From: an uncultured Planctomycetaceae bacterium
Lineage (GTDB): Bacteria; Planctomycetota; Planctomycetia; Planctomycetales; Planctomycetaceae
Length of the DNA stretch: 64,000 bases
Reading direction: 5' to 3'
NCBI GenBank assembly: GCA_963813715.1
Contig: CAWFAK010000014.1
Span: forward strand, 126,810-190,809
Shown: one piece after another, positions 1 through 64,000 of the stretch
Position numbering within the stretch: the first letter of the stretch is position 1
How the letters are laid out: each line of letters starts with the position of its first letter
The notes under the pieces: generated by a model
Seen by the model: only the letters and a program-made list of their open reading frames with translations
Databases searched by the model: none
Told to the model about the DNA's origin: nothing
Position numbers and translations under genes: made by a program

Positions 1-647
1 TGAAGACCTCGGTCCAGATGATGGAAAAGGACCAGACCGATGAGGCGAGTATCGACTCCATCGTGCAGCAAATCACCGGGCGGATGCGGATCATCAATTC
101 GGTCGCCGTTTCGGACCAGGACATGTTTATCGTCTGCGGCGAACACACGGGTTACGGTTATTCGGTCTGGCGGATGGATCACGACTTCGGCAGCCCGAAG
201 CAAGTGATGAAGGGACTCCAAGGCTGCTGCGGCCAAATGGACGTCCAGGTGCTTGGTAACGATTTGCTCGTCGCCGAGAACTGCAAACATTCCTTTGCCC
301 GTTTCGATCGGGACGCCAAGAAGATCGGAGAATGGGGCGGACGCGCGACGGGCGACGACGACGGAAAGTGCTTCGGCGGTTGCTGCAACCCAATGAACGT
401 GCGCTGCGGTCCCAACGGCGATATCTTCACGGCCGAGTCGGAAGGGGTGGTCAAGCGGTTCTCCGGCAACGGGGACTTCGTCGCCCTCGTCGCCAAGCGG
501 CCCCTTTCGGGTGGCTGCAAGAACGTGGCGGTGGCCGCCTCGCCGGACGGCAAGTTCGTCTACTGCTGCGACAAGCCCGGATCCAAGATCAATATCTTTG
601 AAGAGAAACCCAAAGCGCTGGCTCAGGCCAAACCGGCCGGAAAATAA
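1..647 (+). CDS. NHL/beta-propeller-like protein with vicinal-Cys motifs (5'-partial)
   Basis: Frame open from window edge; propeller-like blades (MNVRCGPNGDIFTAES, VAVAASPDGKFVY); GCCGQMD and GGCCNP motifs. Confidence 0.6.
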   Translation, partial: KTSVQMMEKDQTDEASIDSIVQQITGRMRIINSVAVSDQDMFIVCGEHTGYGYSVWRMDHDFGSPKQVMKGLQGCCGQMDVQVLGNDLLVAENCKHSFARFDRDAKKIGEWGGRATGDDDGKCFGGCCNPMNVRCGPNGDIFTAESEGVVKRFSGNGDFVALVAKRPLSGGCKNVAVAASPDGKFVYCCDKPGSKINIFEEKPKALAQAKPAGK

Positions 648-704
648 TCGCCCGCGGCCGTCCGCGTTCCGCTTCGATTCATCGTCCACGCAAGGAATCT
701 GCCG

Positions 705-1595
705 ATGAAGACTTTCTCTCTCAGCCTGATGGCCGTGGTGTTTGCGCTGACGCAGGCCTTCCTGCCCGGCATCTCAGTTGCCGCGGAAGGTGGCGATGCC
801 GGGCTCACCGTGATCGTGATGGACCCGCTGGCCCTGCCGCTCTCGTGTCCCTGCGTGAAAGGCTACGCGCAGCGCGACTACGATCAGCTGGGCAAGTTTC
901 TCGAGGGCCGCTTGCATCAGCCGGTCCGCGTCGTCTTCAGCGAATCGGTGCGCGAGGCGCTCGATAAGAAGACCGAGGGGAAGGCCGACCTGATCATTGG
1001 CAAAGATTCCGTTGTGCGCCGGCAAACGAAGCGGGCGGGAATCGGAGTCGTCCACGTGGCGGCCCTGACGGGGCTCGACGGCAAGACGGTTCAGACCGGA
1101 CTGTGGGTTGTGCCCGCCAAAGACCCGGCTCTTTCCATCTCCGACATCAAGGGATATCGCATCATCCTGGGGGCCGAAGATTGCGATGAAAAGCATCTCG
1201 CGGCCCAAAACCTGATGGTGGAAATGGGGCTGCCCAAGATCAAGAAGCCCGAGACTTGCTCGGCCTGCAGCGACGGGGCGACCCGCATCATCGCCCTCTT
1301 CAAAGAGGGGACGAAATCGGCCACCGTCATCTCGAGCTACGCCAAGCCTTTGCTCGAGGGATGCGGCACGATCAAGAAGGGCGACTTGCGCGTGATCGGC
1401 GAGACGGAGCCGGTTCCCTTCGTCGCCGCGTTCGTCAATGACAAGCTGCCGACCTCGACGCGTGAGGCGATTCAAGCGGCGCTGCTCGACGTCGGTCGCC
1501 ATCCCAAGCTTTGCAAGGCGCTCGAGACCAAGGCGGGATTTGTCGCGTCGAGTCAAGCGGGTGCGTCGGCCAACGTCGCGGCTAAAAAAAATTAG
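705..1595 (+). CDS. PhnD/phosphonate-type periplasmic substrate-binding-like protein
   Basis: Signal peptide, AAGGA RBS, LGKFLEGRLHQPVRVVF and LRVIGETEPVPFVAAFV motifs; extra CPC and CSAC motifs. Confidence 0.65.
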   Translation: MKTFSLSLMAVVFALTQAFLPGISVAAEGGDAGLTVIVMDPLALPLSCPCVKGYAQRDYDQLGKFLEGRLHQPVRVVFSESVREALDKKTEGKADLIIGKDSVVRRQTKRAGIGVVHVAALTGLDGKTVQTGLWVVPAKDPALSISDIKGYRIILGAEDCDEKHLAAQNLMVEMGLPKIKKPETCSACSDGATRIIALFKEGTKSATVISSYAKPLLEGCGTIKKGDLRVIGETEPVPFVAAFVNDKLPTSTREAIQAALLDVGRHPKLCKALETKAGFVASSQAGASANVAAKKN

Positions 1596-2854
1596 TGATC
1601 GCCGCTGCGGCATCGCTTTCGGGCGTCCGTGAGCGAATTTTCGCGGCTGGAATCGGCTCTCCGCCAGAACCGCCGGCACAATCGCCGCCCGCCGTCGCGT
1701 GGACCGGGTGGCGCGGTGCGTCGCGAGACGGGAAGGTACCCTGGCTTCCGCCGAAGCTCGCGGCCAAACCCACCATCGTCTGGCGGCGGCCGTTGCGCGT
1801 TCGCGGACTCGGCGGAGTCGCCGCGACGCGCGACCAGGTGATCGTTTCTGATCGGGAGCTGGGCGATAAGGCCGACGCTTGGCGCTGTCTGGATCCCAAA
1901 AGCGGTTCCGATCTCTGGACCGACCTGATTCCCTGCGTCGGACATCTCGATTTCGGCAACTCGCCGCGCGCCACGCCGCTCATCGACGGCGACCTTGTGT
2001 ATCTGGCCAGCGCCTTCGGGCAATTGCAGTGCGTGAAACGCGCGGATGGCGATACCGTCTGGGCCGTCGATCTCAAGACGGAGTTCAAACCCCAGGCTGA
2101 GCTGCCGTGGGGTTATTGCGCGTCGCCGCTCCTCGTCGACGGCAAACTCATCGTGAACCCCGGGGCGGCGGACGCTTCGCTTGTCGCCCTCGATGCAAAA
2201 ACGGGGTGCACCGTTTGGAAATCGCCGGGCCGGCCGCCCAGCTACGGGTCGTTCCTGGCCGCCAGGCTCGGCGGAAGATTGCAGATCGTGGGGCACGATT
2301 CGGCGTCGCTGGGGGGATGGGATGCGTCGACGGGCCAGCGGCTTTGGCAGATCCCCACGGGCGTTTCGAAGGAGTTCGGCGTGCCCACGCCGATTGTCGT
2401 CGGCGATCGGTTGCTCGTCTGCTCGGAGAATCAGGGCACGCGGCTCTACGGCTTCCAGCCGGAAGGGAAAATCGATCCTCGGCCGCTCGCCGTCAATCCG
2501 GACCTCGCCCCCGACTGCCACACGCCCGTCGTCGTCGGCGATCGCCTCTTCGGAGTCTGGAGCGGACTCTATTGCCTCGACCTCAAAGCGGGTCTCAAGA
2601 CCCGTTGGCACGCCGAGCTCGACCCCTTTGCCGGCTACGCCAGTATCATCGCATCCGACACCCGCTTGCTCGTCACGTCGATCGACGGCGACGTTGTGCT
2701 CGCTGAGGCCGCTGGCGACAAATTGCGGATCGCGGGGCAATGGCGGGTCTTTCCAGACGATCATGGGGTCTATTCCCACCCGGCACTCGTCGGCAGCCGC
2801 CTCTACCTGCGGGGTTCGTCGGAAATCGTCTGCATCGATTTGCTCGGCCGATGA
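1595..2854 (+). CDS. PQQ-binding-like (BamB-type) beta-propeller protein
   Basis: WTGWRG start motif, SPRATPLIDG, WGYCASPLLVDG, YSHPALVGSRLYLR repeats. Confidence 0.85.
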   Translation: MIAAAASLSGVRERIFAAGIGSPPEPPAQSPPAVAWTGWRGASRDGKVPWLPPKLAAKPTIVWRRPLRVRGLGGVAATRDQVIVSDRELGDKADAWRCLDPKSGSDLWTDLIPCVGHLDFGNSPRATPLIDGDLVYLASAFGQLQCVKRADGDTVWAVDLKTEFKPQAELPWGYCASPLLVDGKLIVNPGAADASLVALDAKTGCTVWKSPGRPPSYGSFLAARLGGRLQIVGHDSASLGGWDASTGQRLWQIPTGVSKEFGVPTPIVVGDRLLVCSENQGTRLYGFQPEGKIDPRPLAVNPDLAPDCHTPVVVGDRLFGVWSGLYCLDLKAGLKTRWHAELDPFAGYASIIASDTRLLVTSIDGDVVLAEAAGDKLRIAGQWRVFPDDHGVYSHPALVGSRLYLRGSSEIVCIDLLGR

Positions 2855-2994
2855 GCCCGAAACTGCCGCTCCGCCGAGGTACCCCGTCTCACATGACCGG
2901 ACCGGCCACATTCGTTATCGTGGCTGATTCGGCATTTCTTTCTCGAGAACCGGCAGGCTAACACCTGCCGCTCGCCGGGGCTCTGTCGTTTAGG

Positions 2995-3999
<1,005 letters not shown>

Positions 4000-4089
4000 G
4001 CGGTCTTCCGGCTTTCGTAGGAAGGGCGGAGCGGATCGCGAGAGTGGGTCCGCAGGTTCAATAGGTCCCGGAAGGAATCGGGGACGGCC

Positions 4090-5939
4090 GTGACTGTTGT
4101 CGACGATGCCCGCCTGTTGGAGCTTGCTGCACGTCGCCCGAGGGATGTGTTTCCCATCCTGGAGCGGGCCGCGTCGCTCTCGCCGCTGGTCGTCGTGCTC
4201 ACCGTGTTGCCTGGCGTGGTGGCTTTGCAATCTGCGACGCTCTCCGAGACGGATGCCCAGTGGCGGTTGAAGGGCCTCGAGCTTTCCACCGTGCCGAGCA
4301 TTTTCGACGCGGTCGATCCGGCGGCGACAAGCAGCGTGACGGCGCTTAAATTCCAGCCGCCTTTGAGCAGCTGGTTGGTTGCTGCGGCTGACCGGTGGCT
4401 GCCCTTCGATGCGAATTCGGTGCCCCTTCTGGAATATCTCTCGGCGGCGTGCCTGGTACCGGCCTGTTTCTTCTTGATGTCCCGATTGGCCGGCCGGCGC
4501 GTGGGATTCCTCGCAGCCGCGCTGGCTGCGTTCCACGGAACGTTTCTCCAGCAATACCGACACGCCGGCCCGCAGGCTCTGGCCGTGGCGGCGGCGCTCG
4601 TCGCGTTTTGGGGCTTTTTGGGCCACATCTGGCAGGCGACGGAGATCGTGTCGATCGACCTATTAATCGGCGGTCTCGCCCTGGGCGTGTGCCTGTTGGC
4701 GGGCGGGCCGCTGGCCTTCGCCGTGGTCGGTGTGCTGCTCCTGGTGTCGCTGGTGCGGATCGACCCGCACATCGAAACTCGCCACGGCGGATTTGGCCGC
4801 TCGTCTCCCGCCACGTCGACGAGTCGTGGCCGACGCTTGTGGTCTACCTGGCACGCGGTGCGCTCGGTGGGCGTGATGGCGGCCACGGCCTTTGCTGCCG
4901 GCGGATGGTGGGAGTTGATGATGCTTTACTCCCATGGCCGCGAGTTCGTTGCCGCGTGGCTTTTCGCAGTGCCCGGTTCCTCCGCGTCCGGGCTGCCCGC
5001 GGAGACTGCACAGACAGCCGACATGGCCCCGCAAATCTTCAGCGAACTTTTGGCTGCCGGCGGCGCGCTCGCGGGCTTGACGGTGTTGGGGTTGTGGATC
5101 ATCGGCCGGCGGACGTTTGGCCGCGGCGGCCACTTCGTGCCAGCCAACGCGGAATCGCGGGGCGTCTGCGATTTGTCGCCATCTGGGTCGCCGTTTCCGC
5201 GGTGGTGTTCGCGGCGGGGGTTTGGCGCGGAGGCACGGCATCGCTGTATCTCGACATGTGGCGGCTGTTCTTCTCGGCGGCTTGCGTTTGCACGGCGGCG
5301 ACGGCCATCGACGAAGTCATCCGCCGCAAGATCGGCCTGCTTGATTTTGTCTGCCTGACCTTCGCCACGTTGGGATGCGGTTATGGCTTCCTCCTGACGG
5401 AACGGTTGGTTCCCCACGCTTCGATGCGTGGCGTGTTCATCGCGATGGCCGCCTCACTTTTGTTGGCGAGCGCCGTTCAGCAGTTCTGCCGCCGCGGCGA
5501 GTTGCGGGAGTGGCTGTTGATCAGCGGCCTGTTGGCGGCGTTCGTCCTCGGCGATGCGGTCATAGGCATCTCCAGGCTCGAGGCGGCCGACCCCGATTGC
5601 CAATCGCTGCACGCGTTCGCCCGCAGCCTGCTGCCCGATCATGTCGATGCCGAGGCCTGCCTGTTGATCAGCGAAGGGCCGCCCCCCGCGCGACTGCAGT
5701 ACGCGCTCAAGTCAGTCTGGCCCAAGGCCCAGCTGTTCGCGGTGAGAGACTGGGACCAAGCGCTGAAGGTGGCAGTCGGTGAGAGCGGCACGCCGAAGAC
5801 GGCCGTCGTCGTCGACTGGAGCCGCGGCAACTCGCGTCCGGCCAACCCGACCGGCGCCCGCTGGGACGCTCCGCCCATCGGCAATCCACAGTTTTTCGCT
5901 CAGCGGCCCCTGCGGGCGTACGTGCTCGTCTGGGAATGA
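4090..5939 (+). CDS. ArnT/PMT-family membrane glycosyltransferase, frameshifted near 5160
   Basis: Multi-TM protein with KFQPPLSSWL motif; ORFs 4090-5358 and 4395-5939 join into one hydrophobic protein with a single frame change. Confidence 0.65.
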
Positions 5940-6091
5940 TTTTGGCTCGCCCGCGTCGATTCGCGGCCTCGTTCACCGCGCGGACCCGACCGCGATTTGG
6001 CCGCCAATCGGCGGTTATTGCCGAAACTTTGCGGGAGGGTGGACCAAAACGACGTCGTCGGCAAAAAAATCTAAAAAGCAGAGATTCCGTG

Positions 6092-6120
6092 TTGACGCGT
6101 TTTGTCAAAAGCCTTATCGT
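6092..6120 (+). promoter_or_regulatory. sigma70-like promoter
   Basis: TTGACG-N17-TATCGT preceded by A-tracts (UP-element-like). Confidence 0.55.
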
Positions 6121-6126
6121 CCCGCC

Positions 6127-6315
6127 CGCCATTCGACTGCTCACATCAGTTCGCCAACAACCTGACACCAAAATACTGCCGGCAAAAAGGAGACGCAGCG
6201 CGCGACCTCGCGTGCGAGCTTGTCGAAATCTTTTCGCGCGGCTCATGAGCCAATCGCCCCCGGAAGCGACAGGTGTCCTATGCCCCCCTGGGACCCGTCG
6301 CTTCCGGGCTTTTTT
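6127..6315 (+). ncRNA. Candidate ~190-nt small RNA
   Basis: Promoter upstream, intrinsic terminator at end, no credible ORF. Confidence 0.35.
6259..6315 (+). terminator. Rho-independent terminator
   Basis: CCCGGAAGCGAC...GTCGCTTCCGGG stem followed by C-T6. Confidence 0.75.
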
Positions 6316-6367
6316 ATGCGCCGACAATTCGTTCCGCCAATTCACTGATCGAGAATTGCGGAACCGC

Positions 6368-6652
6368 TTACTTCGGGCGCCCATCTTCAGACGAATGCTG
6401 CTGCCGCCCCTCGCGCGACCGGGAGGCGGCATCCAGCAGGTCGGCCGCGGAGAACATCAGGGTCTGTCCCGGCTTGTGCGCAGGGATCCTCCGCCGGTTC
6501 TTCATCGCCGAAAAGCTGCGACCATTCGCCAGGTTCAAGAGCGCGGCCCAGCCATTCGAATCGAGCGTCAAGCCATCAATGATGCACGCGCTCGTGGCCA
6601 GTCGCAAAAACCGGTCGAGAATGATGCGCGCACTCTTCAGACTCCGCCGCAC
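6368..6652 (-). CDS. Excisionase/MerR-like (HTH_17-type) small DNA-binding protein
   Basis: WAALLNLANGRSFSAMKNRRRIPAHKPGQTLMFSAADLL fits the Xis-like helix-wing pattern (IPAxKxG..hF...DL). Confidence 0.55.
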   Translation of the reverse strand: MRRSLKSARIILDRFLRLATSACIIDGLTLDSNGWAALLNLANGRSFSAMKNRRRIPAHKPGQTLMFSAADLLDAASRSREGRQQHSSEDGRPK

Positions 6653-6752
6653 GGCGAATTGATCCGATCAGCCAATTGAGATTATCGATTAATTCGTTAA
6701 GCTGCGGTGCGGGCGCAGGTGGTGAATTCTGCTTAGGCTTGCGGCTTTTTTC

Positions 6753-6780
6753 TTGACGCTTTCGTGCGCAGCGTTAGCGT
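6753..6780 (+). promoter_or_regulatory. sigma70-like promoter, divergent from the Xis-like gene
   Basis: TTGACG-N16-TAGCGT. Confidence 0.45.
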
Positions 6781-6839
6781 AGCGGTTGTTGGCCACGAGT
6801 TTTTCCCTTGAAGCGGGGTCAACTTAAAGCCGGCAACCT

Positions 6840-6882
6840 GGAGTCCCTCGGGCGCTACCACGCTCGAGGGCTCCTTTATTTT
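6840..6882 (+). terminator. Rho-independent terminator closing a ~95-nt transcript
   Basis: GGAGTCCCTCGGGCG-loop-CGCTCGAGGGCTCC then TTTATTTT. Confidence 0.65.
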
Positions 6883-8540
6883 GTGCCGGCCGTTTTGCTG
6901 GGCTTGTGCTTGGCCGCCCCGGATTGCGATCGCGGCCGTCTTTTTTCAGGCACCTCCTTCTGGCTCACTTGCGAGCGAATCGGCCCCGTTTAGGTCGACG
7001 AGTTCGCCTGTTTGGCTTCGACCAACTCGACGGCGACGAAATCTCCCGTCATGAATTTCGCGATTTCTCCCTCGGCCACTGGTGGAATTGACGATTCGTG
7101 CGCAGTGCCGCCGCGCCGCGATCATGCGTGGCCGGCCGATTAAACCCGGAGAGTTTGGTGCAGCGGCGCGATGGTGCGCCGCTTACACGCTGGAGAATCT
7201 GTGCTCGGTTCCGCCTGAATCCATTCCAGGCACGCTTCGTCTTTTGATTCTGCTCGGCTTTCTTCGCGGCACGCACGCAACCTCGAGGGGCGTGCCGCGT
7301 TTGTCGGGGATCGCGGCGGTTTTCCTCCGCGGCGACAAACGCGAGCGGCGCGGCCGCGAAACGCGGTCCGCCTCAGGTCCCACGAGAGACCGTCTCCAAA
7401 CAAACGGCAGAAGCAGGAGCAGAACCGAAAACAGCGGGCGGCAGGTCGGGCTGCCGCCGCCGCACAGATGGGAGGGCTGCGCTCTGGAAATCATGCCAGC
7501 GCGCCGGGTCCGCCGCTCGCGGTCTCCGAAATTCGGAGATGCGCGGTGCCGCAGACTCTGGCACGCTCTGCTTCCGTGTCGCCAATACTCCCTCCGGCAA
7601 ACCAAAAACCCTCGACCTGCCCCGCAGAGGGACGGACCGAGGGCTCCAAGATGGGGATTCGTCGGTGGTGCAATCGTCTTTGCTAGCTGTCTGTCATCAT
7701 CGCGCATCGACACTTGGTGGCGCTCCGCGAGGCAGACGCGAAAATTTTCTCCTCGAATCGAATGCTCGCTCGATGACTCGGTGGACCCAAAGTTGAAATC
7801 AAAACTGCAGCAATTGGATTCAGAACCGCAGTCGAAGTCGGTCGCGTTCCCCTCGACACGGCGGCCCGACGCGGAGATTGGTCGATCGATCGTCTGAACG
7901 AGCGACGGGATCTCAACGGCTCGCGCTGGACAAGGTCGGCACAACGACGGCGATTCGTCGGACTGAGAGCGCGGCGCGAAGAGCCGCGAATTCAGGAAAG
8001 GGGAAGAGCGCGCACGACTCGCGATTTCGGCAGGGATTCGTTGTTGCGAATTCGACCCGCCACTGCCCAGCGTCCAAGCACCCTGTTAGCCCGCCGCCAT
8101 CCATGACCGCACCGGCTCTGCCCGCGAAGTGCGCGTTTTTTTGAGGGGTCCTTAATCGTAACAAGGCCCTCGGCACTTGCGACAGGCAGTGGTCCATCGT
8201 CGGGATGATGGGTGCGGACACGTTCTGCTGCCCGCTACAGGCCCGGACCCTGCCGGAACAATGGCTGCCCGCCTTGGCATGTACTGGCGTTCACTAATTG
8301 TCTAGCGGCATGATACCGCGCGATGTTACGAAAACAAGCCACAAAATCTGGGGAAGATTCGGCAAGGGGGCGCAAGGGAAATGGCGTGGTTTATGTCACG
8401 AAGGGATGCCCCGGCCGGATGCCATCCACGACGCGCGACCGGCTCTCGTTCGCGGATGGAGACCTCCATTTCCGACGCGCGAGGCTGTTACCGTCCAGTC
8501 GGTAATTGACGGCATCCGAATCGCTCCATTAGATGGACGC

Positions 8541-8824
8541 ATGGGTCGCAAGCCTCTCGAACAGCCGCGAAACTGGTCGGGCACGTCGGTCGGCACTGGG
8601 TGCGTCTCCGCCGCAAGCTCTTTGCCACGCAAGCGGAGTTCGCAGCCGCGCTCACCCGCAACGGCCTGAAGGTCACCACGCCGACGGTCTCAGAATGGGA
8701 GCGGGGCTTTCGCATGCCCAACCTGTCCGACCTCCTGGCGATCGCCGCCACGCTCGAGGTCCCAGTCCAATCGCTGATCCCGTCCAAGGCCTTCCTGACT
8801 AAATTCTGCGATAGCCAGAACTAG
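8541..8824 (+). CDS. XRE-family HTH repressor, frameshifted near 8595
   Basis: TQAEFAAAL..VTTPTVSEWERGFRMPNLSDLLAIAATLEVPVQSL is a canonical XRE HTH; N-terminus MGRKPLEQPR in adjacent frame. Confidence 0.8.
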
Positions 8825-9083
8825 TCCTAGGACAGTTATTATGGACTGGCCATGGTTATTGGCGTCGCCCCTAAGGACGCCCGCATGACCTTGGCGCCGC
8901 TTCCCCTCAACGCTGCAAAAAACCGAGTGCGAAAGTTGGAAATACTCCCTCGCCGCGTGCGGTTCAGGCTGCCAAAGCGCCGCCGCCGATTCCCGTTCGC
9001 GTAGAAAGCGGCTCCTCGGCAGCGCCTTGTTCTGCAACTCTTTACAGTCGAATTTGCGGGACGCGGCATCGCGACCCGACTCG

Positions 9084-9449
9084 TTATGCGGTTGAGGTGG
9101 TGTTTGCCGCCTTGAAATCGTCGCATAATACGCAGACCTTTAGATCGGGACGGTCGTTGCGGTATCTCCGTCCCATACACTTGCCGTGCAACTCGCACGC
9201 GAGGATGTCGAACGGTTGCCCCTTCATGCCGCATGCATTGCAAACGCCGCGCTCGAGGACTTCGCCTCGGTGAACGCACGTTGAGTTAAATGGCGATCTG
9301 AGTCGTGGCTTGATTTTGATCGGCTGTGCGCGTTCGCAGATCCGGTGATATCGCTCAGGGGCTTCTGCGGTCATCCGCTCCACACCGCAAACCGTGCAGC
9401 GGATTTGTCTGTTACCGACGCTGACAAATTGGCATTCGGAAGCGCTCAT
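9084..9449 (-). CDS. Small Cys-rich phage protein (end of tail operon)
   Basis: CTVC, CNAC, CELHGKC, CVLC motifs; ATGA overlap with upstream gene. Confidence 0.6.
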   Translation of the reverse strand: MSASECQFVSVGNRQIRCTVCGVERMTAEAPERYHRICERAQPIKIKPRLRSPFNSTCVHRGEVLERGVCNACGMKGQPFDILACELHGKCMGRRYRNDRPDLKVCVLCDDFKAANTTSTA

Positions 9450-10540
9450 GATGACCCTGCCGTCACTGTGACCGTTCCTGGGAAGCAACTCGATCGAGTC
9501 CCGCCTATTTCCGGCGTTAGCGTAAACGGGCCGGGTCCGCATAAGGGAAGTGGCCCCGGCGGGTCTAACGTGCCGACCCCCACGAGGTAGAACGTCGGGA
9601 AGATTTCGCAGGTTGGTCTACTGAGGCCGTAATACGCCCCCGTATTGAAAGAGGCCGAGACGATGTATCCGTAGTTCCACCGATAAACCCCGACTGTAAA
9701 GTAGGCTGAGTATTCGACGTCGCCGTAGCCGCTGTTAAATGGTGGCAAATCAAATCCAGCGCCCCAGCCGCAGGTTAGAATGTCCTCGCCCCCGCCGTAT
9801 CCACCGGCAATGTAGATTCCAGTAAATGGCAGTTCCCAACTGCCATTGATGCCAGGACCGCAGCAGAAGCCATCGCTCACGACTCCCGAGATCGTCAGGA
9901 TGAACGTTTCCGGCGGATCGACGCAGCCACACCCGCCGCCCTTGCATACCAACGTCCAATTACTAAATTGCGCCGCCTGCATTCCACAGAACCCGGCATT
10001 AAACGTGGCGCCGGTCGCTAATTCTGGAAGTTGGACGCCGTCGTCGATTACGTATGTCGATGGTCCGTCCTGCTGAGTGGCGGTGCATGCAATCTCGAAA
10101 GTTCCCGTCTGGTCTATTTCTACGTCAAGCGAAATTACCATTCCATTGTAAGGCGTGCCCGGGACCTGAACCGGGGCCCCGGCCGAGTTGCCGTGGGCGT
10201 CGCACGGCATTTGAAAAATCTGGTTCTGTGCCCAGTCGATATAAAGCACCCTGGCGCTGCCGATGAAGATGCCCGATTGGGCCGCGTTAAGGTCGTTCCA
10301 GATGGTCGCCTGCAGCGTCACTCCTCCGGCGGACCAAGTCCGATCGTTGGGTGCACTCGGATTAGGAGGATTGATCGAAGCCCTCCATAGCGAGCCGTTT
10401 CCGCCTTCCATCTGAAGGCGCGGGGACGCCGTCCACACTGGATTTCCCGCAAAGTCCGTTTGCGTGAATCCGACCGGGGCGTTTTGGGCCGAAGAACCCC
10501 AGCCGCAGGTGCAACAGCACGCACTTGACCAAAAAGACAT
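9446..10540 (-). CDS. Cys-rich tail-tip / putative receptor-binding protein
   Basis: N-terminal CCCTC, internal CKGGGCGC and FCCG; beta-rich; more AT-rich codons; last large gene of tail operon. Confidence 0.5.
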   Translation of the reverse strand: MSFWSSACCCTCGWGSSAQNAPVGFTQTDFAGNPVWTASPRLQMEGGNGSLWRASINPPNPSAPNDRTWSAGGVTLQATIWNDLNAAQSGIFIGSARVLYIDWAQNQIFQMPCDAHGNSAGAPVQVPGTPYNGMVISLDVEIDQTGTFEIACTATQQDGPSTYVIDDGVQLPELATGATFNAGFCGMQAAQFSNWTLVCKGGGCGCVDPPETFILTISGVVSDGFCCGPGINGSWELPFTGIYIAGGYGGGEDILTCGWGAGFDLPPFNSGYGDVEYSAYFTVGVYRWNYGYIVSASFNTGAYYGLSRPTCEIFPTFYLVGVGTLDPPGPLPLCGPGPFTLTPEIGGTRSSCFPGTVTVTAGSS

Positions 10541-10554
10541 TGCAACCCTTACTC

Positions 10555-11225
10555 TTAGCTGAGGCATGGATTGGCGGCGATGAGTTCCCAGCTTCCGTTG
10601 TTGTCGCCAACCCAATCGAACGTCACGCGGATCGGGGCCCCCGAAGATGCGGAGAGCGAGGCGTAGGGGTTATAGACGTTCGGGATCTGAGCTTTCGACG
10701 CCTGCTCGCTGGTCTTCGGACCGGTAATGACGAAAACCGTCCCGGACTGTTGGACATTAATGGTCGTCTGGATTTGGCCGCGGTAGGGGCCGAAGGCCGG
10801 CACGACGAGCGCGTAACCCTGCTGCGGCGAGTCGACCATCGCAAAGCCGGGCATGTCACGCGTCGCCGTCCAACTGCCGTTTGACGGGCCGCACAAACGG
10901 AACGGCGCATCATTGTTGTTCTTGTTGTGGGCCCGAAAGCGCAACGAGCAGCGGCAGGTCGAGGGTTGGTTGCGCAGACGCCGTTGCCTCCCGCTGGGAC
11001 GCTCGCCGCACCGGTGATGTAGCACGCGTAGGGATTGATTGGATCGCCCGGCTGTTCTCCGAGAACGATGGGCGAGGTGACGCTGACGTCCGAGCCGCTT
11101 GGGTCCGGCATCTGCCAACCGGATGCTTCGATAATCGAGTACGGAGGGATATCCTGACCCGATTGGTTCTCGAAGCCGATCCAGCGGATGCGTCCGGCAA
11201 AACGGCTACTCAGCTCTTGAGGCAT
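10555..11225 (-). CDS. Tail-tip protein, frameshifted near 10940
   Basis: MPQELSSRF..FENQSGQDIPPYSII continues in another frame as GPSNGSWTATRDMPGF..NPCLS; position after hub. Confidence 0.5.
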
Positions 11226-12984
11226 GGCGTTGCACTTTGTCGAGACATCGACCGCGGAGGGTCTGGCATCGCGCGTAGAATCCACCCGTGCGCGTGTCCA
11301 ACACACTCCGCCCGAACTGCGTTAGTGTGTAGGCGGCGTTGCGTTCTTTCTCGTTGCGGCGGCGAACCGACCAGGGGAGCACGTAAGGGTTGTGCTCGGT
11401 CGCCAGCGAGGCACGCGTCATCGTCGAGCCGCCCGGCCCGGACGAGATCGAATACGTCACTTGTTGGATCAGGCCGTCCACCTGAATCGGCACGAGCCCC
11501 GCGTAAGGGACGTCGAGCGAATCTTGTTCGATGTACTCCTGGGCGGCTGCCTGCAGGTAGTAATTGGCCTCCGCGTTCAGGTCGTCGGAGTCCGTGTTGT
11601 CGGTGAAGTCGGTGAGGTCGAAGTTGTTGTCGAAAGTCCCGACGGATTTGCCGAATATGTCCTCGTGGCGAATGATGCGGGGCTGAGTCGGCACGGCTGA
11701 GCTGAGCTGCAGATCCTGGGTGTAGCGAAAGAACTCCCAGGTATCCGAGTCTCGAACCGAATAAGCGATCTTCACCTGGATGTTGGCGGGCGAGTACTTG
11801 CCGTTGGACACGGAGTAGAGCTGATCTTCGGTGATGATCAGCCAACGGTCTTCGTCCACCGTGATTCCGTTCTTGTAGGTTCCCTGCGTCGAATCTGGCG
11901 TCTGCACGGTCTGGCCGTACTTGGGATCGAATGAGCCCCAGATTTCCGGCTTTTTCGGCACCGTTTTCGTGGCATCGTTGGGATCGAAGTGTGTGTCGAC
12001 GAGCCGATTGTAAAGTCTGAGCTGACGCATATCGGTTACGTCCGGCGCGTCGTTGCTCGGCACCTGGATGGGCCCATCGACACGCCACATCTTATAAATC
12101 GATTTTTCGACGAGGGGCAGAACGTCTGGCTCGTCATTGAAACTGGGAAAGCCGTTGGGGTCTTCAGTCTCCCAGCCGTTGTCCGGCGCGTAACTCAGGT
12201 CGTCCAGTTCCTGAACGGACCCGTCGGTGTCGATGCCGACTGCCGTCAAGGGGATGAATCCTTGAAAGACCCAGGGGCCGCCAACCAGCTTGATCGAGCT
12301 CGGAGTGTTGGGCGGATCGATTCCCTCCGAGATGAAAGTCTGCAGCCCGTTGTCGGGAAGGGGCTGGCCTTGGCCGACGCTCACGATTCGGACGCTGTCG
12401 TCGGCGAGCCAGTAGACGACTCGGCAGCCCAGACTTTCGCAAAGCGATTGCAACGCTTCGGCCGGATTCGCGTAGGACCAGTCGATCTCGGGCCGCGAGT
12501 CGTTTGGTAGCGCAGAGACGTCGTAATTCTGTTCGTTCATTGCCTGCAAACAGAGCGTCGCAAGATCCTGCGGAGCTTGCTCCGTGCCCGGCCGAATGTT
12601 GTTGCCGTCGCCAGCTTCTTGGTTGTTGCTGGCGGTCGAGTTAAACCCTTCGTCCGCGTTCGCGCCTCCGGGCATCCGCAGGTTGTAATGACCGGAGATG
12701 TAGCCGAACTTCCAGAGCCAACGCCGATCGAGAATCGTGATCCGCGCGATATAGCCTTTTTCGCTCTGATCGATGTGCGCGCTGTCCAACAGGCAATTCG
12801 GCAGGGCAATCCCCAGATCGTTGTACTCGAAGGTGAGATTGCCGGTGGGCTGCAAACCAGTCACGAGGTTTTGCGGCAGCTCAATGGTGCACTTGCCGGG
12901 GCTGATGCCCTGCGAGAGGACGTACTCGGCCTTCGTAAATGTCGCCAGGCCGGGATAGCTGACGATTCCCTGCGGTGCGCTCAT
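11206..12984 (-). CDS. Putative baseplate hub / tail-tip hub protein
   Basis: 592 aa, acidic; PAEALQSLCESLGCRVVY segment typical of hub proteins; position in tail operon. Confidence 0.55.
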   Translation of the reverse strand: MSAPQGIVSYPGLATFTKAEYVLSQGISPGKCTIELPQNLVTGLQPTGNLTFEYNDLGIALPNCLLDSAHIDQSEKGYIARITILDRRWLWKFGYISGHYNLRMPGGANADEGFNSTASNNQEAGDGNNIRPGTEQAPQDLATLCLQAMNEQNYDVSALPNDSRPEIDWSYANPAEALQSLCESLGCRVVYWLADDSVRIVSVGQGQPLPDNGLQTFISEGIDPPNTPSSIKLVGGPWVFQGFIPLTAVGIDTDGSVQELDDLSYAPDNGWETEDPNGFPSFNDEPDVLPLVEKSIYKMWRVDGPIQVPSNDAPDVTDMRQLRLYNRLVDTHFDPNDATKTVPKKPEIWGSFDPKYGQTVQTPDSTQGTYKNGITVDEDRWLIITEDQLYSVSNGKYSPANIQVKIAYSVRDSDTWEFFRYTQDLQLSSAVPTQPRIIRHEDIFGKSVGTFDNNFDLTDFTDNTDSDDLNAEANYYLQAAAQEYIEQDSLDVPYAGLVPIQVDGLIQQVTYSISSGPGGSTMTRASLATEHNPYVLPWSVRRRNEKERNAAYTLTQFGRSVLDTRTGGFYARCQTLRGRCLDKVQRHASRAE

Positions 12985-14225
12985 ACGGCCGTTCTCGTCA
13001 GCGTCAGGTTTTCGCCGAGTTCCAGGCCCGAGAGGTCGTCGGACTGCTCGAGTACGATCACGAGCGAGCCGACGACCTGGTCGGGGTCGATGATCTGGCT
13101 CGAGTCGCCGTACTTTTGAATCGGGTTGGTGACCGTTTTCGGCTGTTGGTCTTTCGAGAAGTCCAAGACGCCCTTGTCGGCCACGACCGGATTGCCGCTG
13201 ATGGTGCCCGTCGAGTTCCAGGTGACGTAACCCGACTGGTTGACGGCAAGGCTGCCCGCACCGCCGATGCCGTAAACGGTGCAGGTTCCCGCGGTCACCA
13301 GCAGGGACGTCATGCCTCCATAGAAGGTGACGTTGCCGCCGTTTTGCGTGACTGTGCCGACGTTGGCCAGGGCACCGATGGTCAATTGCACGTCGCCGTT
13401 GACGTTGGAGACGTAACCGACGTTGAGGTCGTCGACCGTCGCCACGTTGCCCGGAAAGAAGGCGATGCCGACCTGGCCTTTATTGACGTTCACCACGTTG
13501 CCCGCATTCGTGCCGCGCCACGTGAAAGCCGGATTCCCCTGATCGAGCGGCTGGCCCGTGTTGTAGACGTTGAGCGTGCAGATGTTCAGGCCGACATTGA
13601 TCTTGATGCGGCCCGAACCCTGGGCTGACGTGCCTGCGAATTGTCCGACGTTGAGCGACGTCGCCGACGCCGCAAGCTCCGTGGGGCGATACTCGTAGTA
13701 CCCCTTGAGGGGCAGGCCGATTGTGCCCGTGTAGGTCTGGTAAACGCTCAGGCTGTTGAGCGTGATCGAAGGCTGGCTGATGTTGTAGAGGCAGGCGACG
13801 TTGCCCGAGTTGAATACGACGTCGTCGCCGTTGGCGGGGATTGTATCGGACGACCAGTTAGCCGCGTTGTCCCAAAAGTTGGGGCCGGTGCAGGCTGTCG
13901 TCGCCGCTTGCGTGAACGTCGCGCTGCCGGACGTTTGTACGGAAAGGCTGATGGCAAACGGCACGCCTGCCGTGTTGCCCGTCAATGTAATCGCGCTAAT
14001 CGCGTTTTGCGGCGTGAATTCGCCGAACTCGGAGTAGGGGGCGTTGGCGAGGGCTGTGGCGAGGCCGTTGCAGACGTCGGCAATCGTGCCGGCCGCGGTC
14101 TGGTACGAAACGCTCTTGTTGTTGACGGTGACGGCGAATGTGTCGTTCTCGTTGGGGCTGGCAGGGGTCAGCGTCGTGACTTGAGCGACGGGCGCCGCGT
14201 TTCCGGTCCAGGTTTTCGTCGTCAT
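12981..14225 (-). CDS. Virion structural/tail protein with beta-helix-like C-terminus
   Basis: Thr/Gly/Asn-rich; NFWDNAANWS..P..GDDVVF motif; translationally coupled to neighbours. Confidence 0.55.
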   Translation of the reverse strand: MTTKTWTGNAAPVAQVTTLTPASPNENDTFAVTVNNKSVSYQTAAGTIADVCNGLATALANAPYSEFGEFTPQNAISAITLTGNTAGVPFAISLSVQTSGSATFTQAATTACTGPNFWDNAANWSSDTIPANGDDVVFNSGNVACLYNISQPSITLNSLSVYQTYTGTIGLPLKGYYEYRPTELAASATSLNVGQFAGTSAQGSGRIKINVGLNICTLNVYNTGQPLDQGNPAFTWRGTNAGNVVNVNKGQVGIAFFPGNVATVDDLNVGYVSNVNGDVQLTIGALANVGTVTQNGGNVTFYGGMTSLLVTAGTCTVYGIGGAGSLAVNQSGYVTWNSTGTISGNPVVADKGVLDFSKDQQPKTVTNPIQKYGDSSQIIDPDQVVGSLVIVLEQSDDLSGLELGENLTLTRTAV

Positions 14226-14227
14226 GT

Positions 14228-14953
14228 TTAGCTCGCGTTGGGTAGTCCGGTGAGCGATCCGCTGGCCTCGAACGTGTACGACCAGCTGACCGGGTACTCG
14301 AGCTCGCCATAGCGTTGCGGCGAGCTGTATTTGATTTTTCGCTGCTGCTGAATTTCGGCCGCGGGCCAGGTTGGCGGGGGGACGGGCGGCGGCCCATAGA
14401 GCCCGATCGCCGACCCCGATTGAATCACGCGATACGTGCTCGCCTCGGAGGTTTGCTGCTGGATCCAATCGCCCTGCGCGACGGGAATCCAGACGACCAC
14501 CGGGCCGCCGGTCCCCTCGAAGTCCAGGCTCTCCTCGAATTTGACGATGACGTCTGCGCTAGTGAGGGCCATTTCCCCCTCGATCGCGAACGAATAGCTT
14601 CGCCCCGCCGCCGGCTGATACTCGGCCGTGCCGAGCGTGTCGGGAAAACTCGGGGCTTGCACCACCCGCGTGCCGCCGTTGCAATTAGCACTGATCAAGG
14701 CGTGTGCGGTCGGCGTGATTCCATCGTCCAGGTACAGGACAAGGTTGTTGCCATCCACGGAGTACGCCGCGGTCAGCTGTTGAATGGCATTGGTCAGGTT
14801 CTGCTGCGTGGCATAGTTCAGCAGCAATCCCTGGCAGTCCCAACGTTCCTTGTAGGCATAGAAGAGCCCGCCCTGCGAACGCATCGGCTCGCGCGTAATG
14901 CGAATGCTGACTTCGTTCTGGCTGTGCTGATAAGGGCCGTATTTGACGATCAT
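14228..14953 (-). CDS. Putative distal tail (Dit-like) protein
   Basis: First minus-strand gene after tape measure; 241 aa with coding-like composition. Confidence 0.45.
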   Translation of the reverse strand: MIVKYGPYQHSQNEVSIRITREPMRSQGGLFYAYKERWDCQGLLLNYATQQNLTNAIQQLTAAYSVDGNNLVLYLDDGITPTAHALISANCNGGTRVVQAPSFPDTLGTAEYQPAAGRSYSFAIEGEMALTSADVIVKFEESLDFEGTGGPVVVWIPVAQGDWIQQQTSEASTYRVIQSGSAIGLYGPPPVPPPTWPAAEIQQQRKIKYSSPQRYGELEYPVSWSYTFEASGSLTGLPNAS

Positions 14954-15015
14954 GGACTTTGGACTGTTGGCGGATTTAAATTGGGAGGTGCCGCGAATTG
15001 TTTTGGAGCTAACTC

Positions 15016-15507
15016 GTGCCCGAAGTGAAGTGCCCCAATTGCTCTCTGCGTCTGAAACTGCCCGACGCCGCCCTCGGGAAAAGAGTTAAGTGTTCAGCCT
15101 GCGAGCACTCGTTCGTTGCGGAGGCCGCTCAGGCGGGCCGACCGGATCAAGCCGTAGACCTGAGACCGGACCCGGCCTCTGAGGTGCCGTCTCGCACTTT
15201 CCCTGCGAGTCCAGTCAACAGATCGAGCCTGGGATTGCGAGGAATTCTGGTCATCGTCGTGGCCGCCGCCGGAGCGGTTATCCTGGCGATTGGATTGTTC
15301 GCCATGTTGAGCGCGTTGGGCATGGAAACAACGGTTGACGCCTCTCACAACGAACGTGGGCTGTTGGTAGAAAATCGCGTCCATAACCAGGGCTTGATGC
15401 ATAATCGGGAAATCGAAGTGCTCGTATCGGGCACGGCAATCGTGTCGGGACTCCTGATGATCGGATTCGCGTCGTTGCATCCGCCGCTCGCGGCGCGAGG
15501 CGAATGA
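15016..15507 (+). CDS. Zinc-ribbon (MJ0042-type) membrane protein, moron
   Basis: CPNC..LGKRVKCSAC N-terminus plus two TM helices; opposite strand to tail operon. Confidence 0.7.
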   Translation: MPEVKCPNCSLRLKLPDAALGKRVKCSACEHSFVAEAAQAGRPDQAVDLRPDPASEVPSRTFPASPVNRSSLGLRGILVIVVAAAGAVILAIGLFAMLSALGMETTVDASHNERGLLVENRVHNQGLMHNREIEVLVSGTAIVSGLLMIGFASLHPPLAARGE

Positions 15508-15598
15508 CATCTATTGTTTAACGATGGGGACAGTCGGGATAACTCGTCATATTGAGCCCGCGGTGAACTCGCGGACGAACTGCACTAGGAGTTGAGCA

Positions 15599-17898
15599 AT
15601 GGTCACAGTGGCTTGCCCGAACTGTGCCAAGCGCCTCAAGGCGCCGGACGAAGCCATTGGCAAGAAGGCGAAATGTACGAACTGCGGGCGCAGCTTCGTA
15701 TTGCCACCGCCACCGCCATCGCCGAGCGTAGAGCCGGCTGAGATTGTGCTGGAACCTGTCGACGCCCCGAGAGCAACGCGCCTCCCCGGGTGGTCGGCCG
15801 TGGCGCTCTGCTGTGGCGGCGGCGTTCTACTGCTGGTGTTAGTCGCGCTGGTATTCACACGGAGGAATGCCACAGCGCTCCCGCCAACGTCAGTCGCGGG
15901 TCCCCCGCTCGCTTCGGCCGCGGAACCTTCGCAGAAATCGGCGGCGTCTGCACCGAGTCCTGCGCTCGATGCTGCTGCTCCCGGGTCTCTTGTTACGAGC
16001 TCCGAGGCGTCGAAGACACTGGAAGCAGAGCTCCAGCAGTTCGCCAAGATGCCGGCCGATAAGGCTCTCCAAGTGTACTTCGAGGCCCTCACGCAAGAGG
16101 TAAACATGGAGTCAGAACGCCAGCCGTTACGCGACAAAGCACGGCAAGCGTACAACAAGGAATGGGAGAACGCGTTCACGAGCCGAGTTCCAAAGGATCT
16201 TGAGGATGCCCTGAAGAGGATGAGGGAGCACTCAGTAAGGCATAAGAGAGTGTTGGAAATCGCAATGATGCCGGGGCCTGAACGTGCCGCGGCGGTGGCG
16301 AGAGACTCGGCCGAGGAACAGCGAATCTGGAGACTACGCAAGCAGTTTAGGGACGAGGTCAAGCAGGGAAAAATCCTGGGATTCGTCAACTTCGTTCGAA
16401 ACGAACCAGGAAAGCGGGCAACCTTTGAAAACGCTCGAGACGAAGCTGCAAGAGTTGCAGACGAAGATCGACAAGTGTGAGGCAAGTCTTTTCCCCCGCT
16501 TGACCCGCGAACAGCTTGTCGAGGCCCGCAACTTTGTGCACGTGAGTATGCGTGCTGATGAAGACCTTCTCGCGGAATTGAAGAAGACGCTTGAACAGGT
16601 CGCGTCTGAAGCCGACAAGAAAGAGGTCGAATCCAGGACGCCCCCAGAACTCGAAGCCGCCCTTCGAAGACAGAACGATCTTGCTGTCCGGCTAAAGAGG
16701 ATGGCAGAAATCATGGAGTTGCCTTCGTCTCGCCAGCAGGAAGCTGCCCGGAAGAAGGATGCGGAAGAAGATCGGCGGCTGCATGAAATCTCTTCCGTCA
16801 TCGATGAGGAATCAAAGTGGATGGGTGCGCCGCTGGCGTTCGTACTTTACGTAAACGCTACAGACATTCAAGAAAAATGCGATCAGCAGGAGAAGAAATG
16901 TGCGAGGCTTCGCCGCGATCCCAAAAGCTTGAGGAATCTTTGAACGTTGCCCTCAAAACCGACTCGACCAGCCCTGCACCGGCGCAAGGGGCACTCGAAG
17001 CGGAGTTGCAGCAATTTGCGAAGCTGCCCGTCGACAGGGCGATGAAAGCGTACTGGAAGGGGCTCATCGAAGCATGGGACGCGGAATCGGAATACGATCG
17101 GCTTCGGCTCCAAGCGGACCAGGCATTCACGCGCCAATGCGAAAACGAATTCAAAAAGAGGGTTCCAGTGGATCTTGCGGACACTTTCAAGAGGATGACT
17201 GACCGCGCAGCAAGGCATGCAAGGTTATTGACGATTTGGAAGATGCAAGAGCCCGAGCGTGCGGTCGCGGAAGCCAAAGACGCTGCCGAGGAAGAGCGAG
17301 TCTGGAAGCTGCGACAGCAGTTTGACGATGAACAAGAGCAAGGCAAGGTTTCGGAACTTACCAATTCAAAGAATGAGACGGCGCAGCGACTCAAGGCCGA
17401 AGACTCCAAAATCCAGGCGCTGCGGGCCAGGGCTGGGAAGTTCGAAGGCAACCTGTTTCCCCGGATGAGCCGCGACCAGGTTGCAACAATGCGCAATTCG
17501 TCAACCCGAACACTCGGCTCGAAGAGGACAAGCTCGCGGAGCTAAAAAAGGCATTGGACGCAACTGCGAAGCGGTCGTCCCTGAAAGAGGTCGAGTCTAG
17601 AATGCGCCCGGAATTGGAGGCCGCCTTTCGCCGAGCGAGCGATCCTGCACTTATGATGAATCGTGCCGACGGCGATGCTGCACAGCGTAAGCAGGCAGAG
17701 GACGATGGCAAACTCCGGGACCTTGCGATTGCTATAGCGAAGGAAACGAAGCTGCACGGTCCACCAATGACAATGAAAGCGGACATAGATGCCACCGACC
17801 TGCCGAATAGGATTGCGTGGCAAGAGGAAAAGTGCTCTAACCGTCGTGCCATATCCATGAAGCTTGAGGATCTGTTAAATGCCAAAGATGGTAGGTAG
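15599..17898 (+). CDS. Zinc-ribbon + TM + duplicated helical domain protein (several frameshifts), moron
   Basis: CPNC..GKKAKCTNC, TM, then EAELQQFAK... domain twice (~16020 and ~16995) across ORFs 15599-16480, 16284-16943, 16817-17545, 17554-17898. Confidence 0.55.
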
Positions 17899-17914
17899 AC
17901 GAGTAGATGTGTAG

Positions 17915-20113
17915 TTATGGATTGTTTGCTTCTTTCGCCCTTTGTGCATTTCGACTCGCTTCTGCCGCTTGTTGTTTTGCGCCGTTCACCACTGCGTCTG
18001 CGATTTCTTTCAGGGCTTTGGCGGAGTCAGCATTGGCGGCCTGAATCGCTGCTTTGACCATTTCGACAGCGCTCGCGGTCTGGTGCGGCTTTTCTCCGGG
18101 GCGCAGGGCATAGGGGTTGGAATACCCCTCCTTGTCCGATTTGGTGGTTTCGACTTTCTCTTGCGCGGCGACTGCCCTGTCAGACGTATGCGCAAAATCC
18201 TGGACCGCCTGCATGTAGTCGTTTAGGGTCTTCTTCGCGTCTTGCTGGGCCTGAGCTAGCTCGCGTGTCGATTCGGCCAGGTGCTGCTGCGCGTTATCCA
18301 AGGCTTCTTCGCCACCGGCAGCCTTTCGCCACTTCACAAACTCCGGATCCAGATCCTCAGCCATTCGATCGTTGACCTTGTGCTGAATCGTGCCGCTCGT
18401 CAGGCCGTGTTCCTGCAGGAAGAGCGCGTCTTTCCGATCAATTCTCTGACCGTGGGCAAGGTTCTTGAAGATCCCAGTTGCCGTTTGTTGATCGCCCTTC
18501 GACAGCATCGACATGCGGGCTTTGTCGGACAGTTCGCGTTCCTTCTCAGCTTTGACCTGTTCTTGGGCGGCGGCCTTTTGATGTTCAGCGGCGCGCACTT
18601 GCTGCTCCATCACGGCCAATTGGTTCCCCAGCTCGACTGTCCGCTCTCGCGCCATGGTCCTCATCTCATTCGCGAGCTTGAGCGACTTCTCCTCCTGCAA
18701 CAGCTGTTCTTGCAGGCTAACCGTGGTCGCAACGATTCCCCCTTCACCCTCTTTCTGGGGATTGGAGACGCCCCCTTGATTTTGTCGCAGTTTGAGATTG
18801 CGCTCTTTTGTTCCCTGAGCGATGTCCGCCGCCTCAGCCTGTTCCTTTTGCTTTCGAAGCAGTTTTTGGGCGTAAGTATCTTGGGAGACCTTCCGATCGT
18901 CTCGGGCAAGATTCTGGTCCTGCTCATGAAGCTCGCGCGCGCTCCCAACGTTGTTCGGGTCAACTCCATTAATCCGCTGCGCATAGCGCGCCCCAATGGG
19001 CACCATCTCGGCGGCTTCGTGTTGGAACTTTTGCGACTCCTCAATCCGGTCCTTCGCCTCATAGACGGACCGGGTATTCTGCTCATTGCGCTGGAGCTGC
19101 TCGAGCTGTTTCTGGTGGGCCTCCTGCGTCTCCGCAATCTTCTTTTCGATTTCGGCACTGCGCTTTCGTGGATTCGTTCCACTCCATCACGGTACCTGAG
19201 AGGGTGTCGAAATTGCCGCCAAGGAAGCCGACCTTGTTGAGGAGCAGTTTGAAACCGTCGTGGAGGGCAACGCCACCGGCGACAGCGACTGCGCCGAAGC
19301 CCGCAATTTGGGCCGCCGCCCCAATTCCGCCCCAGCCACCAAAACCCGCCAACGCAGTGCTGCCGAGATTCTTGATGGTACCGCCGAGCACCGTGGCAGT
19401 TGCCACCTTTTCCGTTGTGTTGGCGACACTCGCGGCTGTTTTCGCTCCTTTGAACGAGTCATAGAGTTCCTTGCCCGCCTTGTAGACCTCGTGCGCAGTC
19501 TTTGGCTGCATCGACAGCCTCTCCCGCCCTTTCAAGTTTTCCTTTCTCGGAATCGAAGGCCGCGGACACATGCTTGGAGAAACTGACACCCTTTTCGGCG
19601 ACGATCAGAGCGTTTTCGACGCGGGACGGTTTCTCCTTCCCAGTCGGCTCTTCGCTCTTTTTCTCCTGGGGGGCTTCCTGCGAACGCCCCTCTGCTTCGG
19701 ATTTCGGATTGGGAGACGGCTTGGAGGGCTCCGGATGTCCCTGAGCCTCGGGCTCCGAGTAATGCTTGGACTCATGACTCTCGGTTGAGGAGCCTTCTGC
19801 CTTCGGAGCCTCAGATTCAGACGACGCTTTGGCTTCGAGCTTCTCGAGTTGAGCAGACGCCTTCTCGAGGGCCTTCGACATCGACTCGCCGATCGACTTG
19901 GCCCAACCGTGCGACTTCTTGACGAGCTTCTCGCCGAGATGCTCGGTGTCCTTGACCATTTTGTCGAAAGCGTCGTGGACCTGCGTCGTAAGCTGTTTGA
20001 GGACAGCATCGTTGCCGCTGTCTGCGACCATCTTCAGCTTGAGTTCCATGACCCTCGACTTGTCGGGGGGGCCGGCAAGTGCCGAGGCCGATCGTGTCGA
20101 GAGCATTCGCCAT
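17915..20113 (-). CDS. Tape measure protein (frameshifted)
   Basis: Follows chaperone pair; Ala/Gln/Lys coiled-coil with hydrophobic Gly/Ala stretch; ORFs 19459-20106, 19083-19589, 17915-19006. Confidence 0.7.
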
Positions 20114-20506
20114 TCAAAACGTCCTCGTCAGCACGGCTTCGAGCAGTTTTTCCAGGTGCTCGTGCCGGGCTTCTTCGATGTACTCTTCAACTTCGCGGAT
20201 CAGGCCCGCGTGGTATTTCACGATCGAGTCGTCCGGGAACTGGCCGGTGGCCTTACATTGCAGGTAGTGGGCGTAGGCCTTTTGGTTTTGCCGGGTGAGC
20301 GATTTTGGATGCTCGGGCGTCCCCTTGGGGCAGCCGTTTTCTTTTTGCCGGCAGGGGGGGACCGAAACGAAGCCTTTGGGCGGCCGCCGCAGCGGCTTGC
20401 CGTCGGCGGTCGTGTCGATCGCGCCGGTCTTCTCGTTGTAGAGCCATTCGTGACATTTCTGGCAGTCTCGGCGGGCAACCTGGGGGTATCGCTTCAGGAG
20501 CAACAC
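20114..20506 (-). CDS. Tail assembly chaperone extension (gpT-like), Cys-rich
   Basis: In -1 frame behind slippery CCCAAAC of upstream chaperone; no own RBS; CQKC/PPC..GCPKG. Confidence 0.65.
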   Translation of the reverse strand: MLLLKRYPQVARRDCQKCHEWLYNEKTGAIDTTADGKPLRRPPKGFVSVPPCRQKENGCPKGTPEHPKSLTRQNQKAYAHYLQCKATGQFPDDSIVKYHAGLIREVEEYIEEARHEHLEKLLEAVLTRTF

Positions 20507-20511
20507 CCCGC

Positions 20512-20901
20512 TTACGAGTTTGGGGCGCCGGCCTCCACCGATTGCGATTCGTCCGACGTCTCGTGCGACGGCTGCGAATCGGACGGCTCAAGCTGAAACA
20601 CGATCGCCTGCAGCCGGTCGTAGAGCGTCACCGGCAGCTTGCGCAAGGTCGCGCCGTCGTGTGGCACGGCTTCGCCCTTGGCGTTCTTCAAGTCCCAGTT
20701 CTTGATGGCCTTGGCGAGAAACGCGGCCACGCGCTCGACCTTCTTGTCCGCCTGCAGGTTGTCGAAGCCGTTGCCATAAACGGCCGCCCGATCGCCGGCC
20801 GTCGCCGCCCGGTACGTGAACGCCACGGCCGCGTGCAGGCCCGGAGCCTCCTTCACGTAACCCGAAACCGTGTATCCGTCGTCGATGAAACCGATGGTCA
20901 T
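20512..20901 (-). CDS. Tail assembly chaperone (gpG-like)
   Basis: Between tube and tape measure; AIKNWDLKNAKGEAVP motif. Confidence 0.7.
   Translation of the reverse strand: MTIGFIDDGYTVSGYVKEAPGLHAAVAFTYRAATAGDRAAVYGNGFDNLQADKKVERVAAFLAKAIKNWDLKNAKGEAVPHDGATLRKLPVTLYDRLQAIVFQLEPSDSQPSHETSDESQSVEAGAPNS
20518..20524 (-). promoter_or_regulatory. Programmed -1 frameshift slippery site C CCA AAC
   Basis: X XXY YYZ heptamer in correct phase, one codon before TAA; -1 frame runs into 20114-20506. Confidence 0.75.
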
Positions 20902-20907
20902 TTTTTA

Positions 20908-20940
20908 GTCCAAAGTCCAAGGTTCAAAGTCCAAGGTCAA
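20908..20940. repeat. Short heptamer tandem repeat (caaagtc/caaggtt)
   Basis: gtccaaagtccaaggttcaaagtccaaggtcaa. Confidence 0.5.
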
Positions 20941-21012
20941 ATAAAGAACGCTGCCCGGATGCCACGCGCAAGGCGGCCACGTGCGGCTTGCCCGCAGGAA
21001 GGTAGCCCGCGG

Positions 21013-21930
21013 CTACCCGTGGGCGTTTGTGACGCTGAGTTCGAGCGACGATCCGGTCTTCTCGGCCTTGGCGTCGATCTCGAGCTTGATTTCGTCCCCC
21101 TTTTTGCTGACAGCGGGGGACTTGCCCGGCCACATGAGGTACGGAGTCGAAAACGTCAGCACCGACTGGGTCGAGCTGATCGTTTCTTCCGCATTCGAGA
21201 AGACGGCCGTCGCAGCCCCGAACGAGGCCGCGGCGATGTTGTAGAGCGACGTTTGCGCGCTCGTCCACGGCGTGCTCATCTTCACCGTTACGTGTCGATC
21301 GGTGGTCGGAATCTGCGAGCGAGTGAGTTCGTTGACGAACCGGTCGGCGAGCAGGTTGTTGTCGATCGTCAGCTCCCAGCTGAATCCCGAGACGCTCGTG
21401 CTCCCGAGGACGTTGAAGGCCGCATCGGAGTAAATGAACGGGCGGTTCGTGTCGACGGTCATGCCGGTCGGGAACGAGCCGGCCGTGCTCACCGATTCGG
21501 TCTCGGCTTCAACCTCGAGTGCGCACTTGAGCTGCGCGTCTTGCGGCGAGGCGCTGAACGTCGCCTTGCCCACGTAGCATGGGCCGTACGTGAAGACCTG
21601 GGCCACGCGATCGATCATCAAGTAGAAGGACGGCAGCGTGTCGGTGAGGGAGTAGACCGAAGACGTCGGCCCGGTGCCCAGGATGTATCCCAAGAGCGTG
21701 TCCATGCTGTGAATGTCGCACAGCAGGTTGACCGTGCCGCTGACCTTGTACGGCATCGTCCGCACGCGTTCCTGCGAGTACGAGCGAGTGCCGCGAATGC
21801 CCGGGCTGTCGCTGAAGGCGCACTGCGCGGTGATCGATTCGCTGACGAATTCCAGCCACAGCGACGAACTGGAAAACGAAGACGTCGCGGAAAGCGCCAT
21901 CTGTGAGGCATAGCCGATGGAAGCGGTCAT
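21013..21930 (-). CDS. Major tail tube protein (non-contractile)
   Basis: 305 aa Ser/Thr-rich; SWELTIDNNL motif typical of tail tubes; position before chaperones. Confidence 0.75.
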   Translation of the reverse strand: MTASIGYASQMALSATSSFSSSSLWLEFVSESITAQCAFSDSPGIRGTRSYSQERVRTMPYKVSGTVNLLCDIHSMDTLLGYILGTGPTSSVYSLTDTLPSFYLMIDRVAQVFTYGPCYVGKATFSASPQDAQLKCALEVEAETESVSTAGSFPTGMTVDTNRPFIYSDAAFNVLGSTSVSGFSWELTIDNNLLADRFVNELTRSQIPTTDRHVTVKMSTPWTSAQTSLYNIAAASFGAATAVFSNAEETISSTQSVLTFSTPYLMWPGKSPAVSKKGDEIKLEIDAKAEKTGSSLELSVTNAHG

Positions 21931-22020
21931 TATCTTTCTTGTCCTTTGTGGTGCCGACGGAACCCGGCCGATTACCCGACGGGCTCGGCATTCGCGCCGA
22001 TCTGCCGGGTCAAATGTGGG

Positions 22021-22660
22021 CTAACGCGTGCCGAGGTTATGAATGATCTGCTCCCGCAGCCGCGCGGCGGCCCGCGCGGTCGGTGAGTTGTTGACGTCTG
22101 GTAACGGTTTCGCGGCACCCCGGTGGGAGTTCGCGGACCGGGGAAAGCTTTGGGCGATGGTCTTGAGACAGCTGGCCGACGTCGGCCGAAACGGGGATGG
22201 GACCGTCGTAGCGCCGCCGGGCAAATTGATGGGGGCCTCATCCTCGGTGGTTTGGCCGTCAAGACTGTCGAGGGCGGCGAGGAGGTCTCCGAGCCAGTTG
22301 TCCAGTTGTTCGACGGGAATGGGGGCAGTCGTCACGACTTCGGCTCCTCGCTCGACTTGGTGCCCGGGCCCAGATTGGTGCGGGGGCTCGGCTTGTTTGC
22401 GGGACGGGTTGGACTCTTCGCGGTTTTGGCTGCCAATTCCGCGGCGCTGGCCAGCGCGACTTCGATTGGTTCGCCGGCGTCGATCGGATTTCGAGCTGTG
22501 TCGAATTGTCGATGCACGCGGCCAACCAGCCTGGTCGTCTCGGGCAAACCGAACGCTTGCCGGTAGGCGGCGACGTTGGCGGCCAGGTCGCCGGTCGGGA
22601 TAGTGGCGGCGGCCGCACTGGGCGTAGATCAGCATTTGTGGTTCAGAATTGGTTCGGACA
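22021..22660 (-). CDS. Two small hypothetical neck/tail-completion-region proteins (frameshifted or degenerate)
   Basis: Short ORFs ~22332-22660 and 22021-22335 between terminator and tube. Confidence 0.3.
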
Positions 22661-22666
22661 TCGGAT

Positions 22667-23131
22667 TCATCCTTGCGTACGCACTTCGCGGCACGTCGCC
22701 TGAATCAACAGCATCGAGAGGAACAAGTTCGCGTACCACGCGGACGGATCGACGGTCACGAGCGGCTTGACGAACGTTTTGATGCTCTCGCTCGTCAGCG
22801 GTCCCAGCTGCTTCATGTGAAACAGACGCCGCACGTTCTGCCGCCAGTTGAGCTCTTGCTCGTAATTCGCAAACTGATTCTGGTTGTCGTTGTTGACCAG
22901 CGCAACCAGGATGTTGTAGGTCACGTCGTCCTGATCGTTGACGCCGGAGAGCGGCAACTCTTCGCTCGCGAACGCGATGATCACGCACGGCAGCGACTGG
23001 TTCCGATCGCTCGGCACTTTCTGGATCACGACATTTGAGGTGCTCAGGCCGACCAGCGTCCCACCGGTGATCGCGCCTTGAATCGCGCTCTGAATATCCT
23101 CCATCGCTCGATAGACAACCGCGTCCGCCAT
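22667..23131 (-). CDS. Tail terminator-like protein
   Basis: SLPCVIIA motif and terminal ATCREVR, ~155 aa, upstream of tube. Confidence 0.55.
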   Translation of the reverse strand: MADAVVYRAMEDIQSAIQGAITGGTLVGLSTSNVVIQKVPSDRNQSLPCVIIAFASEELPLSGVNDQDDVTYNILVALVNNDNQNQFANYEQELNWRQNVRRLFHMKQLGPLTSESIKTFVKPLVTVDPSAWYANLFLSMLLIQATCREVRTQG

Positions 23132-23266
23132 ATTGTTTTGCCGGCTAGCCGCTTCACGTTTGAATTGGGAAGACGCCGCCAGCGCACGCACGCCGGCCGG
23201 AGTGGAGTCGGGATCTCGATGGGCGACTGGTCGGCATTGTGGCCGCCGGTCGAATGGGATGCGTCG

Positions 23267-23608
23267 CTAGGTCGTACGCGTGGTGGCTGTGAACCAGCCC
23301 TCGAAGAAATCGTTGTAGTTGGCGAAAGTGACCGTGATGTAGTACTGGCTCCCCTCGGTGAGCCCCTCGGTTCCCGACAAGAGCCCGCGATAGTCTCCCG
23401 GAACCGCATTCACGGCCGGCATGGAGACACTCGTCAGCCCTGGAATCGGTTCGCCCGGAATCGGGTTGCCGTCTTCGTCGAATCCGCCCAAGAGGTGGAC
23501 GGTGAAGGCGGGCAGAGCGTCGGTGACCGGCGCCCCGGTTGACGCCAGCAAGTAGCCTTGCAGGTAGACGTCGTTGTCGTTGCCGACGAAAAGTTGTGCG
23601 GACGCCAT
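23267..23608 (-). CDS. Small beta-rich virion accessory protein
   Basis: 113 aa, coupled to repeat protein gene; Ig-like pattern (GDYRGLL..LTEGSQYYITV). Confidence 0.45.
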   Translation of the reverse strand: MASAQLFVGNDNDVYLQGYLLASTGAPVTDALPAFTVHLLGGFDEDGNPIPGEPIPGLTSVSMPAVNAVPGDYRGLLSGTEGLTEGSQYYITVTFANYNDFFEGWFTATTRTT

Positions 23609-23609
23609 G

Positions 23610-24872
23610 TCAGTCGACCGTTAGGTTGCCTTGTCGAGTGGGTACGGCAGTGAAGTGGCGGGCACTCCGCGTCGCCTGGACCGTCAAGTAGCCGCCCTTC
23701 GCCCCAGAAAACGCGCCCAGGTGCCGCTGGACCGTCAGCGTCATCTCGTCCGCTTCGAGCCCCGGTTGGAGCCAGGGGCGAATCCGATTGGCGCTGTGGC
23801 GGGCGTGCCACGGGTCGCAGTCGGAGAATGGTCCGTCGTCGATCGGCGGTTGGCCCGTGTAAGGGGCGAACGCGTCCGGCATCGCCAGGTCGTCCCAGTT
23901 GCGCTTGCAGCGGGGAATCATCCGGCTGTCGGTTTCGGCGAAGACGTCGCCCGGGAAGTCGGGCAACAGTCCTTGCTCCTGCTCGACGGGCTCGGGGTAG
24001 ACGCGCTTGGCCCGCGGGATCATCCGCAGGTCGGTCTCGGTAAAGACGTCGCCCGGCCAGCTTTGTAGCTGCCCGAGCTCGTTCTCGACCGGCTCGGGAT
24101 AGATGTTCTTGTGCCGCAGCCGCATTGCGGCCGGGCGATCCTGCGTTTCGGTGAACGTGTCGCCGGGATAAATCTCGTGCCAGTGTTCGCAGTCGACCGG
24201 GTCCGGAAAGCTGCGGCGATGGCGAATCCGTTTCAAGATCGCGTACGGGACCGGATCGGAAAACACGTCGCCCGGCCAATTTTGCAGCAACCTCTTTTCG
24301 GTCTCGATTGGCTCCGGATAGCTGTGGCGATTGCGGGCCCGCTGGGGGATCATCCGCGAGTCGGTCTCGCTGAAGACGTCACCGGGCAGCGGGAGGCCCA
24401 GCTCGCATTCCACCGGCGCCGGGTAGCTGCGATGGTGCCGCGCTCGCACGTGTCGCGGCAGCGCGTCGGTTTCGGTGAACACGTCGCCGAGCAGCTGCAA
24501 ACCGAGCTCACACTCGACGGGAGCCGGGTACGTCCTACGATGTGCGATTCGTTGCAACCGTGGATTCTCCTGCGTTTCGGAGAACACATCGGTCGAAACG
24601 GGCAGCCCCAGCTCGCACTCGACGGGCGCCGGATGGGTCAGCCGACCGCGAAACCGCCGCGGCATCATCCGGCTGTCGGTGTCGAAGAACACGTCGCCAG
24701 GGAAACTTTGCAACAGTCCCTGTTCAATTTCGACCGGCTCCGGATACGAACGGCGATGCCGCACCCGGCGCTGCGTCGGATTCTCCTCAGTCTCGGAGAA
24801 GACGTCGCCCGGATTGATTTGCAGCAGTCCTTGCTCGACTGCTGCTGCCGGATAGTAGATCTTGCGTCGCAT
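23610..24872 (-). CDS. Tandem-repeat protein, 9 x ~35 aa
   Basis: Consensus YPxPVExExGLxxxxPGDVFxETxxxxxxxRxRHRRS. Confidence 0.75.
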   Translation of the reverse strand: MRRKIYYPAAAVEQGLLQINPGDVFSETEENPTQRRVRHRRSYPEPVEIEQGLLQSFPGDVFFDTDSRMMPRRFRGRLTHPAPVECELGLPVSTDVFSETQENPRLQRIAHRRTYPAPVECELGLQLLGDVFTETDALPRHVRARHHRSYPAPVECELGLPLPGDVFSETDSRMIPQRARNRHSYPEPIETEKRLLQNWPGDVFSDPVPYAILKRIRHRRSFPDPVDCEHWHEIYPGDTFTETQDRPAAMRLRHKNIYPEPVENELGQLQSWPGDVFTETDLRMIPRAKRVYPEPVEQEQGLLPDFPGDVFAETDSRMIPRCKRNWDDLAMPDAFAPYTGQPPIDDGPFSDCDPWHARHSANRIRPWLQPGLEADEMTLTVQRHLGAFSGAKGGYLTVQATRSARHFTAVPTRQGNLTVD

Positions 24873-24945
24873 TTGTTTCTTCGCGGACTAACCAGGCATT
24901 CGCGCGTCAGCGTTCCTGCACTTAGCCAGCATGAGAGGCGCGGTC

Positions 24946-25232
24946 TCAGCGAATTCCGTAATTAAACGGGACGAAGATGCGGGACGGCTTGTAGTCCTCC
25001 GGCCGGCCCGCTTCGACGTTCTCCATCCACTGCTCGAGGTGCACGCATTTTTCGCGGCAGTTCTTCGAGCCGCAGACCGGACCCACGCAGCTGTCGCAGA
25101 AGAAGAATCCGTCTCGCGGCTCCAGAAATGCATGCCGCAGTGGATGCACATCACCATCTTCTGCCGCGTGATCTTGTCGCTGCCGAACTCCTGGGTCTCG
25201 ACAACGGCCGATTCGTAAATCTGGGTGGTCAT
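24946..25232 (-). CDS. Small Cys-rich zinc-binding protein (frameshift near 25120)
   Basis: CIHCGMH then CDSC..VCGSKNCREKC in adjacent frame; GAGG RBS. Confidence 0.55.
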
Positions 25233-25358
25233 TGAACGATACCTCTAAAGAGCCGCGCACACAGTAAGCGGTCCTTCGCGATAGGAGCGGCGACAGATGC
25301 AACACAGGTGCGATCGCACGAAGAGTTCGCTTCCTTTGTGCGCGGCTGTTTGGGCTGC

Positions 25359-25604
25359 TTATGGCTTGGGGGCGATGCTGAGCACATACGACTTGCCGAC
25401 CTCGAAGGCCTGGGCGTCAGCGACTTCCATCAGCGGGAGTTGAAACCCACCGACGGCGCCTCCTTTGCCGTTGCCGCCGACGTTCTTGGCCATCAACGTC
25501 ACCGTCCGCCATTCGGCGATCAACTCGTGACCCTGGTGGATTTCTTCCGGGTCGATCGCCACACAAATGAATTCAAAGCCGGGAGGGGCGGTTGTTTCTG
25601 ACAT
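25359..25604 (-). CDS. Hypothetical protein
   Basis: GAGGAG RBS, 81 aa, AFEVGKSYVLSI C-terminus. Confidence 0.6.
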   Translation of the reverse strand: MSETTAPPGFEFICVAIDPEEIHQGHELIAEWRTVTLMAKNVGGNGKGGAVGGFQLPLMEVADAQAFEVGKSYVLSIAPKP

Positions 25605-25632
25605 CGGGGTTCTCCTCGAGAACTTCGGCCTG

Positions 25633-25752
25633 GAATTTCCGAATGACGAAGCACGAATGACGAAAGCAGCTCGCCGCCCGAACGGGACTCGCGCGGCGAT
25701 GGGTCCTGCGTCCTTAGGTCATTCGGTCGTTTCCTTCGTCATTCGGAAATTC
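25633..25752. repeat. MITE/REP-like element with 19-bp terminal inverted repeats
   Basis: GAATTTCCGAATGACGAAG ... CTTCGTCATTCGGAAATTC, perfect IR, with internal GAATGACGAA units. Confidence 0.75.
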
Positions 25753-25768
25753 GCACGGCCAGGCGGGG

Positions 25769-26236
25769 CTATTCGATCCAGGAAATCGTCGAGTCGTAGG
25801 CCACGCCCGTGCCCGACGAGAACGACAGCGAGCGCAGGCCCAGCCCGTTGTTTTGCGTGGCGATGAGCATGGCTTCCTTGCCGTCGCGGGGGATCCAGCG
25901 GACCGTATTTCGCTGATGGCAGTTGAGCCGCCAGAGCGTCTTGCCCGAGGTGTAGGTGGGCTCGGTGCTGAAGCTGCCGGCATTCACGCCGAACTGCCCC
26001 GCCGGTCCGCCCGGATCGTCCTGGGCAGGCGTGATGGCCGTGCCTCCGGAGCCGGCGGTGGTGGTGCGGTTGAAGAAGAACTCGGCGATCTGATCGGCCG
26101 GCGTAGCCGGACACGAAATGTCAACTTCGCCGACCTTCCCCCGCGTGGTGGGAGTGGAGAGGGTCTGGTACAGGTTCTGCATCGTCAGGTTCGTCCCGAC
26201 GGTGACAGAAGCTGTTGAATCAAAGGGCTCGGGCAT
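25769..26236 (-). CDS. Putative virion accessory protein
   Basis: 155 aa Thr/Gly-rich with RBS, within head-tail accessory block. Confidence 0.55.
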   Translation of the reverse strand: MPEPFDSTASVTVGTNLTMQNLYQTLSTPTTRGKVGEVDISCPATPADQIAEFFFNRTTTAGSGGTAITPAQDDPGGPAGQFGVNAGSFSTEPTYTSGKTLWRLNCHQRNTVRWIPRDGKEAMLIATQNNGLGLRSLSFSSGTGVAYDSTISWIE

Positions 26237-26276
26237 GGAATTCGTCTTTCAAAAAACAGGGAGTTAGGGTTGAGGT

Positions 26277-27674
26277 TCAAATCGCGATGTGCAGGCAGCC
26301 TTGTTTGACCGAAGTCCCGCATTGAGAGTTCGCGTCGTCGTTGAATTGCAGGTGCTGCCCGTCGTCGTACGTGGAGAACGTTGCTTCGCTCGACCATGGG
26401 CCTTGAATCGTTCCCGACCAATCGCTGTTGGTGGAGTCGATGACAGTGGCCATCTCTAAGCCGTACTGCGTATCCGGAGTCAGCGAGCTCAGATTGAATG
26501 GGCTTCCATTCCCACCGCCGCCCGTGTTGCTAGTGCTACCGCTGGTCCAGTTCGCCGCGCCGACTGGATGCTCATAGCGATAGGCGTAATCACCGAAGCC
26601 GATGTTGCTACCGATCGTCGGGGGCGAGAATGAGATACTGATGCCCGTCGTGCCGTGGCCCGGGGAGATACTGGTCGGCGCGGCTGGTTCGGTCGCCCAA
26701 GCCACACCGCTCGACGCCGCGCTAGTCCCGCCGGTGCCGACCGCTTCGACTTCGAACGCGTATTCGGTGCCGGCCGTCAGTCCGGTAACCGTCGTGCTGG
26801 TGCCGCTGATGCCCGTTTGGAGCGTGCTGTAGGTGCCGCCCTTGGTGCTGGACTGGAGCAGGTTGTAGGACGTGGCACCGCTCGAGGAATTCCAACTGAT
26901 GTCCAGCACCGTGGTCGGGTTGGTGGAGTCGTTCGTGACGGCCAAGCCCGTGGGCGTGGGCGGGGCACTTGCCGCCTGCTCATAAGCGACAGCGATCGCC
27001 GTAGCCAAACTGACACTGCTTGTGGTGAAAGCCGGATTGATGCTGCTCTGCGTGGATGAAACAGAAGCTCAGGAGGCGCTTGCCGGTCGATGCGATGGTG
27101 AACTGGCCGATTTCGGTAAAACCTGACGGCCCGGTAATGCTGTCGCCGGTTGACGACGAGGTGCCCCCCATTGCGACGAGGATGATGTCATTGGCGTTGG
27201 TTGTTGAAAACGATCCGGTGGCCGGATTGCCAGTGCTGCTTCCACTTCCGGCTTGTGTGACATCCACGGTCGCGCTGCTGCCGAGTCCGGAGACTTCGGC
27301 CGCAGAGATGTCTAAACTACTGCTCGCCCGCTGGCGCCCCATGTCGCTGTGATTTTGAAACTGCTGCCGCCCGTGATGTTGGCGGCGACCCAAATGCTGA
27401 CGAAGGCGGTCCCGGACGGGATATTGTTGCTGACGGGATTGCTCAGGACGTCGGTGGTGCCACTTGAATAGCCATTGCACAAAGCACAGGTATACGAATT
27501 ACCCTCAGTGTCGCTCAGAGACAGTGTGGTCGAGGAAGTGGTGTTCGACCCCGTAACGCACACGACGATGGCGTTGCCCATGGTCGTGGCCGATCCGAAG
27601 GCAGACGATTGAATCGAGGTGCTATTTGTCGTCGCGGAGGCAGCCAGAGTCTGAACGACCGAGATGCTCACCAA
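26277..27674 (-). CDS. Fibronectin type III-containing fibre/adhesin-like protein (frameshifted)
   Basis: PTGLAV..LDISWNSSSGATSYNL..VTGLTAGTEYAFEVEAV = FN3; Ser/Thr-rich N-terminal part split over frames. Confidence 0.7.
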
Positions 27675-27701
27675 TGGTCCCTATGCGTTAGAATCTGAGG
27701 C

Positions 27702-28715
27702 ATGAAGGCGCGAATCGCCCCGACCGCGATCGTCCTCGCCATCGCGACGGCGACACTTTGCTCGTTCGGAGCCGTAGCCTATCAGCACGGCCGGCGGACG
27801 GCGCCGCTCGCCAGGTTTCTCGATCCGCGGCTCGCACCCACAATTGACGAAGCGTTCGTTAGCTTCCCGGTCGAATACGCACTGCGAGCGGACGAAGCGA
27901 ATGACGTCGTGTTCCTGGGCGACAGCATCTGCCACGACGATGTTGACCCCGCGCGGCTGAGCGGACTGAAGTCCTACAATCTCGGAAGCCTGGGAAGCGT
28001 CGGGCCGCTCGGAATATTGCTGACCGCCGAAGCATATCTGGATCATCATCCGAAGCCGCGACTGATAGTGCTCTGCATCTCGCCGCTGCGATTTGAGGTG
28101 AGCTCGGGTTCGGCTGGCGGACACGTCGCGCGTCGCCTGGTGGCGAATTACGGACCCGAGGTCGTCGGTATCGTGCCGATCACGCAAAGCCTGATGTACT
28201 TCATCAGGCGGGGAGCCCTCGAAGCCAGCGGGCGGACCGGAGGCGAGGCGCTGCTCGATAGGCCGTTGCGAGGCATGGATTCCGAAAGCTTTATTAGCCT
28301 CGGTCGCCGCATGAAGGCCTCCCGCGGATTCTTTGCACTGCCTGGCGAACATGGCGGTCGTTGGTCGGTCGAGTTCCCAGCTCCACAGCCGTTCATCCTC
28401 GACAAGTGGAAGGACGGCCTGAGTCGATTGGCCGCGCTGTGCAAGGCGTCCGGCGTTCCCATGATCGTGCGATTCGGGCCGATCTGGTCCGGCGTCTCGA
28501 AATCGCGAGACTTCACCGCGCTTGACTCCTGGGCCGACGAACTTGAGGTCACGAGCGCCAATGTCCGCGTGTCCCGGCCGATCGTCCTCGCGTGGGACCG
28601 CGACGTGATGTGGGACTGCTTGCACCTGAACTCCGCCGGTGTGGCCCGCTTTATGCCGATGGTCGCGAACGACGTGCGGGCGATTCTGCAACGGGAATCC
28701 GTCAAAGGTCATTGA
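27702..28715 (+). CDS. SGNH-superfamily (DltD/AlgX-like) membrane-anchored protein, paralog 1
   Basis: N-terminal TM; VVFLGDS, YNLG, WDCLHLNSAG (GDS + DxxH). Confidence 0.7.
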   Translation: MKARIAPTAIVLAIATATLCSFGAVAYQHGRRTAPLARFLDPRLAPTIDEAFVSFPVEYALRADEANDVVFLGDSICHDDVDPARLSGLKSYNLGSLGSVGPLGILLTAEAYLDHHPKPRLIVLCISPLRFEVSSGSAGGHVARRLVANYGPEVVGIVPITQSLMYFIRRGALEASGRTGGEALLDRPLRGMDSESFISLGRRMKASRGFFALPGEHGGRWSVEFPAPQPFILDKWKDGLSRLAALCKASGVPMIVRFGPIWSGVSKSRDFTALDSWADELEVTSANVRVSRPIVLAWDRDVMWDCLHLNSAGVARFMPMVANDVRAILQRESVKGH

Positions 28716-28787
28716 GTCGGCGGTCGGTGCACGTCGCGCGGATTGTGTCGAGCCGATGGCGCGGAGCCGGGTGGGCGAATAAAATGA

Positions 28788-29843
28788 ATGTTCATGGCGA
28801 CCCAGGCGGCCAACTCGAAAGACGGTTTCTTCCAGATTTGGTTGGCTGGTTCCGTCTTGGCGGTGACGGCGGTCTCGATTGTCGCTCTGGGGGCGATCGC
28901 CTATGGCGTTGGTGCCGGCGTCAACCGCGAATTGCGGTTCTTCCAACGGGGGGAACGGCCGACTGCTGATGAAGCGATTGCGGTTTGTCCCGTCGAGTAC
29001 GCGCTCGGGACGAGCGACAAAAATGACGTGATCTTTTTGGGCGACAGCACGTGCCACACTGGCGCCGACCCCCGCGTCTTCGAGCGCATGACCGGCCTGG
29101 TCGCCTACAACCTGGGCAGCCTTCGCGGCGTGGGGGCGTCGGGCTTCGTCATCACGCTCAAGGCGTATCTGTTGCATCATGCGAAGCCGCGGGCCGTCGT
29201 GCTCTGCGTTTCGCCGACGTGCTTCGAGGATGAGGCTGCCCGCATTGGCGGTCCGCTCCCGAAGGCGTTTGCCGCCAATTACGGACCGGAGGTGGCCGAG
29301 GTCGTGCCGCCGCTCGAGCGGATTTCGTACTTCTGCAAGCGAGGCGTGTGGTCTATCTGGCAGCCAGCCTTCGTCGATCGATTGCAGGGCCAGGACGTGC
29401 GTGACGTTCCGCTCAAGGGGATCAAAGAGGAGGAGACGTATCACACGCTGCAGCGCAAAACGCTCGACGGCCGGGGATTCTTCGGCCTGCCCGGCAGCCA
29501 CGGGCCGCCGAAGGGAATTGCGAGCGGAGGGGATGTCGTCATTCGCGAAGAATGGAGAGAGGGCGTCGAGCGCATCGCACAAATCTGCGAGGAGGCGGGC
29601 ATGACGCTCGTCGTGGTATTTGCTCCGGTCTCGGCCGACGTGGCCCGCGCCCGGAACTTCGGGCCGCTGGAAACTTTGGCCGGCGAACTCGAATCGACCT
29701 TCCCTCACACGGCGGTCGTCCGGCCGATCGTGCGAACTTACGATGCTCCCCTGATGTGGGACGGGCTGCATCTCAATTCCGCCGGCGTCGAAAAGTTCCA
29801 GGCGAGCATCGCCAAGGACGTGCAGGCCGCATTGAAGCGTTGA
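28788..29843 (+). CDS. SGNH-superfamily membrane-anchored protein, paralog 2
   Basis: VIFLGDS, YNLGSL, WDGLHLNSAG; colinear with paralog 1. Confidence 0.7.
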   Translation: MFMATQAANSKDGFFQIWLAGSVLAVTAVSIVALGAIAYGVGAGVNRELRFFQRGERPTADEAIAVCPVEYALGTSDKNDVIFLGDSTCHTGADPRVFERMTGLVAYNLGSLRGVGASGFVITLKAYLLHHAKPRAVVLCVSPTCFEDEAARIGGPLPKAFAANYGPEVAEVVPPLERISYFCKRGVWSIWQPAFVDRLQGQDVRDVPLKGIKEEETYHTLQRKTLDGRGFFGLPGSHGPPKGIASGGDVVIREEWREGVERIAQICEEAGMTLVVVFAPVSADVARARNFGPLETLAGELESTFPHTAVVRPIVRTYDAPLMWDGLHLNSAGVEKFQASIAKDVQAALKR

Positions 29844-29857
29844 GCAAGTTTGCTGCG

Positions 29858-31413
29858 TCATGCGGCCACCTGCACTTTCGTGCCGGCGGGGACGCTATAG
29901 AGCGCCGGATCGGTATACGGTCCGTACTGTTCGTAGGCCGACTGCCCGGCCGCGTTCGTGACCGTCGCTCCGTAGACGCCCGCCGTCGGCGTGAAGGTGA
30001 CTGTGGACGGAGTGCCGGAGACGCCAGTCAGGCTTGGCGTGATCGTCGCGGACGGACGCAGCGACAGGTCGTGGAACCAGGCCGCGTGCGACGGCAATCC
30101 GCTCGCCATTACGGGATCGACGCGGAAGTCGTAGACGGTTGGCGTCCAATAGGGCGAACCCTCGCCTTGCACCTGTGAGTGCAGCCACGAGTACAAGAAG
30201 ACAGCGTCGAGGTCTTGTGCGATGGCCGCTTTGACGAGGGCGGCGGTCACCTGCGAGCGCTCGGCCGCCGGATCGACCGGATTGCCGGAGTACTGGCCAA
30301 CGGGACCCCACTCGGTGCAGAACTGCGGCTTGCCGCCCCATCCGCAGCCCGCGGCCACGGCGGCGAATCGCGTGCGGTTGCTCGCCGCGGTTGCGGATGA
30401 CACGGTTTGACCGTTGAGAAATCCGTTCGTGTCGGTCGGCGCGTAGCGGCTATAGAAGTGAAAATCGATCGCGTCGCCGACGGCTGCGGGCGCCGCCAGG
30501 CTCGCGTACGGAGCGTCACCGTAATAGGTGCCGGCGACCACGAGCGCATGCGTCAGGCTGCGCACGTTCGCGGCCTGAGCACTTAGCACGGCCGTCTCGG
30601 TGGCGACGCAGAACTCTTGGTGCTGGGCATTGCCAAATTTGTTCGCCACGACGTCGTTGGCCTGGCACCAGGCGGCGGTGGCCGTGTTGAAGAGCCCGTT
30701 CAGCACGGGATCGCGGTGTAGGACCACGGATTGTCTTTGGCCAGCGAATGCTCGTTCTGCAGGATGACGGCCATCAAAGTGGGGTCGTCACCCAGTGCGA
30801 GATTCGTATAGGGATTCACCCAGCGGAACAACTGCTGATTGAACTCCGCCTGGAGCTGCATCAAGCCGGCGTCGAACCACATCCAAGGATGCATGCAGCC
30901 GACGGGGTTGCCGAGATAGCTTTGCGAGGTGCACTCGACGAACGTCGGGCAGGCCCAGGAGGGAACGTCAGCAGGCTTGAGCACGCGCTGGTAGTGCAGG
31001 GTGAGGACGATTCGTAGGTTGCGCTGGCCGCAAGCGTTAAAGAACCATCCGAGAGCCTGCAGACTGATCGGGTCGAGTTGCCGCGATCCGGTCTGCGGTC
31101 CGTTGCCGCAGCAGAACAGGTTGCAACCGGTGAAGCAGTCGAGCCCGTGAATGCGGACTGCTCGTACGCCGGCGTTGACCAGGTTGTCGAGCTGGGCGGC
31201 CACCAGCTGGGTCGAGTTCGTATTGAGCGCGGGATGGCCATTTTGCATCGTGACCATTCCCAGGATCGCCCAGTTATCGACGTTGACGCCGAAGAACGTG
31301 GCACGCTGCTGCCCGACTGCAAGGTGGCCGTTCTGAACCGTCACCGGTCCGGCGCTGATCGGCGGTGCCGTCGGCGGGCCAAACCAGATTGTGGGAGGGG
31401 AGGGCGTGCCCAT
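29858..31413 (-). CDS. Glycoside hydrolase, GH5/clan A-like (frameshift near 30720)
   Basis: FFGVN, GVRAVRIH, NPYT..LGDDP..ILQNE (acid/base), DFHFY, FCTEWG (nucleophile). Confidence 0.75.
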
Positions 31414-31513
31414 GTCGATTGTGGACTTTTTGAGATCGGTAAGGAAATGCGGGTCCGAGGAGTGATTCAGACGGGGTCGTTCGAGCTCATTACGTCAGAG
31501 CCGCCTCGCCGCA

Positions 31514-31873
31514 TCACAGTTGTTTGACGGTGAGGCAGACCCATTGGGTGTCCATCCGGACCAAGGCGGCATGCTCGATTCGCCAGTTCGCTTCGCTCGC
31601 GTCTTGGATGATGTCACCGTTGTTGAGGATGTTGCCGTTGGCGGACGGATTGAGCAGAGCATCAGGGACGATCCAGACCTTCGTGCAGCTGTCATGGCGA
31701 AAGTCGCCGAACACACGCTGGGCTTCCGCTTCTTTGAGTTGCGATGCGGCGGCGATGCTGACCGTCGTTCCGCTCCCGCCGCCCCCGGAAGCCGCGAAGA
31801 GCGTGCAGGTCACGGCCTGCGTATCGACCCACGAGACGTATTCTGCTTCCAGGATCGATTTGATCGTGCTCAC
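31514..31873 (-). CDS. Head-closure (gpFII-like) protein
   Basis: 119 aa; NGDIIQD..NWRI..QWVC pattern; position after adaptor. Confidence 0.55.
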   Translation of the reverse strand: MSTIKSILEAEYVSWVDTQAVTCTLFAASGGGGSGTTVSIAAASQLKEAEAQRVFGDFRHDSCTKVWIVPDALLNPSANGNILNNGDIIQDASEANWRIEHAALVRMDTQWVCLTVKQL

Positions 31874-31876
31874 GAC

Positions 31877-32119
31877 TTAGACGTGTCCTCGGGTCTGAAA
31901 CTGATAAGGTCCACCGATGATGGAAATCTGATCGTTGAGCCGGTCGATCTCATCGAGCAGCGACTTGCGATAACCAACCTGGTCGACGCTTACGCCTTCG
32001 CCGGTGGTGTTGGGTCCGCCGCCCGGCGTGGTTGTCGTCATCGCCGCCAACTGCGCATAGATCGCACTCCGTCGAGCGAGGAGATTCGTCAAATCTTGAG
32101 GGCTGGGAAGACCCGACAT
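31877..32119 (-). CDS. Head-tail adaptor (gpW-like)
   Basis: 80 aa helix-hairpin-helix (GEGVSVD..RKSLLDEIDRLN). Confidence 0.55.
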   Translation of the reverse strand: MSGLPSPQDLTNLLARRSAIYAQLAAMTTTTPGGGPNTTGEGVSVDQVGYRKSLLDEIDRLNDQISIIGGPYQFQTRGHV

Positions 32120-32265
32120 GGATGTGTCGTGCTTTCGGCGGAATTGGGCGGAGCGGAAAAGAGAAGCACCATCGGGCTGACGCCCGACGCTCGCCGGTCC
32201 ACGGGCTGGCGAGCCGCCGGTGTCAGCCGGCGGGTGCTTTGGGCGCTTAACGCTGCGAGAGCGGT

Positions 32266-33045
32266 TCACGCCGCGCTGGTCGTGAGCTCGAACTGGTACG
32301 CGTCGCGGTTCCAGCGGAGGCACGCGTTCGGCACGAAGCGCCGGCTTTCCGCCTCGTAGCTCGCCTTCGTCCAGGGAAGTTGCTGCGCTCCCATCCAGAA
32401 TTGCTGGGACTGTTCGCGCCCGTGCGAATCGATGACCGTCCGCGATTCCTTCTTCGTTTCGCAGCTTTCGACGATGTGGTAATAGCCGCTGGGGCCGTAT
32501 TGCTGGCCGTTGTCGTTCTTCATCCGTGTCGCCAGATGAATTTGCGGCGGATCGCACCACTCGCACTTGAAGCGGTGCCGATGCGACTGGGCTCCGAGGT
32601 TCTTGATCGCGACGTACTGACCGATCGCGTCGGCTTCGTCGATGCCGTAGAGGAACATCGCCATCGAATCGGTGCCGCGGGCGACGGCGAAGAGCTTCAC
32701 CGGAACGAGCCGCTCGACGACCGATTCGCCAGGCTGCGACGGATCCTCGCCGGCGAAGACGTACGGTTTTTCGCTCACTGATTGGGTGGCTGGGGTCGGA
32801 CTCCCCTGGCTTTTGGCCAGATCGCCGGATTGCGAGAGCGAGCTGCTCTCGACCCCAGCCGCCCGACCGGAGGTGCCAATCTGGAAGTAAACTTGCAGCG
32901 CGTGGTCGGCCCGGTCATCGATCTCGGCGGCGGCCGTCTGCGCGGTTTCCTCGTCGAGCTTTCCTTCGGCGATCAATTTCTTCACCGCGGAGACGACCTT
33001 CGCAGTCTCGAGCTTGTGGGTCTTGGCCGAGTCTTGAAGTGTCAT
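32266..33045 (-). CDS. Hypothetical protein downstream of capsid
   Basis: AGGAG RBS, 259 aa. Confidence 0.6.
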   Translation of the reverse strand: MTLQDSAKTHKLETAKVVSAVKKLIAEGKLDEETAQTAAAEIDDRADHALQVYFQIGTSGRAAGVESSSLSQSGDLAKSQGSPTPATQSVSEKPYVFAGEDPSQPGESVVERLVPVKLFAVARGTDSMAMFLYGIDEADAIGQYVAIKNLGAQSHRHRFKCEWCDPPQIHLATRMKNDNGQQYGPSGYYHIVESCETKKESRTVIDSHGREQSQQFWMGAQQLPWTKASYEAESRRFVPNACLRWNRDAYQFELTTSAA

Positions 33046-33162
33046 GTTTTCTCCTGCGGCCTGGCCGCATGTGAGGTTGACTTGTGAACGTCCGACTAGG
33101 TTCTTGCTAGACGGACTGGGTGTTTAGTCGCTTCCATGCGGTTAGCCCGCACCAGCGGCGTT

Positions 33163-34407
33163 CTACGCCGTGCATTTCGCCACGTAGCGCGGGTCGCGGA
33201 CGGCGACGGTGCCGCGCTCGGTGACTTTGAAGCGGGCGACAACGTCTTCGGTGAACTCCGCTTCGTTGCCCGGTGGGGCTTGAATGACCTGGATCGGCCA
33301 GTTCTCCATGTACATGAAGGCCCGTTTGAAATCCCCAATGAACCAGCTCGTGGCGCTCGAGTCGCGCGCATAAACAAGAGGGCTCGAGAGCACTTCGAAC
33401 TGGCTCACGGGGACCTTGCCGCCGAAGGCCGAGGGATAGCCGGCCGGATTCGGGGCATGAGTGGACCAGGTGCCGCCCGCCGTGCTGGGCGTGTCGGTCG
33501 TGAGGCCGGGGGCCGCCCAGACCTCGGTCGCCCGCTGCAGCGCCATTGCGGTCGGATGCAGGGCGGAGGGAACGATCATCGTGTCGGCCATCACGGCGAT
33601 CGGTTCGCCGGTGAACGGGTCGGTCATCTTGTCGAACAGCAGCAAAGCCGAGTTGATCGATACAAAGTCGATGAGCTGGTTGGTCGCCTGCACGTTGACC
33701 CACGGCGACGAAGATTGATACGTGTTGTAGGCCGTGCCGAGGAAGTTGTACGAATTCGTCACGCCCAGGATGTGGTCGAGAATCCGCTTCTCTTTATTGA
33801 CGCCCATCCAGTAGCCGACCTCGCCGGCGTTCTCGAGCACGAGCCCCGTACGGTCGAAGAAGACCGTCTCGAGCGTCACCTGAACGATCATGCCGCGCTT
33901 GGTCGTCTGCGGCGTTTGGATCCACGATTCGCTGAACGAGGCAGTCGGGTAGGCTTTGCCTTCGCCGATCGACTCGGCCTTGTCACCGATGCGGTTGATG
34001 CCGGGGATCTTTTCGCCGTTGAACTCGGTCGGGACGGTCGTCACCAGCTTGTCGCCGACGAACGAGCGGTCCTTGTAGCGATCGAGCAGCGTCGAATACA
34101 TGATCTGCCCGGTGATGTTGGAAAAGTTGGCTGTGCTGATCGCGTTGCCGGCCTCTTCCAACAGCGTGCGACCGCCGCCACGGGACGGGTTAAAGCTGTT
34201 GACGAGCTCGGGCCCGACGCGCTGGCCGTTGGCCCGCGTCTCGACAAAGTTCTCGAACAGGCCGCGGATGGAGAATTCGTGGGGCGAGATCTGCTTGGAC
34301 TCAATGGCCCCTTTGAGGCCGGTCCAAAAGTCGTCCTCTTTGCCTCGGGCCCGCCGATCTTCCAGCTGTTTCCGCAAATCGCGGTGAAAACGTTCGTTGT
34401 AAGCCAC
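33163..34407 (-). CDS. Major capsid protein (HK97 fold, Mu gpT-like)
   Basis: IGEGKAYP, KRGMIVQVTLE, MIVPSAL, WFIGDFKRAF, VAVRDPRYV; strong RBS. Confidence 0.88.
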   Translation of the reverse strand: MAYNERFHRDLRKQLEDRRARGKEDDFWTGLKGAIESKQISPHEFSIRGLFENFVETRANGQRVGPELVNSFNPSRGGGRTLLEEAGNAISTANFSNITGQIMYSTLLDRYKDRSFVGDKLVTTVPTEFNGEKIPGINRIGDKAESIGEGKAYPTASFSESWIQTPQTTKRGMIVQVTLETVFFDRTGLVLENAGEVGYWMGVNKEKRILDHILGVTNSYNFLGTAYNTYQSSSPWVNVQATNQLIDFVSINSALLLFDKMTDPFTGEPIAVMADTMIVPSALHPTAMALQRATEVWAAPGLTTDTPSTAGGTWSTHAPNPAGYPSAFGGKVPVSQFEVLSSPLVYARDSSATSWFIGDFKRAFMYMENWPIQVIQAPPGNEAEFTEDVVARFKVTERGTVAVRDPRYVAKCTA

Positions 34408-34557
34408 TTTTCTCTCCTGCGGCCTGGCCGCGTGGGTGTCGCTAAGAAAGCTATGCGTTCAGGACTAGTGGGGCTGCCGACGGGTAACGCACCCAAGCGG
34501 CTGGCCCAGTCATTGGGGCCGGCCAATTCATGCGGCCCGCACCTTCGCCACGGGCGC

Positions 34558-35373
34558 CTAGTCGGGGCTGTTCGTGTTCGGGGCGCGTTTCTGCCAGACC
34601 TGCACGTAATCGATGTAGACGTTCTCCATGCCGCCCCCGACAGTGGCACCGTTCTTCACGCCGACGACCGGATAGAGGTAGGTCGTGACTGGCGACGTGA
34701 AGCTGACCGTGTCCTTGATCGGGTAGTAGCCCGATCCGGCGGAGACGTTTTGCAAGAGCGGCTGATCGTTGAGGAAGTAGCTCACTGTCAGCGTCTGAGC
34801 CGTCGACTGCTGCGTGCCGCCAACGACCGGCTCGATGAGCAGGCCCAGCTTGACGAAGCTCGACACGCCGGCAGCGTTCTTTGAAGTATTGAGGGTCTGG
34901 GTTGTGCCGAGGCTCGAGACGGTCGACCAGACGGGCGAGCCGCTCGCGTGCCCTTGCTTGTAGATCATCGCGCCGTAGAAGTTGCTGCCGGGGCCGCCGC
35001 TCGACGACTGCAGGGAGTTCGTCACCGTGCCGGAAAAAAGTCCCGCGCAGACGTTGGCGTAGTTGGTGTTCGCCTCGGAGTATTGGATCATGGCCTCGAA
35101 GAAGATCGGGCAGTCGGCCAGGAGTTGGAAGACTGCGTTGGTCCCACTCACATACGCGGCGTCATTGGCCGCCGGGCTGCCTCCCGACGGAACGAGTCCC
35201 AAGATCCCGCCCGCAACGTTGCCGGTGCTTTGGATGGCGTTGGTCCCGCCGGTGCTGGTCGAAGTCCAGCGTCCCGTCGTCGAGGCCGACGAAAACTCGG
35301 TGAAGTCATCAAAGAAGCCGTAGGCATTGACGAGAAACGGGGCGTGAATCGGAACGTTCGGAGTTTTTGCCAC
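34558..35373 (-). CDS. Putative head decoration/cement protein
   Basis: Between protease and capsid; FFDDF..IDYVQVWQ lectin-like sandwich. Confidence 0.55.
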   Translation of the reverse strand: MAKTPNVPIHAPFLVNAYGFFDDFTEFSSASTTGRWTSTSTGGTNAIQSTGNVAGGILGLVPSGGSPAANDAAYVSGTNAVFQLLADCPIFFEAMIQYSEANTNYANVCAGLFSGTVTNSLQSSSGGPGSNFYGAMIYKQGHASGSPVWSTVSSLGTTQTLNTSKNAAGVSSFVKLGLLIEPVVGGTQQSTAQTLTVSYFLNDQPLLQNVSAGSGYYPIKDTVSFTSPVTTYLYPVVGVKNGATVGGGMENVYIDYVQVWQKRAPNTNSPD

Positions 35374-35516
35374 TGTCGTATGCCCTTGAGAATGCTGCGA
35401 TTGCAGGGGATTTGAGACGAGTTATGAGCGGCGAGCGTTGCGCGTCAGCCTGATCGTGCTCACGTTAAAGATGATTCGTTGTGTTCATAGATTGCGCACC
35501 GTCGGGGTACGCACTC

Positions 35517-36770
35517 TCACGTCAATCGAGCCCGTCCGAGTGACAGGAGTAGCTCGTGCGTCGCGTCCGCCGCACCAAGCCGGCCCGATTTGGTCGACGA
35601 GAGAGGAAGGGGAGGCGCGCTTCGCGGCCGGCTCATCAGTGGCTTGTGGGCCCGTCGCCCGAAAGGCCCACTTGAGGAGAGGTCCGGATGTGCGGCGGCC
35701 AGCGATTCGATCAGCGCCTCTTGCGACTGATGGTCCCTCTGCGCAGCGACCGCTGTGATCATTTCGCGGGTGAGCGTCAGTCCGCGCTCCGCGATCAGCA
35801 GGCAGGCCCGCTCGCGAGATTCGAGCAGCCGAATCCGCTTCCGCAACCCAGCGATTCGCGGCGACCGACGAAGCGATTCCTGCATCGACGAATCACCGCC
35901 GTCGTCGTCCGCTGACTCCTCTGCCTCGGCCCCCTCGTCTTCGGTGACCGCGGCATCGTCGCCCTCCGAGGGGTCCTCTGCTGAGTTCGGATCGTTTTCC
36001 AATGAGCAATGCGCGACTTTGACGATCGCCCGCAGCACTTGGAACACCGTGCCCGCGAGGTCGAGATTGCTCTTCTGACAGGCGTTCATCACATCCTGGC
36101 AGAACGCGTCGCGCGAGTCGCCGTCTGTCGCGGCGGGCGGTTTGCCCGCGGAGCCTTTGTTGATCGTGGCATCGTCATCCATCGGGCTGCTCTCAAACAA
36201 AGAGGTCGTGGTTCCCGGCCGCTCGGCGATTAGATCGACCGAATGGACCTGGTTGATCTGTGTGACTTTCCCCCTGCCGTTGTCCCCCTTATCGACTTCA
36301 CCGTGCGCGTGATGCGACATTGTGAAAACGTCGGGCATCTCTTCGGCCGCCTCGAGCACCATTGGCGTCAGCGGATGGTTATCGAGATAGCGAATGTCGG
36401 CGTACGCCCCGTCGGATTCGACCCTGACGTTCAGCAGCTTGCCGAATCGCTCTTTCACGTGACGCGAACCGTCGGGCACCCGCATGCCGTTGCGATCCCG
36501 CTTCGATTCGAGGTGATCGAGATTCACGGGCGCCCCCTCGTAGAGCGGCAACGCCTCCTTGATCGCGCTCGGGTCGTAGTCGTAACCCGCCATGTCGGCG
36601 AAGTCCTTGCCCAGGACCGAGCCCGGGTTTCGCGAGTGAAAGCCCAAGATCTTCACGCCGCGGATCAGTTTCGCTTTGCGATCCACTCGGCCCCCCGGAG
36701 GCGCCTTGCCGATGGCGACGCGCTCTTCGAGGAGGACGGATTTGTTGCCGTTGGTGTGCATTGTGGTCAT
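35517..36770 (-). CDS. Prohead protease fused to scaffold
   Basis: IRGVKILG, VNLDH, MSHHAHG, HSVDLI..PGTTTSLFES, then acidic/coiled scaffold. Confidence 0.8.
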   Translation of the reverse strand: MTTMHTNGNKSVLLEERVAIGKAPPGGRVDRKAKLIRGVKILGFHSRNPGSVLGKDFADMAGYDYDPSAIKEALPLYEGAPVNLDHLESKRDRNGMRVPDGSRHVKERFGKLLNVRVESDGAYADIRYLDNHPLTPMVLEAAEEMPDVFTMSHHAHGEVDKGDNGRGKVTQINQVHSVDLIAERPGTTTSLFESSPMDDDATINKGSAGKPPAATDGDSRDAFCQDVMNACQKSNLDLAGTVFQVLRAIVKVAHCSLENDPNSAEDPSEGDDAAVTEDEGAEAEESADDDGGDSSMQESLRRSPRIAGLRKRIRLLESRERACLLIAERGLTLTREMITAVAAQRDHQSQEALIESLAAAHPDLSSSGPFGRRAHKPLMSRPRSAPPLPLSSTKSGRLGAADATHELLLSLGRARLT

Positions 36771-37381
36771 CCGCCCGCCTTCACTTCGGCCCATTCGACG
36801 GTGACTCCGACGCGCCACGTGTTCGATGCACCCCAACCGCCTGGTGTCCGAATGATGAGAGCCTCATTGTTGGCCAGCACGAGCGGACGAGCCGGATGCA
36901 CACCCCAGCGATAGAGGTCATACATCCCGCCGACGCCCACCGCATTGCCGGCGACTGCCGCGTAACCGATGCCCGTCGTGTCGAGCGTGAGTGTGCCGGC
37001 AGTCAGTGCGGCCGTCGATGCGATCCGGAGGTCGCCCTCAGAATTGAAAAGCGAAGCCGGATAATCCTGGCTCGACAGTGCCTGGCAGGCCGTGGAGCTG
37101 CCGGGGACGATCGCGGTCCCGCCCGATGGTGCGGCGGTCGCGCCCCGTCCGATGATCGCCTGGAGGTCTGCGCCGATGCCGGACGAAAAGGCCTCACACT
37201 TGGCGGCGACAGTGATCCGTGTGACGAGGGCCGAGTACGTGCTGTCTTCCCAAAGCATCGATAAGAGTTGCCCATTCCCGGCAATGCTGCCCGCCACGGC
37301 GCCGCTGACGGCTCCGACGGAGTACCATCCCCGCACTGTAATGCGGCCGAGCAGGGGATCTGAGATGACGTTGTTCAGCAT
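36767..37381 (-). CDS. Putative virion accessory protein
   Basis: 204 aa, coupled to protease; PLVLANNEAL..VTVEWAE C-terminus resembles 25769-26236. Confidence 0.55.
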   Translation of the reverse strand: MLNNVISDPLLGRITVRGWYSVGAVSGAVAGSIAGNGQLLSMLWEDSTYSALVTRITVAAKCEAFSSGIGADLQAIIGRGATAAPSGGTAIVPGSSTACQALSSQDYPASLFNSEGDLRIASTAALTAGTLTLDTTGIGYAAVAGNAVGVGGMYDLYRWGVHPARPLVLANNEALIIRTPGGWGASNTWRVGVTVEWAEVKAGG

Positions 37382-37455
37382 GGACTACGTTTTCACTCGT
37401 GAAAGACGCCAGGGTTTCACAGCCACGAAGAGGAATCGGGAGGAGACTTGCGAAG

Positions 37456-39165
37456 TCACAAGCCCGTCGGCTTGATCGAATCACTAACCGAAGAACCATT
37501 CACTCGAATCTGTGAGTTCTTGGTGCCTTCGTGCCTTTGTGGTGAATCGAGATTGTGATCGGTTTTTTGCGCATCTCTGTCTTCTTCCATGTGTTTGCGT
37601 TCGGTTTCGTAGTCCTCGCCCGCTTTGGCGGCGATCGTGCGGTTCGACAGGATGCCGAGCTGTTTGTAGACGGCCGCTGCCTGGGCCGTGGCCAGCTCGT
37701 CGCGAGTTGCCACCGTCGGTGGGACGATTTGCAGCTCGACGAGCGCGAGCAATGCGTCGACATCCTCGATGCCGAATTGCGAGAAACTCCCCGATTGGGC
37801 CGCGATCGCCAACACCTTGCGAAAGATCCGCCTGAAGCGACTGGAGAAAAATCGCTGGTCGGCCTCACGGGCTTTGACGAACGGGGATTCGGCAATCAGC
37901 GTGGATGAATAGTTGGCGTTGCTGGCGTCGCCAGAAATCATGTATTCGGGCATGTTCCAGCGGGTGCCGACGGCCCGCATGATGTACTGGGCCGCGGCAA
38001 CCGATGACTCTTCCTGCCCATCCGGCAGCGGTTTGTATTCCTGCCCCTTGGGGACGGTGAACACGCTCCCTTTTTGAATCCTGACTTTTCCTTTGGCACT
38101 CGCGCCGGTCGTGATTGGATTTGCGTTTGCGATGGCTAGGTTTTGCGCCATTTGTGGCGTCGTGCCTGTGGGCATCTGCGTAATCCACGGGACGGCCGCC
38201 CGCATGGCCGAGCCCAGGGCCACCGCATCGCGGAGTTTGTTTTCGCCGACCAAGTCTGTGAGCACCGCCCACATATCCGGGAGCCCGCGCTTCACGTTCC
38301 GGTCGGTGTTGACTTTGATGTGCTCGATCAGGCCGCTGCCCAATCGCAGCGCCAGCTCGAGGTCGTTGTTGGGGAGAAAATCGAAGTCCGTTCCTTCCGG
38401 ATTCCACAAGACGTGGTAACCAAGCACCGTCTCGATGTCCGACGCGTACGTGACGACGCCGAACACCCAATCGAGAGGCACGTCGGCCGCCAGCCAATCT
38501 TCGAAGTCCGTGGCGTTGCCCGGTTCGGTGACCCGCTCGGGCTCGATGAACCGCGTGCGGGCGATGCCGTTCTTGTCGGGGTAAAGGGCGGTGAAGGCCT
38601 CGCCGTCCCGCCGCACGCGGTTATGCAGCTCGCGTTCGCGATCGCCGATCCAATCGTTAACGTCGCAGAATTCGTCGATGACGTCCTGCACGGCCTGGCT
38701 CAGTCCGGCCGGAGCCTGCCGGTTGGCCTTGTCGGCGACCTCGTAGGTAAAGCCCTTGCCGATGACGTAGTTGCCGAGGGCCTCAAGCGCTCCGATCGCC
38801 ATCGGGGCCGTCTGCGCGACGATGCGGGCCGCCCCGCGGATCATCGCCAGCTGGGCCTCGGTCTGGAAAATCGGCCGGTTCCAGCCGTGCCGCCGATCGT
38901 CAATGAGCGACAAAGGCAACAGCGGCTTGCCGAAGCCGAAGGTCGGATCATCGATCAGGAATTCAAGCGGATCAACCCAGCTTTCGCCGGCCCGCGAGAC
39001 ATAGGCATCGAAATCCCACTCGAGGAGTTGGCGTTCTTTGCCCAGGCGACGGCCGAGGCCCAAGTCACTGCCCGCACCATCGGGCGTTGCCGGCGTTTCC
39101 CATAGCTCGCGTGTTTGTTCCACACTTGCATTCTGCCAGCGAACCGGGATTCGGCCCAGGCCCAA
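37456..39165 (-). CDS. Portal protein
   Basis: RRDGEAF, EHIKVN..KRGLPD, MPEYMISGDASNANYSS motifs. Confidence 0.88.
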   Translation of the reverse strand: MGLGRIPVRWQNASVEQTRELWETPATPDGAGSDLGLGRRLGKERQLLEWDFDAYVSRAGESWVDPLEFLIDDPTFGFGKPLLPLSLIDDRRHGWNRPIFQTEAQLAMIRGAARIVAQTAPMAIGALEALGNYVIGKGFTYEVADKANRQAPAGLSQAVQDVIDEFCDVNDWIGDRERELHNRVRRDGEAFTALYPDKNGIARTRFIEPERVTEPGNATDFEDWLAADVPLDWVFGVVTYASDIETVLGYHVLWNPEGTDFDFLPNNDLELALRLGSGLIEHIKVNTDRNVKRGLPDMWAVLTDLVGENKLRDAVALGSAMRAAVPWITQMPTGTTPQMAQNLAIANANPITTGASAKGKVRIQKGSVFTVPKGQEYKPLPDGQEESSVAAAQYIMRAVGTRWNMPEYMISGDASNANYSSTLIAESPFVKAREADQRFFSSRFRRIFRKVLAIAAQSGSFSQFGIEDVDALLALVELQIVPPTVATRDELATAQAAAVYKQLGILSNRTIAAKAGEDYETERKHMEEDRDAQKTDHNLDSPQRHEGTKNSQIRVNGSSVSDSIKPTGL

Positions 39166-39576
39166 TTTCTACGCGCATAGAAACAAGGCTGGAAATATTT
39201 CATAGTCGGGCTGGGTTCGCTGACTGCGCGGAGGGCAACTTTCGACCTTGACCACCAGATTGCCGAATGAGAGGCAGAAACCGCTCTGATGTCGAGGAAC
39301 GACGAAATGGCAAATTCCTGCCGTCTGATGCGAGTTTGAAGGCTTTCGCCAATTGAGTGTTGGCCGTGTAGCAGGGGGCTTGGCATCCGAATTAAAGCCT
39401 CGTTATTTCGGCGAATTCCAATTGCTTTTTTTGAAGGGCGTTGGCAGGCTGGTGGCCCGGAGACTTACAGCAGTGAAGGTTGGAAGTCTTCGATCACGAA
39501 CTGGTCGTTCGACCGGTGCTTTGCTCGCGATGTTTCTCAGTCAGCGCTTTCTGATCGACTACGCGGGGAACCAGGA

Positions 39577-39780
39577 GTGGCCTACATCGTTAAGGCGGTG
39601 AGTGCGTCGGGTTGCAAATTGTGGGTGCAGCCTTCCAGGCGAAAGTCTCACAGAGATTTCGGGCCGCGTGAAGACGCCGAAGTCTTCCGGACACAAAAGG
39701 ACGCCCAGGCCGTCATCGACACACTCCCGGAATCGTTTCGGCAAATCGGCTTCAACTTCGAGGTCGAGTCTGCCGGCTGA
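39577..39780 (+). CDS. Small hypothetical protein (moron)
   Basis: 67 aa with plausible composition; opposite strand. Confidence 0.4.
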   Translation: MAYIVKAVSASGCKLWVQPSRRKSHRDFGPREDAEVFRTQKDAQAVIDTLPESFRQIGFNFEVESAG

Positions 39781-39856
39781 CAAACTTCCGCCAAGAGCGT
39801 TCCTCTTCGGAGGAATTTGCCTCGGGATAAAGGGAGCCGTCTGCAGGCAGACATCG

Positions 39857-40423
39857 TTACCCCTGGCGCCGGTAGCGAATCGTCATTTGGATATGCTCCT
39901 TCGCGTCCTTGGGCGAGAGGGCGCGGAGCGACCAGTCGTGGTGGTCTGCGTCTTTCCAAATGTCGACTTGCCGCCAGGTTGTCATTTTTCCGGTTGAATC
40001 ATCGCGGCCCGTGACAGTCAGCGTGAGCGTCTTCGTCTGCGGGTTATAAAGCCCCTCGCCGGTCGCGAAGCTCGTGGCCATCGAATCGACCCAGTTGAGC
40101 ACGAACTTCTTTGCGATTGGGTCGTAACCGAGCACTTCGTGGCCAATGAACGGGGCACCCATGAAGGTCCCGTCAAAATCGCTGACCAACCACCGCCCGC
40201 CCGAAAGCTTGACCGTCGACTTCGCCGAACTCGCGACCGGTTTCCCATCGCGCCCGGTCGATTCGATCGTGGCGTCCCAATTCCCGACCCATTTTTTGAG
40301 GACGTCGATTTCGGGCGGCAGGGCCGGCGAACTAGAAGCAGGCTTCTTGTCTTCGGCCGAAAGCAAGTTTCCGAGGTTTATCACAACAAACGCGGCGAAC
40401 AGCGTCCGCAAAATCGTTTTCAT
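39857..40423 (-). CDS. DUF1579-like secreted protein
   Basis: Signal peptide; WVGNW, GGRWL, F.GHEVLGYDP..KKFV..WVDSM. Confidence 0.75.
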   Translation of the reverse strand: MKTILRTLFAAFVVINLGNLLSAEDKKPASSSPALPPEIDVLKKWVGNWDATIESTGRDGKPVASSAKSTVKLSGGRWLVSDFDGTFMGAPFIGHEVLGYDPIAKKFVLNWVDSMATSFATGEGLYNPQTKTLTLTVTGRDDSTGKMTTWRQVDIWKDADHHDWSLRALSPKDAKEHIQMTIRYRRQG

Positions 40424-40534
40424 ACAGAGCCACCCTCAGAGCGTGTGCGTGCCACATCGTTCGAATCCAGCGGCTGCCAATTGTACTCAACTGACGGGAT
40501 GCAACCGAGGCGTGGCGCTGCAAACTCCAAAAGG

Positions 40535-40768
40535 CTACCGCATCGACACAATCGTCTTCGTCGTATACCCGCACTCGCAATAGCGATACTGCACTCGCGT
40601 GTTTTCTTTGAGCAAGGTGCGGCGGCAGCGGCAATAGGTTTGGCACGTCGGGCAGATCGGCGGTGGCTTGGTGCAGTTGCCACAAGCGCATCGGGCTGGC
40701 GATGGAGGATGGGCCGGCGTTCGATCGGTCCGCATTCGATCGGTCAAGCTGGGTGTTGTCATCGTCCA
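40535..40768 (-). CDS. Ogr/Delta-like zinc-finger protein (frameshifted)
   Basis: CPTC...RVQYRYCECGYTTKT. Confidence 0.5.
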   Translation of the reverse strand, partial: WTMTTPSLTDRMRTDRTPAHPPSPARCACGNCTKPPPICPTCQTYCRCRRTLLKENTRVQYRYCECGYTTKTIVSMR

Positions 40769-42377
40769 TCAGGTGGCCTCCTCGTTGTTCGGGTTGACAA
40801 GCATGACGAATGAGCGTGACGGCCATCTCCAGTGCATCGGGGCCGTCGTCGAAGCGGCCGTTGGGAAGTTCTCTGAGCTGTTCGACGAGCAGGGCCGTGC
40901 CCGACGCTGTTGCGCTTGAAGCGGAGTCGAAAGTTGGCGAGCTGCCAGTTGATCGCGGCTTGAATGCGGGCGTATTTGCTGACTGTGTGATGGATCGGAT
41001 GGATGCCGATGAGGCAGCCGGTCCGAGCGAGCATTTGGCTCTAGTTCGTGCGAGATCAGGTGCTGGCCGAAGTTTTCTTCGACGGCGATACCGACCAGTG
41101 GGGAACCGTCGGAGGAACTCGACCGCGTCGGAAAAGATGCGGCCCGCTGCTTCGGTGAGATCGGTGTGGTCGAGGGTGGCGTCGACGTAGAGGGTGCCGG
41201 ATTGGTGCAGGGCGACGCGCACGCGGGCACAAAAATCGCCGACGCCGCCTCGGCTTTCGCTCTGTCGCCGGGCGGAGCCTTTCGGATCGCAAGCGACCAC
41301 CTTGCAGATTAACTCGCGGGCAGGGGGCAGTTCGTCGAACCAGATAGCATTGTCGTCGAAATAGGCGGTGTGAAACATCGCCGCGTGCGAGCGAGTCGGC
41401 GGCCGTTGCTGCAGTTGCCCTTCGGCATAGTGGCCGAGTTGGCACTCCTTGTCGGCGACGGTGCGGGCGTCGATCCCGTTCGGCCAGAGCAGCTCGCCGT
41501 CGGTGACGCGAGGGTCCGTCCAGCCCAGAGAGGTCGGTTTGGTCATAGCAGAGGTCTCGAAGTGCATGGGGAGACAGAGATGATCCAGGCCCTCTTTGTG
41601 CGTATTGAGCATCCACCCAGAGAGATCGTCGCGATGCAGCCGTTGCATGATGCCGACTTCGCGAACGTCGCGTGCCATGCCGCGCAGCGTGATGGTGGCC
41701 GCCCGCCAGGTTGAAACGTGTTCGCGCTCGACCTGGCTTTCGACGTCGTTGACGTTGTGCGGGTCGTCCCAGACGACGAAGTCCGGGTGCTCACCGGTTC
41801 CGCGTCCGCCGGTAGAGGTTGCCAGTCGCCAGCCTCCCGCCGAATTTTGAAACTTGGTCTTCTGGTTCTGGTCGTCGAGCAGCTGCACGCGATCGCCCCA
41901 GTGTTCTTGATACCACTCACTTTCGAGAATCTGCCGACACTTGAGGCTGTCTCGCGTGGAAAGTTCCTGCCCGTAAGAGGCGAAGAGCCAGCGAGTCTGC
42001 GGACGGTTCTGCGGGCCCCAGACCCAACACGCCCAGAAGACGCAGACGAGCAGGCTCTTGCCGCAACCCGGGGGCACGTTGATGAGCAGCCGCTTGATTC
42101 GCCCGTCGGCGACCGCCTCAAGATGTTCGCAGATCGCCCAAATATGCCATCCATCGACGAAGGGACATCCCGGCTCGACGATCGCCCAGGCCTGCTCGAC
42201 AAAGTCATGCAGTCTCTCCGCTCTCTCCCTCGGAGTCCTGTGCGTCATCAATTGAGTCAAAAGGTTTTCGACTTCCTCCGGGCGGAATTGGATTAGCCAA
42301 TCTTCGAGCTCGGATTCGCTCACCGATAGCAGCGAGTCGGCGTCGTCGTTCCTCGGCGGAAGCGTTGATGAGGACAT
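40769..42377 (-). CDS. terL: Terminase large subunit (C-terminal frameshifts)
   Basis: LLINVPPGCGKS Walker A, VVWDDPH Walker B, IMQRLH, ACDP and FDDGPDALEMA nuclease motifs. Confidence 0.92.
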
Positions 42378-42659
42378 TCGCGTTGCCGGAGATGTGAATG
42401 TGTTGAGAGTGCTGTTCGTTGCGACTCTTGATGTTCTGGGCGTTCATGTTCGCCAGGCAGCGGGCGGCGGCCGTCGCCTCACTGTTCTTCGTGTTGGGGT
42501 TGGTAGCAATGGCGACCTGCCGCATCACGATCGGTTTTCGAAATGCGTCGGGGATCGGCCATTCTTCTCGGACTGGCGAGCGAGCAAACGAGTGTCCCGC
42601 ATGCTGCCGGGCTCGCCCGGTGCGGCGAAATTGTGGAGAGGATCGGACGGACTGTTCAT
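42205..42659 (-). CDS. Putative terminase small subunit (frameshift near 42575)
   Basis: Helical ~150 aa protein directly upstream of and overlapping terL. Confidence 0.45.
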
Positions 42660-42686
42660 GGTGGTCACTTTGCGAAAGAGAAGTAT

Positions 42687-43813
42687 TCACGGCGTTATGA
42701 GACACGAATCGTCAGGCAAGATGCCGAATTGCCGAGCTTCGACCGCGCGAGGCGAGCCGACGAAGCGAAAGCTGGCCGCCAGCCGACCGTGCGCTGCCCC
42801 GTTTGCGCTAAGCCGTCGCGAGAGTGTCGAGGGGCGAAAGCAGGACGCGAGACGCAGGTCCAGTTCGGCGACCGCAGGCGATGACGAATCATGCCCGGAT
42901 GGGACGTCCGCGAGAAATATCGCTTGCGCGTCGCATACAGGCTCGGCGACAAATTCGGAGAGCGCATTGCCGATTCCCACTCCCTGAAAATCGGGCAGGC
43001 AGACGACGCGATGCTCGCGAAAGTGGCCGCCGCGCGGACCGGGCCCGCTGATCACAGCGGCAAACGCGGCCGGCTGCTCCTCGACAAACGCGGCATAGCA
43101 CTGCGCGGAGGGGTTCAGATCGGCGCTCAAATAGTGATGATGCTTGAAGAGTCGCCACGCCGAACGACGCACGCGGCAAATTTCGAGCGCGAAGCGAGGG
43201 ACGTCCTCGAAGAGACCTCCAAGTAAATTGGTCCGCGGCGGGATCATAGGTCCAATCAGGATCGAGCCAGTCGATGACGTCATAGTGGCAGGTGACGGCG
43301 ACGAACTTCCTTCCGTCGGCACGCACCGTTCGCGCGATGGCGGCCGATCCGATCCGTGCCACTGTCCGGTCGACGACTGATGTGAATTCGTCGATAACGG
43401 TTAGGCCGGGCGATTCTGCCAGAGCTCGGGCATCGCACGCGGAACTGTTCGCCGGTCGAGAGTGCGCGATACGGCCGCAGCCAGGCGGGCGGGCTGGAGA
43501 AACCGACGCTCGAAAGCAGCGAGACGATCTCCTTGATGCCCAGTTCCGGCGGAAATGCGTCGACGATCGCCCGGTCGTCCGGCCACGTCGGCGCGGGCTG
43601 TGCGCCGAAACACTCTCGGGCCAGCGTGCTTTTGCCGCAGCCCGAGGGACCGACGATCAGCCCGATGTTCCACTGCGCTCTTCGAGCGGCAGCGTGACCC
43701 GCCAGTGCCGCTCGCTCCGATCGGCAGGCGGCACGTCGAAGAGACCTTCGAGCAGCTTCACGCGCGGCGTCCGTTCGATCGGCGACACTTCTTACGCAAT
43801 CAATGCTCGGCAT
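42687..43813 (-). CDS. ABC-ATPase-GNAT acetyltransferase fusion (frameshifted)
   Basis: GPSGCGKST, LSTGEQFR, IDEFTSVVDR, VAVTCHYD; then HHYL and HRVVCLPDFQGVGIG acetyl-CoA motif. Confidence 0.8.
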
Positions 43814-44384
43814 TCCAATCCTTCCGATTCGAGACGGGCTAAGCAGCGCCGACCTGCTCGGATTCCGACGGGCACTCGATGACCACGCAGAATCGCTCGA
43901 CATATTCGGGAACAGTCGATCAGGGACGGCTCGTTGGCGATCCCCACCTCCGCGGCCAGTTCGGCCAACATGGCCTCGACGGCGGCGCTGATCGGTCGCG
44001 ACCTCGCGCAAGCAGCGAGTCGAGGTGTTCGGGACTTGGTTCGGCTTTCGCGGCGAGCGGGTCGAACGTCAGCAGGATTTTGTTGGCCTCGGCTTCGTCG
44101 ACGTCGAGGATCAGCACGGGGACTAGCTGATCGGGGGCCGTTTCAGCCCGCAAATGTCCGTCCACGAGCTCGAGTCGGCCGTCGGGAAGCTCGCGAGCCA
44201 AAAGAGCATCGGCAAAGCCGATCTCCGCGAGCACACCGGCGAGCGCAGCTCGCTGCGAGGCCGGATGCAGCCGCCAGTTGCGTGGGTTGGGCAACAACTC
44301 GGAGGCACGGACACGTCGCAGTTCGCGAATCCGGTCGCGGAATTGTCGGGTTGGGCGCGTTCTGATCAGAGGCGTTTTCCGCAA
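43792..44384 (-). CDS. ParB/Srx-like N-terminal domain protein (frameshifted)
   Basis: LLPNPRNWRLHP..EIGFA..LVDGHLR. Confidence 0.8.
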
Positions 44385-44389
44385 GGCCT

Positions 44390-45951
44390 TCAGGGTTTGC
44401 GTTCGCGGCGATACTCATCGAGTCCGAAGTACGGGACGCGTTCCACCTGCACCTCGCGATTCGGCGCGCGGGCTTTCGCCACACGGTGTGCCTCGCACAC
44501 GTCGGCTGCGAAGATCATCTCGGTGCGGCGAGTGCGGACTTCGCGTCGCACGCGCCAACGACCGACCCTGGCGAACCTTTTCATTCGATATGCGGGCATG
44601 ACCAGACCGACGAGAACATGACTGGGACCGACCAGCGGGAGAACCGATCAGAAGTCTTCGTCTGCGGGGTTATCGCCTTCCACTGGCAAGTGCCTCGATT
44701 TCACAAGGGGCATTCTGCGCGGCTTCGTGCGCTTCGACGCGCTTGGCCGACTCTTCCGGGCTCCACTCTGCGAATCTGTTCGCACGCCTGGCGAATCTCT
44801 TCTGGCGACGGCATGAATGTCACGCGCGCTCGTGGTTTCCGCGGCGGCACTTCGCGCTCACTGCGATCGACTTCCTGGTTCCGTCCGACGCGCGACGTCG
44901 ACATAGCGGTGCTGCTCCTTCTGGGATCCGAGAGAAAAGTAGACGTGGGCATCTTTCAGTTGCCCGTCGGCGGGGCGGGCAGGCTGACGTCGTAACCCGC
45001 GTTGGAAAGCGCGACGACGACCGACGTGGCCGCCGTTTGCGCCGCAGCCTGGTCGGCCGTCAGTTGGGTTTGGGCTGCCGTGACGGCTGCCTGCGCGTTC
45101 GTGGTGGCGGCTTGGGCCGTCTGCAATGCCGTCGTGTCCGTATCAACCGTTTGCTCGGCCGATTGCAGCGCCAACAGGGCGACAATGATGGGGTCCGTCG
45201 AAATCGTGCTCACGCCAAACTCCTTTGAAAAACGAACGTGGTTTACTCGGGGCAGGGCGCCGCACGTCGCGCGCGTCTTGGTAGGTCACAAACTTGTTGC
45301 CGAAGTCCCAGGGAGCGCAGGCGTCTTCCACGTCGACGTCACCCGAGAAGCCTTCCGACGAGCAGTAGTCCCAGTAAGGGATTGCCGCCGGCCGTGGGTG
45401 ATCGGCGGCGATCGCCACGCGTCGGGCGCGATACCAGTCGAGAGTCATGAGCGGACGTCCGCTGAACGCGAATGCGCGGCGGTCGAGCGTCTCCCAGACG
45501 CCGCGATTGATGCGGAGCGCGGGAGGTGGAAACGGACAGAGAGTGGCGTCTCGTCGGCCGTCACGTACACGATGCGAAAATAGGCACCGATCTTGGCGGC
45601 CAACGCGTTCAGTTCCTTTCCGCGCGTTTCGAGCTCCTTTTTCTGTGACCGCGTCAGCCGGATTGTCGGATTGGGCCGCGTCCAGTTGCGTGTGAGCTCA
45701 CTGCGGAGCATCTGCGACTGCGGTCCGTCGTCGAGCGCGATGGCGAGTGTGGGTTTTGCGCGTCTGCTGCTGACGCTCTGACAGCGCGAACCGCCAGCGC
45801 CAGGCAAGTTATTGCGTGCACGAGGCGACCGATCTGATGGGCCGAATGCATCAATCCCAGTCCTTTTCCGACCACCACGCCCACAGCGCCACGCCAATCA
45901 GGCCGAGCCACACGGCCGCGAGGGAGACGGCGATCGTCAGGAGGCCAGCCA
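44390..45951 (-). CDS. Cluster of small hypothetical genes
   Basis: Coupled short ORFs 44390-44599, 44701-44952, 44956-45213 (Ala/Thr/Gln coiled coil), 45143-45448, and a 33-aa TM peptide from ~45951. Confidence 0.35.
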
Positions 45952-45953
45952 TG

Positions 45954-46990
45954 TCACCAATTCACCGACGTACCGATCGAACCGCCGATCAGTGGGAACC
46001 CGAACAGGCTGAGTTGTGCCGCATGCGTCGCGGGGCTGAACGTCACTCCGGAGCTCGGACGGCCCTGATAGGCGATCGGCGCTGCGTAGGTGTAGGTGTA
46101 GACCGGCTCGCTGTAAGTCACCGAAGTGACGATCGGCTCGGATTCGAGTTCGTGGGGGTGTAGCTCGGGCTGCCCCAGTTCGAGAGCGCCGTTTGCCGAA
46201 GTCACATTGGGCGTCAAGCAGTTTGGAGCGAACAGGGGCGTGCCGCAGTTGGCGAGCGCCGGGGCGGAGTAGAGCGGGGCGTCGTACCGAAGAGGCGAGA
46301 TATAGGCTGGTGCTTCTGCGGTGCCGCTCCGCGACCATTTCTTGGCCGATAGGATGCCGGCCGGCGATTCGCGCCAATTCGTCCGGCGTGCCACCATATC
46401 CAGTGATCCGCGGAGGCTGCTCGATGCCGTCGACGAAGTACACGGTCTGCGGCGTTGAAGGCACGCTCCGCTTTTGGAAGTCGGCCAGCGTCAACAGTTC
46501 GACCAGTTTGAAGTGATTGCGGTCACTGACCCCGCATTTCCAACCGGCCTTTCTCAGGTCCCGAATCTCCGTCGCGCACGGAACGCATCCCGGTTGGCAG
46601 TAGATGATGGCGCCGCTCCAATGCGGCGAGACGTCAGGGCTCGACTCCGAAGTTACGGCGGCAACCGTGTCCGCATCTTCGGCCGGCGGAGCAGGGGGAG
46701 GATTTTCGCCTGTGCCGATTGCGGAACGTTCGGCATTCTTCGCTCGTCGGCATCGTGACTCGAACGGTGCGACGGTTCAGCAAGATCGACGGTGGGAGGG
46801 CCTCCCATGATCGGCGGGCGGGCGAGGGCGGCGACAGTTTCTCTTTCGTCGGGCGATGAACTTACGACGGCCGTCGGCACTTGACGGAAATCGGCCCACG
46901 GATTCGCGGGTTCCGTCGTCGGAGCGCATCCGGTCAGGCGCATCCGCTCAGGGAAATCGCCAGCGTGCCGGCGAGGGCGAGCAGCCGTGG
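45954..46990 (-). CDS. Exported/lipoprotein-like thioredoxin-fold protein (frameshifted)
   Basis: IIYCQPGCVPCATEI (CxxC) in frame with STPQTVYFVDG (cis-Pro loop); Pro-rich N-part and Tyr/Thr-rich tail. Confidence 0.55.
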
Positions 46991-46997
46991 GCCGCTG

Positions 46998-47889
46998 CTA
47001 GAGGGTCGCAAGATGCACATCACGCGTAGTCCCAATTGAGGCAGTACTGGAATTGTCAAACGAGGCCAGGCTGCTCATGCCGATGATTTCTACTTCGCTG
47101 TGCGAAATGTTTTTGCAGAGGTAGTCCCACGCGGCGGGCTGGATGAAGAAGAAGCCTTGGGCACCCCAACCGTCGCTGCCCCAGGAGTTCTGGCCGATGA
47201 GCCAAGCGCGGCCATCGCCGGCGGGTTGCTGGATCGTGGCTGGGCTTGAGGTACCCGATGACCGCCAAGGCATGGCCGCCTTCGGGATTTCGCGCATCCT
47301 TTTGGACCATCTGTGCCGTGAGCGGACCCGAACAGTTTTGGAACTGGTCGCCGACTGGGATGCCGATCTGAATCACGCCGGCCGTGCCGAGGTATTGAAT
47401 GGCCGTCTGGTAGTCGTGGATGACCGAATGCGAGGCGACGAGGTGCAGCTTTGCCTTCGGCCGTCAGCGGCCGCCGGGATTGTGTCAGTGTATTGGCCGG
47501 CGGCCATCGCCGAGCCGTGTAAGGAAAGAGCGACTCTTCGCAGACGCCTTCTTTGCCGGCGGCCGCGACGCTGCCGGCGATGGTTGCGCCGTTGTCGCCG
47601 CCGGTGCAGCCGCACTCCTGCTGGTTCGTGAGGTAGCAAAACATGGCAGAGAGAGCGGGCCCCTTGGCACCGGTCGCCAGATAGTTGAGACGCTCTTCGA
47701 GGCTCGAGCGACTGAAGCCGCGAGCACGAGCCGAGCTGCCCCTGGTCCTTGATCGCCTGGCTCACGCGTCCGTCGATTTCGTCGGGGATGCGATACGCCA
47801 TAAAGTGCGAGCGATCGAATCGCTCGCTGGTTGGCGACGAACCAGGCGTGATTCTCTTGCTGGCGATTCCAGCCCAGACCGCGTTGCAT
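46998..47889 (-). CDS. Papain-like C1 cysteine peptidase (frameshifted)
   Basis: DQGQLGSC (Cys), GGHALAVIGY (His), QNSWGSDGWG (Asn) recovered across frames. Confidence 0.8.
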
Positions 47890-47992
47890 CAACTCGGTCT
47901 CCGTTCGTTGGAAGCTCAGCTTTGAATGCGGATCGTTGCGGGACATGGCGTTGCGATGCACGTCACTGATGGTGTCGAGCTGTGTTTTCAGG

Positions 47993-49843
47993 TCACGGCC
48001 GCTGGCGGAGCCGGATTGGAAGTTGCTGCGGTGCCGTAATTTTGCCGTTGCTGAGAAGACTGAGTGCAGACTTGCAGCGCCGCGATTTGCGCTTGCGATT
48101 GCTGCTGATAGCTGGCCAACTGCTGAGAGATGTTGCGTCAGGTCGCTCTTGGTCGCCGCGTTGGGATCGACCTTCGACAGCCAGGCGAACGACTTTGAGA
48201 GCGATTGCAGCGGCCAAACCAGCGCGGCGGCCGGACGAGCTGCCCTGTGCGAGCATGTCGTAGAGAACGATGCCGAAATAGACGACGATGGCGGTTGTTA
48301 AAAGCTGTCCCATGTTCGTCCCTTGTCGGTCGTCCACTAAGTCGGAGCGGGTCGTTCGTTCGCATTGCGCTCATGTGGACAGATTGCGACTTGCATTGCG
48401 TGGCAATCTTGCGACAGGCGGCTGCCACGCCCTGTTCGTTGAAAGCGATCGGGCTTTCCGTCTGGTTCTGATCAGTCGCGTCGGTGAGCGGCTTGCTGAC
48501 GCCGGCGAACGACTTGCTCCGCACGGCATCGCAAGCGGACGACAGCCAGTCATGCAGATCCTTCGCAGCCGTCGGGCCGCCGTACTTGTGCACGAGAACG
48601 TCCTTTTCCGCTTGCAGATGAATCTGCTTGAACTGCTCACCGTAGTCGGCGGCGTCTTTGTCGACAGTCGGTTTGCAACATCGGGACGATGCTGACCCAC
48701 GTTCGGGAGCGTGAGCTTCCCTTCCTGATGCGCGATCACAGCGGCAAAGCCGCCTACGATGACAAGCGTCGCCGAGCAATTTGCTCATTGCGCCTCCCTC
48801 GACGAAGGCGAGAGAGACTGCGGATTGAGCTCGTTTCGGCCGCGGCCGCCGCCTCGCTTCGCCCACTGCTGCACCTGTGCGTTGAAGGCATCGGCCGACG
48901 CTCCGTATCGTGCCGCTCGCGAACTGACGTGGTCAGGCTCGCAGAACAAAACCTTGATGATCGCGGCGATGATCGGCTCCAAGATGGTAGAGAAAGCGGC
49001 CGTCGGCGGGCAGACGACGCCGAGCACGGCGGTGATGATCGTCGGCCAAGAGCGTCGACGGATCGATGGCCGTTGCATGCGGACGCCGATGGTTGCAGAT
49101 CCGAGTCAGATGCTGCGAACCCAGCGCGGGCGAAAGTGTCTCGGATGTGCTGGGCCAAGCAATTCGATGGTGCGGATCGGGCCGTTGCTAGGCGTGGGCA
49201 GCGCTCGTGGCAATCTCCCAGCGAGCGTTGTGGATTGCCATGATCAACTGCGGCGAGTCGAGCAGCGGTTTGATCGGCGGCGTAGGTCTGCGACCAATCG
49301 ACCGGCATCTGTTTGCGCGGCGATCGCCTGAATGCCCGCGTCGTGAATGCGGTTGAACAGCGATTGAGGATCGCTGCCGTTGCCCAACAGACCCGCGCAG
49401 TTCCACAGCGGACCCCACGGTCGGCATGAGGCCGAAGAAGGCCGCGTTTTGCCGGCAATACGCTTAGCGTTGGCGGCAGCGCAGCTCGGCGTAGGTCACG
49501 TCTGCTCCTGCAGCGGCCGCAACGGGTTTGACGACGGCGCCGCATGAATCTCGTCGATCTTCCGCGGCATCGCTTGCGAAGTTGCGGAGCGATGCCGCCA
49601 GTCGCGATCCACGCCGCATCTCGACGCCGAGTGGCTCGCGCCCCTGAGACGAGCAACTGCGGAACGACCAGGCCGAGGACGATCGCCACAGCCCAGCGCA
49701 CAAGCGAGCGGCTGCACGACGATGTTCACGTCCTCGGCCGTCGAAAAGGCGTCGAAGCGCCAGAGGGCCCATAGCGCGATTCCGACGCAAGCGAGTGACG
49801 CGAGCGCGAGAACGAGGCTTTGCTTTTGCAGTGTGTCAGTCAT
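47993..49843 (-). CDS. Cluster of small membrane/exported proteins, holin-like candidates (frameshifted)
   Basis: TM-bearing fragments: MTDTLQKQSLVLALASLACVGIALW, IITAVLGVV..ILEPIIAAIIKVLF, MGQLLTTAIVVYFGIVLY. Confidence 0.35.
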
Positions 49844-50109
49844 TGCGTTTTCAGTGGTCGATTCTTTTCACTGAGCGCCAATGCGCGGCCGATCACGGCT
49901 TCGGCGACCTTCGCCGAACAGATTTGCCGCACGTTCGTTCCCGTTCGCTTGGGATCGACGCGTGCCCAGTGACCGTCGCGGTCGCGGCTCGGTTCGATGC
50001 TCCAGATCGAGTACGACAGTGGGTTTTCGTACCGGTCTCGCGTGACCAGAATTTGCTTGCGACGCTGCCACTTGGCCGGCCGGCATTCACTGCGATGTCT
50101 CCCTGTTGC

Positions 50110-50321
50110 TCATGCGGCGGCTGGCGGCTCGGGTGTGTCGGATACGTCGCTCAAACCTGGTTGACTCCGGATCGCGTCGTAAATCTCCTGGCGATGCACG
50201 GTGACGTGGTCTGGCGCCGTTATGCCGAGCCGGCAATGGCCTTTCCTGCAGGCGACAACCGTCACCACGATGTCTCGCCGATCACGATTTGTTCGTTCGT
50301 TCGTCGCCCGAGGATCAGCAT
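50110..50321 (-). CDS. csrA: Carbon storage regulator CsrA homolog (1-bp frameshift near 50275)
   Basis: MLILGRRTNEQIVIG / DIVVTVVACRKGHCRLGITAPDHVTVHRQEIYDAI; GAAAGGA RBS. Confidence 0.85.
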
Positions 50322-50407
50322 CCGTGTTTCCTTTCAGTTGCGTTGTTTGCGATGCGTCCAAATCCAGCTCAGCGCCGAGCGAGGTCAGCCAGACGCCAAC
50401 CAGGTGG

Positions 50408-50800
50408 TCAACGTTTGCCCTTTGGCCGTGATTCGTTTGCCGAAGCGGAAGAACTTGTCCGCGGACAGTCGGATTTGCGTTGCAGTTCAGCGAGCAGATC
50501 GTTCTTCACGCCTTGCGTCGTCAGTTCCGAAACGCGATTGATTCCTTCCGCGAGCCGTCCCAGGTGTGCCCGCAGGTCGTTGTCGTGTTGGATGTGGAAG
50601 AGCCGCAGGTCGGTCTTCGCGCTCGACACGCAGTCTTGCGTGTGAGCGATCGCGCCGAGCACTTGCACAAAGGCCGAATGCCCAAACAGGTAGAGGGCCA
50701 AGAATCCGATCCCCCAGGGAACGGGCAGGGTCCCGAGCAACATGAGGGCGCCATCGCCGATGACGATGACCAGCGTCAGGTGCACAGAAAAGTGCCGCCT
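50408..50800 (-). CDS. Membrane protein with coiled-coil tail
   Basis: Two TM segments then helical C-terminus. Confidence 0.35.
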   Translation of the reverse strand, partial: RRHFSVHLTLVIVIGDGALMLLGTLPVPWGIGFLALYLFGHSAFVQVLGAIAHTQDCVSSAKTDLRLFHIQHDNDLRAHLGRLAEGINRVSELTTQGVKNDLLAELQRKSDCPRTSSSASANESRPKGKR

Positions 50801-50867
50801 AAGCGACTTAACACGCCGTCGTGATCGTTCACGGTTTTGATCTTTCGTCGTTGCGTCGGTTCTTCGC

Positions 50868-51209
50868 TCAGTCGTCACCGACAGTTGAGCCCGGGCCACA
50901 AGTGGGCTCGGTCGGCCATTGCGGATGACTGGGCTTGGTGCCAAATCCGGCCGTGACCTTCAGGCACGTAATGCACAGCCCCTGATGCGCGACCTTCTGA
51001 TCGAGCACACGCAGTTCACTCCGCAGTTCGCGGCGGTCGCGCTGCGAGTCCTCTTTAAAGCCTCGAAATGCCTCCACGATTTGGTCCAACTTCACTTCCG
51101 AACGGTTGACCAGTCGGTCGATCCGCTGGAACCAAAGCGCGAAGGGGATGCACAGCGTGACCGCGACGCCGCCGCACGTGCCGATCGCGATCCAAGTTTC
51201 GGCGGTCAC
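50868..51209 (-). CDS. Holin-like single-TM + coiled-coil protein
   Basis: N-terminal TM, charged helical C-terminus; first gene after leader terminators. Confidence 0.45.
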   Translation of the reverse strand: MTAETWIAIGTCGGVAVTLCIPFALWFQRIDRLVNRSEVKLDQIVEAFRGFKEDSQRDRRELRSELRVLDQKVAHQGLCITCLKVTAGFGTKPSHPQWPTEPTCGPGSTVGDD

Positions 51210-51229
51210 GGGAGCGTCGCTTTGCGCAT

Positions 51230-51328
51230 AAAAGGAGCCCGTCCCAAGGATGTCCCCGGACTGGGCAGAGCAGCAAAAAGAAACGAGCGATCGCCCAGCA
51301 CAGGGTTGTGCAGACGATGGCTCGCGTT
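51230..51328 (-). terminator. Two tandem intrinsic terminator-like hairpins
   Basis: Hairpin+TTTCTTTTT (51275-51328) and hairpin+CCTTTT (51230-51266) on minus strand. Confidence 0.5.
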
Positions 51329-51466
51329 AAGCGACTTGTGACCCTCTACGGGTCTCCATCGGTATTCAGTTGTTGTCTAAACCTATCTTTGTCGACTTGT
51401 CCGATTCATTCAAGATCAGTTTCTTGTCAAAAATAGTCTCTCCGGGTTCGCACTTCGATCAATGAC

Positions 51467-51706
51467 TCATTGCCCAACGGCATTGCTCTGCCGCTGCAAC
51501 CGCTTATTGCAGACGCGGCAGTGCTTGTTCGTGTCCTGCTCGCTGACTGGTGCGTCCTTGTTCCGAACCTTGCGAACTTCGTAAGCATCGGTTTCGATCT
51601 CAAGCCTGACGGATTTGCCCGTACAATTGCGGATCCTCGCTCCTCGAAAATGGAACGCTTCGCCAGCCAGCAAATTGACGACTTGGTGGAAGACATCCAT
51701 CTCCAA
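51467..51706 (-). CDS. Small protein, possibly divergent CsrA-like fold plus CxxC
   Basis: GAAGGAG RBS; L..GE....I...GKSVRLEIE pattern; CRVC. Confidence 0.45.
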   Translation of the reverse strand: MEMDVFHQVVNLLAGEAFHFRGARIRNCTGKSVRLEIETDAYEVRKVRNKDAPVSEQDTNKHCRVCNKRLQRQSNAVGQ

Positions 51707-51805
51707 GCTCCTTCCCTCTCGATTCGCACGAATTCAATGTCCGTCTTGGGGAACGGCGAGGACCTTCGAGAGCAGGCCAACTGGCTCGGCGCAGCGCTCG
51801 ACGTG

Positions 51806-52318
51806 CTATTTATCCTCTTGAGCGAAGTATTTTGTCAGCCGGTTCGTGGGTGCATACATCGTCGGGCACTGACGGAAGAGCGAGTAGCGCATCAGGATGC
51901 CGTCACGCCTGCCGCGGAAGTGGTTTCGCACAACCGAGACGGCGACGAATCCGTGTTGATGCAACGCGACGAGTTCGGGCACCTGGCATTCGTGAACGAG
52001 GATCTCTGCGCACGAGCGTGATCGGTTGAGCTTGTTGCGAATGGCGGTAACCACGAGCTCCAGCGTGGCGGCACGATGCTCGCCCGGGCCGATCATCAGA
52101 CGCTCGACGTGGACCGTCGTGCGCTCAAGCCGACACGCGAGCGTGCCAACGACGTCGTCAGCGACGAAAGCCACCTGGACGATCTGGTTGCGGGCCCGGA
52201 GAAACTCGCGATAGGCGTCTTCGGTCCAAGGATCGGCCGCCTGCTCGAAATCGAGCCGTGCGACAGCCGGAAAATCTTCGCTGAGCAACCAGCGGATTTG
52301 AGGTCTGAGGCGACTCAT
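51806..52318 (-). CDS. RimI-like GNAT N-acetyltransferase
   Basis: IRWLLSEDFPAVARLD..PWTE..GFVAVSVVRNHF..DGILMRY; GAGGAG RBS. Confidence 0.75.
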   Translation of the reverse strand: MSRLRPQIRWLLSEDFPAVARLDFEQAADPWTEDAYREFLRARNQIVQVAFVADDVVGTLACRLERTTVHVERLMIGPGEHRAATLELVVTAIRNKLNRSRSCAEILVHECQVPELVALHQHGFVAVSVVRNHFRGRRDGILMRYSLFRQCPTMYAPTNRLTKYFAQEDK

Positions 52319-52358
52319 TCTTGCTCCTCGTGGCTGAGTTGGCGTTCGCAATCCTGCA

Positions 52359-52628
52359 TTACACGCGACGTTGGTAAGCGAGGTTGGGACTTGAATCTGT
52401 CGCGAACGCCTCGAAGGGAGCCTCCAACCGCTCTCCAGGCTGCAGCTCTTGCCCGACCAGGAAGAGGGCAACGCTTCGGGGCAGATAGATGCTTGCGGGA
52501 CGGCCCGGATTGCCGCTCGTGCCGATGTCGCTGTACCACTCACCGCGTTTATCGGCCGGCTCGGATGTGAAGAGTTGATGACACTTGTCGCCGCATCGAT
52601 CACGACAGATCCCAAAACTGCGTTTCAT
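52359..52628 (-). CDS. Hypothetical protein
   Basis: GGAAGG RBS before ATG; 89 aa. Confidence 0.35.
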   Translation of the reverse strand: MKRSFGICRDRCGDKCHQLFTSEPADKRGEWYSDIGTSGNPGRPASIYLPRSVALFLVGQELQPGERLEAPFEAFATDSSPNLAYQRRV

Positions 52629-52840
52629 GCGCGCACCTTCCTCGCAGAGAAGTTCCGTAGTTTTTCGGAAGAACTCGCCAAGGCCGACTTCGGCGAGTCT
52701 CAATGCACAGGCCGACTGCGTTGGCGTCGCACTCGATCGATCAGCGCAAGCCAGCGTGCGCAGCCGAGCGTTCGACGTGGAACGCGATCGGCCACTCACC
52801 TGCGGCGACTGCCGGTCGTTTCTGCGTGCTCATGTTGGCC

Positions 52841-52868
52841 ACTGTAACCGCGTCGATTTTTGCGTCAA
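52841..52868 (-). promoter_or_regulatory. sigma70-like promoter at right end of element
   Basis: TTGACG-N16-TACAGT with an ATG 7 nt downstream. Confidence 0.45.
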
Positions 52869-53013
52869 CGACCCTTGGTCGTCCTTCGCTGATTTCAATC
52901 GAGGCGTACTGCGACGGTGTGGTTGCCGTGTTGCGCGGGTGTTGCGCTGCTGTCGATTTTGGCCTTTTTTGAGACTTTTTTGGGATGCTTCGCTCGCGCG
53001 ACTGTGAGCGCAA

Positions 53014-53037
53014 CAAAAAAGCCCCGCCGAAGCGGGG
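53014..53037 (-). terminator. Rho-independent terminator of secretin-BON operon
   Basis: GCCCCGC-TTCG-GCGGGGC followed by T-run. Confidence 0.85.
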
Positions 53038-53083
53038 CCGGTCAATCACTCGAGCAAATTCTTGGTCGCGTTCGGCAAGCGGG

Positions 53084-53896
53084 CTAACGCGGCGGGTTGG
53101 CGGCCGGTGTGGCGACCGTCAGTTCATTGCGCACTGAGGAGACGGAAGGTTCGAGCATCGCCATTTGGGCAGCCAAGAGGCGATCGTTGTCGGAGCTCAC
53201 GGTACCGCGCAACGTAACCGTATCGCCCTGGACGCTCACGTTCACGGTGCCAAAGCGACCGGACAACCCGGGCGAACGCCATGGCGCTGAGATGCTCGCC
53301 TGAACCACGGCGGCTTGAGGCTGCGGCACTGCGAATCCAACATCGATTCGCGGCTCGAAATAAGTCTGAGCGCTGCCGGCCGTGCCCGTATTGCCGCCCG
53401 GCTGCCCCTGATTTTGCGACTGCCCGGTACCGCCGCGGCGCGAACCACCTTGTCGTCCTTGGCCACCGCCGTTCTGGCCATACTGGCTGGACGAGCGGTT
53501 TCCGTACTGTGACGAGTTGTTCGAGCCGGTTCTACCGGCGGCATTGGCACCTCCGTAACCGGTGCCCCCGTACATTCCTCCTCCGGACATTCCGACCATG
53601 CCGCTGGCCGTCCCAGTCGACGAACTTCCCGTGCCGCCGAGAGCGCCGTTGCCGAACTGGAATCCTCCGCTCGAGCCACCACTGCCGAAGTTGCTTCCCG
53701 AGGATCCGAACATGCTCCCGGAGGATCCGAACGCGCTCCCCGACGATCCAAAGGTGCCCCCTCCTCCCCCGCCGCCGCCTCCTCCCCCGCCGCCTCCTCC
53801 CCCGCCGCTGTAGCCAGAAATCTGCGAAAAGGCGGATCCTTGCCCATACACTGTAACCAGCAGGGCACCCAATGCGATTGAAACGAGCCGATTCAT
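53084..53896 (-). CDS. BON-domain secreted protein with Gly/Ser-rich N-region
   Basis: Signal peptide; VSVQGDTVTLRGTV..EPSVSSVRNELTV. Confidence 0.85.
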   Translation of the reverse strand: MNRLVSIALGALLVTVYGQGSAFSQISGYSGGGGGGGGGGGGGGGGGTFGSSGSAFGSSGSMFGSSGSNFGSGGSSGGFQFGNGALGGTGSSSTGTASGMVGMSGGGMYGGTGYGGANAAGRTGSNNSSQYGNRSSSQYGQNGGGQGRQGGSRRGGTGQSQNQGQPGGNTGTAGSAQTYFEPRIDVGFAVPQPQAAVVQASISAPWRSPGLSGRFGTVNVSVQGDTVTLRGTVSSDNDRLLAAQMAMLEPSVSSVRNELTVATPAANPPR

Positions 53897-54014
53897 GACG
53901 CTCCCCCCCGCGATGCTCCAGGTTTAGCGGACTGCGAAGTGCATTCGCGGCATTCCTGACGCCGTCATTCTAGCTCGTTCCTTCGCCGTTTCCTACCGCG
54001 ATGGTGGGGTTTAG

Positions 54015-55175
54015 TCAATCGGCGAGAGGATGCGCCGGCCGCGAGACGGTCGAACCGCTCCACGCGCCAACGGGTCGTTGAGCATCCGGACTTTCGAGCC
54101 CCTCTGGATCAGGCGGCGAGTTGGTATCGGCGGAGGCCGCCGTCAGCTTGATTCGCCCCGATGACGAAAAGCCGTCGGAGGGTGTCGCATCGGCGGTGCC
54201 AGCCATAGAGTCGGGTGGACCGTTCGGTTGCGACTGGCCGCGATAATTCATTCCGGCCGTCTGAATAATCGGATTGCCGCGCACGTTCGAGCCGCGTGCC
54301 ATTTGAGTGTTTGTGTACGCAGCCAGCGACGGGCTGGAACCCGGATTCGACAAATCCTCCGGTCGCGCGAGAGCGGTCGGTGCCGGCGTCGAGGCGACCC
54401 CAGACTGGTCACTCATGGCAAGCTGGCTCGTCATTGCCCCTTGCGCCGCGGCCATTTGCGGATTCATACCAAACGGCCTCGAATCCGTCTCGAGGCGCGG
54501 AGTCTTCCACGCCGGTTGGCTCAGAGACTGAGCCTGGAGCTTTTTTGCAAGGACATCCAGTGGCGAACTCTGTGTGACCTCGGTCAGCGGATGGAGAGGC
54601 GGTCCGGGGAGCATGATCGTTGAAGAAGCGGAAAAAAGCGGGCGACCTTTGAGCGGTGTGAAGCGGATTCGCAACGAGCAGACCGCCTGGTGATAGTCCT
54701 CGCGGGGATAAGGAATGAAGACCCCGTAGGTCGGCCCGAGCTTGGAGCTTTGCAGATGCGCCGTCCATGATTGTCGGTCGAAGTCGAATTGGCGCAGAGG
54801 TCGCGCCTGTTGCTCGGCAGAGCCGTGGTCGTCGAAGACGTAGATGCGAGCTTTGCCATCGACGGCCACGGGCGCCGCGCGATCCTGAGTAAAGAAGAAG
54901 ATCTGCCCGGCGAATCCCCGCGTGGGAATGCCGCCAATACCGGGACCCTCGGCCGCTTGCCAGACGGCCAAAACTTCGATGGCCGGATGTTCGGCATCGG
55001 CCATCGCGATTTTGTCCGTCTTGAGGTTGAGCAGCTGCATGCTGGCACACCCCGGCCCGCTGACCATCAGGACGGCTGCGAGAAGGGCGGGAACGTGGCT
55101 CCCCCCGCGCCGGATTTCGGTGTTCCATAACTTCATGGCATCATCTTTCCCGTTGACGATCGGATCGCCGGGCAC
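54015..55175 (-). CDS. Hypothetical lipoprotein
   Basis: Lipobox-like SGPGC; RGFAGQIFFF..PVAVDG domain; low-complexity tail. Confidence 0.65.
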   Translation of the reverse strand: MPGDPIVNGKDDAMKLWNTEIRRGGSHVPALLAAVLMVSGPGCASMQLLNLKTDKIAMADAEHPAIEVLAVWQAAEGPGIGGIPTRGFAGQIFFFTQDRAAPVAVDGKARIYVFDDHGSAEQQARPLRQFDFDRQSWTAHLQSSKLGPTYGVFIPYPREDYHQAVCSLRIRFTPLKGRPLFSASSTIMLPGPPLHPLTEVTQSSPLDVLAKKLQAQSLSQPAWKTPRLETDSRPFGMNPQMAAAQGAMTSQLAMSDQSGVASTPAPTALARPEDLSNPGSSPSLAAYTNTQMARGSNVRGNPIIQTAGMNYRGQSQPNGPPDSMAGTADATPSDGFSSSGRIKLTAASADTNSPPDPEGLESPDAQRPVGAWSGSTVSRPAHPLAD

Positions 55176-58100
55176 TTATCTCGCGTCCGCCGGCATCAAA
55201 GCCGCGTTTGAATCACTCGGAGTGGGCGATTGTTGATAGCGGACGGACCCGGCTTGATTCCCCGACTTGGCTCCCTGGCTGAAGAAGCTGTCGCCCGCCT
55301 GAGTCGGGTTGCCGAGCGGCCTCACGTCATGGACTCCGGTGGACGGCATTTGTGTCGTCGGCACGTTCGGGTCATCCAGGTAGGTTTCCCTCGGTGTGGG
55401 CGGCGCGACTCCTGGCTTAATCGGCGGGGTCATCCCCGGGGCAACTCCCGGCGCCGGTGCAATTCCCGGTGCCGGCGGTGCTCCCGGCAGCATAGGAGGC
55501 AGCTCCGGCGGCGTGGCCGATTGGCCTTGCCGCATGCTGGCCGGCGGCACGACCGGCGGAGAAGCACCCGGAGCCGGCGGAACCGCTCCCGGCACTTGCG
55601 ACTGCGGCATCGTGAGCGGCGGACACTGCTGCAGCAATCCGTCGGCGGGGTGCGTCGAGAGGATCGGCCCATGGATCGACTCGGCTTCGTCCAGCATGAA
55701 GTGCAATCGTTCCGTTTCGATTTGCTTGAGAACTTCATCGTCGGCGTCGCTACGAATGACGCGCGGCGTCAGGAAGATCAGCAGTTCCGAACGAATCGTC
55801 GTCTTGGTGTCGTAGCGGAAGAGCTGTCCCAAGATCGGCACATCGCCGACCCACGGGACTTTGCGCTCAGTCGTGTCGTCCTGGCTCGTAATCAAACCGC
55901 CCATGAACGACCGTCTCGCCACTGGCCAGGCTGACCGTCGCTACAGCCCTAGTGACGTCTTTAACCGGCGACGTAGATCGTTCGACCCGTGGTCGAGTCG
56001 GTGACGAGCACGACGCCTCCCGACTCGTATTCGCTCTTTTCGATGGACGCTGCCATCACGATCATTCCTTCCGGCGTGATCCGTGGCTGAACGTCGAGGA
56101 TGATCCCGGCGCCGTCATAACGGACGATCGGCGCCAGTGAACCGACTGCCGTCGTCGTGAAGCCGTAGATAATCGGCACGTTCTTGCCCACCTGGACCGT
56201 GGCTTCTTGGTTATCGACGGTGCGGATCATGGGCCGGCTTAGCACATGCAGCGTGTCTTTGTAGGACAAGGCCCGCAGGAGAAAGCTGACCGACTCCGAA
56301 CTGGCCGCCAGAACCAGGCCCGAGCCGTATTGTGGGTTGACACTGCTGGTGCGACCGACGCCGAAGTTCGTCAACTCCTGGGTTCCGACTGTCCCCGTAT
56401 TGACGATCGAGTTGGTGCCCAGACCGTCGGTCCCCAGATTGGGATCGGTGAACTGAAAGCCGGGGGCAGCCGAAGTGCTCAAATTGATGTTATTGGAGTT
56501 CGACGTTACGCCGTTGTTACTCACGCTCGTCGTTAAGGTGACCGGCGCCCCGAGCGTGCTGCGGTCGAAGAGCACAGGCGACTGAAAGCCCAGCTCGATG
56601 CCGAATTCATCGTCGTTGGTCAACGTGACTTCGACGATCATCGCCTGGATGACGACTTGCGTCGGGGCTTCATCCAGCCGTTCGATCATCTTCTTGAGCT
56701 GGACGAAGTAGCGCGGCGTGGCGCTTAAGAGCAGGTTGTTGCTCACGGGTTCCGAGACGATGAAGACCTCGCGTTCCAAGAGCTCGACGGTGCTGACGAG
56801 ATCGGGATCGAGCTGCGCGATGCTCCGTTCCGAAGTTACGAAATCGCTGATCGCCTTCTGCACCGCGTCGGAGCTGTTGTTCCTCAGCTTGATGACGACA
56901 GTTTCGCGCTGGTGGGCGTCGGTATTATCCAGTCGCAAGATCACCGCTTCGACGGCGCGCAATGTGTCGGGCGGGCCGACGGCGATGATGGTGTTGGTCC
57001 TGACGTCCGCCGAGAGTCGCAGTGTCGTCGGCGGCGTCTCGCCAGTCTCTGTCGTGGGCACCTGCGTGGCGGCCCCTTGACGCTGGTTCGGAGTGACGAA
57101 CAGGGAATCCAGCAGCCGCACGACGGTGGCCGCGTCACCATTGGTCAGCGTGAAGACCTTGAGCGTCGCCTGTGCGGCGGTCGGCCCGTCGAGCCGCGTG
57201 ATCAGCTTGGCGACTTCTTCCAGGTCTCGAGGCCGGGCTTGCACGATTACTGAATTGGTTCGCGCGTCGGCGACGGCCTCGACCACAGTTCCCAGCCCAG
57301 TGCGGCCTTTGTAGAAGTCATTCACCGATTTGGCGATCGAAGCGGCAATGCCGTGCTTTAGGGGGAAGACTTGGAACTCGGTCTCCGGAATAACCGGCTT
57401 GTCGAGTTGTTCGGACAGCTTGATCACGCCCGGCATTTCAGCCGGAGGGGCGATCACGAGCACCGCGTTCGGCTTGACGATGGCGTAGAACTTGATTTGG
57501 GGTTTGGCCGCGGCCTCACTTGTGCGCAGCCCATGCAAATCCTGGTAGACGCTGTTCATCAGCGTGGTGAACGATACCGAGTTGACGTACTGCAGTGCGA
57601 GGATATGGATCTGCGGAGCAGCGCCGGCGCTCAACCGTTCGATCTCGCGGATCATTCTCATCACCGCATCGACGTCATTCGGATTGCCGCGGAGAATCAG
57701 GATTCCCAACTCGGGGACCGATTCGACGGTCACGTCGCCCTTGAGTCCCTTGATCAGCTCTGACAGATTGGGCTGCCCGGGTGTGACCGGCATCGTGGCG
57801 CGGCCCGGCGCCTGCTCCGGAGACGGAGCGACCGGCGCCTGGCTGTTTTGAGCGATCAGCTGGTTAAGTTCGGTCGTGACGTTCTTGGCGATCTTGGTCC
57901 GTGAAACGTCCGCCGACACCACGCGCAGATTGTCGTCGTCCAACTGTTCGGTGCCGTCCAGTCGCCCAAAGACGTGAAGCAGCGCGGATCGCTTTTTGGC
58001 CGACGCTTCAATGACCAGCCGATTGTGTTCGGTGTCGATGCCGACCGTGCAGGTCACGCGGGAGCGTGCGCCCGCCACGTCGAACACGCGAAAGCTCGGC

Positions 58101-59611
58101 AGATTCTCCGGGCCCGAATCGACCAATTCGGAACGGCTCTTCAGCGCTGAGTAGAGTCGCCGCGCGACGGCTTCGGCGCGACGATGTTGCGGCACAAAGT
58201 CCGTGCCGGAGGCCGTCTGGCGAGGCGATTCCGACGCGGACGAGGAGGGTGGCGGCGACAGAATCTCGTCGGCACTACGCGCATGACCCGACTCCGCCGA
58301 CGGAGTCGGCAAGGCGTGGGCCGGAGGAGGCAGTGTCGGCTCGACGTCCGTCGGGGCCGGCAGCAGCTCCGGAGCGTCCGCCTGGCGTTCCAAGCGAACT
58401 GGTTGGATCCTCCGCACTCGTGGCGTTTCGGACTCGTCGTCGGCCGCGCTCCCGTCGGCGGGAATGACCGCAGAGGTCGAGGGCGCAGGCAGTGCCGGGC
58501 TCACCGGCGGAGCGGCCGGCCGGGCTTGGGTGATCATCTCTTCCTCCGGATGCACCGGGTGTCGCAGATGGCCGGCCACCGGACGCTCGTACTCCGAACG
58601 CAGATCCTCCTTGTCGATCACCAGGAGGAACTTGTCTTCCCGCTCGAGTCGGAAGTTCGATTGATCGGATTCGAGCTCTTTGTTCAAGAAGGCGATGATC
58701 TCGTCGGTGCGGTATTTCTTCCAGTCGCGGAACTTCACGGTATCGCTGGGGACCTTTTTCGCCACCAACGTCAATCCACTCTGGTCGCAAAGGCTTTGCA
58801 GAACCTGCGGCCATTTGGCGGAGACGAACCAGATTCGGATTTGCGGCGAGTTGTCCGCCTTTTCGATTTTCTCTTCGTTGGGAGTCTTGGGCTCCTTGTG
58901 TTCCTTGGCGGCATCGGCCTCTGCGGGCGGGGTCGCGCTGTGGCCAGCGTTTGAGTCAGTGTTGAGCTCCATGATCGCCGGGGCGACATTTGGCTCGGGC
59001 GCGTTTGCCGAAACCTGAACTGCGTCAGTGGTCGTGGGAGCCGCGCCGGCCGTAGCCGGAGCAGCAGCTGCCTGTGCCGCAGCGACCGTCGGGTCCTGGC
59101 GCGGACGGATAAAGCTGGGGCTGTTGTAACCCGAACGCAGCGAGTCGAGGTTCAGCACTACCAGGAAGCTGCCCTGTTGGCTGGCCCGATAACCGAGCGG
59201 CTCCAGCTGGCGATTGACGATCCGAAGAGCCTCGGGAACGGAGTGCTCCGCCGTATCGGCACAGCTGAATGTGCCGGGAGGCGTAGCTTTCATCACCAGC
59301 TCAATGCCGCCGTGCCGGGCGATTCGCCGCAGCGCCTTCTTCCACGATGCCCCCTGCATGTTCAGGCGGACGCGACCGTCCGCCTTCGTGCTCGAGGCAC
59401 TGCTGGGCTTGGCGGCTGCGCCGGAATCGGATTGGGCGAGTGCGACGTTGAGGTCGCCGGCCAACATCAGTCCCGAAACCGTGATGCAGCCGGCGATCCG
59501 GAGCGACAGGCCAAAGATGCTCGGCGCAAAGCGCGTATGATGGCTGGCCATTTGCTGACGTGCCCCCCCTCTGAACGATCTGTCCCAGAATCGCGAATTG
59601 CGGCAATTCAC
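55176..59611 (-). CDS. gspD: Type II secretion-like secretin (GspD family), frameshifted near 55930-55975
   Basis: ADARTNSVIV repeats, QVVIQAMIVEV, LSRPMIRTVDNQEATVQVG, KVPWVGDVPILGQLFR, ELLIFLTPRVI. Confidence 0.85.
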
Positions 59612-59843
59612 GAAGTCGGCGATCCGGTCATTACAACCGGAGTTTTCGTTACTATCGGCAAAGTCAGATCAGGCGTTTAGGTTTGACAGTTTTGGATGCC
59701 AGAATTCAGGTTCAAAGGCAGGCTTCGCGCACGAAGCTGCTCAGTTTTCGCGTGGCGGGCGAAGCTGGGGTGAGTTTGACGGCACCGCGCAGTTCAACGA
59801 GAGAGCGTCGTTGACTTGCCGAGAATGTTGCCGGATGAACGCC

Positions 59844-60428
59844 TCAACGAGAGGGCGTTTGGCGAGTGAACTGTGGCAGACGCCGCTCTTGAAGCGAGCA
59901 CGCGATCAGCTTCTCCAGGCGATCGAGGCGCGTTGATTCCCGCTTCGCGCTCATCACCCACCAAGCCGCGGCTCGGCGATAGGAGGCGGGCTGCGCTTCA
60001 AAGAAGTGCCAGGCAATGGCATGCTCTCGCAGTCGCCGACGGTACTCACCGGTGATCTGCACGTTCTTCTGCTCGTATGAGTAAACCGACGACTTCTTTG
60101 CCTGCCGGCCCTGAAAAGCGCAGAGCCCGGCCGCCTGCATCTCGCCGGTTGCGATCAGCGCCTCGGCCCGCCGGATGTTGACGCTGCTCCAAACGCTGCT
60201 CGGCTTTCGCGGCGTGAACCGGATCGTGTACCGCCGATCGTCTACTTTGCGGCGGACGCCGTCGATCCAGCCGTAGCACAGAGCCGCGTCGACGGCTTCG
60301 GGCCAGGTGATGCTCTTCGTGCCCGAATCTTTCTTATGGAAGCCGACCAGCAACTCCACGGCTGTCGCATGGTTTCGCCGCAGCCAATCGCGGAACTCCG
60401 CCGGTGATGAAAAAAACTTCGGCTTCAT
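59844..60428 (-). CDS. YdeI/OmpD-associated family protein
   Basis: FRDWL..H, ALCYGWIDG, RFTPRKPSSVWS, SAKRESTR. Confidence 0.88.
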   Translation of the reverse strand: MKPKFFSSPAEFRDWLRRNHATAVELLVGFHKKDSGTKSITWPEAVDAALCYGWIDGVRRKVDDRRYTIRFTPRKPSSVWSSVNIRRAEALIATGEMQAAGLCAFQGRQAKKSSVYSYEQKNVQITGEYRRRLREHAIAWHFFEAQPASYRRAAAWWVMSAKRESTRLDRLEKLIACSLQERRLPQFTRQTPSR

Positions 60429-60475
60429 ACGCAGGTCATCAGCTCACGGGCTAGATTCTCACGCGGCACGCAGGC

Positions 60476-61489
60476 TCACACGCCGTGATAGCCCCGATAC
60501 CAGCGGACGAATTGCTCCACGCCGGTTTCGATCGAAGTGGAGGGGCGGAAACCGACGTCGCGGGAGAGGTCGCCGATATCGGCATAAGTTGCCGGCACAT
60601 CGCCCGGCTGCATGGGCAAGAAGTTCAACACGGCCTTGCGGCCCAGTGCCTGCTCGAGAATCCCAATCAGGGACATCAGCTCGACGGGTCGGTTATTTCC
60701 GATGTTGTAAATTCGATACGGCGCAAAGCTCGACGCCGGATCGGGCGCGATCGCCGACCAGTTGGGATCGGCGGCAGGGACCCGGTCGGCCACACGTACG
60801 ACGCCCTCCACGATGTCGTCGACATAAGTGAAATCGCGGCGCATCCGGCCGTGATTGAAAACGTCGATCGGGCGGCCTGCCAAAATCGCATCCGTGAACA
60901 GCCACAGGGCCATGTCCGGCCGGCCCCACGGACCGTACACGGTGAAGAACCGCAGCCCTGTCGTCGGCAACCCGTAAAGATGGCTGTAGACGTGGGCCAT
61001 CAGCTCGTTCGATTTCTTGGTGGCCGCGTACAAGCTCACGGGATGGTCGACGGCGTCGTGGACGGCAAACGGCATCTTCTCGTTTCCGCCGTACACAGAG
61101 CTCGACGACGCATAGACCAGGTGCTGCACGCTCCCTGCGGCGCGACAGCCTTCCAGCACGTTTAAGAATCCCGTCAGATTGCTGGCCAAATACGCGTGCG
61201 GATTCTGCAGCGAATAGCGCACGCCGGCTTGCGCCGCCAGGTGGATCACGGTCTCGAACTTTTCCCGCGCAAAAAGCGGTGTAACCGCGGCGCAATCGGA
61301 GAGATCGATTTTCTGAAAGGAAAACTTCGGTTGCGGCAGGAGCTGATCGAGGCGAGCCTGCTTCAGGCGGACGCTGTAGTAGTCGTTGAGACTATCCAGT
61401 CCGACGACCGTATCGCCGCGCGCCAAGAGTCGCTGGCTGGTATGAAAGCCGATGAATCCGGCCGCTCCCGTTACCAGGAACTTTGCCAC
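60476..61489 (-). CDS. UDP-glucuronate 4-epimerase-like NAD epimerase
   Basis: GAAGFIGFH, HLAAQAGVRYS, YAATKK, VYGPWGRPDMA, MQPGDV. Confidence 0.92.
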   Translation of the reverse strand: MAKFLVTGAAGFIGFHTSQRLLARGDTVVGLDSLNDYYSVRLKQARLDQLLPQPKFSFQKIDLSDCAAVTPLFAREKFETVIHLAAQAGVRYSLQNPHAYLASNLTGFLNVLEGCRAAGSVQHLVYASSSSVYGGNEKMPFAVHDAVDHPVSLYAATKKSNELMAHVYSHLYGLPTTGLRFFTVYGPWGRPDMALWLFTDAILAGRPIDVFNHGRMRRDFTYVDDIVEGVVRVADRVPAADPNWSAIAPDPASSFAPYRIYNIGNNRPVELMSLIGILEQALGRKAVLNFLPMQPGDVPATYADIGDLSRDVGFRPSTSIETGVEQFVRWYRGYHGV

Positions 61490-61670
61490 CGCAGGCCTCG
61501 CGTCTCGTGCTGATTGTCCGAGCGGGCACCCGCGACGCTTGGCCGATCGGCGCAGGCCCAAACTGGTTTATCCGAGATTTGTCGAGCGGCGACAAGACGA
61601 GCGACAAAAGGCGTGCCGCTGATCGGCTGCGACGTGGGGTTCACGCGTTTCGTCCACAGACCAGGCCGCG

Positions 61671-63313
61671 TCATGCCGCGCGACGCGTCGGGACTTTGTC
61701 CGGTGCTGCGAACGAGTTTGCATCGGCCGCTACGGCGACGGAACTTGGCATCGTGAGGATCGTCGCAGGCGTCGGCTCGTCTTTGCCGGCGCTCGCTCGC
61801 GATTCGGCCGTAGCGGATTGCAGGGGCACCGCGATTGCCGTCCAAGAGTGGCAGAACGTATCGAACAAGCGAAACAGGTCGATCAGCCGTTGTCCCTTGA
61901 GCCGGTTCTGCAGGTTGCCGCGGGACGTCAGCGTCGCGCGCACTCCATTTCTCCCCGGCACCGAATAGTTGAATTGCCACGCGGGCTCATCATCGGACGT
62001 CCGCCGTTCGCTGGCTGCCGGCCATTCACCGGCCCAGCGCAGGCGGCAGATGACCGCGTCGCTCCGCTCGTCCCAGCAGATGAAGTCCAGATGGGTTCCG
62101 CCCATCGACTCGACATGCTCGGTGATTTCCTTCCAGTAGTTGATCGGATCGACGCCGCGGCTGCGGGCGATCCGGTCGACGACGAGTTGAGTTTTGAACA
62201 CTCCCGAAGATCCCGCCAGTAGATTGCTGATCGCCTGGATATAGCGAAAGAAGAGTACCGTCTCGTCGTAGCCGAACACACGTCCCACGATCAACAGGGC
62301 GAGCAGCGTAAGACACAGCCCCAAAGCGAGCCGATCGTTTTGGAAATAAGCGGAGACGAGCGTGACGGCCGCCATCGCGACGCAGAGAGCCGAAATCACA
62401 ATCAACGATTGGGCCCGCGAGAGCCCCCGGTTCTGCAGGCAGTGATGAATGTGGCCCCGGTCGGCCTCGCCAATTCCCCGCCCGTTGAGCTTTCGCCGCA
62501 AGATGGCCATGCACGTGTCGAAGACCGGCACGCTCACCAGCACGAGCGGAATCGCCAGCGCAAAGCCGGTGGCCTTCTTCATCGAAGACTCGATGGCCAG
62601 CGCGCCGATCACGAAACCGATCGTCAGGCTGCCGGAATCTCCTAAGTAAATGCTGGCCGGCGGCCAGTTGTGTAACAGGAAGCCGAACAGCGCGCCCGCA
62701 AAGATGAGTGACAGGGCGAGCGGGCCCAACAGCCCCTGCATGTCGCACAAGCCGGCCACCGCCGCGCAGACAATCAAGCCGATGGTTCCGGCCAGCCCGT
62801 CGAGGCCGTCCACCAGGTTGATCACGTTGGAGCAGCTCACCAGCCAGAATACGGTGAAGAGCGAACCGAGCAGCCCCATCCCAATCCGCGCGTCGAACAC
62901 GTGCAGCGATTCGACCGTGCGGCCCCAGATGACAAACGGCAAGCAGGCCAGAACCTGGAACAGCAGCTTGGTTCGCGGCCTTAGGCTGACTCGGTCGTCC
63001 CACAGCCCGAGAGCACAGAACAGCCCGGCGGAGACCAACAGCATCGAAACAAAGTGTCCCTGATCCGCGTCTGCGTGCAGCCACTTCCAATGGTAGACCT
63101 TGGCGGCGACGGCCACCGTTCCCGCCAGCGAAAGGTAAACGGCCAAGCCGCCGAGCAGGGGGATGGGCGGCTTTGCGACTTGCGGCGACCATCCGGGTGG
63201 TCGAGCATTCCGGTCCGCCGCGCGATGACTTTGGCGACGGCGGTGAGGAAGTAGCTCGCCGCGACCGCCAGCAGGACGAATCCGGCGGTCATCGAGTCGA
63301 AGTTCGACAGCAT
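61671..63313 (-). CDS. WecA/MraY-family undecaprenyl-phosphate HexNAc-1-P transferase (frameshift near 63185)
   Basis: PIPLLGGLA, GLWDD, NLVDGLDGLA, HNWPPASIYLGDSG, DRGHIHH. Confidence 0.88.
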
Positions 63314-63509
63314 GCGTGCGACCGCTTCTTGGCGACGAGGCCACCGGGCGAGAAGACGGGCAGGGGGCCAGCGGGCGCTCAGCGGTTGGTCCCCCTCCAA
63401 ACGCGGCCGGGAGTATACTGACGACCAAGATCCGGTCAAGGCGACTGCTGCCTGGAGCACGGGTGTAAAGCTTGTAACCATCGCAGTTTGTCGACGTCGC
63501 GGCGACCGG

Positions 63510-64000
63510 AACCCTCCATGTGGAGTCCCCTGGTCCAATTGAACTGCAAACTGCGTCGCACACTCGCCTGCCGTTCGTCGTTTCAATCCCGTCCCGTTCA
63601 ATCCCGTCCCGTCCGATCAGGTCCCGTTCTTGTCCGGTCCGGTCCCGGTCCGACGGTTCAAATGAAGGTGTCCGGACCGGCCGAGTTCCGGCCCTGTGCC
63701 GACTACCGGGCCCGATTCAGACAACTTGTCCCGTCCCACTCGGGACTTGTTCTAACCTCCTCTCCAGTCGCTAATTAAGATGGGACAAGTTTCGAGTCCC
63801 GACCTGTCCCACGCGTTCGAGTCCCATGCTCCACTCGAGCAGGGGGCGGCGATGGTCCGCAGGTCGACTCCGGGGACCAATGCGCCAATTCAATCCGGTC
63901 CCGTGCGTCGAGTCCCACCCTTTCACGAATAGTGTCCGGACCGGCGAGACCGGACCCGCCCGGACAGCACGTGGCTCCCGATCTGGTGAACGTGTCCCGT
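63510..64000 (-). repeat. GG(G)AC-rich non-coding region
   Basis: About 30 GGA triplets counted on the minus strand in ~490 nt, mostly as GGGAC/GGAC. Confidence 0.55.

Follow-up and report, generated by a model that had tools for sequence, protein, structure and literature searches.

The 64,000-nt window analysed here, from genome G000, carries a phage-like element of about 43 kb, which comparison with the genomes of close relatives (G002, G003, G006, G007, G009 and G010) and of a more distant species (G005) places on the minus strand at about 9.1-52.3 kb (Table 1), and not over the 6092-52868 of the original prediction. The left border falls at about 8.9-9.1 kb, just upstream of the last tail genes. 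The virion genes follow the canonical order that had been predicted, namely the large terminase (TerL), a lambda-family portal, a putative protease, capsid, tube, a chaperone pair, tape measure and distal tail genes. No sheath family was found, and the tail is read as non-contractile; no lysis genes were identified in the element.

Table 1. Features of the element and its left edge, in window coordinates
Feature	Position (nt)	Strand	Match or basis
XRE-family HTH regulator, left edge	8600-8824	+	PF01381 1.6e-7; phrog_4/3/8 repressor families
Last tail genes (receptor-binding end)	9108-11216	-	tblastn to G006 3796-6843, 40-56% aa
Three distal tail/baseplate-like genes (592, 414, 241 aa)	11206-14953	-	High codon scores; orthologues
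Genes with MJ0042-type zinc ribbons, opposite strand	15016-17545	+	PF13717, phrog_8032, TIGR02098
Tape measure gene, 2.19 kb	17915-20106	-	Position after chaperone pair; tblastn to G006 730-aa ORF
Tail-assembly-chaperone-position pair (130 + 129 aa)	20114-20901	-	Position; 94-95% aa to G006
Tail tube protein	21013-21930	-	PF18906 6e-12
Small head-tail-connector-position genes, 420-aa unknown, FN3/Ig-like protein	22021-27674	-	
Tandem paralogues (337 + 351 aa), membrane-anchored, SGNH/GDSL-like motifs	27702-29843	+	
520-aa gene in G006, two frames in window	29858-31413	-	Weak GH5-like match, PF00150 1.1e-4 in G006
Host repeat, REP/MITE-like, intergenic	32158-32239		13 other copies in G000 genome
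Major capsid protein	33163-34407	-	PF25209 4.9e-13
271-aa gene (scaffold/decoration position), 425-aa putative prohead protease, conserved 204-aa gene	34558-37381	-	
Portal protein, lambda family	37456-39165	-	PF05136 4.5e-16; phrog_21 1.5e-36
DUF1579 gene of host type, portal-TerL interval	39857-40423	-	PF07617 4.9e-31
Large terminase TerL	40335-42377	-	phrog_38 5.7e-52
ABC-type ATPase-GNAT fusion gene and ParB-like gene, just upstream of TerL	42690-44384	-	phrog_11143; ParB-like PHROGs
About 14 small early-region genes	44393-52318	-	Orthologues in G002, G006, G009, G010, G005
Papain-like protease	47040-47892	-	PF00112 in G009 and G005
CsrA	50167-50274	-	Partial match; 1 of 12 CsrA matches of genome

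Family matches bear out the predicted portal, capsid and tube genes, whereas the protease named alongside them has only weak profile matches (phrog_15531, 5.9e-4; phrog_29592, 3.9e-6). The capsid protein is 96% identical in amino acid sequence to those of G006 and G007 (dS 0.57, dN/dS 0.03), the portal gene (dN/dS 0.06-0.09) carries no indel unique to G000, and the 271-aa, putative protease and 204-aa genes have dN/dS values against G006 of 0.09, 0.16 and 0.06, respectively. The TerL ORF of the window extends to 681 aa, compared to 521-541 aa in the relatives, and matches positions 251-583 of the 760 in the phrog_38 profile, compared to 251-709 in G009. Its 3' (nuclease) part is frame-shifted as assembled, with five single-base insertions across 40664-41097 (at 40664, 40805, about 40900, 41040 and 41097) that are missing from the relatives and from roughly 95%-identical soil-metagenome contigs of other studies. 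The 681-aa ORF was rejected as an intact gene on these grounds, with the true end of the gene probably near 40.77-40.80 kb.

In the tail module, the chaperone-position pair (dN/dS 0.07-0.10 against G006) is followed by a tape measure gene equal in length to its 730-aa counterpart in G006 and lying in three frames as assembled, with switches at about 19600 and 19200 in the frame plot. The three distal genes gave no family match; they are 68%, 57% and 79% identical to their G006 counterparts at the amino acid level (dN/dS 0.16, 0.37 and 0.15), and the distal tail genes are 45-62% identical to G005 orthologues. The frames of the last tail genes are broken or diverged as assembled, again by frame plot, and a deletion junction in G009 lies inside this last tail gene region. 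The block between the tube and the SGNH-like paralogues, including the FN3/Ig-like protein (26277-27008; fn3 3.8e-12, phrog_4971), is variable between relatives, with the same version present in IMG/VR locus L044 (91% nt) and a different one in G006.

Among the regulatory and early genes, the predicted XRE gene is upheld by its repressor-family matches and adjoins the ArnT-like gene in every relative, G005 among them, with orthologues in G006, G009 and G003. The predicted CsrA is likewise recovered as a partial match, while an Xis-like gene was not found. The proposed RimI-like GNAT does have a GNAT domain, not as a stand-alone gene but as the C-terminal half of an ABC-type ATPase-GNAT protein of 408-429 aa in relatives (phrog_11143, 2.3e-103 in G009), the window copy of which is split over three frames. 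The small early genes have heavily broken frames as assembled, and about 15 early ORFs drew no annotation in Pfam, PHROGs and NCBIfam scans.

The structural module is interspersed with genes on the opposite strand. The zinc-ribbon insert, which separates the tape measure from the distal tail genes, is low in GC (0.55-0.58), absent in G006 and present in part in G003 by blastn. The SGNH-like paralogues share conserved FLGDS and WDxLHLN motifs in alignment, returned no PDB or Pfam match, and occupy the same placement in L044; G009, G006 and G003 each have a single copy, adjoining the XRE gene. They were rejected as integrase candidates. Relatives also carry a DoxX-like gene between portal and TerL (DoxX_2 in G009 and G006) that the window lacks. 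Host-type repeats had been predicted in the intergenic spaces, of which one is clear (32158-32239), and alignment gaps show it to be absent at the same spot in G006 and L044. The presence of this repeat, of the DUF1579, DoxX and SGNH-like genes and of CsrA inside the element, together with a host-like GC, argues for long residence.

The genes for mobility that would be expected of a temperate phage were not recognised. PF00589 and PF00239 have 12 and 8 matches, respectively, in the G000 genome and none in the window, and none of the PF00589 matches of G005, G006, G009, G003 and G002 falls within a copy of the element. Recombinase, transposase and replication families gave no match in Pfam, PHROGs or NCBIfam among the ORFs of the window, G009, G006 and G005. 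The window contains no tRNA, and direct repeats shared by the two element ends do not exceed 12 nt, where shuffled sequence gives 10-14 nt. As predicted, the window has no recognisable integrase or serine recombinase, no tRNA and no att repeat. The same holds for the copies examined in five relatives, and no integrase lies in or beside any copy. Such a pattern might still be produced by an active temperate phage, the integration, excision and replication genes of which are too divergent to recognise and which co-diverges with its hosts by reinfecting its own species only. Integration or replication functions could hide among the unannotated ORFs of the large early region, the XRE gene is repressor-like, purifying selection acts on every module with none of them missing, and predicted viral contigs in IMG/VR carry capsid genes 96-98% identical to that of the window. 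However, no early ORF exceeds about 430 aa, less than is usual for a helicase, primase or polymerase, att repeats are lacking, and an integrase is found in no copy, including the otherwise complete copies of G005 and G006.

The opposite possibility is an ordinary cryptic prophage that now lacks a function and is passively decaying, its low dN/dS left over from past activity and from selection on a few captured genes. The frame breaks, numerous in the assembled window, suggest such a reading. About 70 single-base indels are unique to the G000 assembly and cluster at 40.5-50 kb (47020-50050, for example, has 29 insertions and 10 deletions), compared to 0-3 per host block. Were these indels real, most early genes of G000 would be dead, along with TerL and the tape measure. 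Yet they come without extra substitutions (59 in G000 against 115 in G002 over 47020-50050) and are missing from the soil contigs, one of which differs from window positions 48028-48858 by 32 gaps against 60 mismatches. Host genes are broken as well: the secretin, which short-read genomes encode as one ORF of about 1500 aa, is split in G000. The frame breaks are most likely sequencing or assembly errors and not decay. Short-read relatives retain intact ORFs, as in G006 (TerL 521 aa, portal 532 aa, capsid 414 aa, tape measure 730 aa).

Comparison across the relatives bears on both of these explanations. No empty site was found: each of the six close relatives has the element at the locus that lies between the ArnT-like gene and the BON-secretin operon. 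By blastn the flanks are the same in G002, G003, G009 and G006, and G010 and G007 have matching contigs. Host and element IQ-TREE topologies are identical except for the order of G010 and G007, a weak node (59% support). In concatenated genes, the dS of the element matches that of the host genes next to it for 20 of the 21 genome pairs, as in G009-G006 (host 0.47, element 0.47), G006-G000 (0.99 and 1.11) and G009-G003 (0.31 and 0.20), with dN/dS of 0.14-0.20 for host and 0.10-0.23 for element genes; the exception is the G000-G002 pair. Structural genes compared between G000 and G006 have dS mostly of 0.6-1.5 and dN/dS from 0.03 (capsid) to 0.37, indicating purifying selection, although such pairwise values average over time and do not speak to the current activity of the G000 copy. 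Head, tail, packaging and early genes are all under purifying selection. Capsid-less lineages show no relaxed selection on the element, with terminal-branch N/S for element and host of 0.27 and 0.21 in G009, 0.26 and 0.30 in G003, 0.25 and 0.17 in G002, and 0.25 and 0.23 in G010. Host-like dS, congruent trees and low dN/dS together argue for vertical inheritance under purifying selection. Lytic replication and host switching by an active phage should break the match in dS and in branch lengths, and the sharing of one locus by all close relatives also speaks against this explanation, which is considered distinctly improbable. Passive decay, which the original prediction offered as its alternative, fits poorly with the dN/dS of 0.03-0.37 that every module shows over a dS of about 1, far from a neutral ratio near 1, and with a terminal-branch N/S equal to that of host genes.

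The virion genes themselves have a less stable history. Capsid is present in 3 and tube in 6 of 12 genus genomes, a sample in which 8 are less than 90% complete, and the full head and tail kit is found in the lineages of G000, G006 and G007. G002 lacks the equivalent of window 11.8-39.1 kb, G009 that of G006 5407-30663 and G010 that of 23.1-37.3 kb, while G003 has an inverted copy with a deletion and a split TerL; as read from these alignments, the capsid was lost by four independent deletions or rearrangements. These repeated deletions and the inversion, together with isolated TerL fragments at other sites of G005 and G011, are what passive decay would produce, and it is retained as an unlikely alternative; the losses also suggest that selection for particles is weak or conditional. 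An inverted copy in G005 lies beside the same ArnT-like and epimerase genes and has homologous tail and early modules with a non-orthologous head (HK97-type capsid PF05065, S78 protease, PF04860 portal), a mosaic that points to past phage-type recombination of the lineage with other phages and is also compatible with an active phage.

The same observations weigh on the proposal of a true gene transfer agent (GTA), in which random host DNA would be packaged by the headful, delivered to kin and controlled by the host through XRE and CsrA. The GTA-like reading was correct in that the element appears integrase-less and att-less, vertical by dS and tree congruence, and selected in its structural genes, with complete kits in three lineages. 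It falls short in that the virion module is not conserved, the structural cluster being lost in four of six close relatives, and in the phage-style module exchange of G005. A phage-type early region of about 10 kb is also retained, and we know of no GTA with such a region. A true GTA is accordingly held to be quite unlikely.

Given roughly an even chance of being right, the favoured interpretation is an integrase-less, chromosome-fixed and selectively maintained siphovirus-type prophage lineage, PBSX/GTA-like in logic. That the element is vertical, integrase-less and selected is very probable; that particles are still made is somewhat doubtful, and true gene transfer is improbable. Under this interpretation, a prophage would have become fixed next to the ArnT-like glycosyltransferase gene prior to the split of at least seven species in a soil Planctomycetaceae genus. 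Because selection persisted after immobilisation, the element probably does something that the cell or population selects for. In the most likely mechanism, release of the XRE-type switch, with element-borne CsrA acting after transcription, would allow expression of the early genes, construction of heads and non-contractile tails and packaging of DNA by TerL, making the element a 'grounded' PBSX/GTA-like particle producer in the full-kit lineages. The virion module would be dispensable over short spans, having been removed four times independently with portal/TerL and the early block retained (compare the split TerL of G003). The element is thus a good candidate for a domesticated particle maker, as judged from its genes.

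Known systems resemble the element in different respects. It shares with lambda-like and HK97-like temperate siphoviruses the PF05136 portal, an HK97-fold capsid family (PF25209), the tube-chaperone-tape measure order and an XRE gene, but lacks an integrase, excisionase, att, recognisable replication module and lysis cassette, and has host-type genes between portal and TerL. RcGTA of the Alphaproteobacteria measures about 15 kb, is conserved throughout a clade at the level of an order and is not known to include a phage early region. Both are vertically inherited under purifying selection without integration genes and run from terminase to tail, whereas the element, with no sequence relationship to RcGTA beyond generic phage families, spans about 43 kb, has about 10 kb of early genes, and occurs in part of one genus only, often truncated. 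A literature search found no description of a grounded or domesticated prophage for Planctomycetota. Domesticated or 'grounded' defective prophages of enterobacteria, reportedly described by Bobay, Touchon and Rocha in 2014, are likewise vertically inherited remnants at an orthologous locus, under purifying selection and deletional erosion, but the element spans a large divergence (dS of about 1) and keeps a complete virion kit in three lineages. PBSX of Bacillus subtilis forms a myovirus-like particle that packages about 13 kb of host DNA and kills sensitive strains. Unlike PBSX, with its demonstrated activity, the element has a non-contractile tail and is known from its genes, and most of its close relatives have lost the structural genes; both are nonetheless integrase-less clusters found at one locus in related species, with an Xre-family repressor by the structural genes and a complete head and tail.

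The data show an old, immobile and vertically transmitted phage-derived locus whose genes are kept under selection. The window forms the last 64 kb of contig C14 in a genome (G000) of 7.49 Mb, resolved into 18 contigs and 82.6% complete. Family scans with Pfam and PHROGs took in ~145 window ORFs and, together with comparison to the short-read relative G006, reveal a phage-like head-tail cluster resident in the chromosome, comprising TerL, portal, capsid, tube, tape measure and tail genes. The original prediction of a complete virion kit holds for the head and tail series, with portal, capsid and tube intact, but TerL, the tape measure and a 520-aa gene are frame-broken as assembled. The XRE and CsrA genes foreseen for the early side were recovered in the family scans, while the GNAT is present only as one domain of an ATPase-GNAT protein, and the proposed Xis-like gene was not confirmed, a Pfam search of the small ORFs at a cutoff of E 0.05 giving no such match. 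The genome of G000 contains 12 CsrA (PF02599) matches, one of which is borne by the element, and this copy is conserved in the relative G010 and in G005, a more distant species. A low-GC block bearing MJ0042-type zinc-ribbon genes (15016-17545, plus strand) separates the tape measure from the distal tail genes; the relative G003 has part of it and G006 lacks it.

Features of the phage-derived element in G000
Feature	Position	Strand	Basis
TerL	40335-42377	minus	phrog_38, 5.7e-52
Portal, lambda family	37459-39165	minus	PF05136; phrog_21, 1.5e-36
Prohead protease, weakly supported	35520-36794	minus	family scan
Capsid	33166-34407	minus	PF25209
FN3 protein	26280-27008	minus	family scan
Tube	21016-21930	minus	PF18906
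Chaperone-position gene pair	20114-20901		comparison with G006
Tape measure, 2.19 kb	17915-20106		comparison with G006
Distal tail genes	9.1-14.95 kb		comparison with G006
XRE regulator	8600-8824	plus	
ABC-type ATPase-GNAT gene	upstream of TerL		phrog_11143
ParB-like gene	upstream of TerL		
~14 small early genes, including papain-like protease and CsrA	upstream of TerL		

The expected lack of an integrase, a recombinase or a tRNA-anchored att site was borne out. The window contains no tRNA gene and none of the 12 genomic matches to PF00589 (tyrosine integrase; the nearest is a weak match 77 kb away) or of the eight to PF00239, and the longest direct repeat between the element ends is 12 nt, shuffled sequence yielding 10-14 nt. 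No tyrosine integrase was found in the element copies of G002, G003, G005, G006 and G009. Across the window and the correctly framed orthologues of G009, G006 and G005, the recombinase, transposase and replication families of Pfam, PHROGs and NCBIfam gave no match, with ~15 early ORFs unannotated. For the early genes nothing usable came from NCBIfam, from two protein-atlas look-ups or from PDB sequence searches, and a PDB sequence search with TerL was without match. A 350-aa plus-strand protein, found beside XRE at the prophage edge in relatives, was considered as a divergent integrase and rejected because it bears a TM segment and SGNH/GDSL-type motifs and has no recombinase match.

Of the 41 genomes searched, G000 among them, 17 carry a TerL homologue; within the genus these include 10 of the 11 other genomes. 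The same flanking host genes bracket the element in the six closest species. An active phage with hidden functions is quite improbable: a functional temperate prophage would be expected to vary in presence and position and to bear an integrase with flanking att repeats, whereas this locus is occupied in all six close relatives and is ArnT-adjacent also in G005. The state of the element differs among these relatives. It is nearly complete in G006, on a 42.5-kb contig matching window 6.7-47.6 kb, and G007 has capsid, tube, portal and TerL on separate contigs. The sister species G002 (host dS 0.18) is missing window 11.8-39.1 kb, G009 has no equivalent of positions 5407-30663 of G006, and in G010 the sequence runs from window 23.1 kb directly on to 37.3 kb inside one contig. 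Nothing in the single-contig genome G003 matches window ~19.1-27.8 or 29.8-37.6 kb at the nucleotide level, and the G009 junction is absent from it. As a result of such deletions and rearrangements the capsid is found in only three of the 12 genus genomes; the tube is found in six. G002, G009, G010 and G003 each lost the capsid independently, in four separate events. The 25-kb deletion in G009 (L022:3315-5468) leaves a 718-aa ORF in which a conserved 204-aa post-portal gene is fused in frame to the last tail gene, and in G003 (C1:6286783-6295384) an inversion ends inside TerL, its halves lying on opposite strands ~7 kb apart.

No clean empty site was found in the outgroups: the BON-secretin operon is present in G005, G011 and G004, but synteny ends with it and no part of the element lies beside it. 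In G005 (C2:5725001-5805000) a related element has the same neighbours, the genes for the ArnT-like protein (50% aa) and the epimerase (83% aa), the whole block being inverted. Its tail genes are homologous at 45-76% aa and its early genes mostly at 46-60% aa, three others matching more weakly at 28-35%, and it carries a full-length CsrA, a papain-like protease and XRE. The head module is non-orthologous, composed of an HK97-type capsid (PF05065), an S78 protease and a PF04860 portal, and on this comparison of modules the G005 copy records an exchange with other phages. The portal in this copy is split into 224 and 313 aa, and a DUF5131 gene is present. Lone TerL fragments of 52-55% aa identity (G005:C2:6875763-6876917; G011:C2:775472-776500), with no other element gene detected in the 80 kb around them, appear to be what is left of additional related prophages. 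Outside the small group, capsid relatives reach at most 53% identity in a family of 1822 database proteins, and the lineage thus forms a branch of its own, isolated within a phage capsid family that is common. Two closer capsids are known, one of 85% identity on a contig of 647 kb and one of 75% on a different contig.

The frame breaks of G000 bear directly on whether the element is decaying. Several element genes match a single family across two or three reading frames, as do the ArnT-like and secretin genes of the host. Short-read assemblies (G006, G007, G009) give the secretin as one uninterrupted ORF of ~1500 aa, whereas in G000 and the remaining few-contig assemblies (G003, G004, G008, G011) it is broken; in G000 the break is probably an assembly error. 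The G000 secretin gene (55179-59611, minus strand) comprises ORFs of 1196/1216 and 248 aa with single-base insertions at ~55904 and ~55976, and the ArnT/PMT-like glycosyltransferase gene (4090-5939, plus strand), of 617 aa in G009, changes frame at ~5165 through a G000-specific deletion. Counted from multi-genome alignments, the non-triplet indels specific to G000 number 0, 1 and 3 in the host blocks and 0 in the portal; there are six, all insertions, in 40515-41097 (the 3' part of TerL and just downstream), 12 in 42650-44400, five in 44950-46650, 39 (29 insertions, 10 deletions) in 47020-50050 and five in 50350-51400. Most are single-base, non-homopolymer insertions that do not occur in the 92% identical G002. 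The single-base insertions cluster strongly at 40.5-50 kb, at up to ~13 per kb, with near none in the portal and host genes, a pattern that may stem from coverage, strain mixture or polishing.

In a search of sequencing runs for the organism's own reads, the share of sampled words present in any run was at most 14%, and the check was made on soil-metagenome contigs. Those from separate studies, ~95% identical, lack the bases at 40664, 40805, ~40900, 41040 and 41097, and one such contig differs from window 48028-48858 by 32 gaps and 60 mismatches. Substitutions in 47020-50050 number 59 in G000 against 115 in G002, and the host blocks are balanced, so that G000 displays no excess. Many indels, no added substitutions and a bias toward insertion together point to consensus or assembly error over decay, and real decay was rejected as the main reading of the frame breaks on the indel pattern, the soil contigs and the substitution counts. 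The 681-aa TerL ORF of G000 is accordingly most likely an artefact (relatives have 521-541 aa; the profile match ends at 583 of 760), and the tape measure is spread over three frames and the 520-aa gene over two. A practical warning follows, as the locally clustered single-base insertions of this assembly mimic both an extended, seemingly intact TerL and early genes that look like pseudogenes. Throughout the early region (42650-51400) the lineage-specific substitutions of G002 (contig C3) are about twice those of G000, with 51 vs 28 and 16 vs 6 in addition to the counts for 47020-50050, a surplus that possibly reflects relaxed selection or recombination after virion-gene loss.

Inheritance of the element is vertical, with one locus, trees congruent with those of the host and matching dS. 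Rates were estimated by the Nei-Gojobori method from codons anchored by tblastn; in every pair compared the element genes follow those of the host, and concatenated dS agrees between host and element over 21 genome pairs (e.g. 0.47/0.47, 0.99/1.11 and 0.31/0.20). Maximum likelihood, applied to 9993 nucleotide columns of host genes and 7752 of the element, recovers in both cases the topology ((G009,G003),(G006,(G010,(G007,(G000,G002))))), save for the order of G010 and G007, supported at only 59% by the element tree. The data rule out recent acquisition of the prophage. Other features of the locus speak for a long stay in the chromosome. Its GC is host-like save for dips at 15-19, 39-41 and 50-53 kb; a repeat at 32158-32239 has 13 other genomic copies, and neither G006 nor the IMG/VR locus L044 carries it at this position; portal and TerL flank a DUF1579 gene, to which relatives add a DoxX-like gene; and the structural module encloses two SGNH-like paralogues of opposite orientation, an arrangement common to L044 at 86% nt.

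Concatenated over the same pairs, host genes have dN/dS values of 0.14-0.20 and element genes of 0.10-0.23, except for the G000-G002 pair, at 0.46, which is inflated by the indels of G000. Between G000 and G006 (host dS 0.99) the structural genes range from 0.03 to 0.37, namely capsid 0.03 (dS 0.57), portal 0.09, tube 0.15, protease 0.16 and tail genes 0.15-0.37, a sign of purifying selection. In the capsid-less lineages terminal-branch N/S of the element is host-like (element/host: G009 0.27/0.21, G003 0.26/0.30, G002 0.25/0.17, G010 0.25/0.23). Neutral evolution would bring dN/dS near 1 and true pseudogenes, whereas ORFs are intact in the short-read relatives; neutral decay is excluded by these data, and the cryptic prophage that the original prediction named as its alternative fits them poorly if taken to be in passive decay. 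On the same evidence a functionless relic is unlikely.

Synteny, trees and dN/dS, the comparisons proposed for a gene transfer agent (GTA), favour a domesticated element, and vertical inheritance, missing integration genes and purifying selection stand; conservation of the virion cluster across the clade does not. A true GTA, which would package and transfer random host DNA, would account for a chromosome-resident head-tail cluster without detectable integration or excision genes, inherited and constrained as the host genes are. However, the virion genes have been deleted again and again, the early region has been retained and G005 has swapped modules with other phages. For these reasons the data do not show a conserved GTA, and a true GTA is rather unlikely. 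A selectively maintained, grounded prophage, probably particle-competent in G000, G006 and G007, has about an even chance of being the correct reading. A more specific scenario is unlikely when taken jointly: that working, host-maintained particles of these three genomes package chromosomal DNA, as a GTA-like or PBSX-like killer system, and that the portal-TerL-ATPase/GNAT-ParB-CsrA-early block, retained universally, has a capsid-independent function selected in virion-deleted lineages.

Selected, integrase-less and vertically inherited phage clusters are the raw material for gene transfer agents and phage-derived bacteriocins. At one locus, and with host-like divergence, this genus presents a natural series of a full kit, a tail with a swapped head, and a packaging and early block only, which raises two testable questions, namely what is selected and how domestication proceeds. 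The titles and abstract beginnings covered by a literature search describe no planctomycete GTA or such system for Planctomycetota. The particles of PBSX-like defective prophages kill sensitive strains and carry fragments of host DNA, and "domesticated defective prophages" have reportedly been described in enterobacteria. With the PBSX-like elements the locus shares the absence of an integrase, a flanking Xre gene, a fixed position and a complete particle kit, and it follows the logic of these defective prophages, of GTAs and of the domesticated prophages of enterobacteria.
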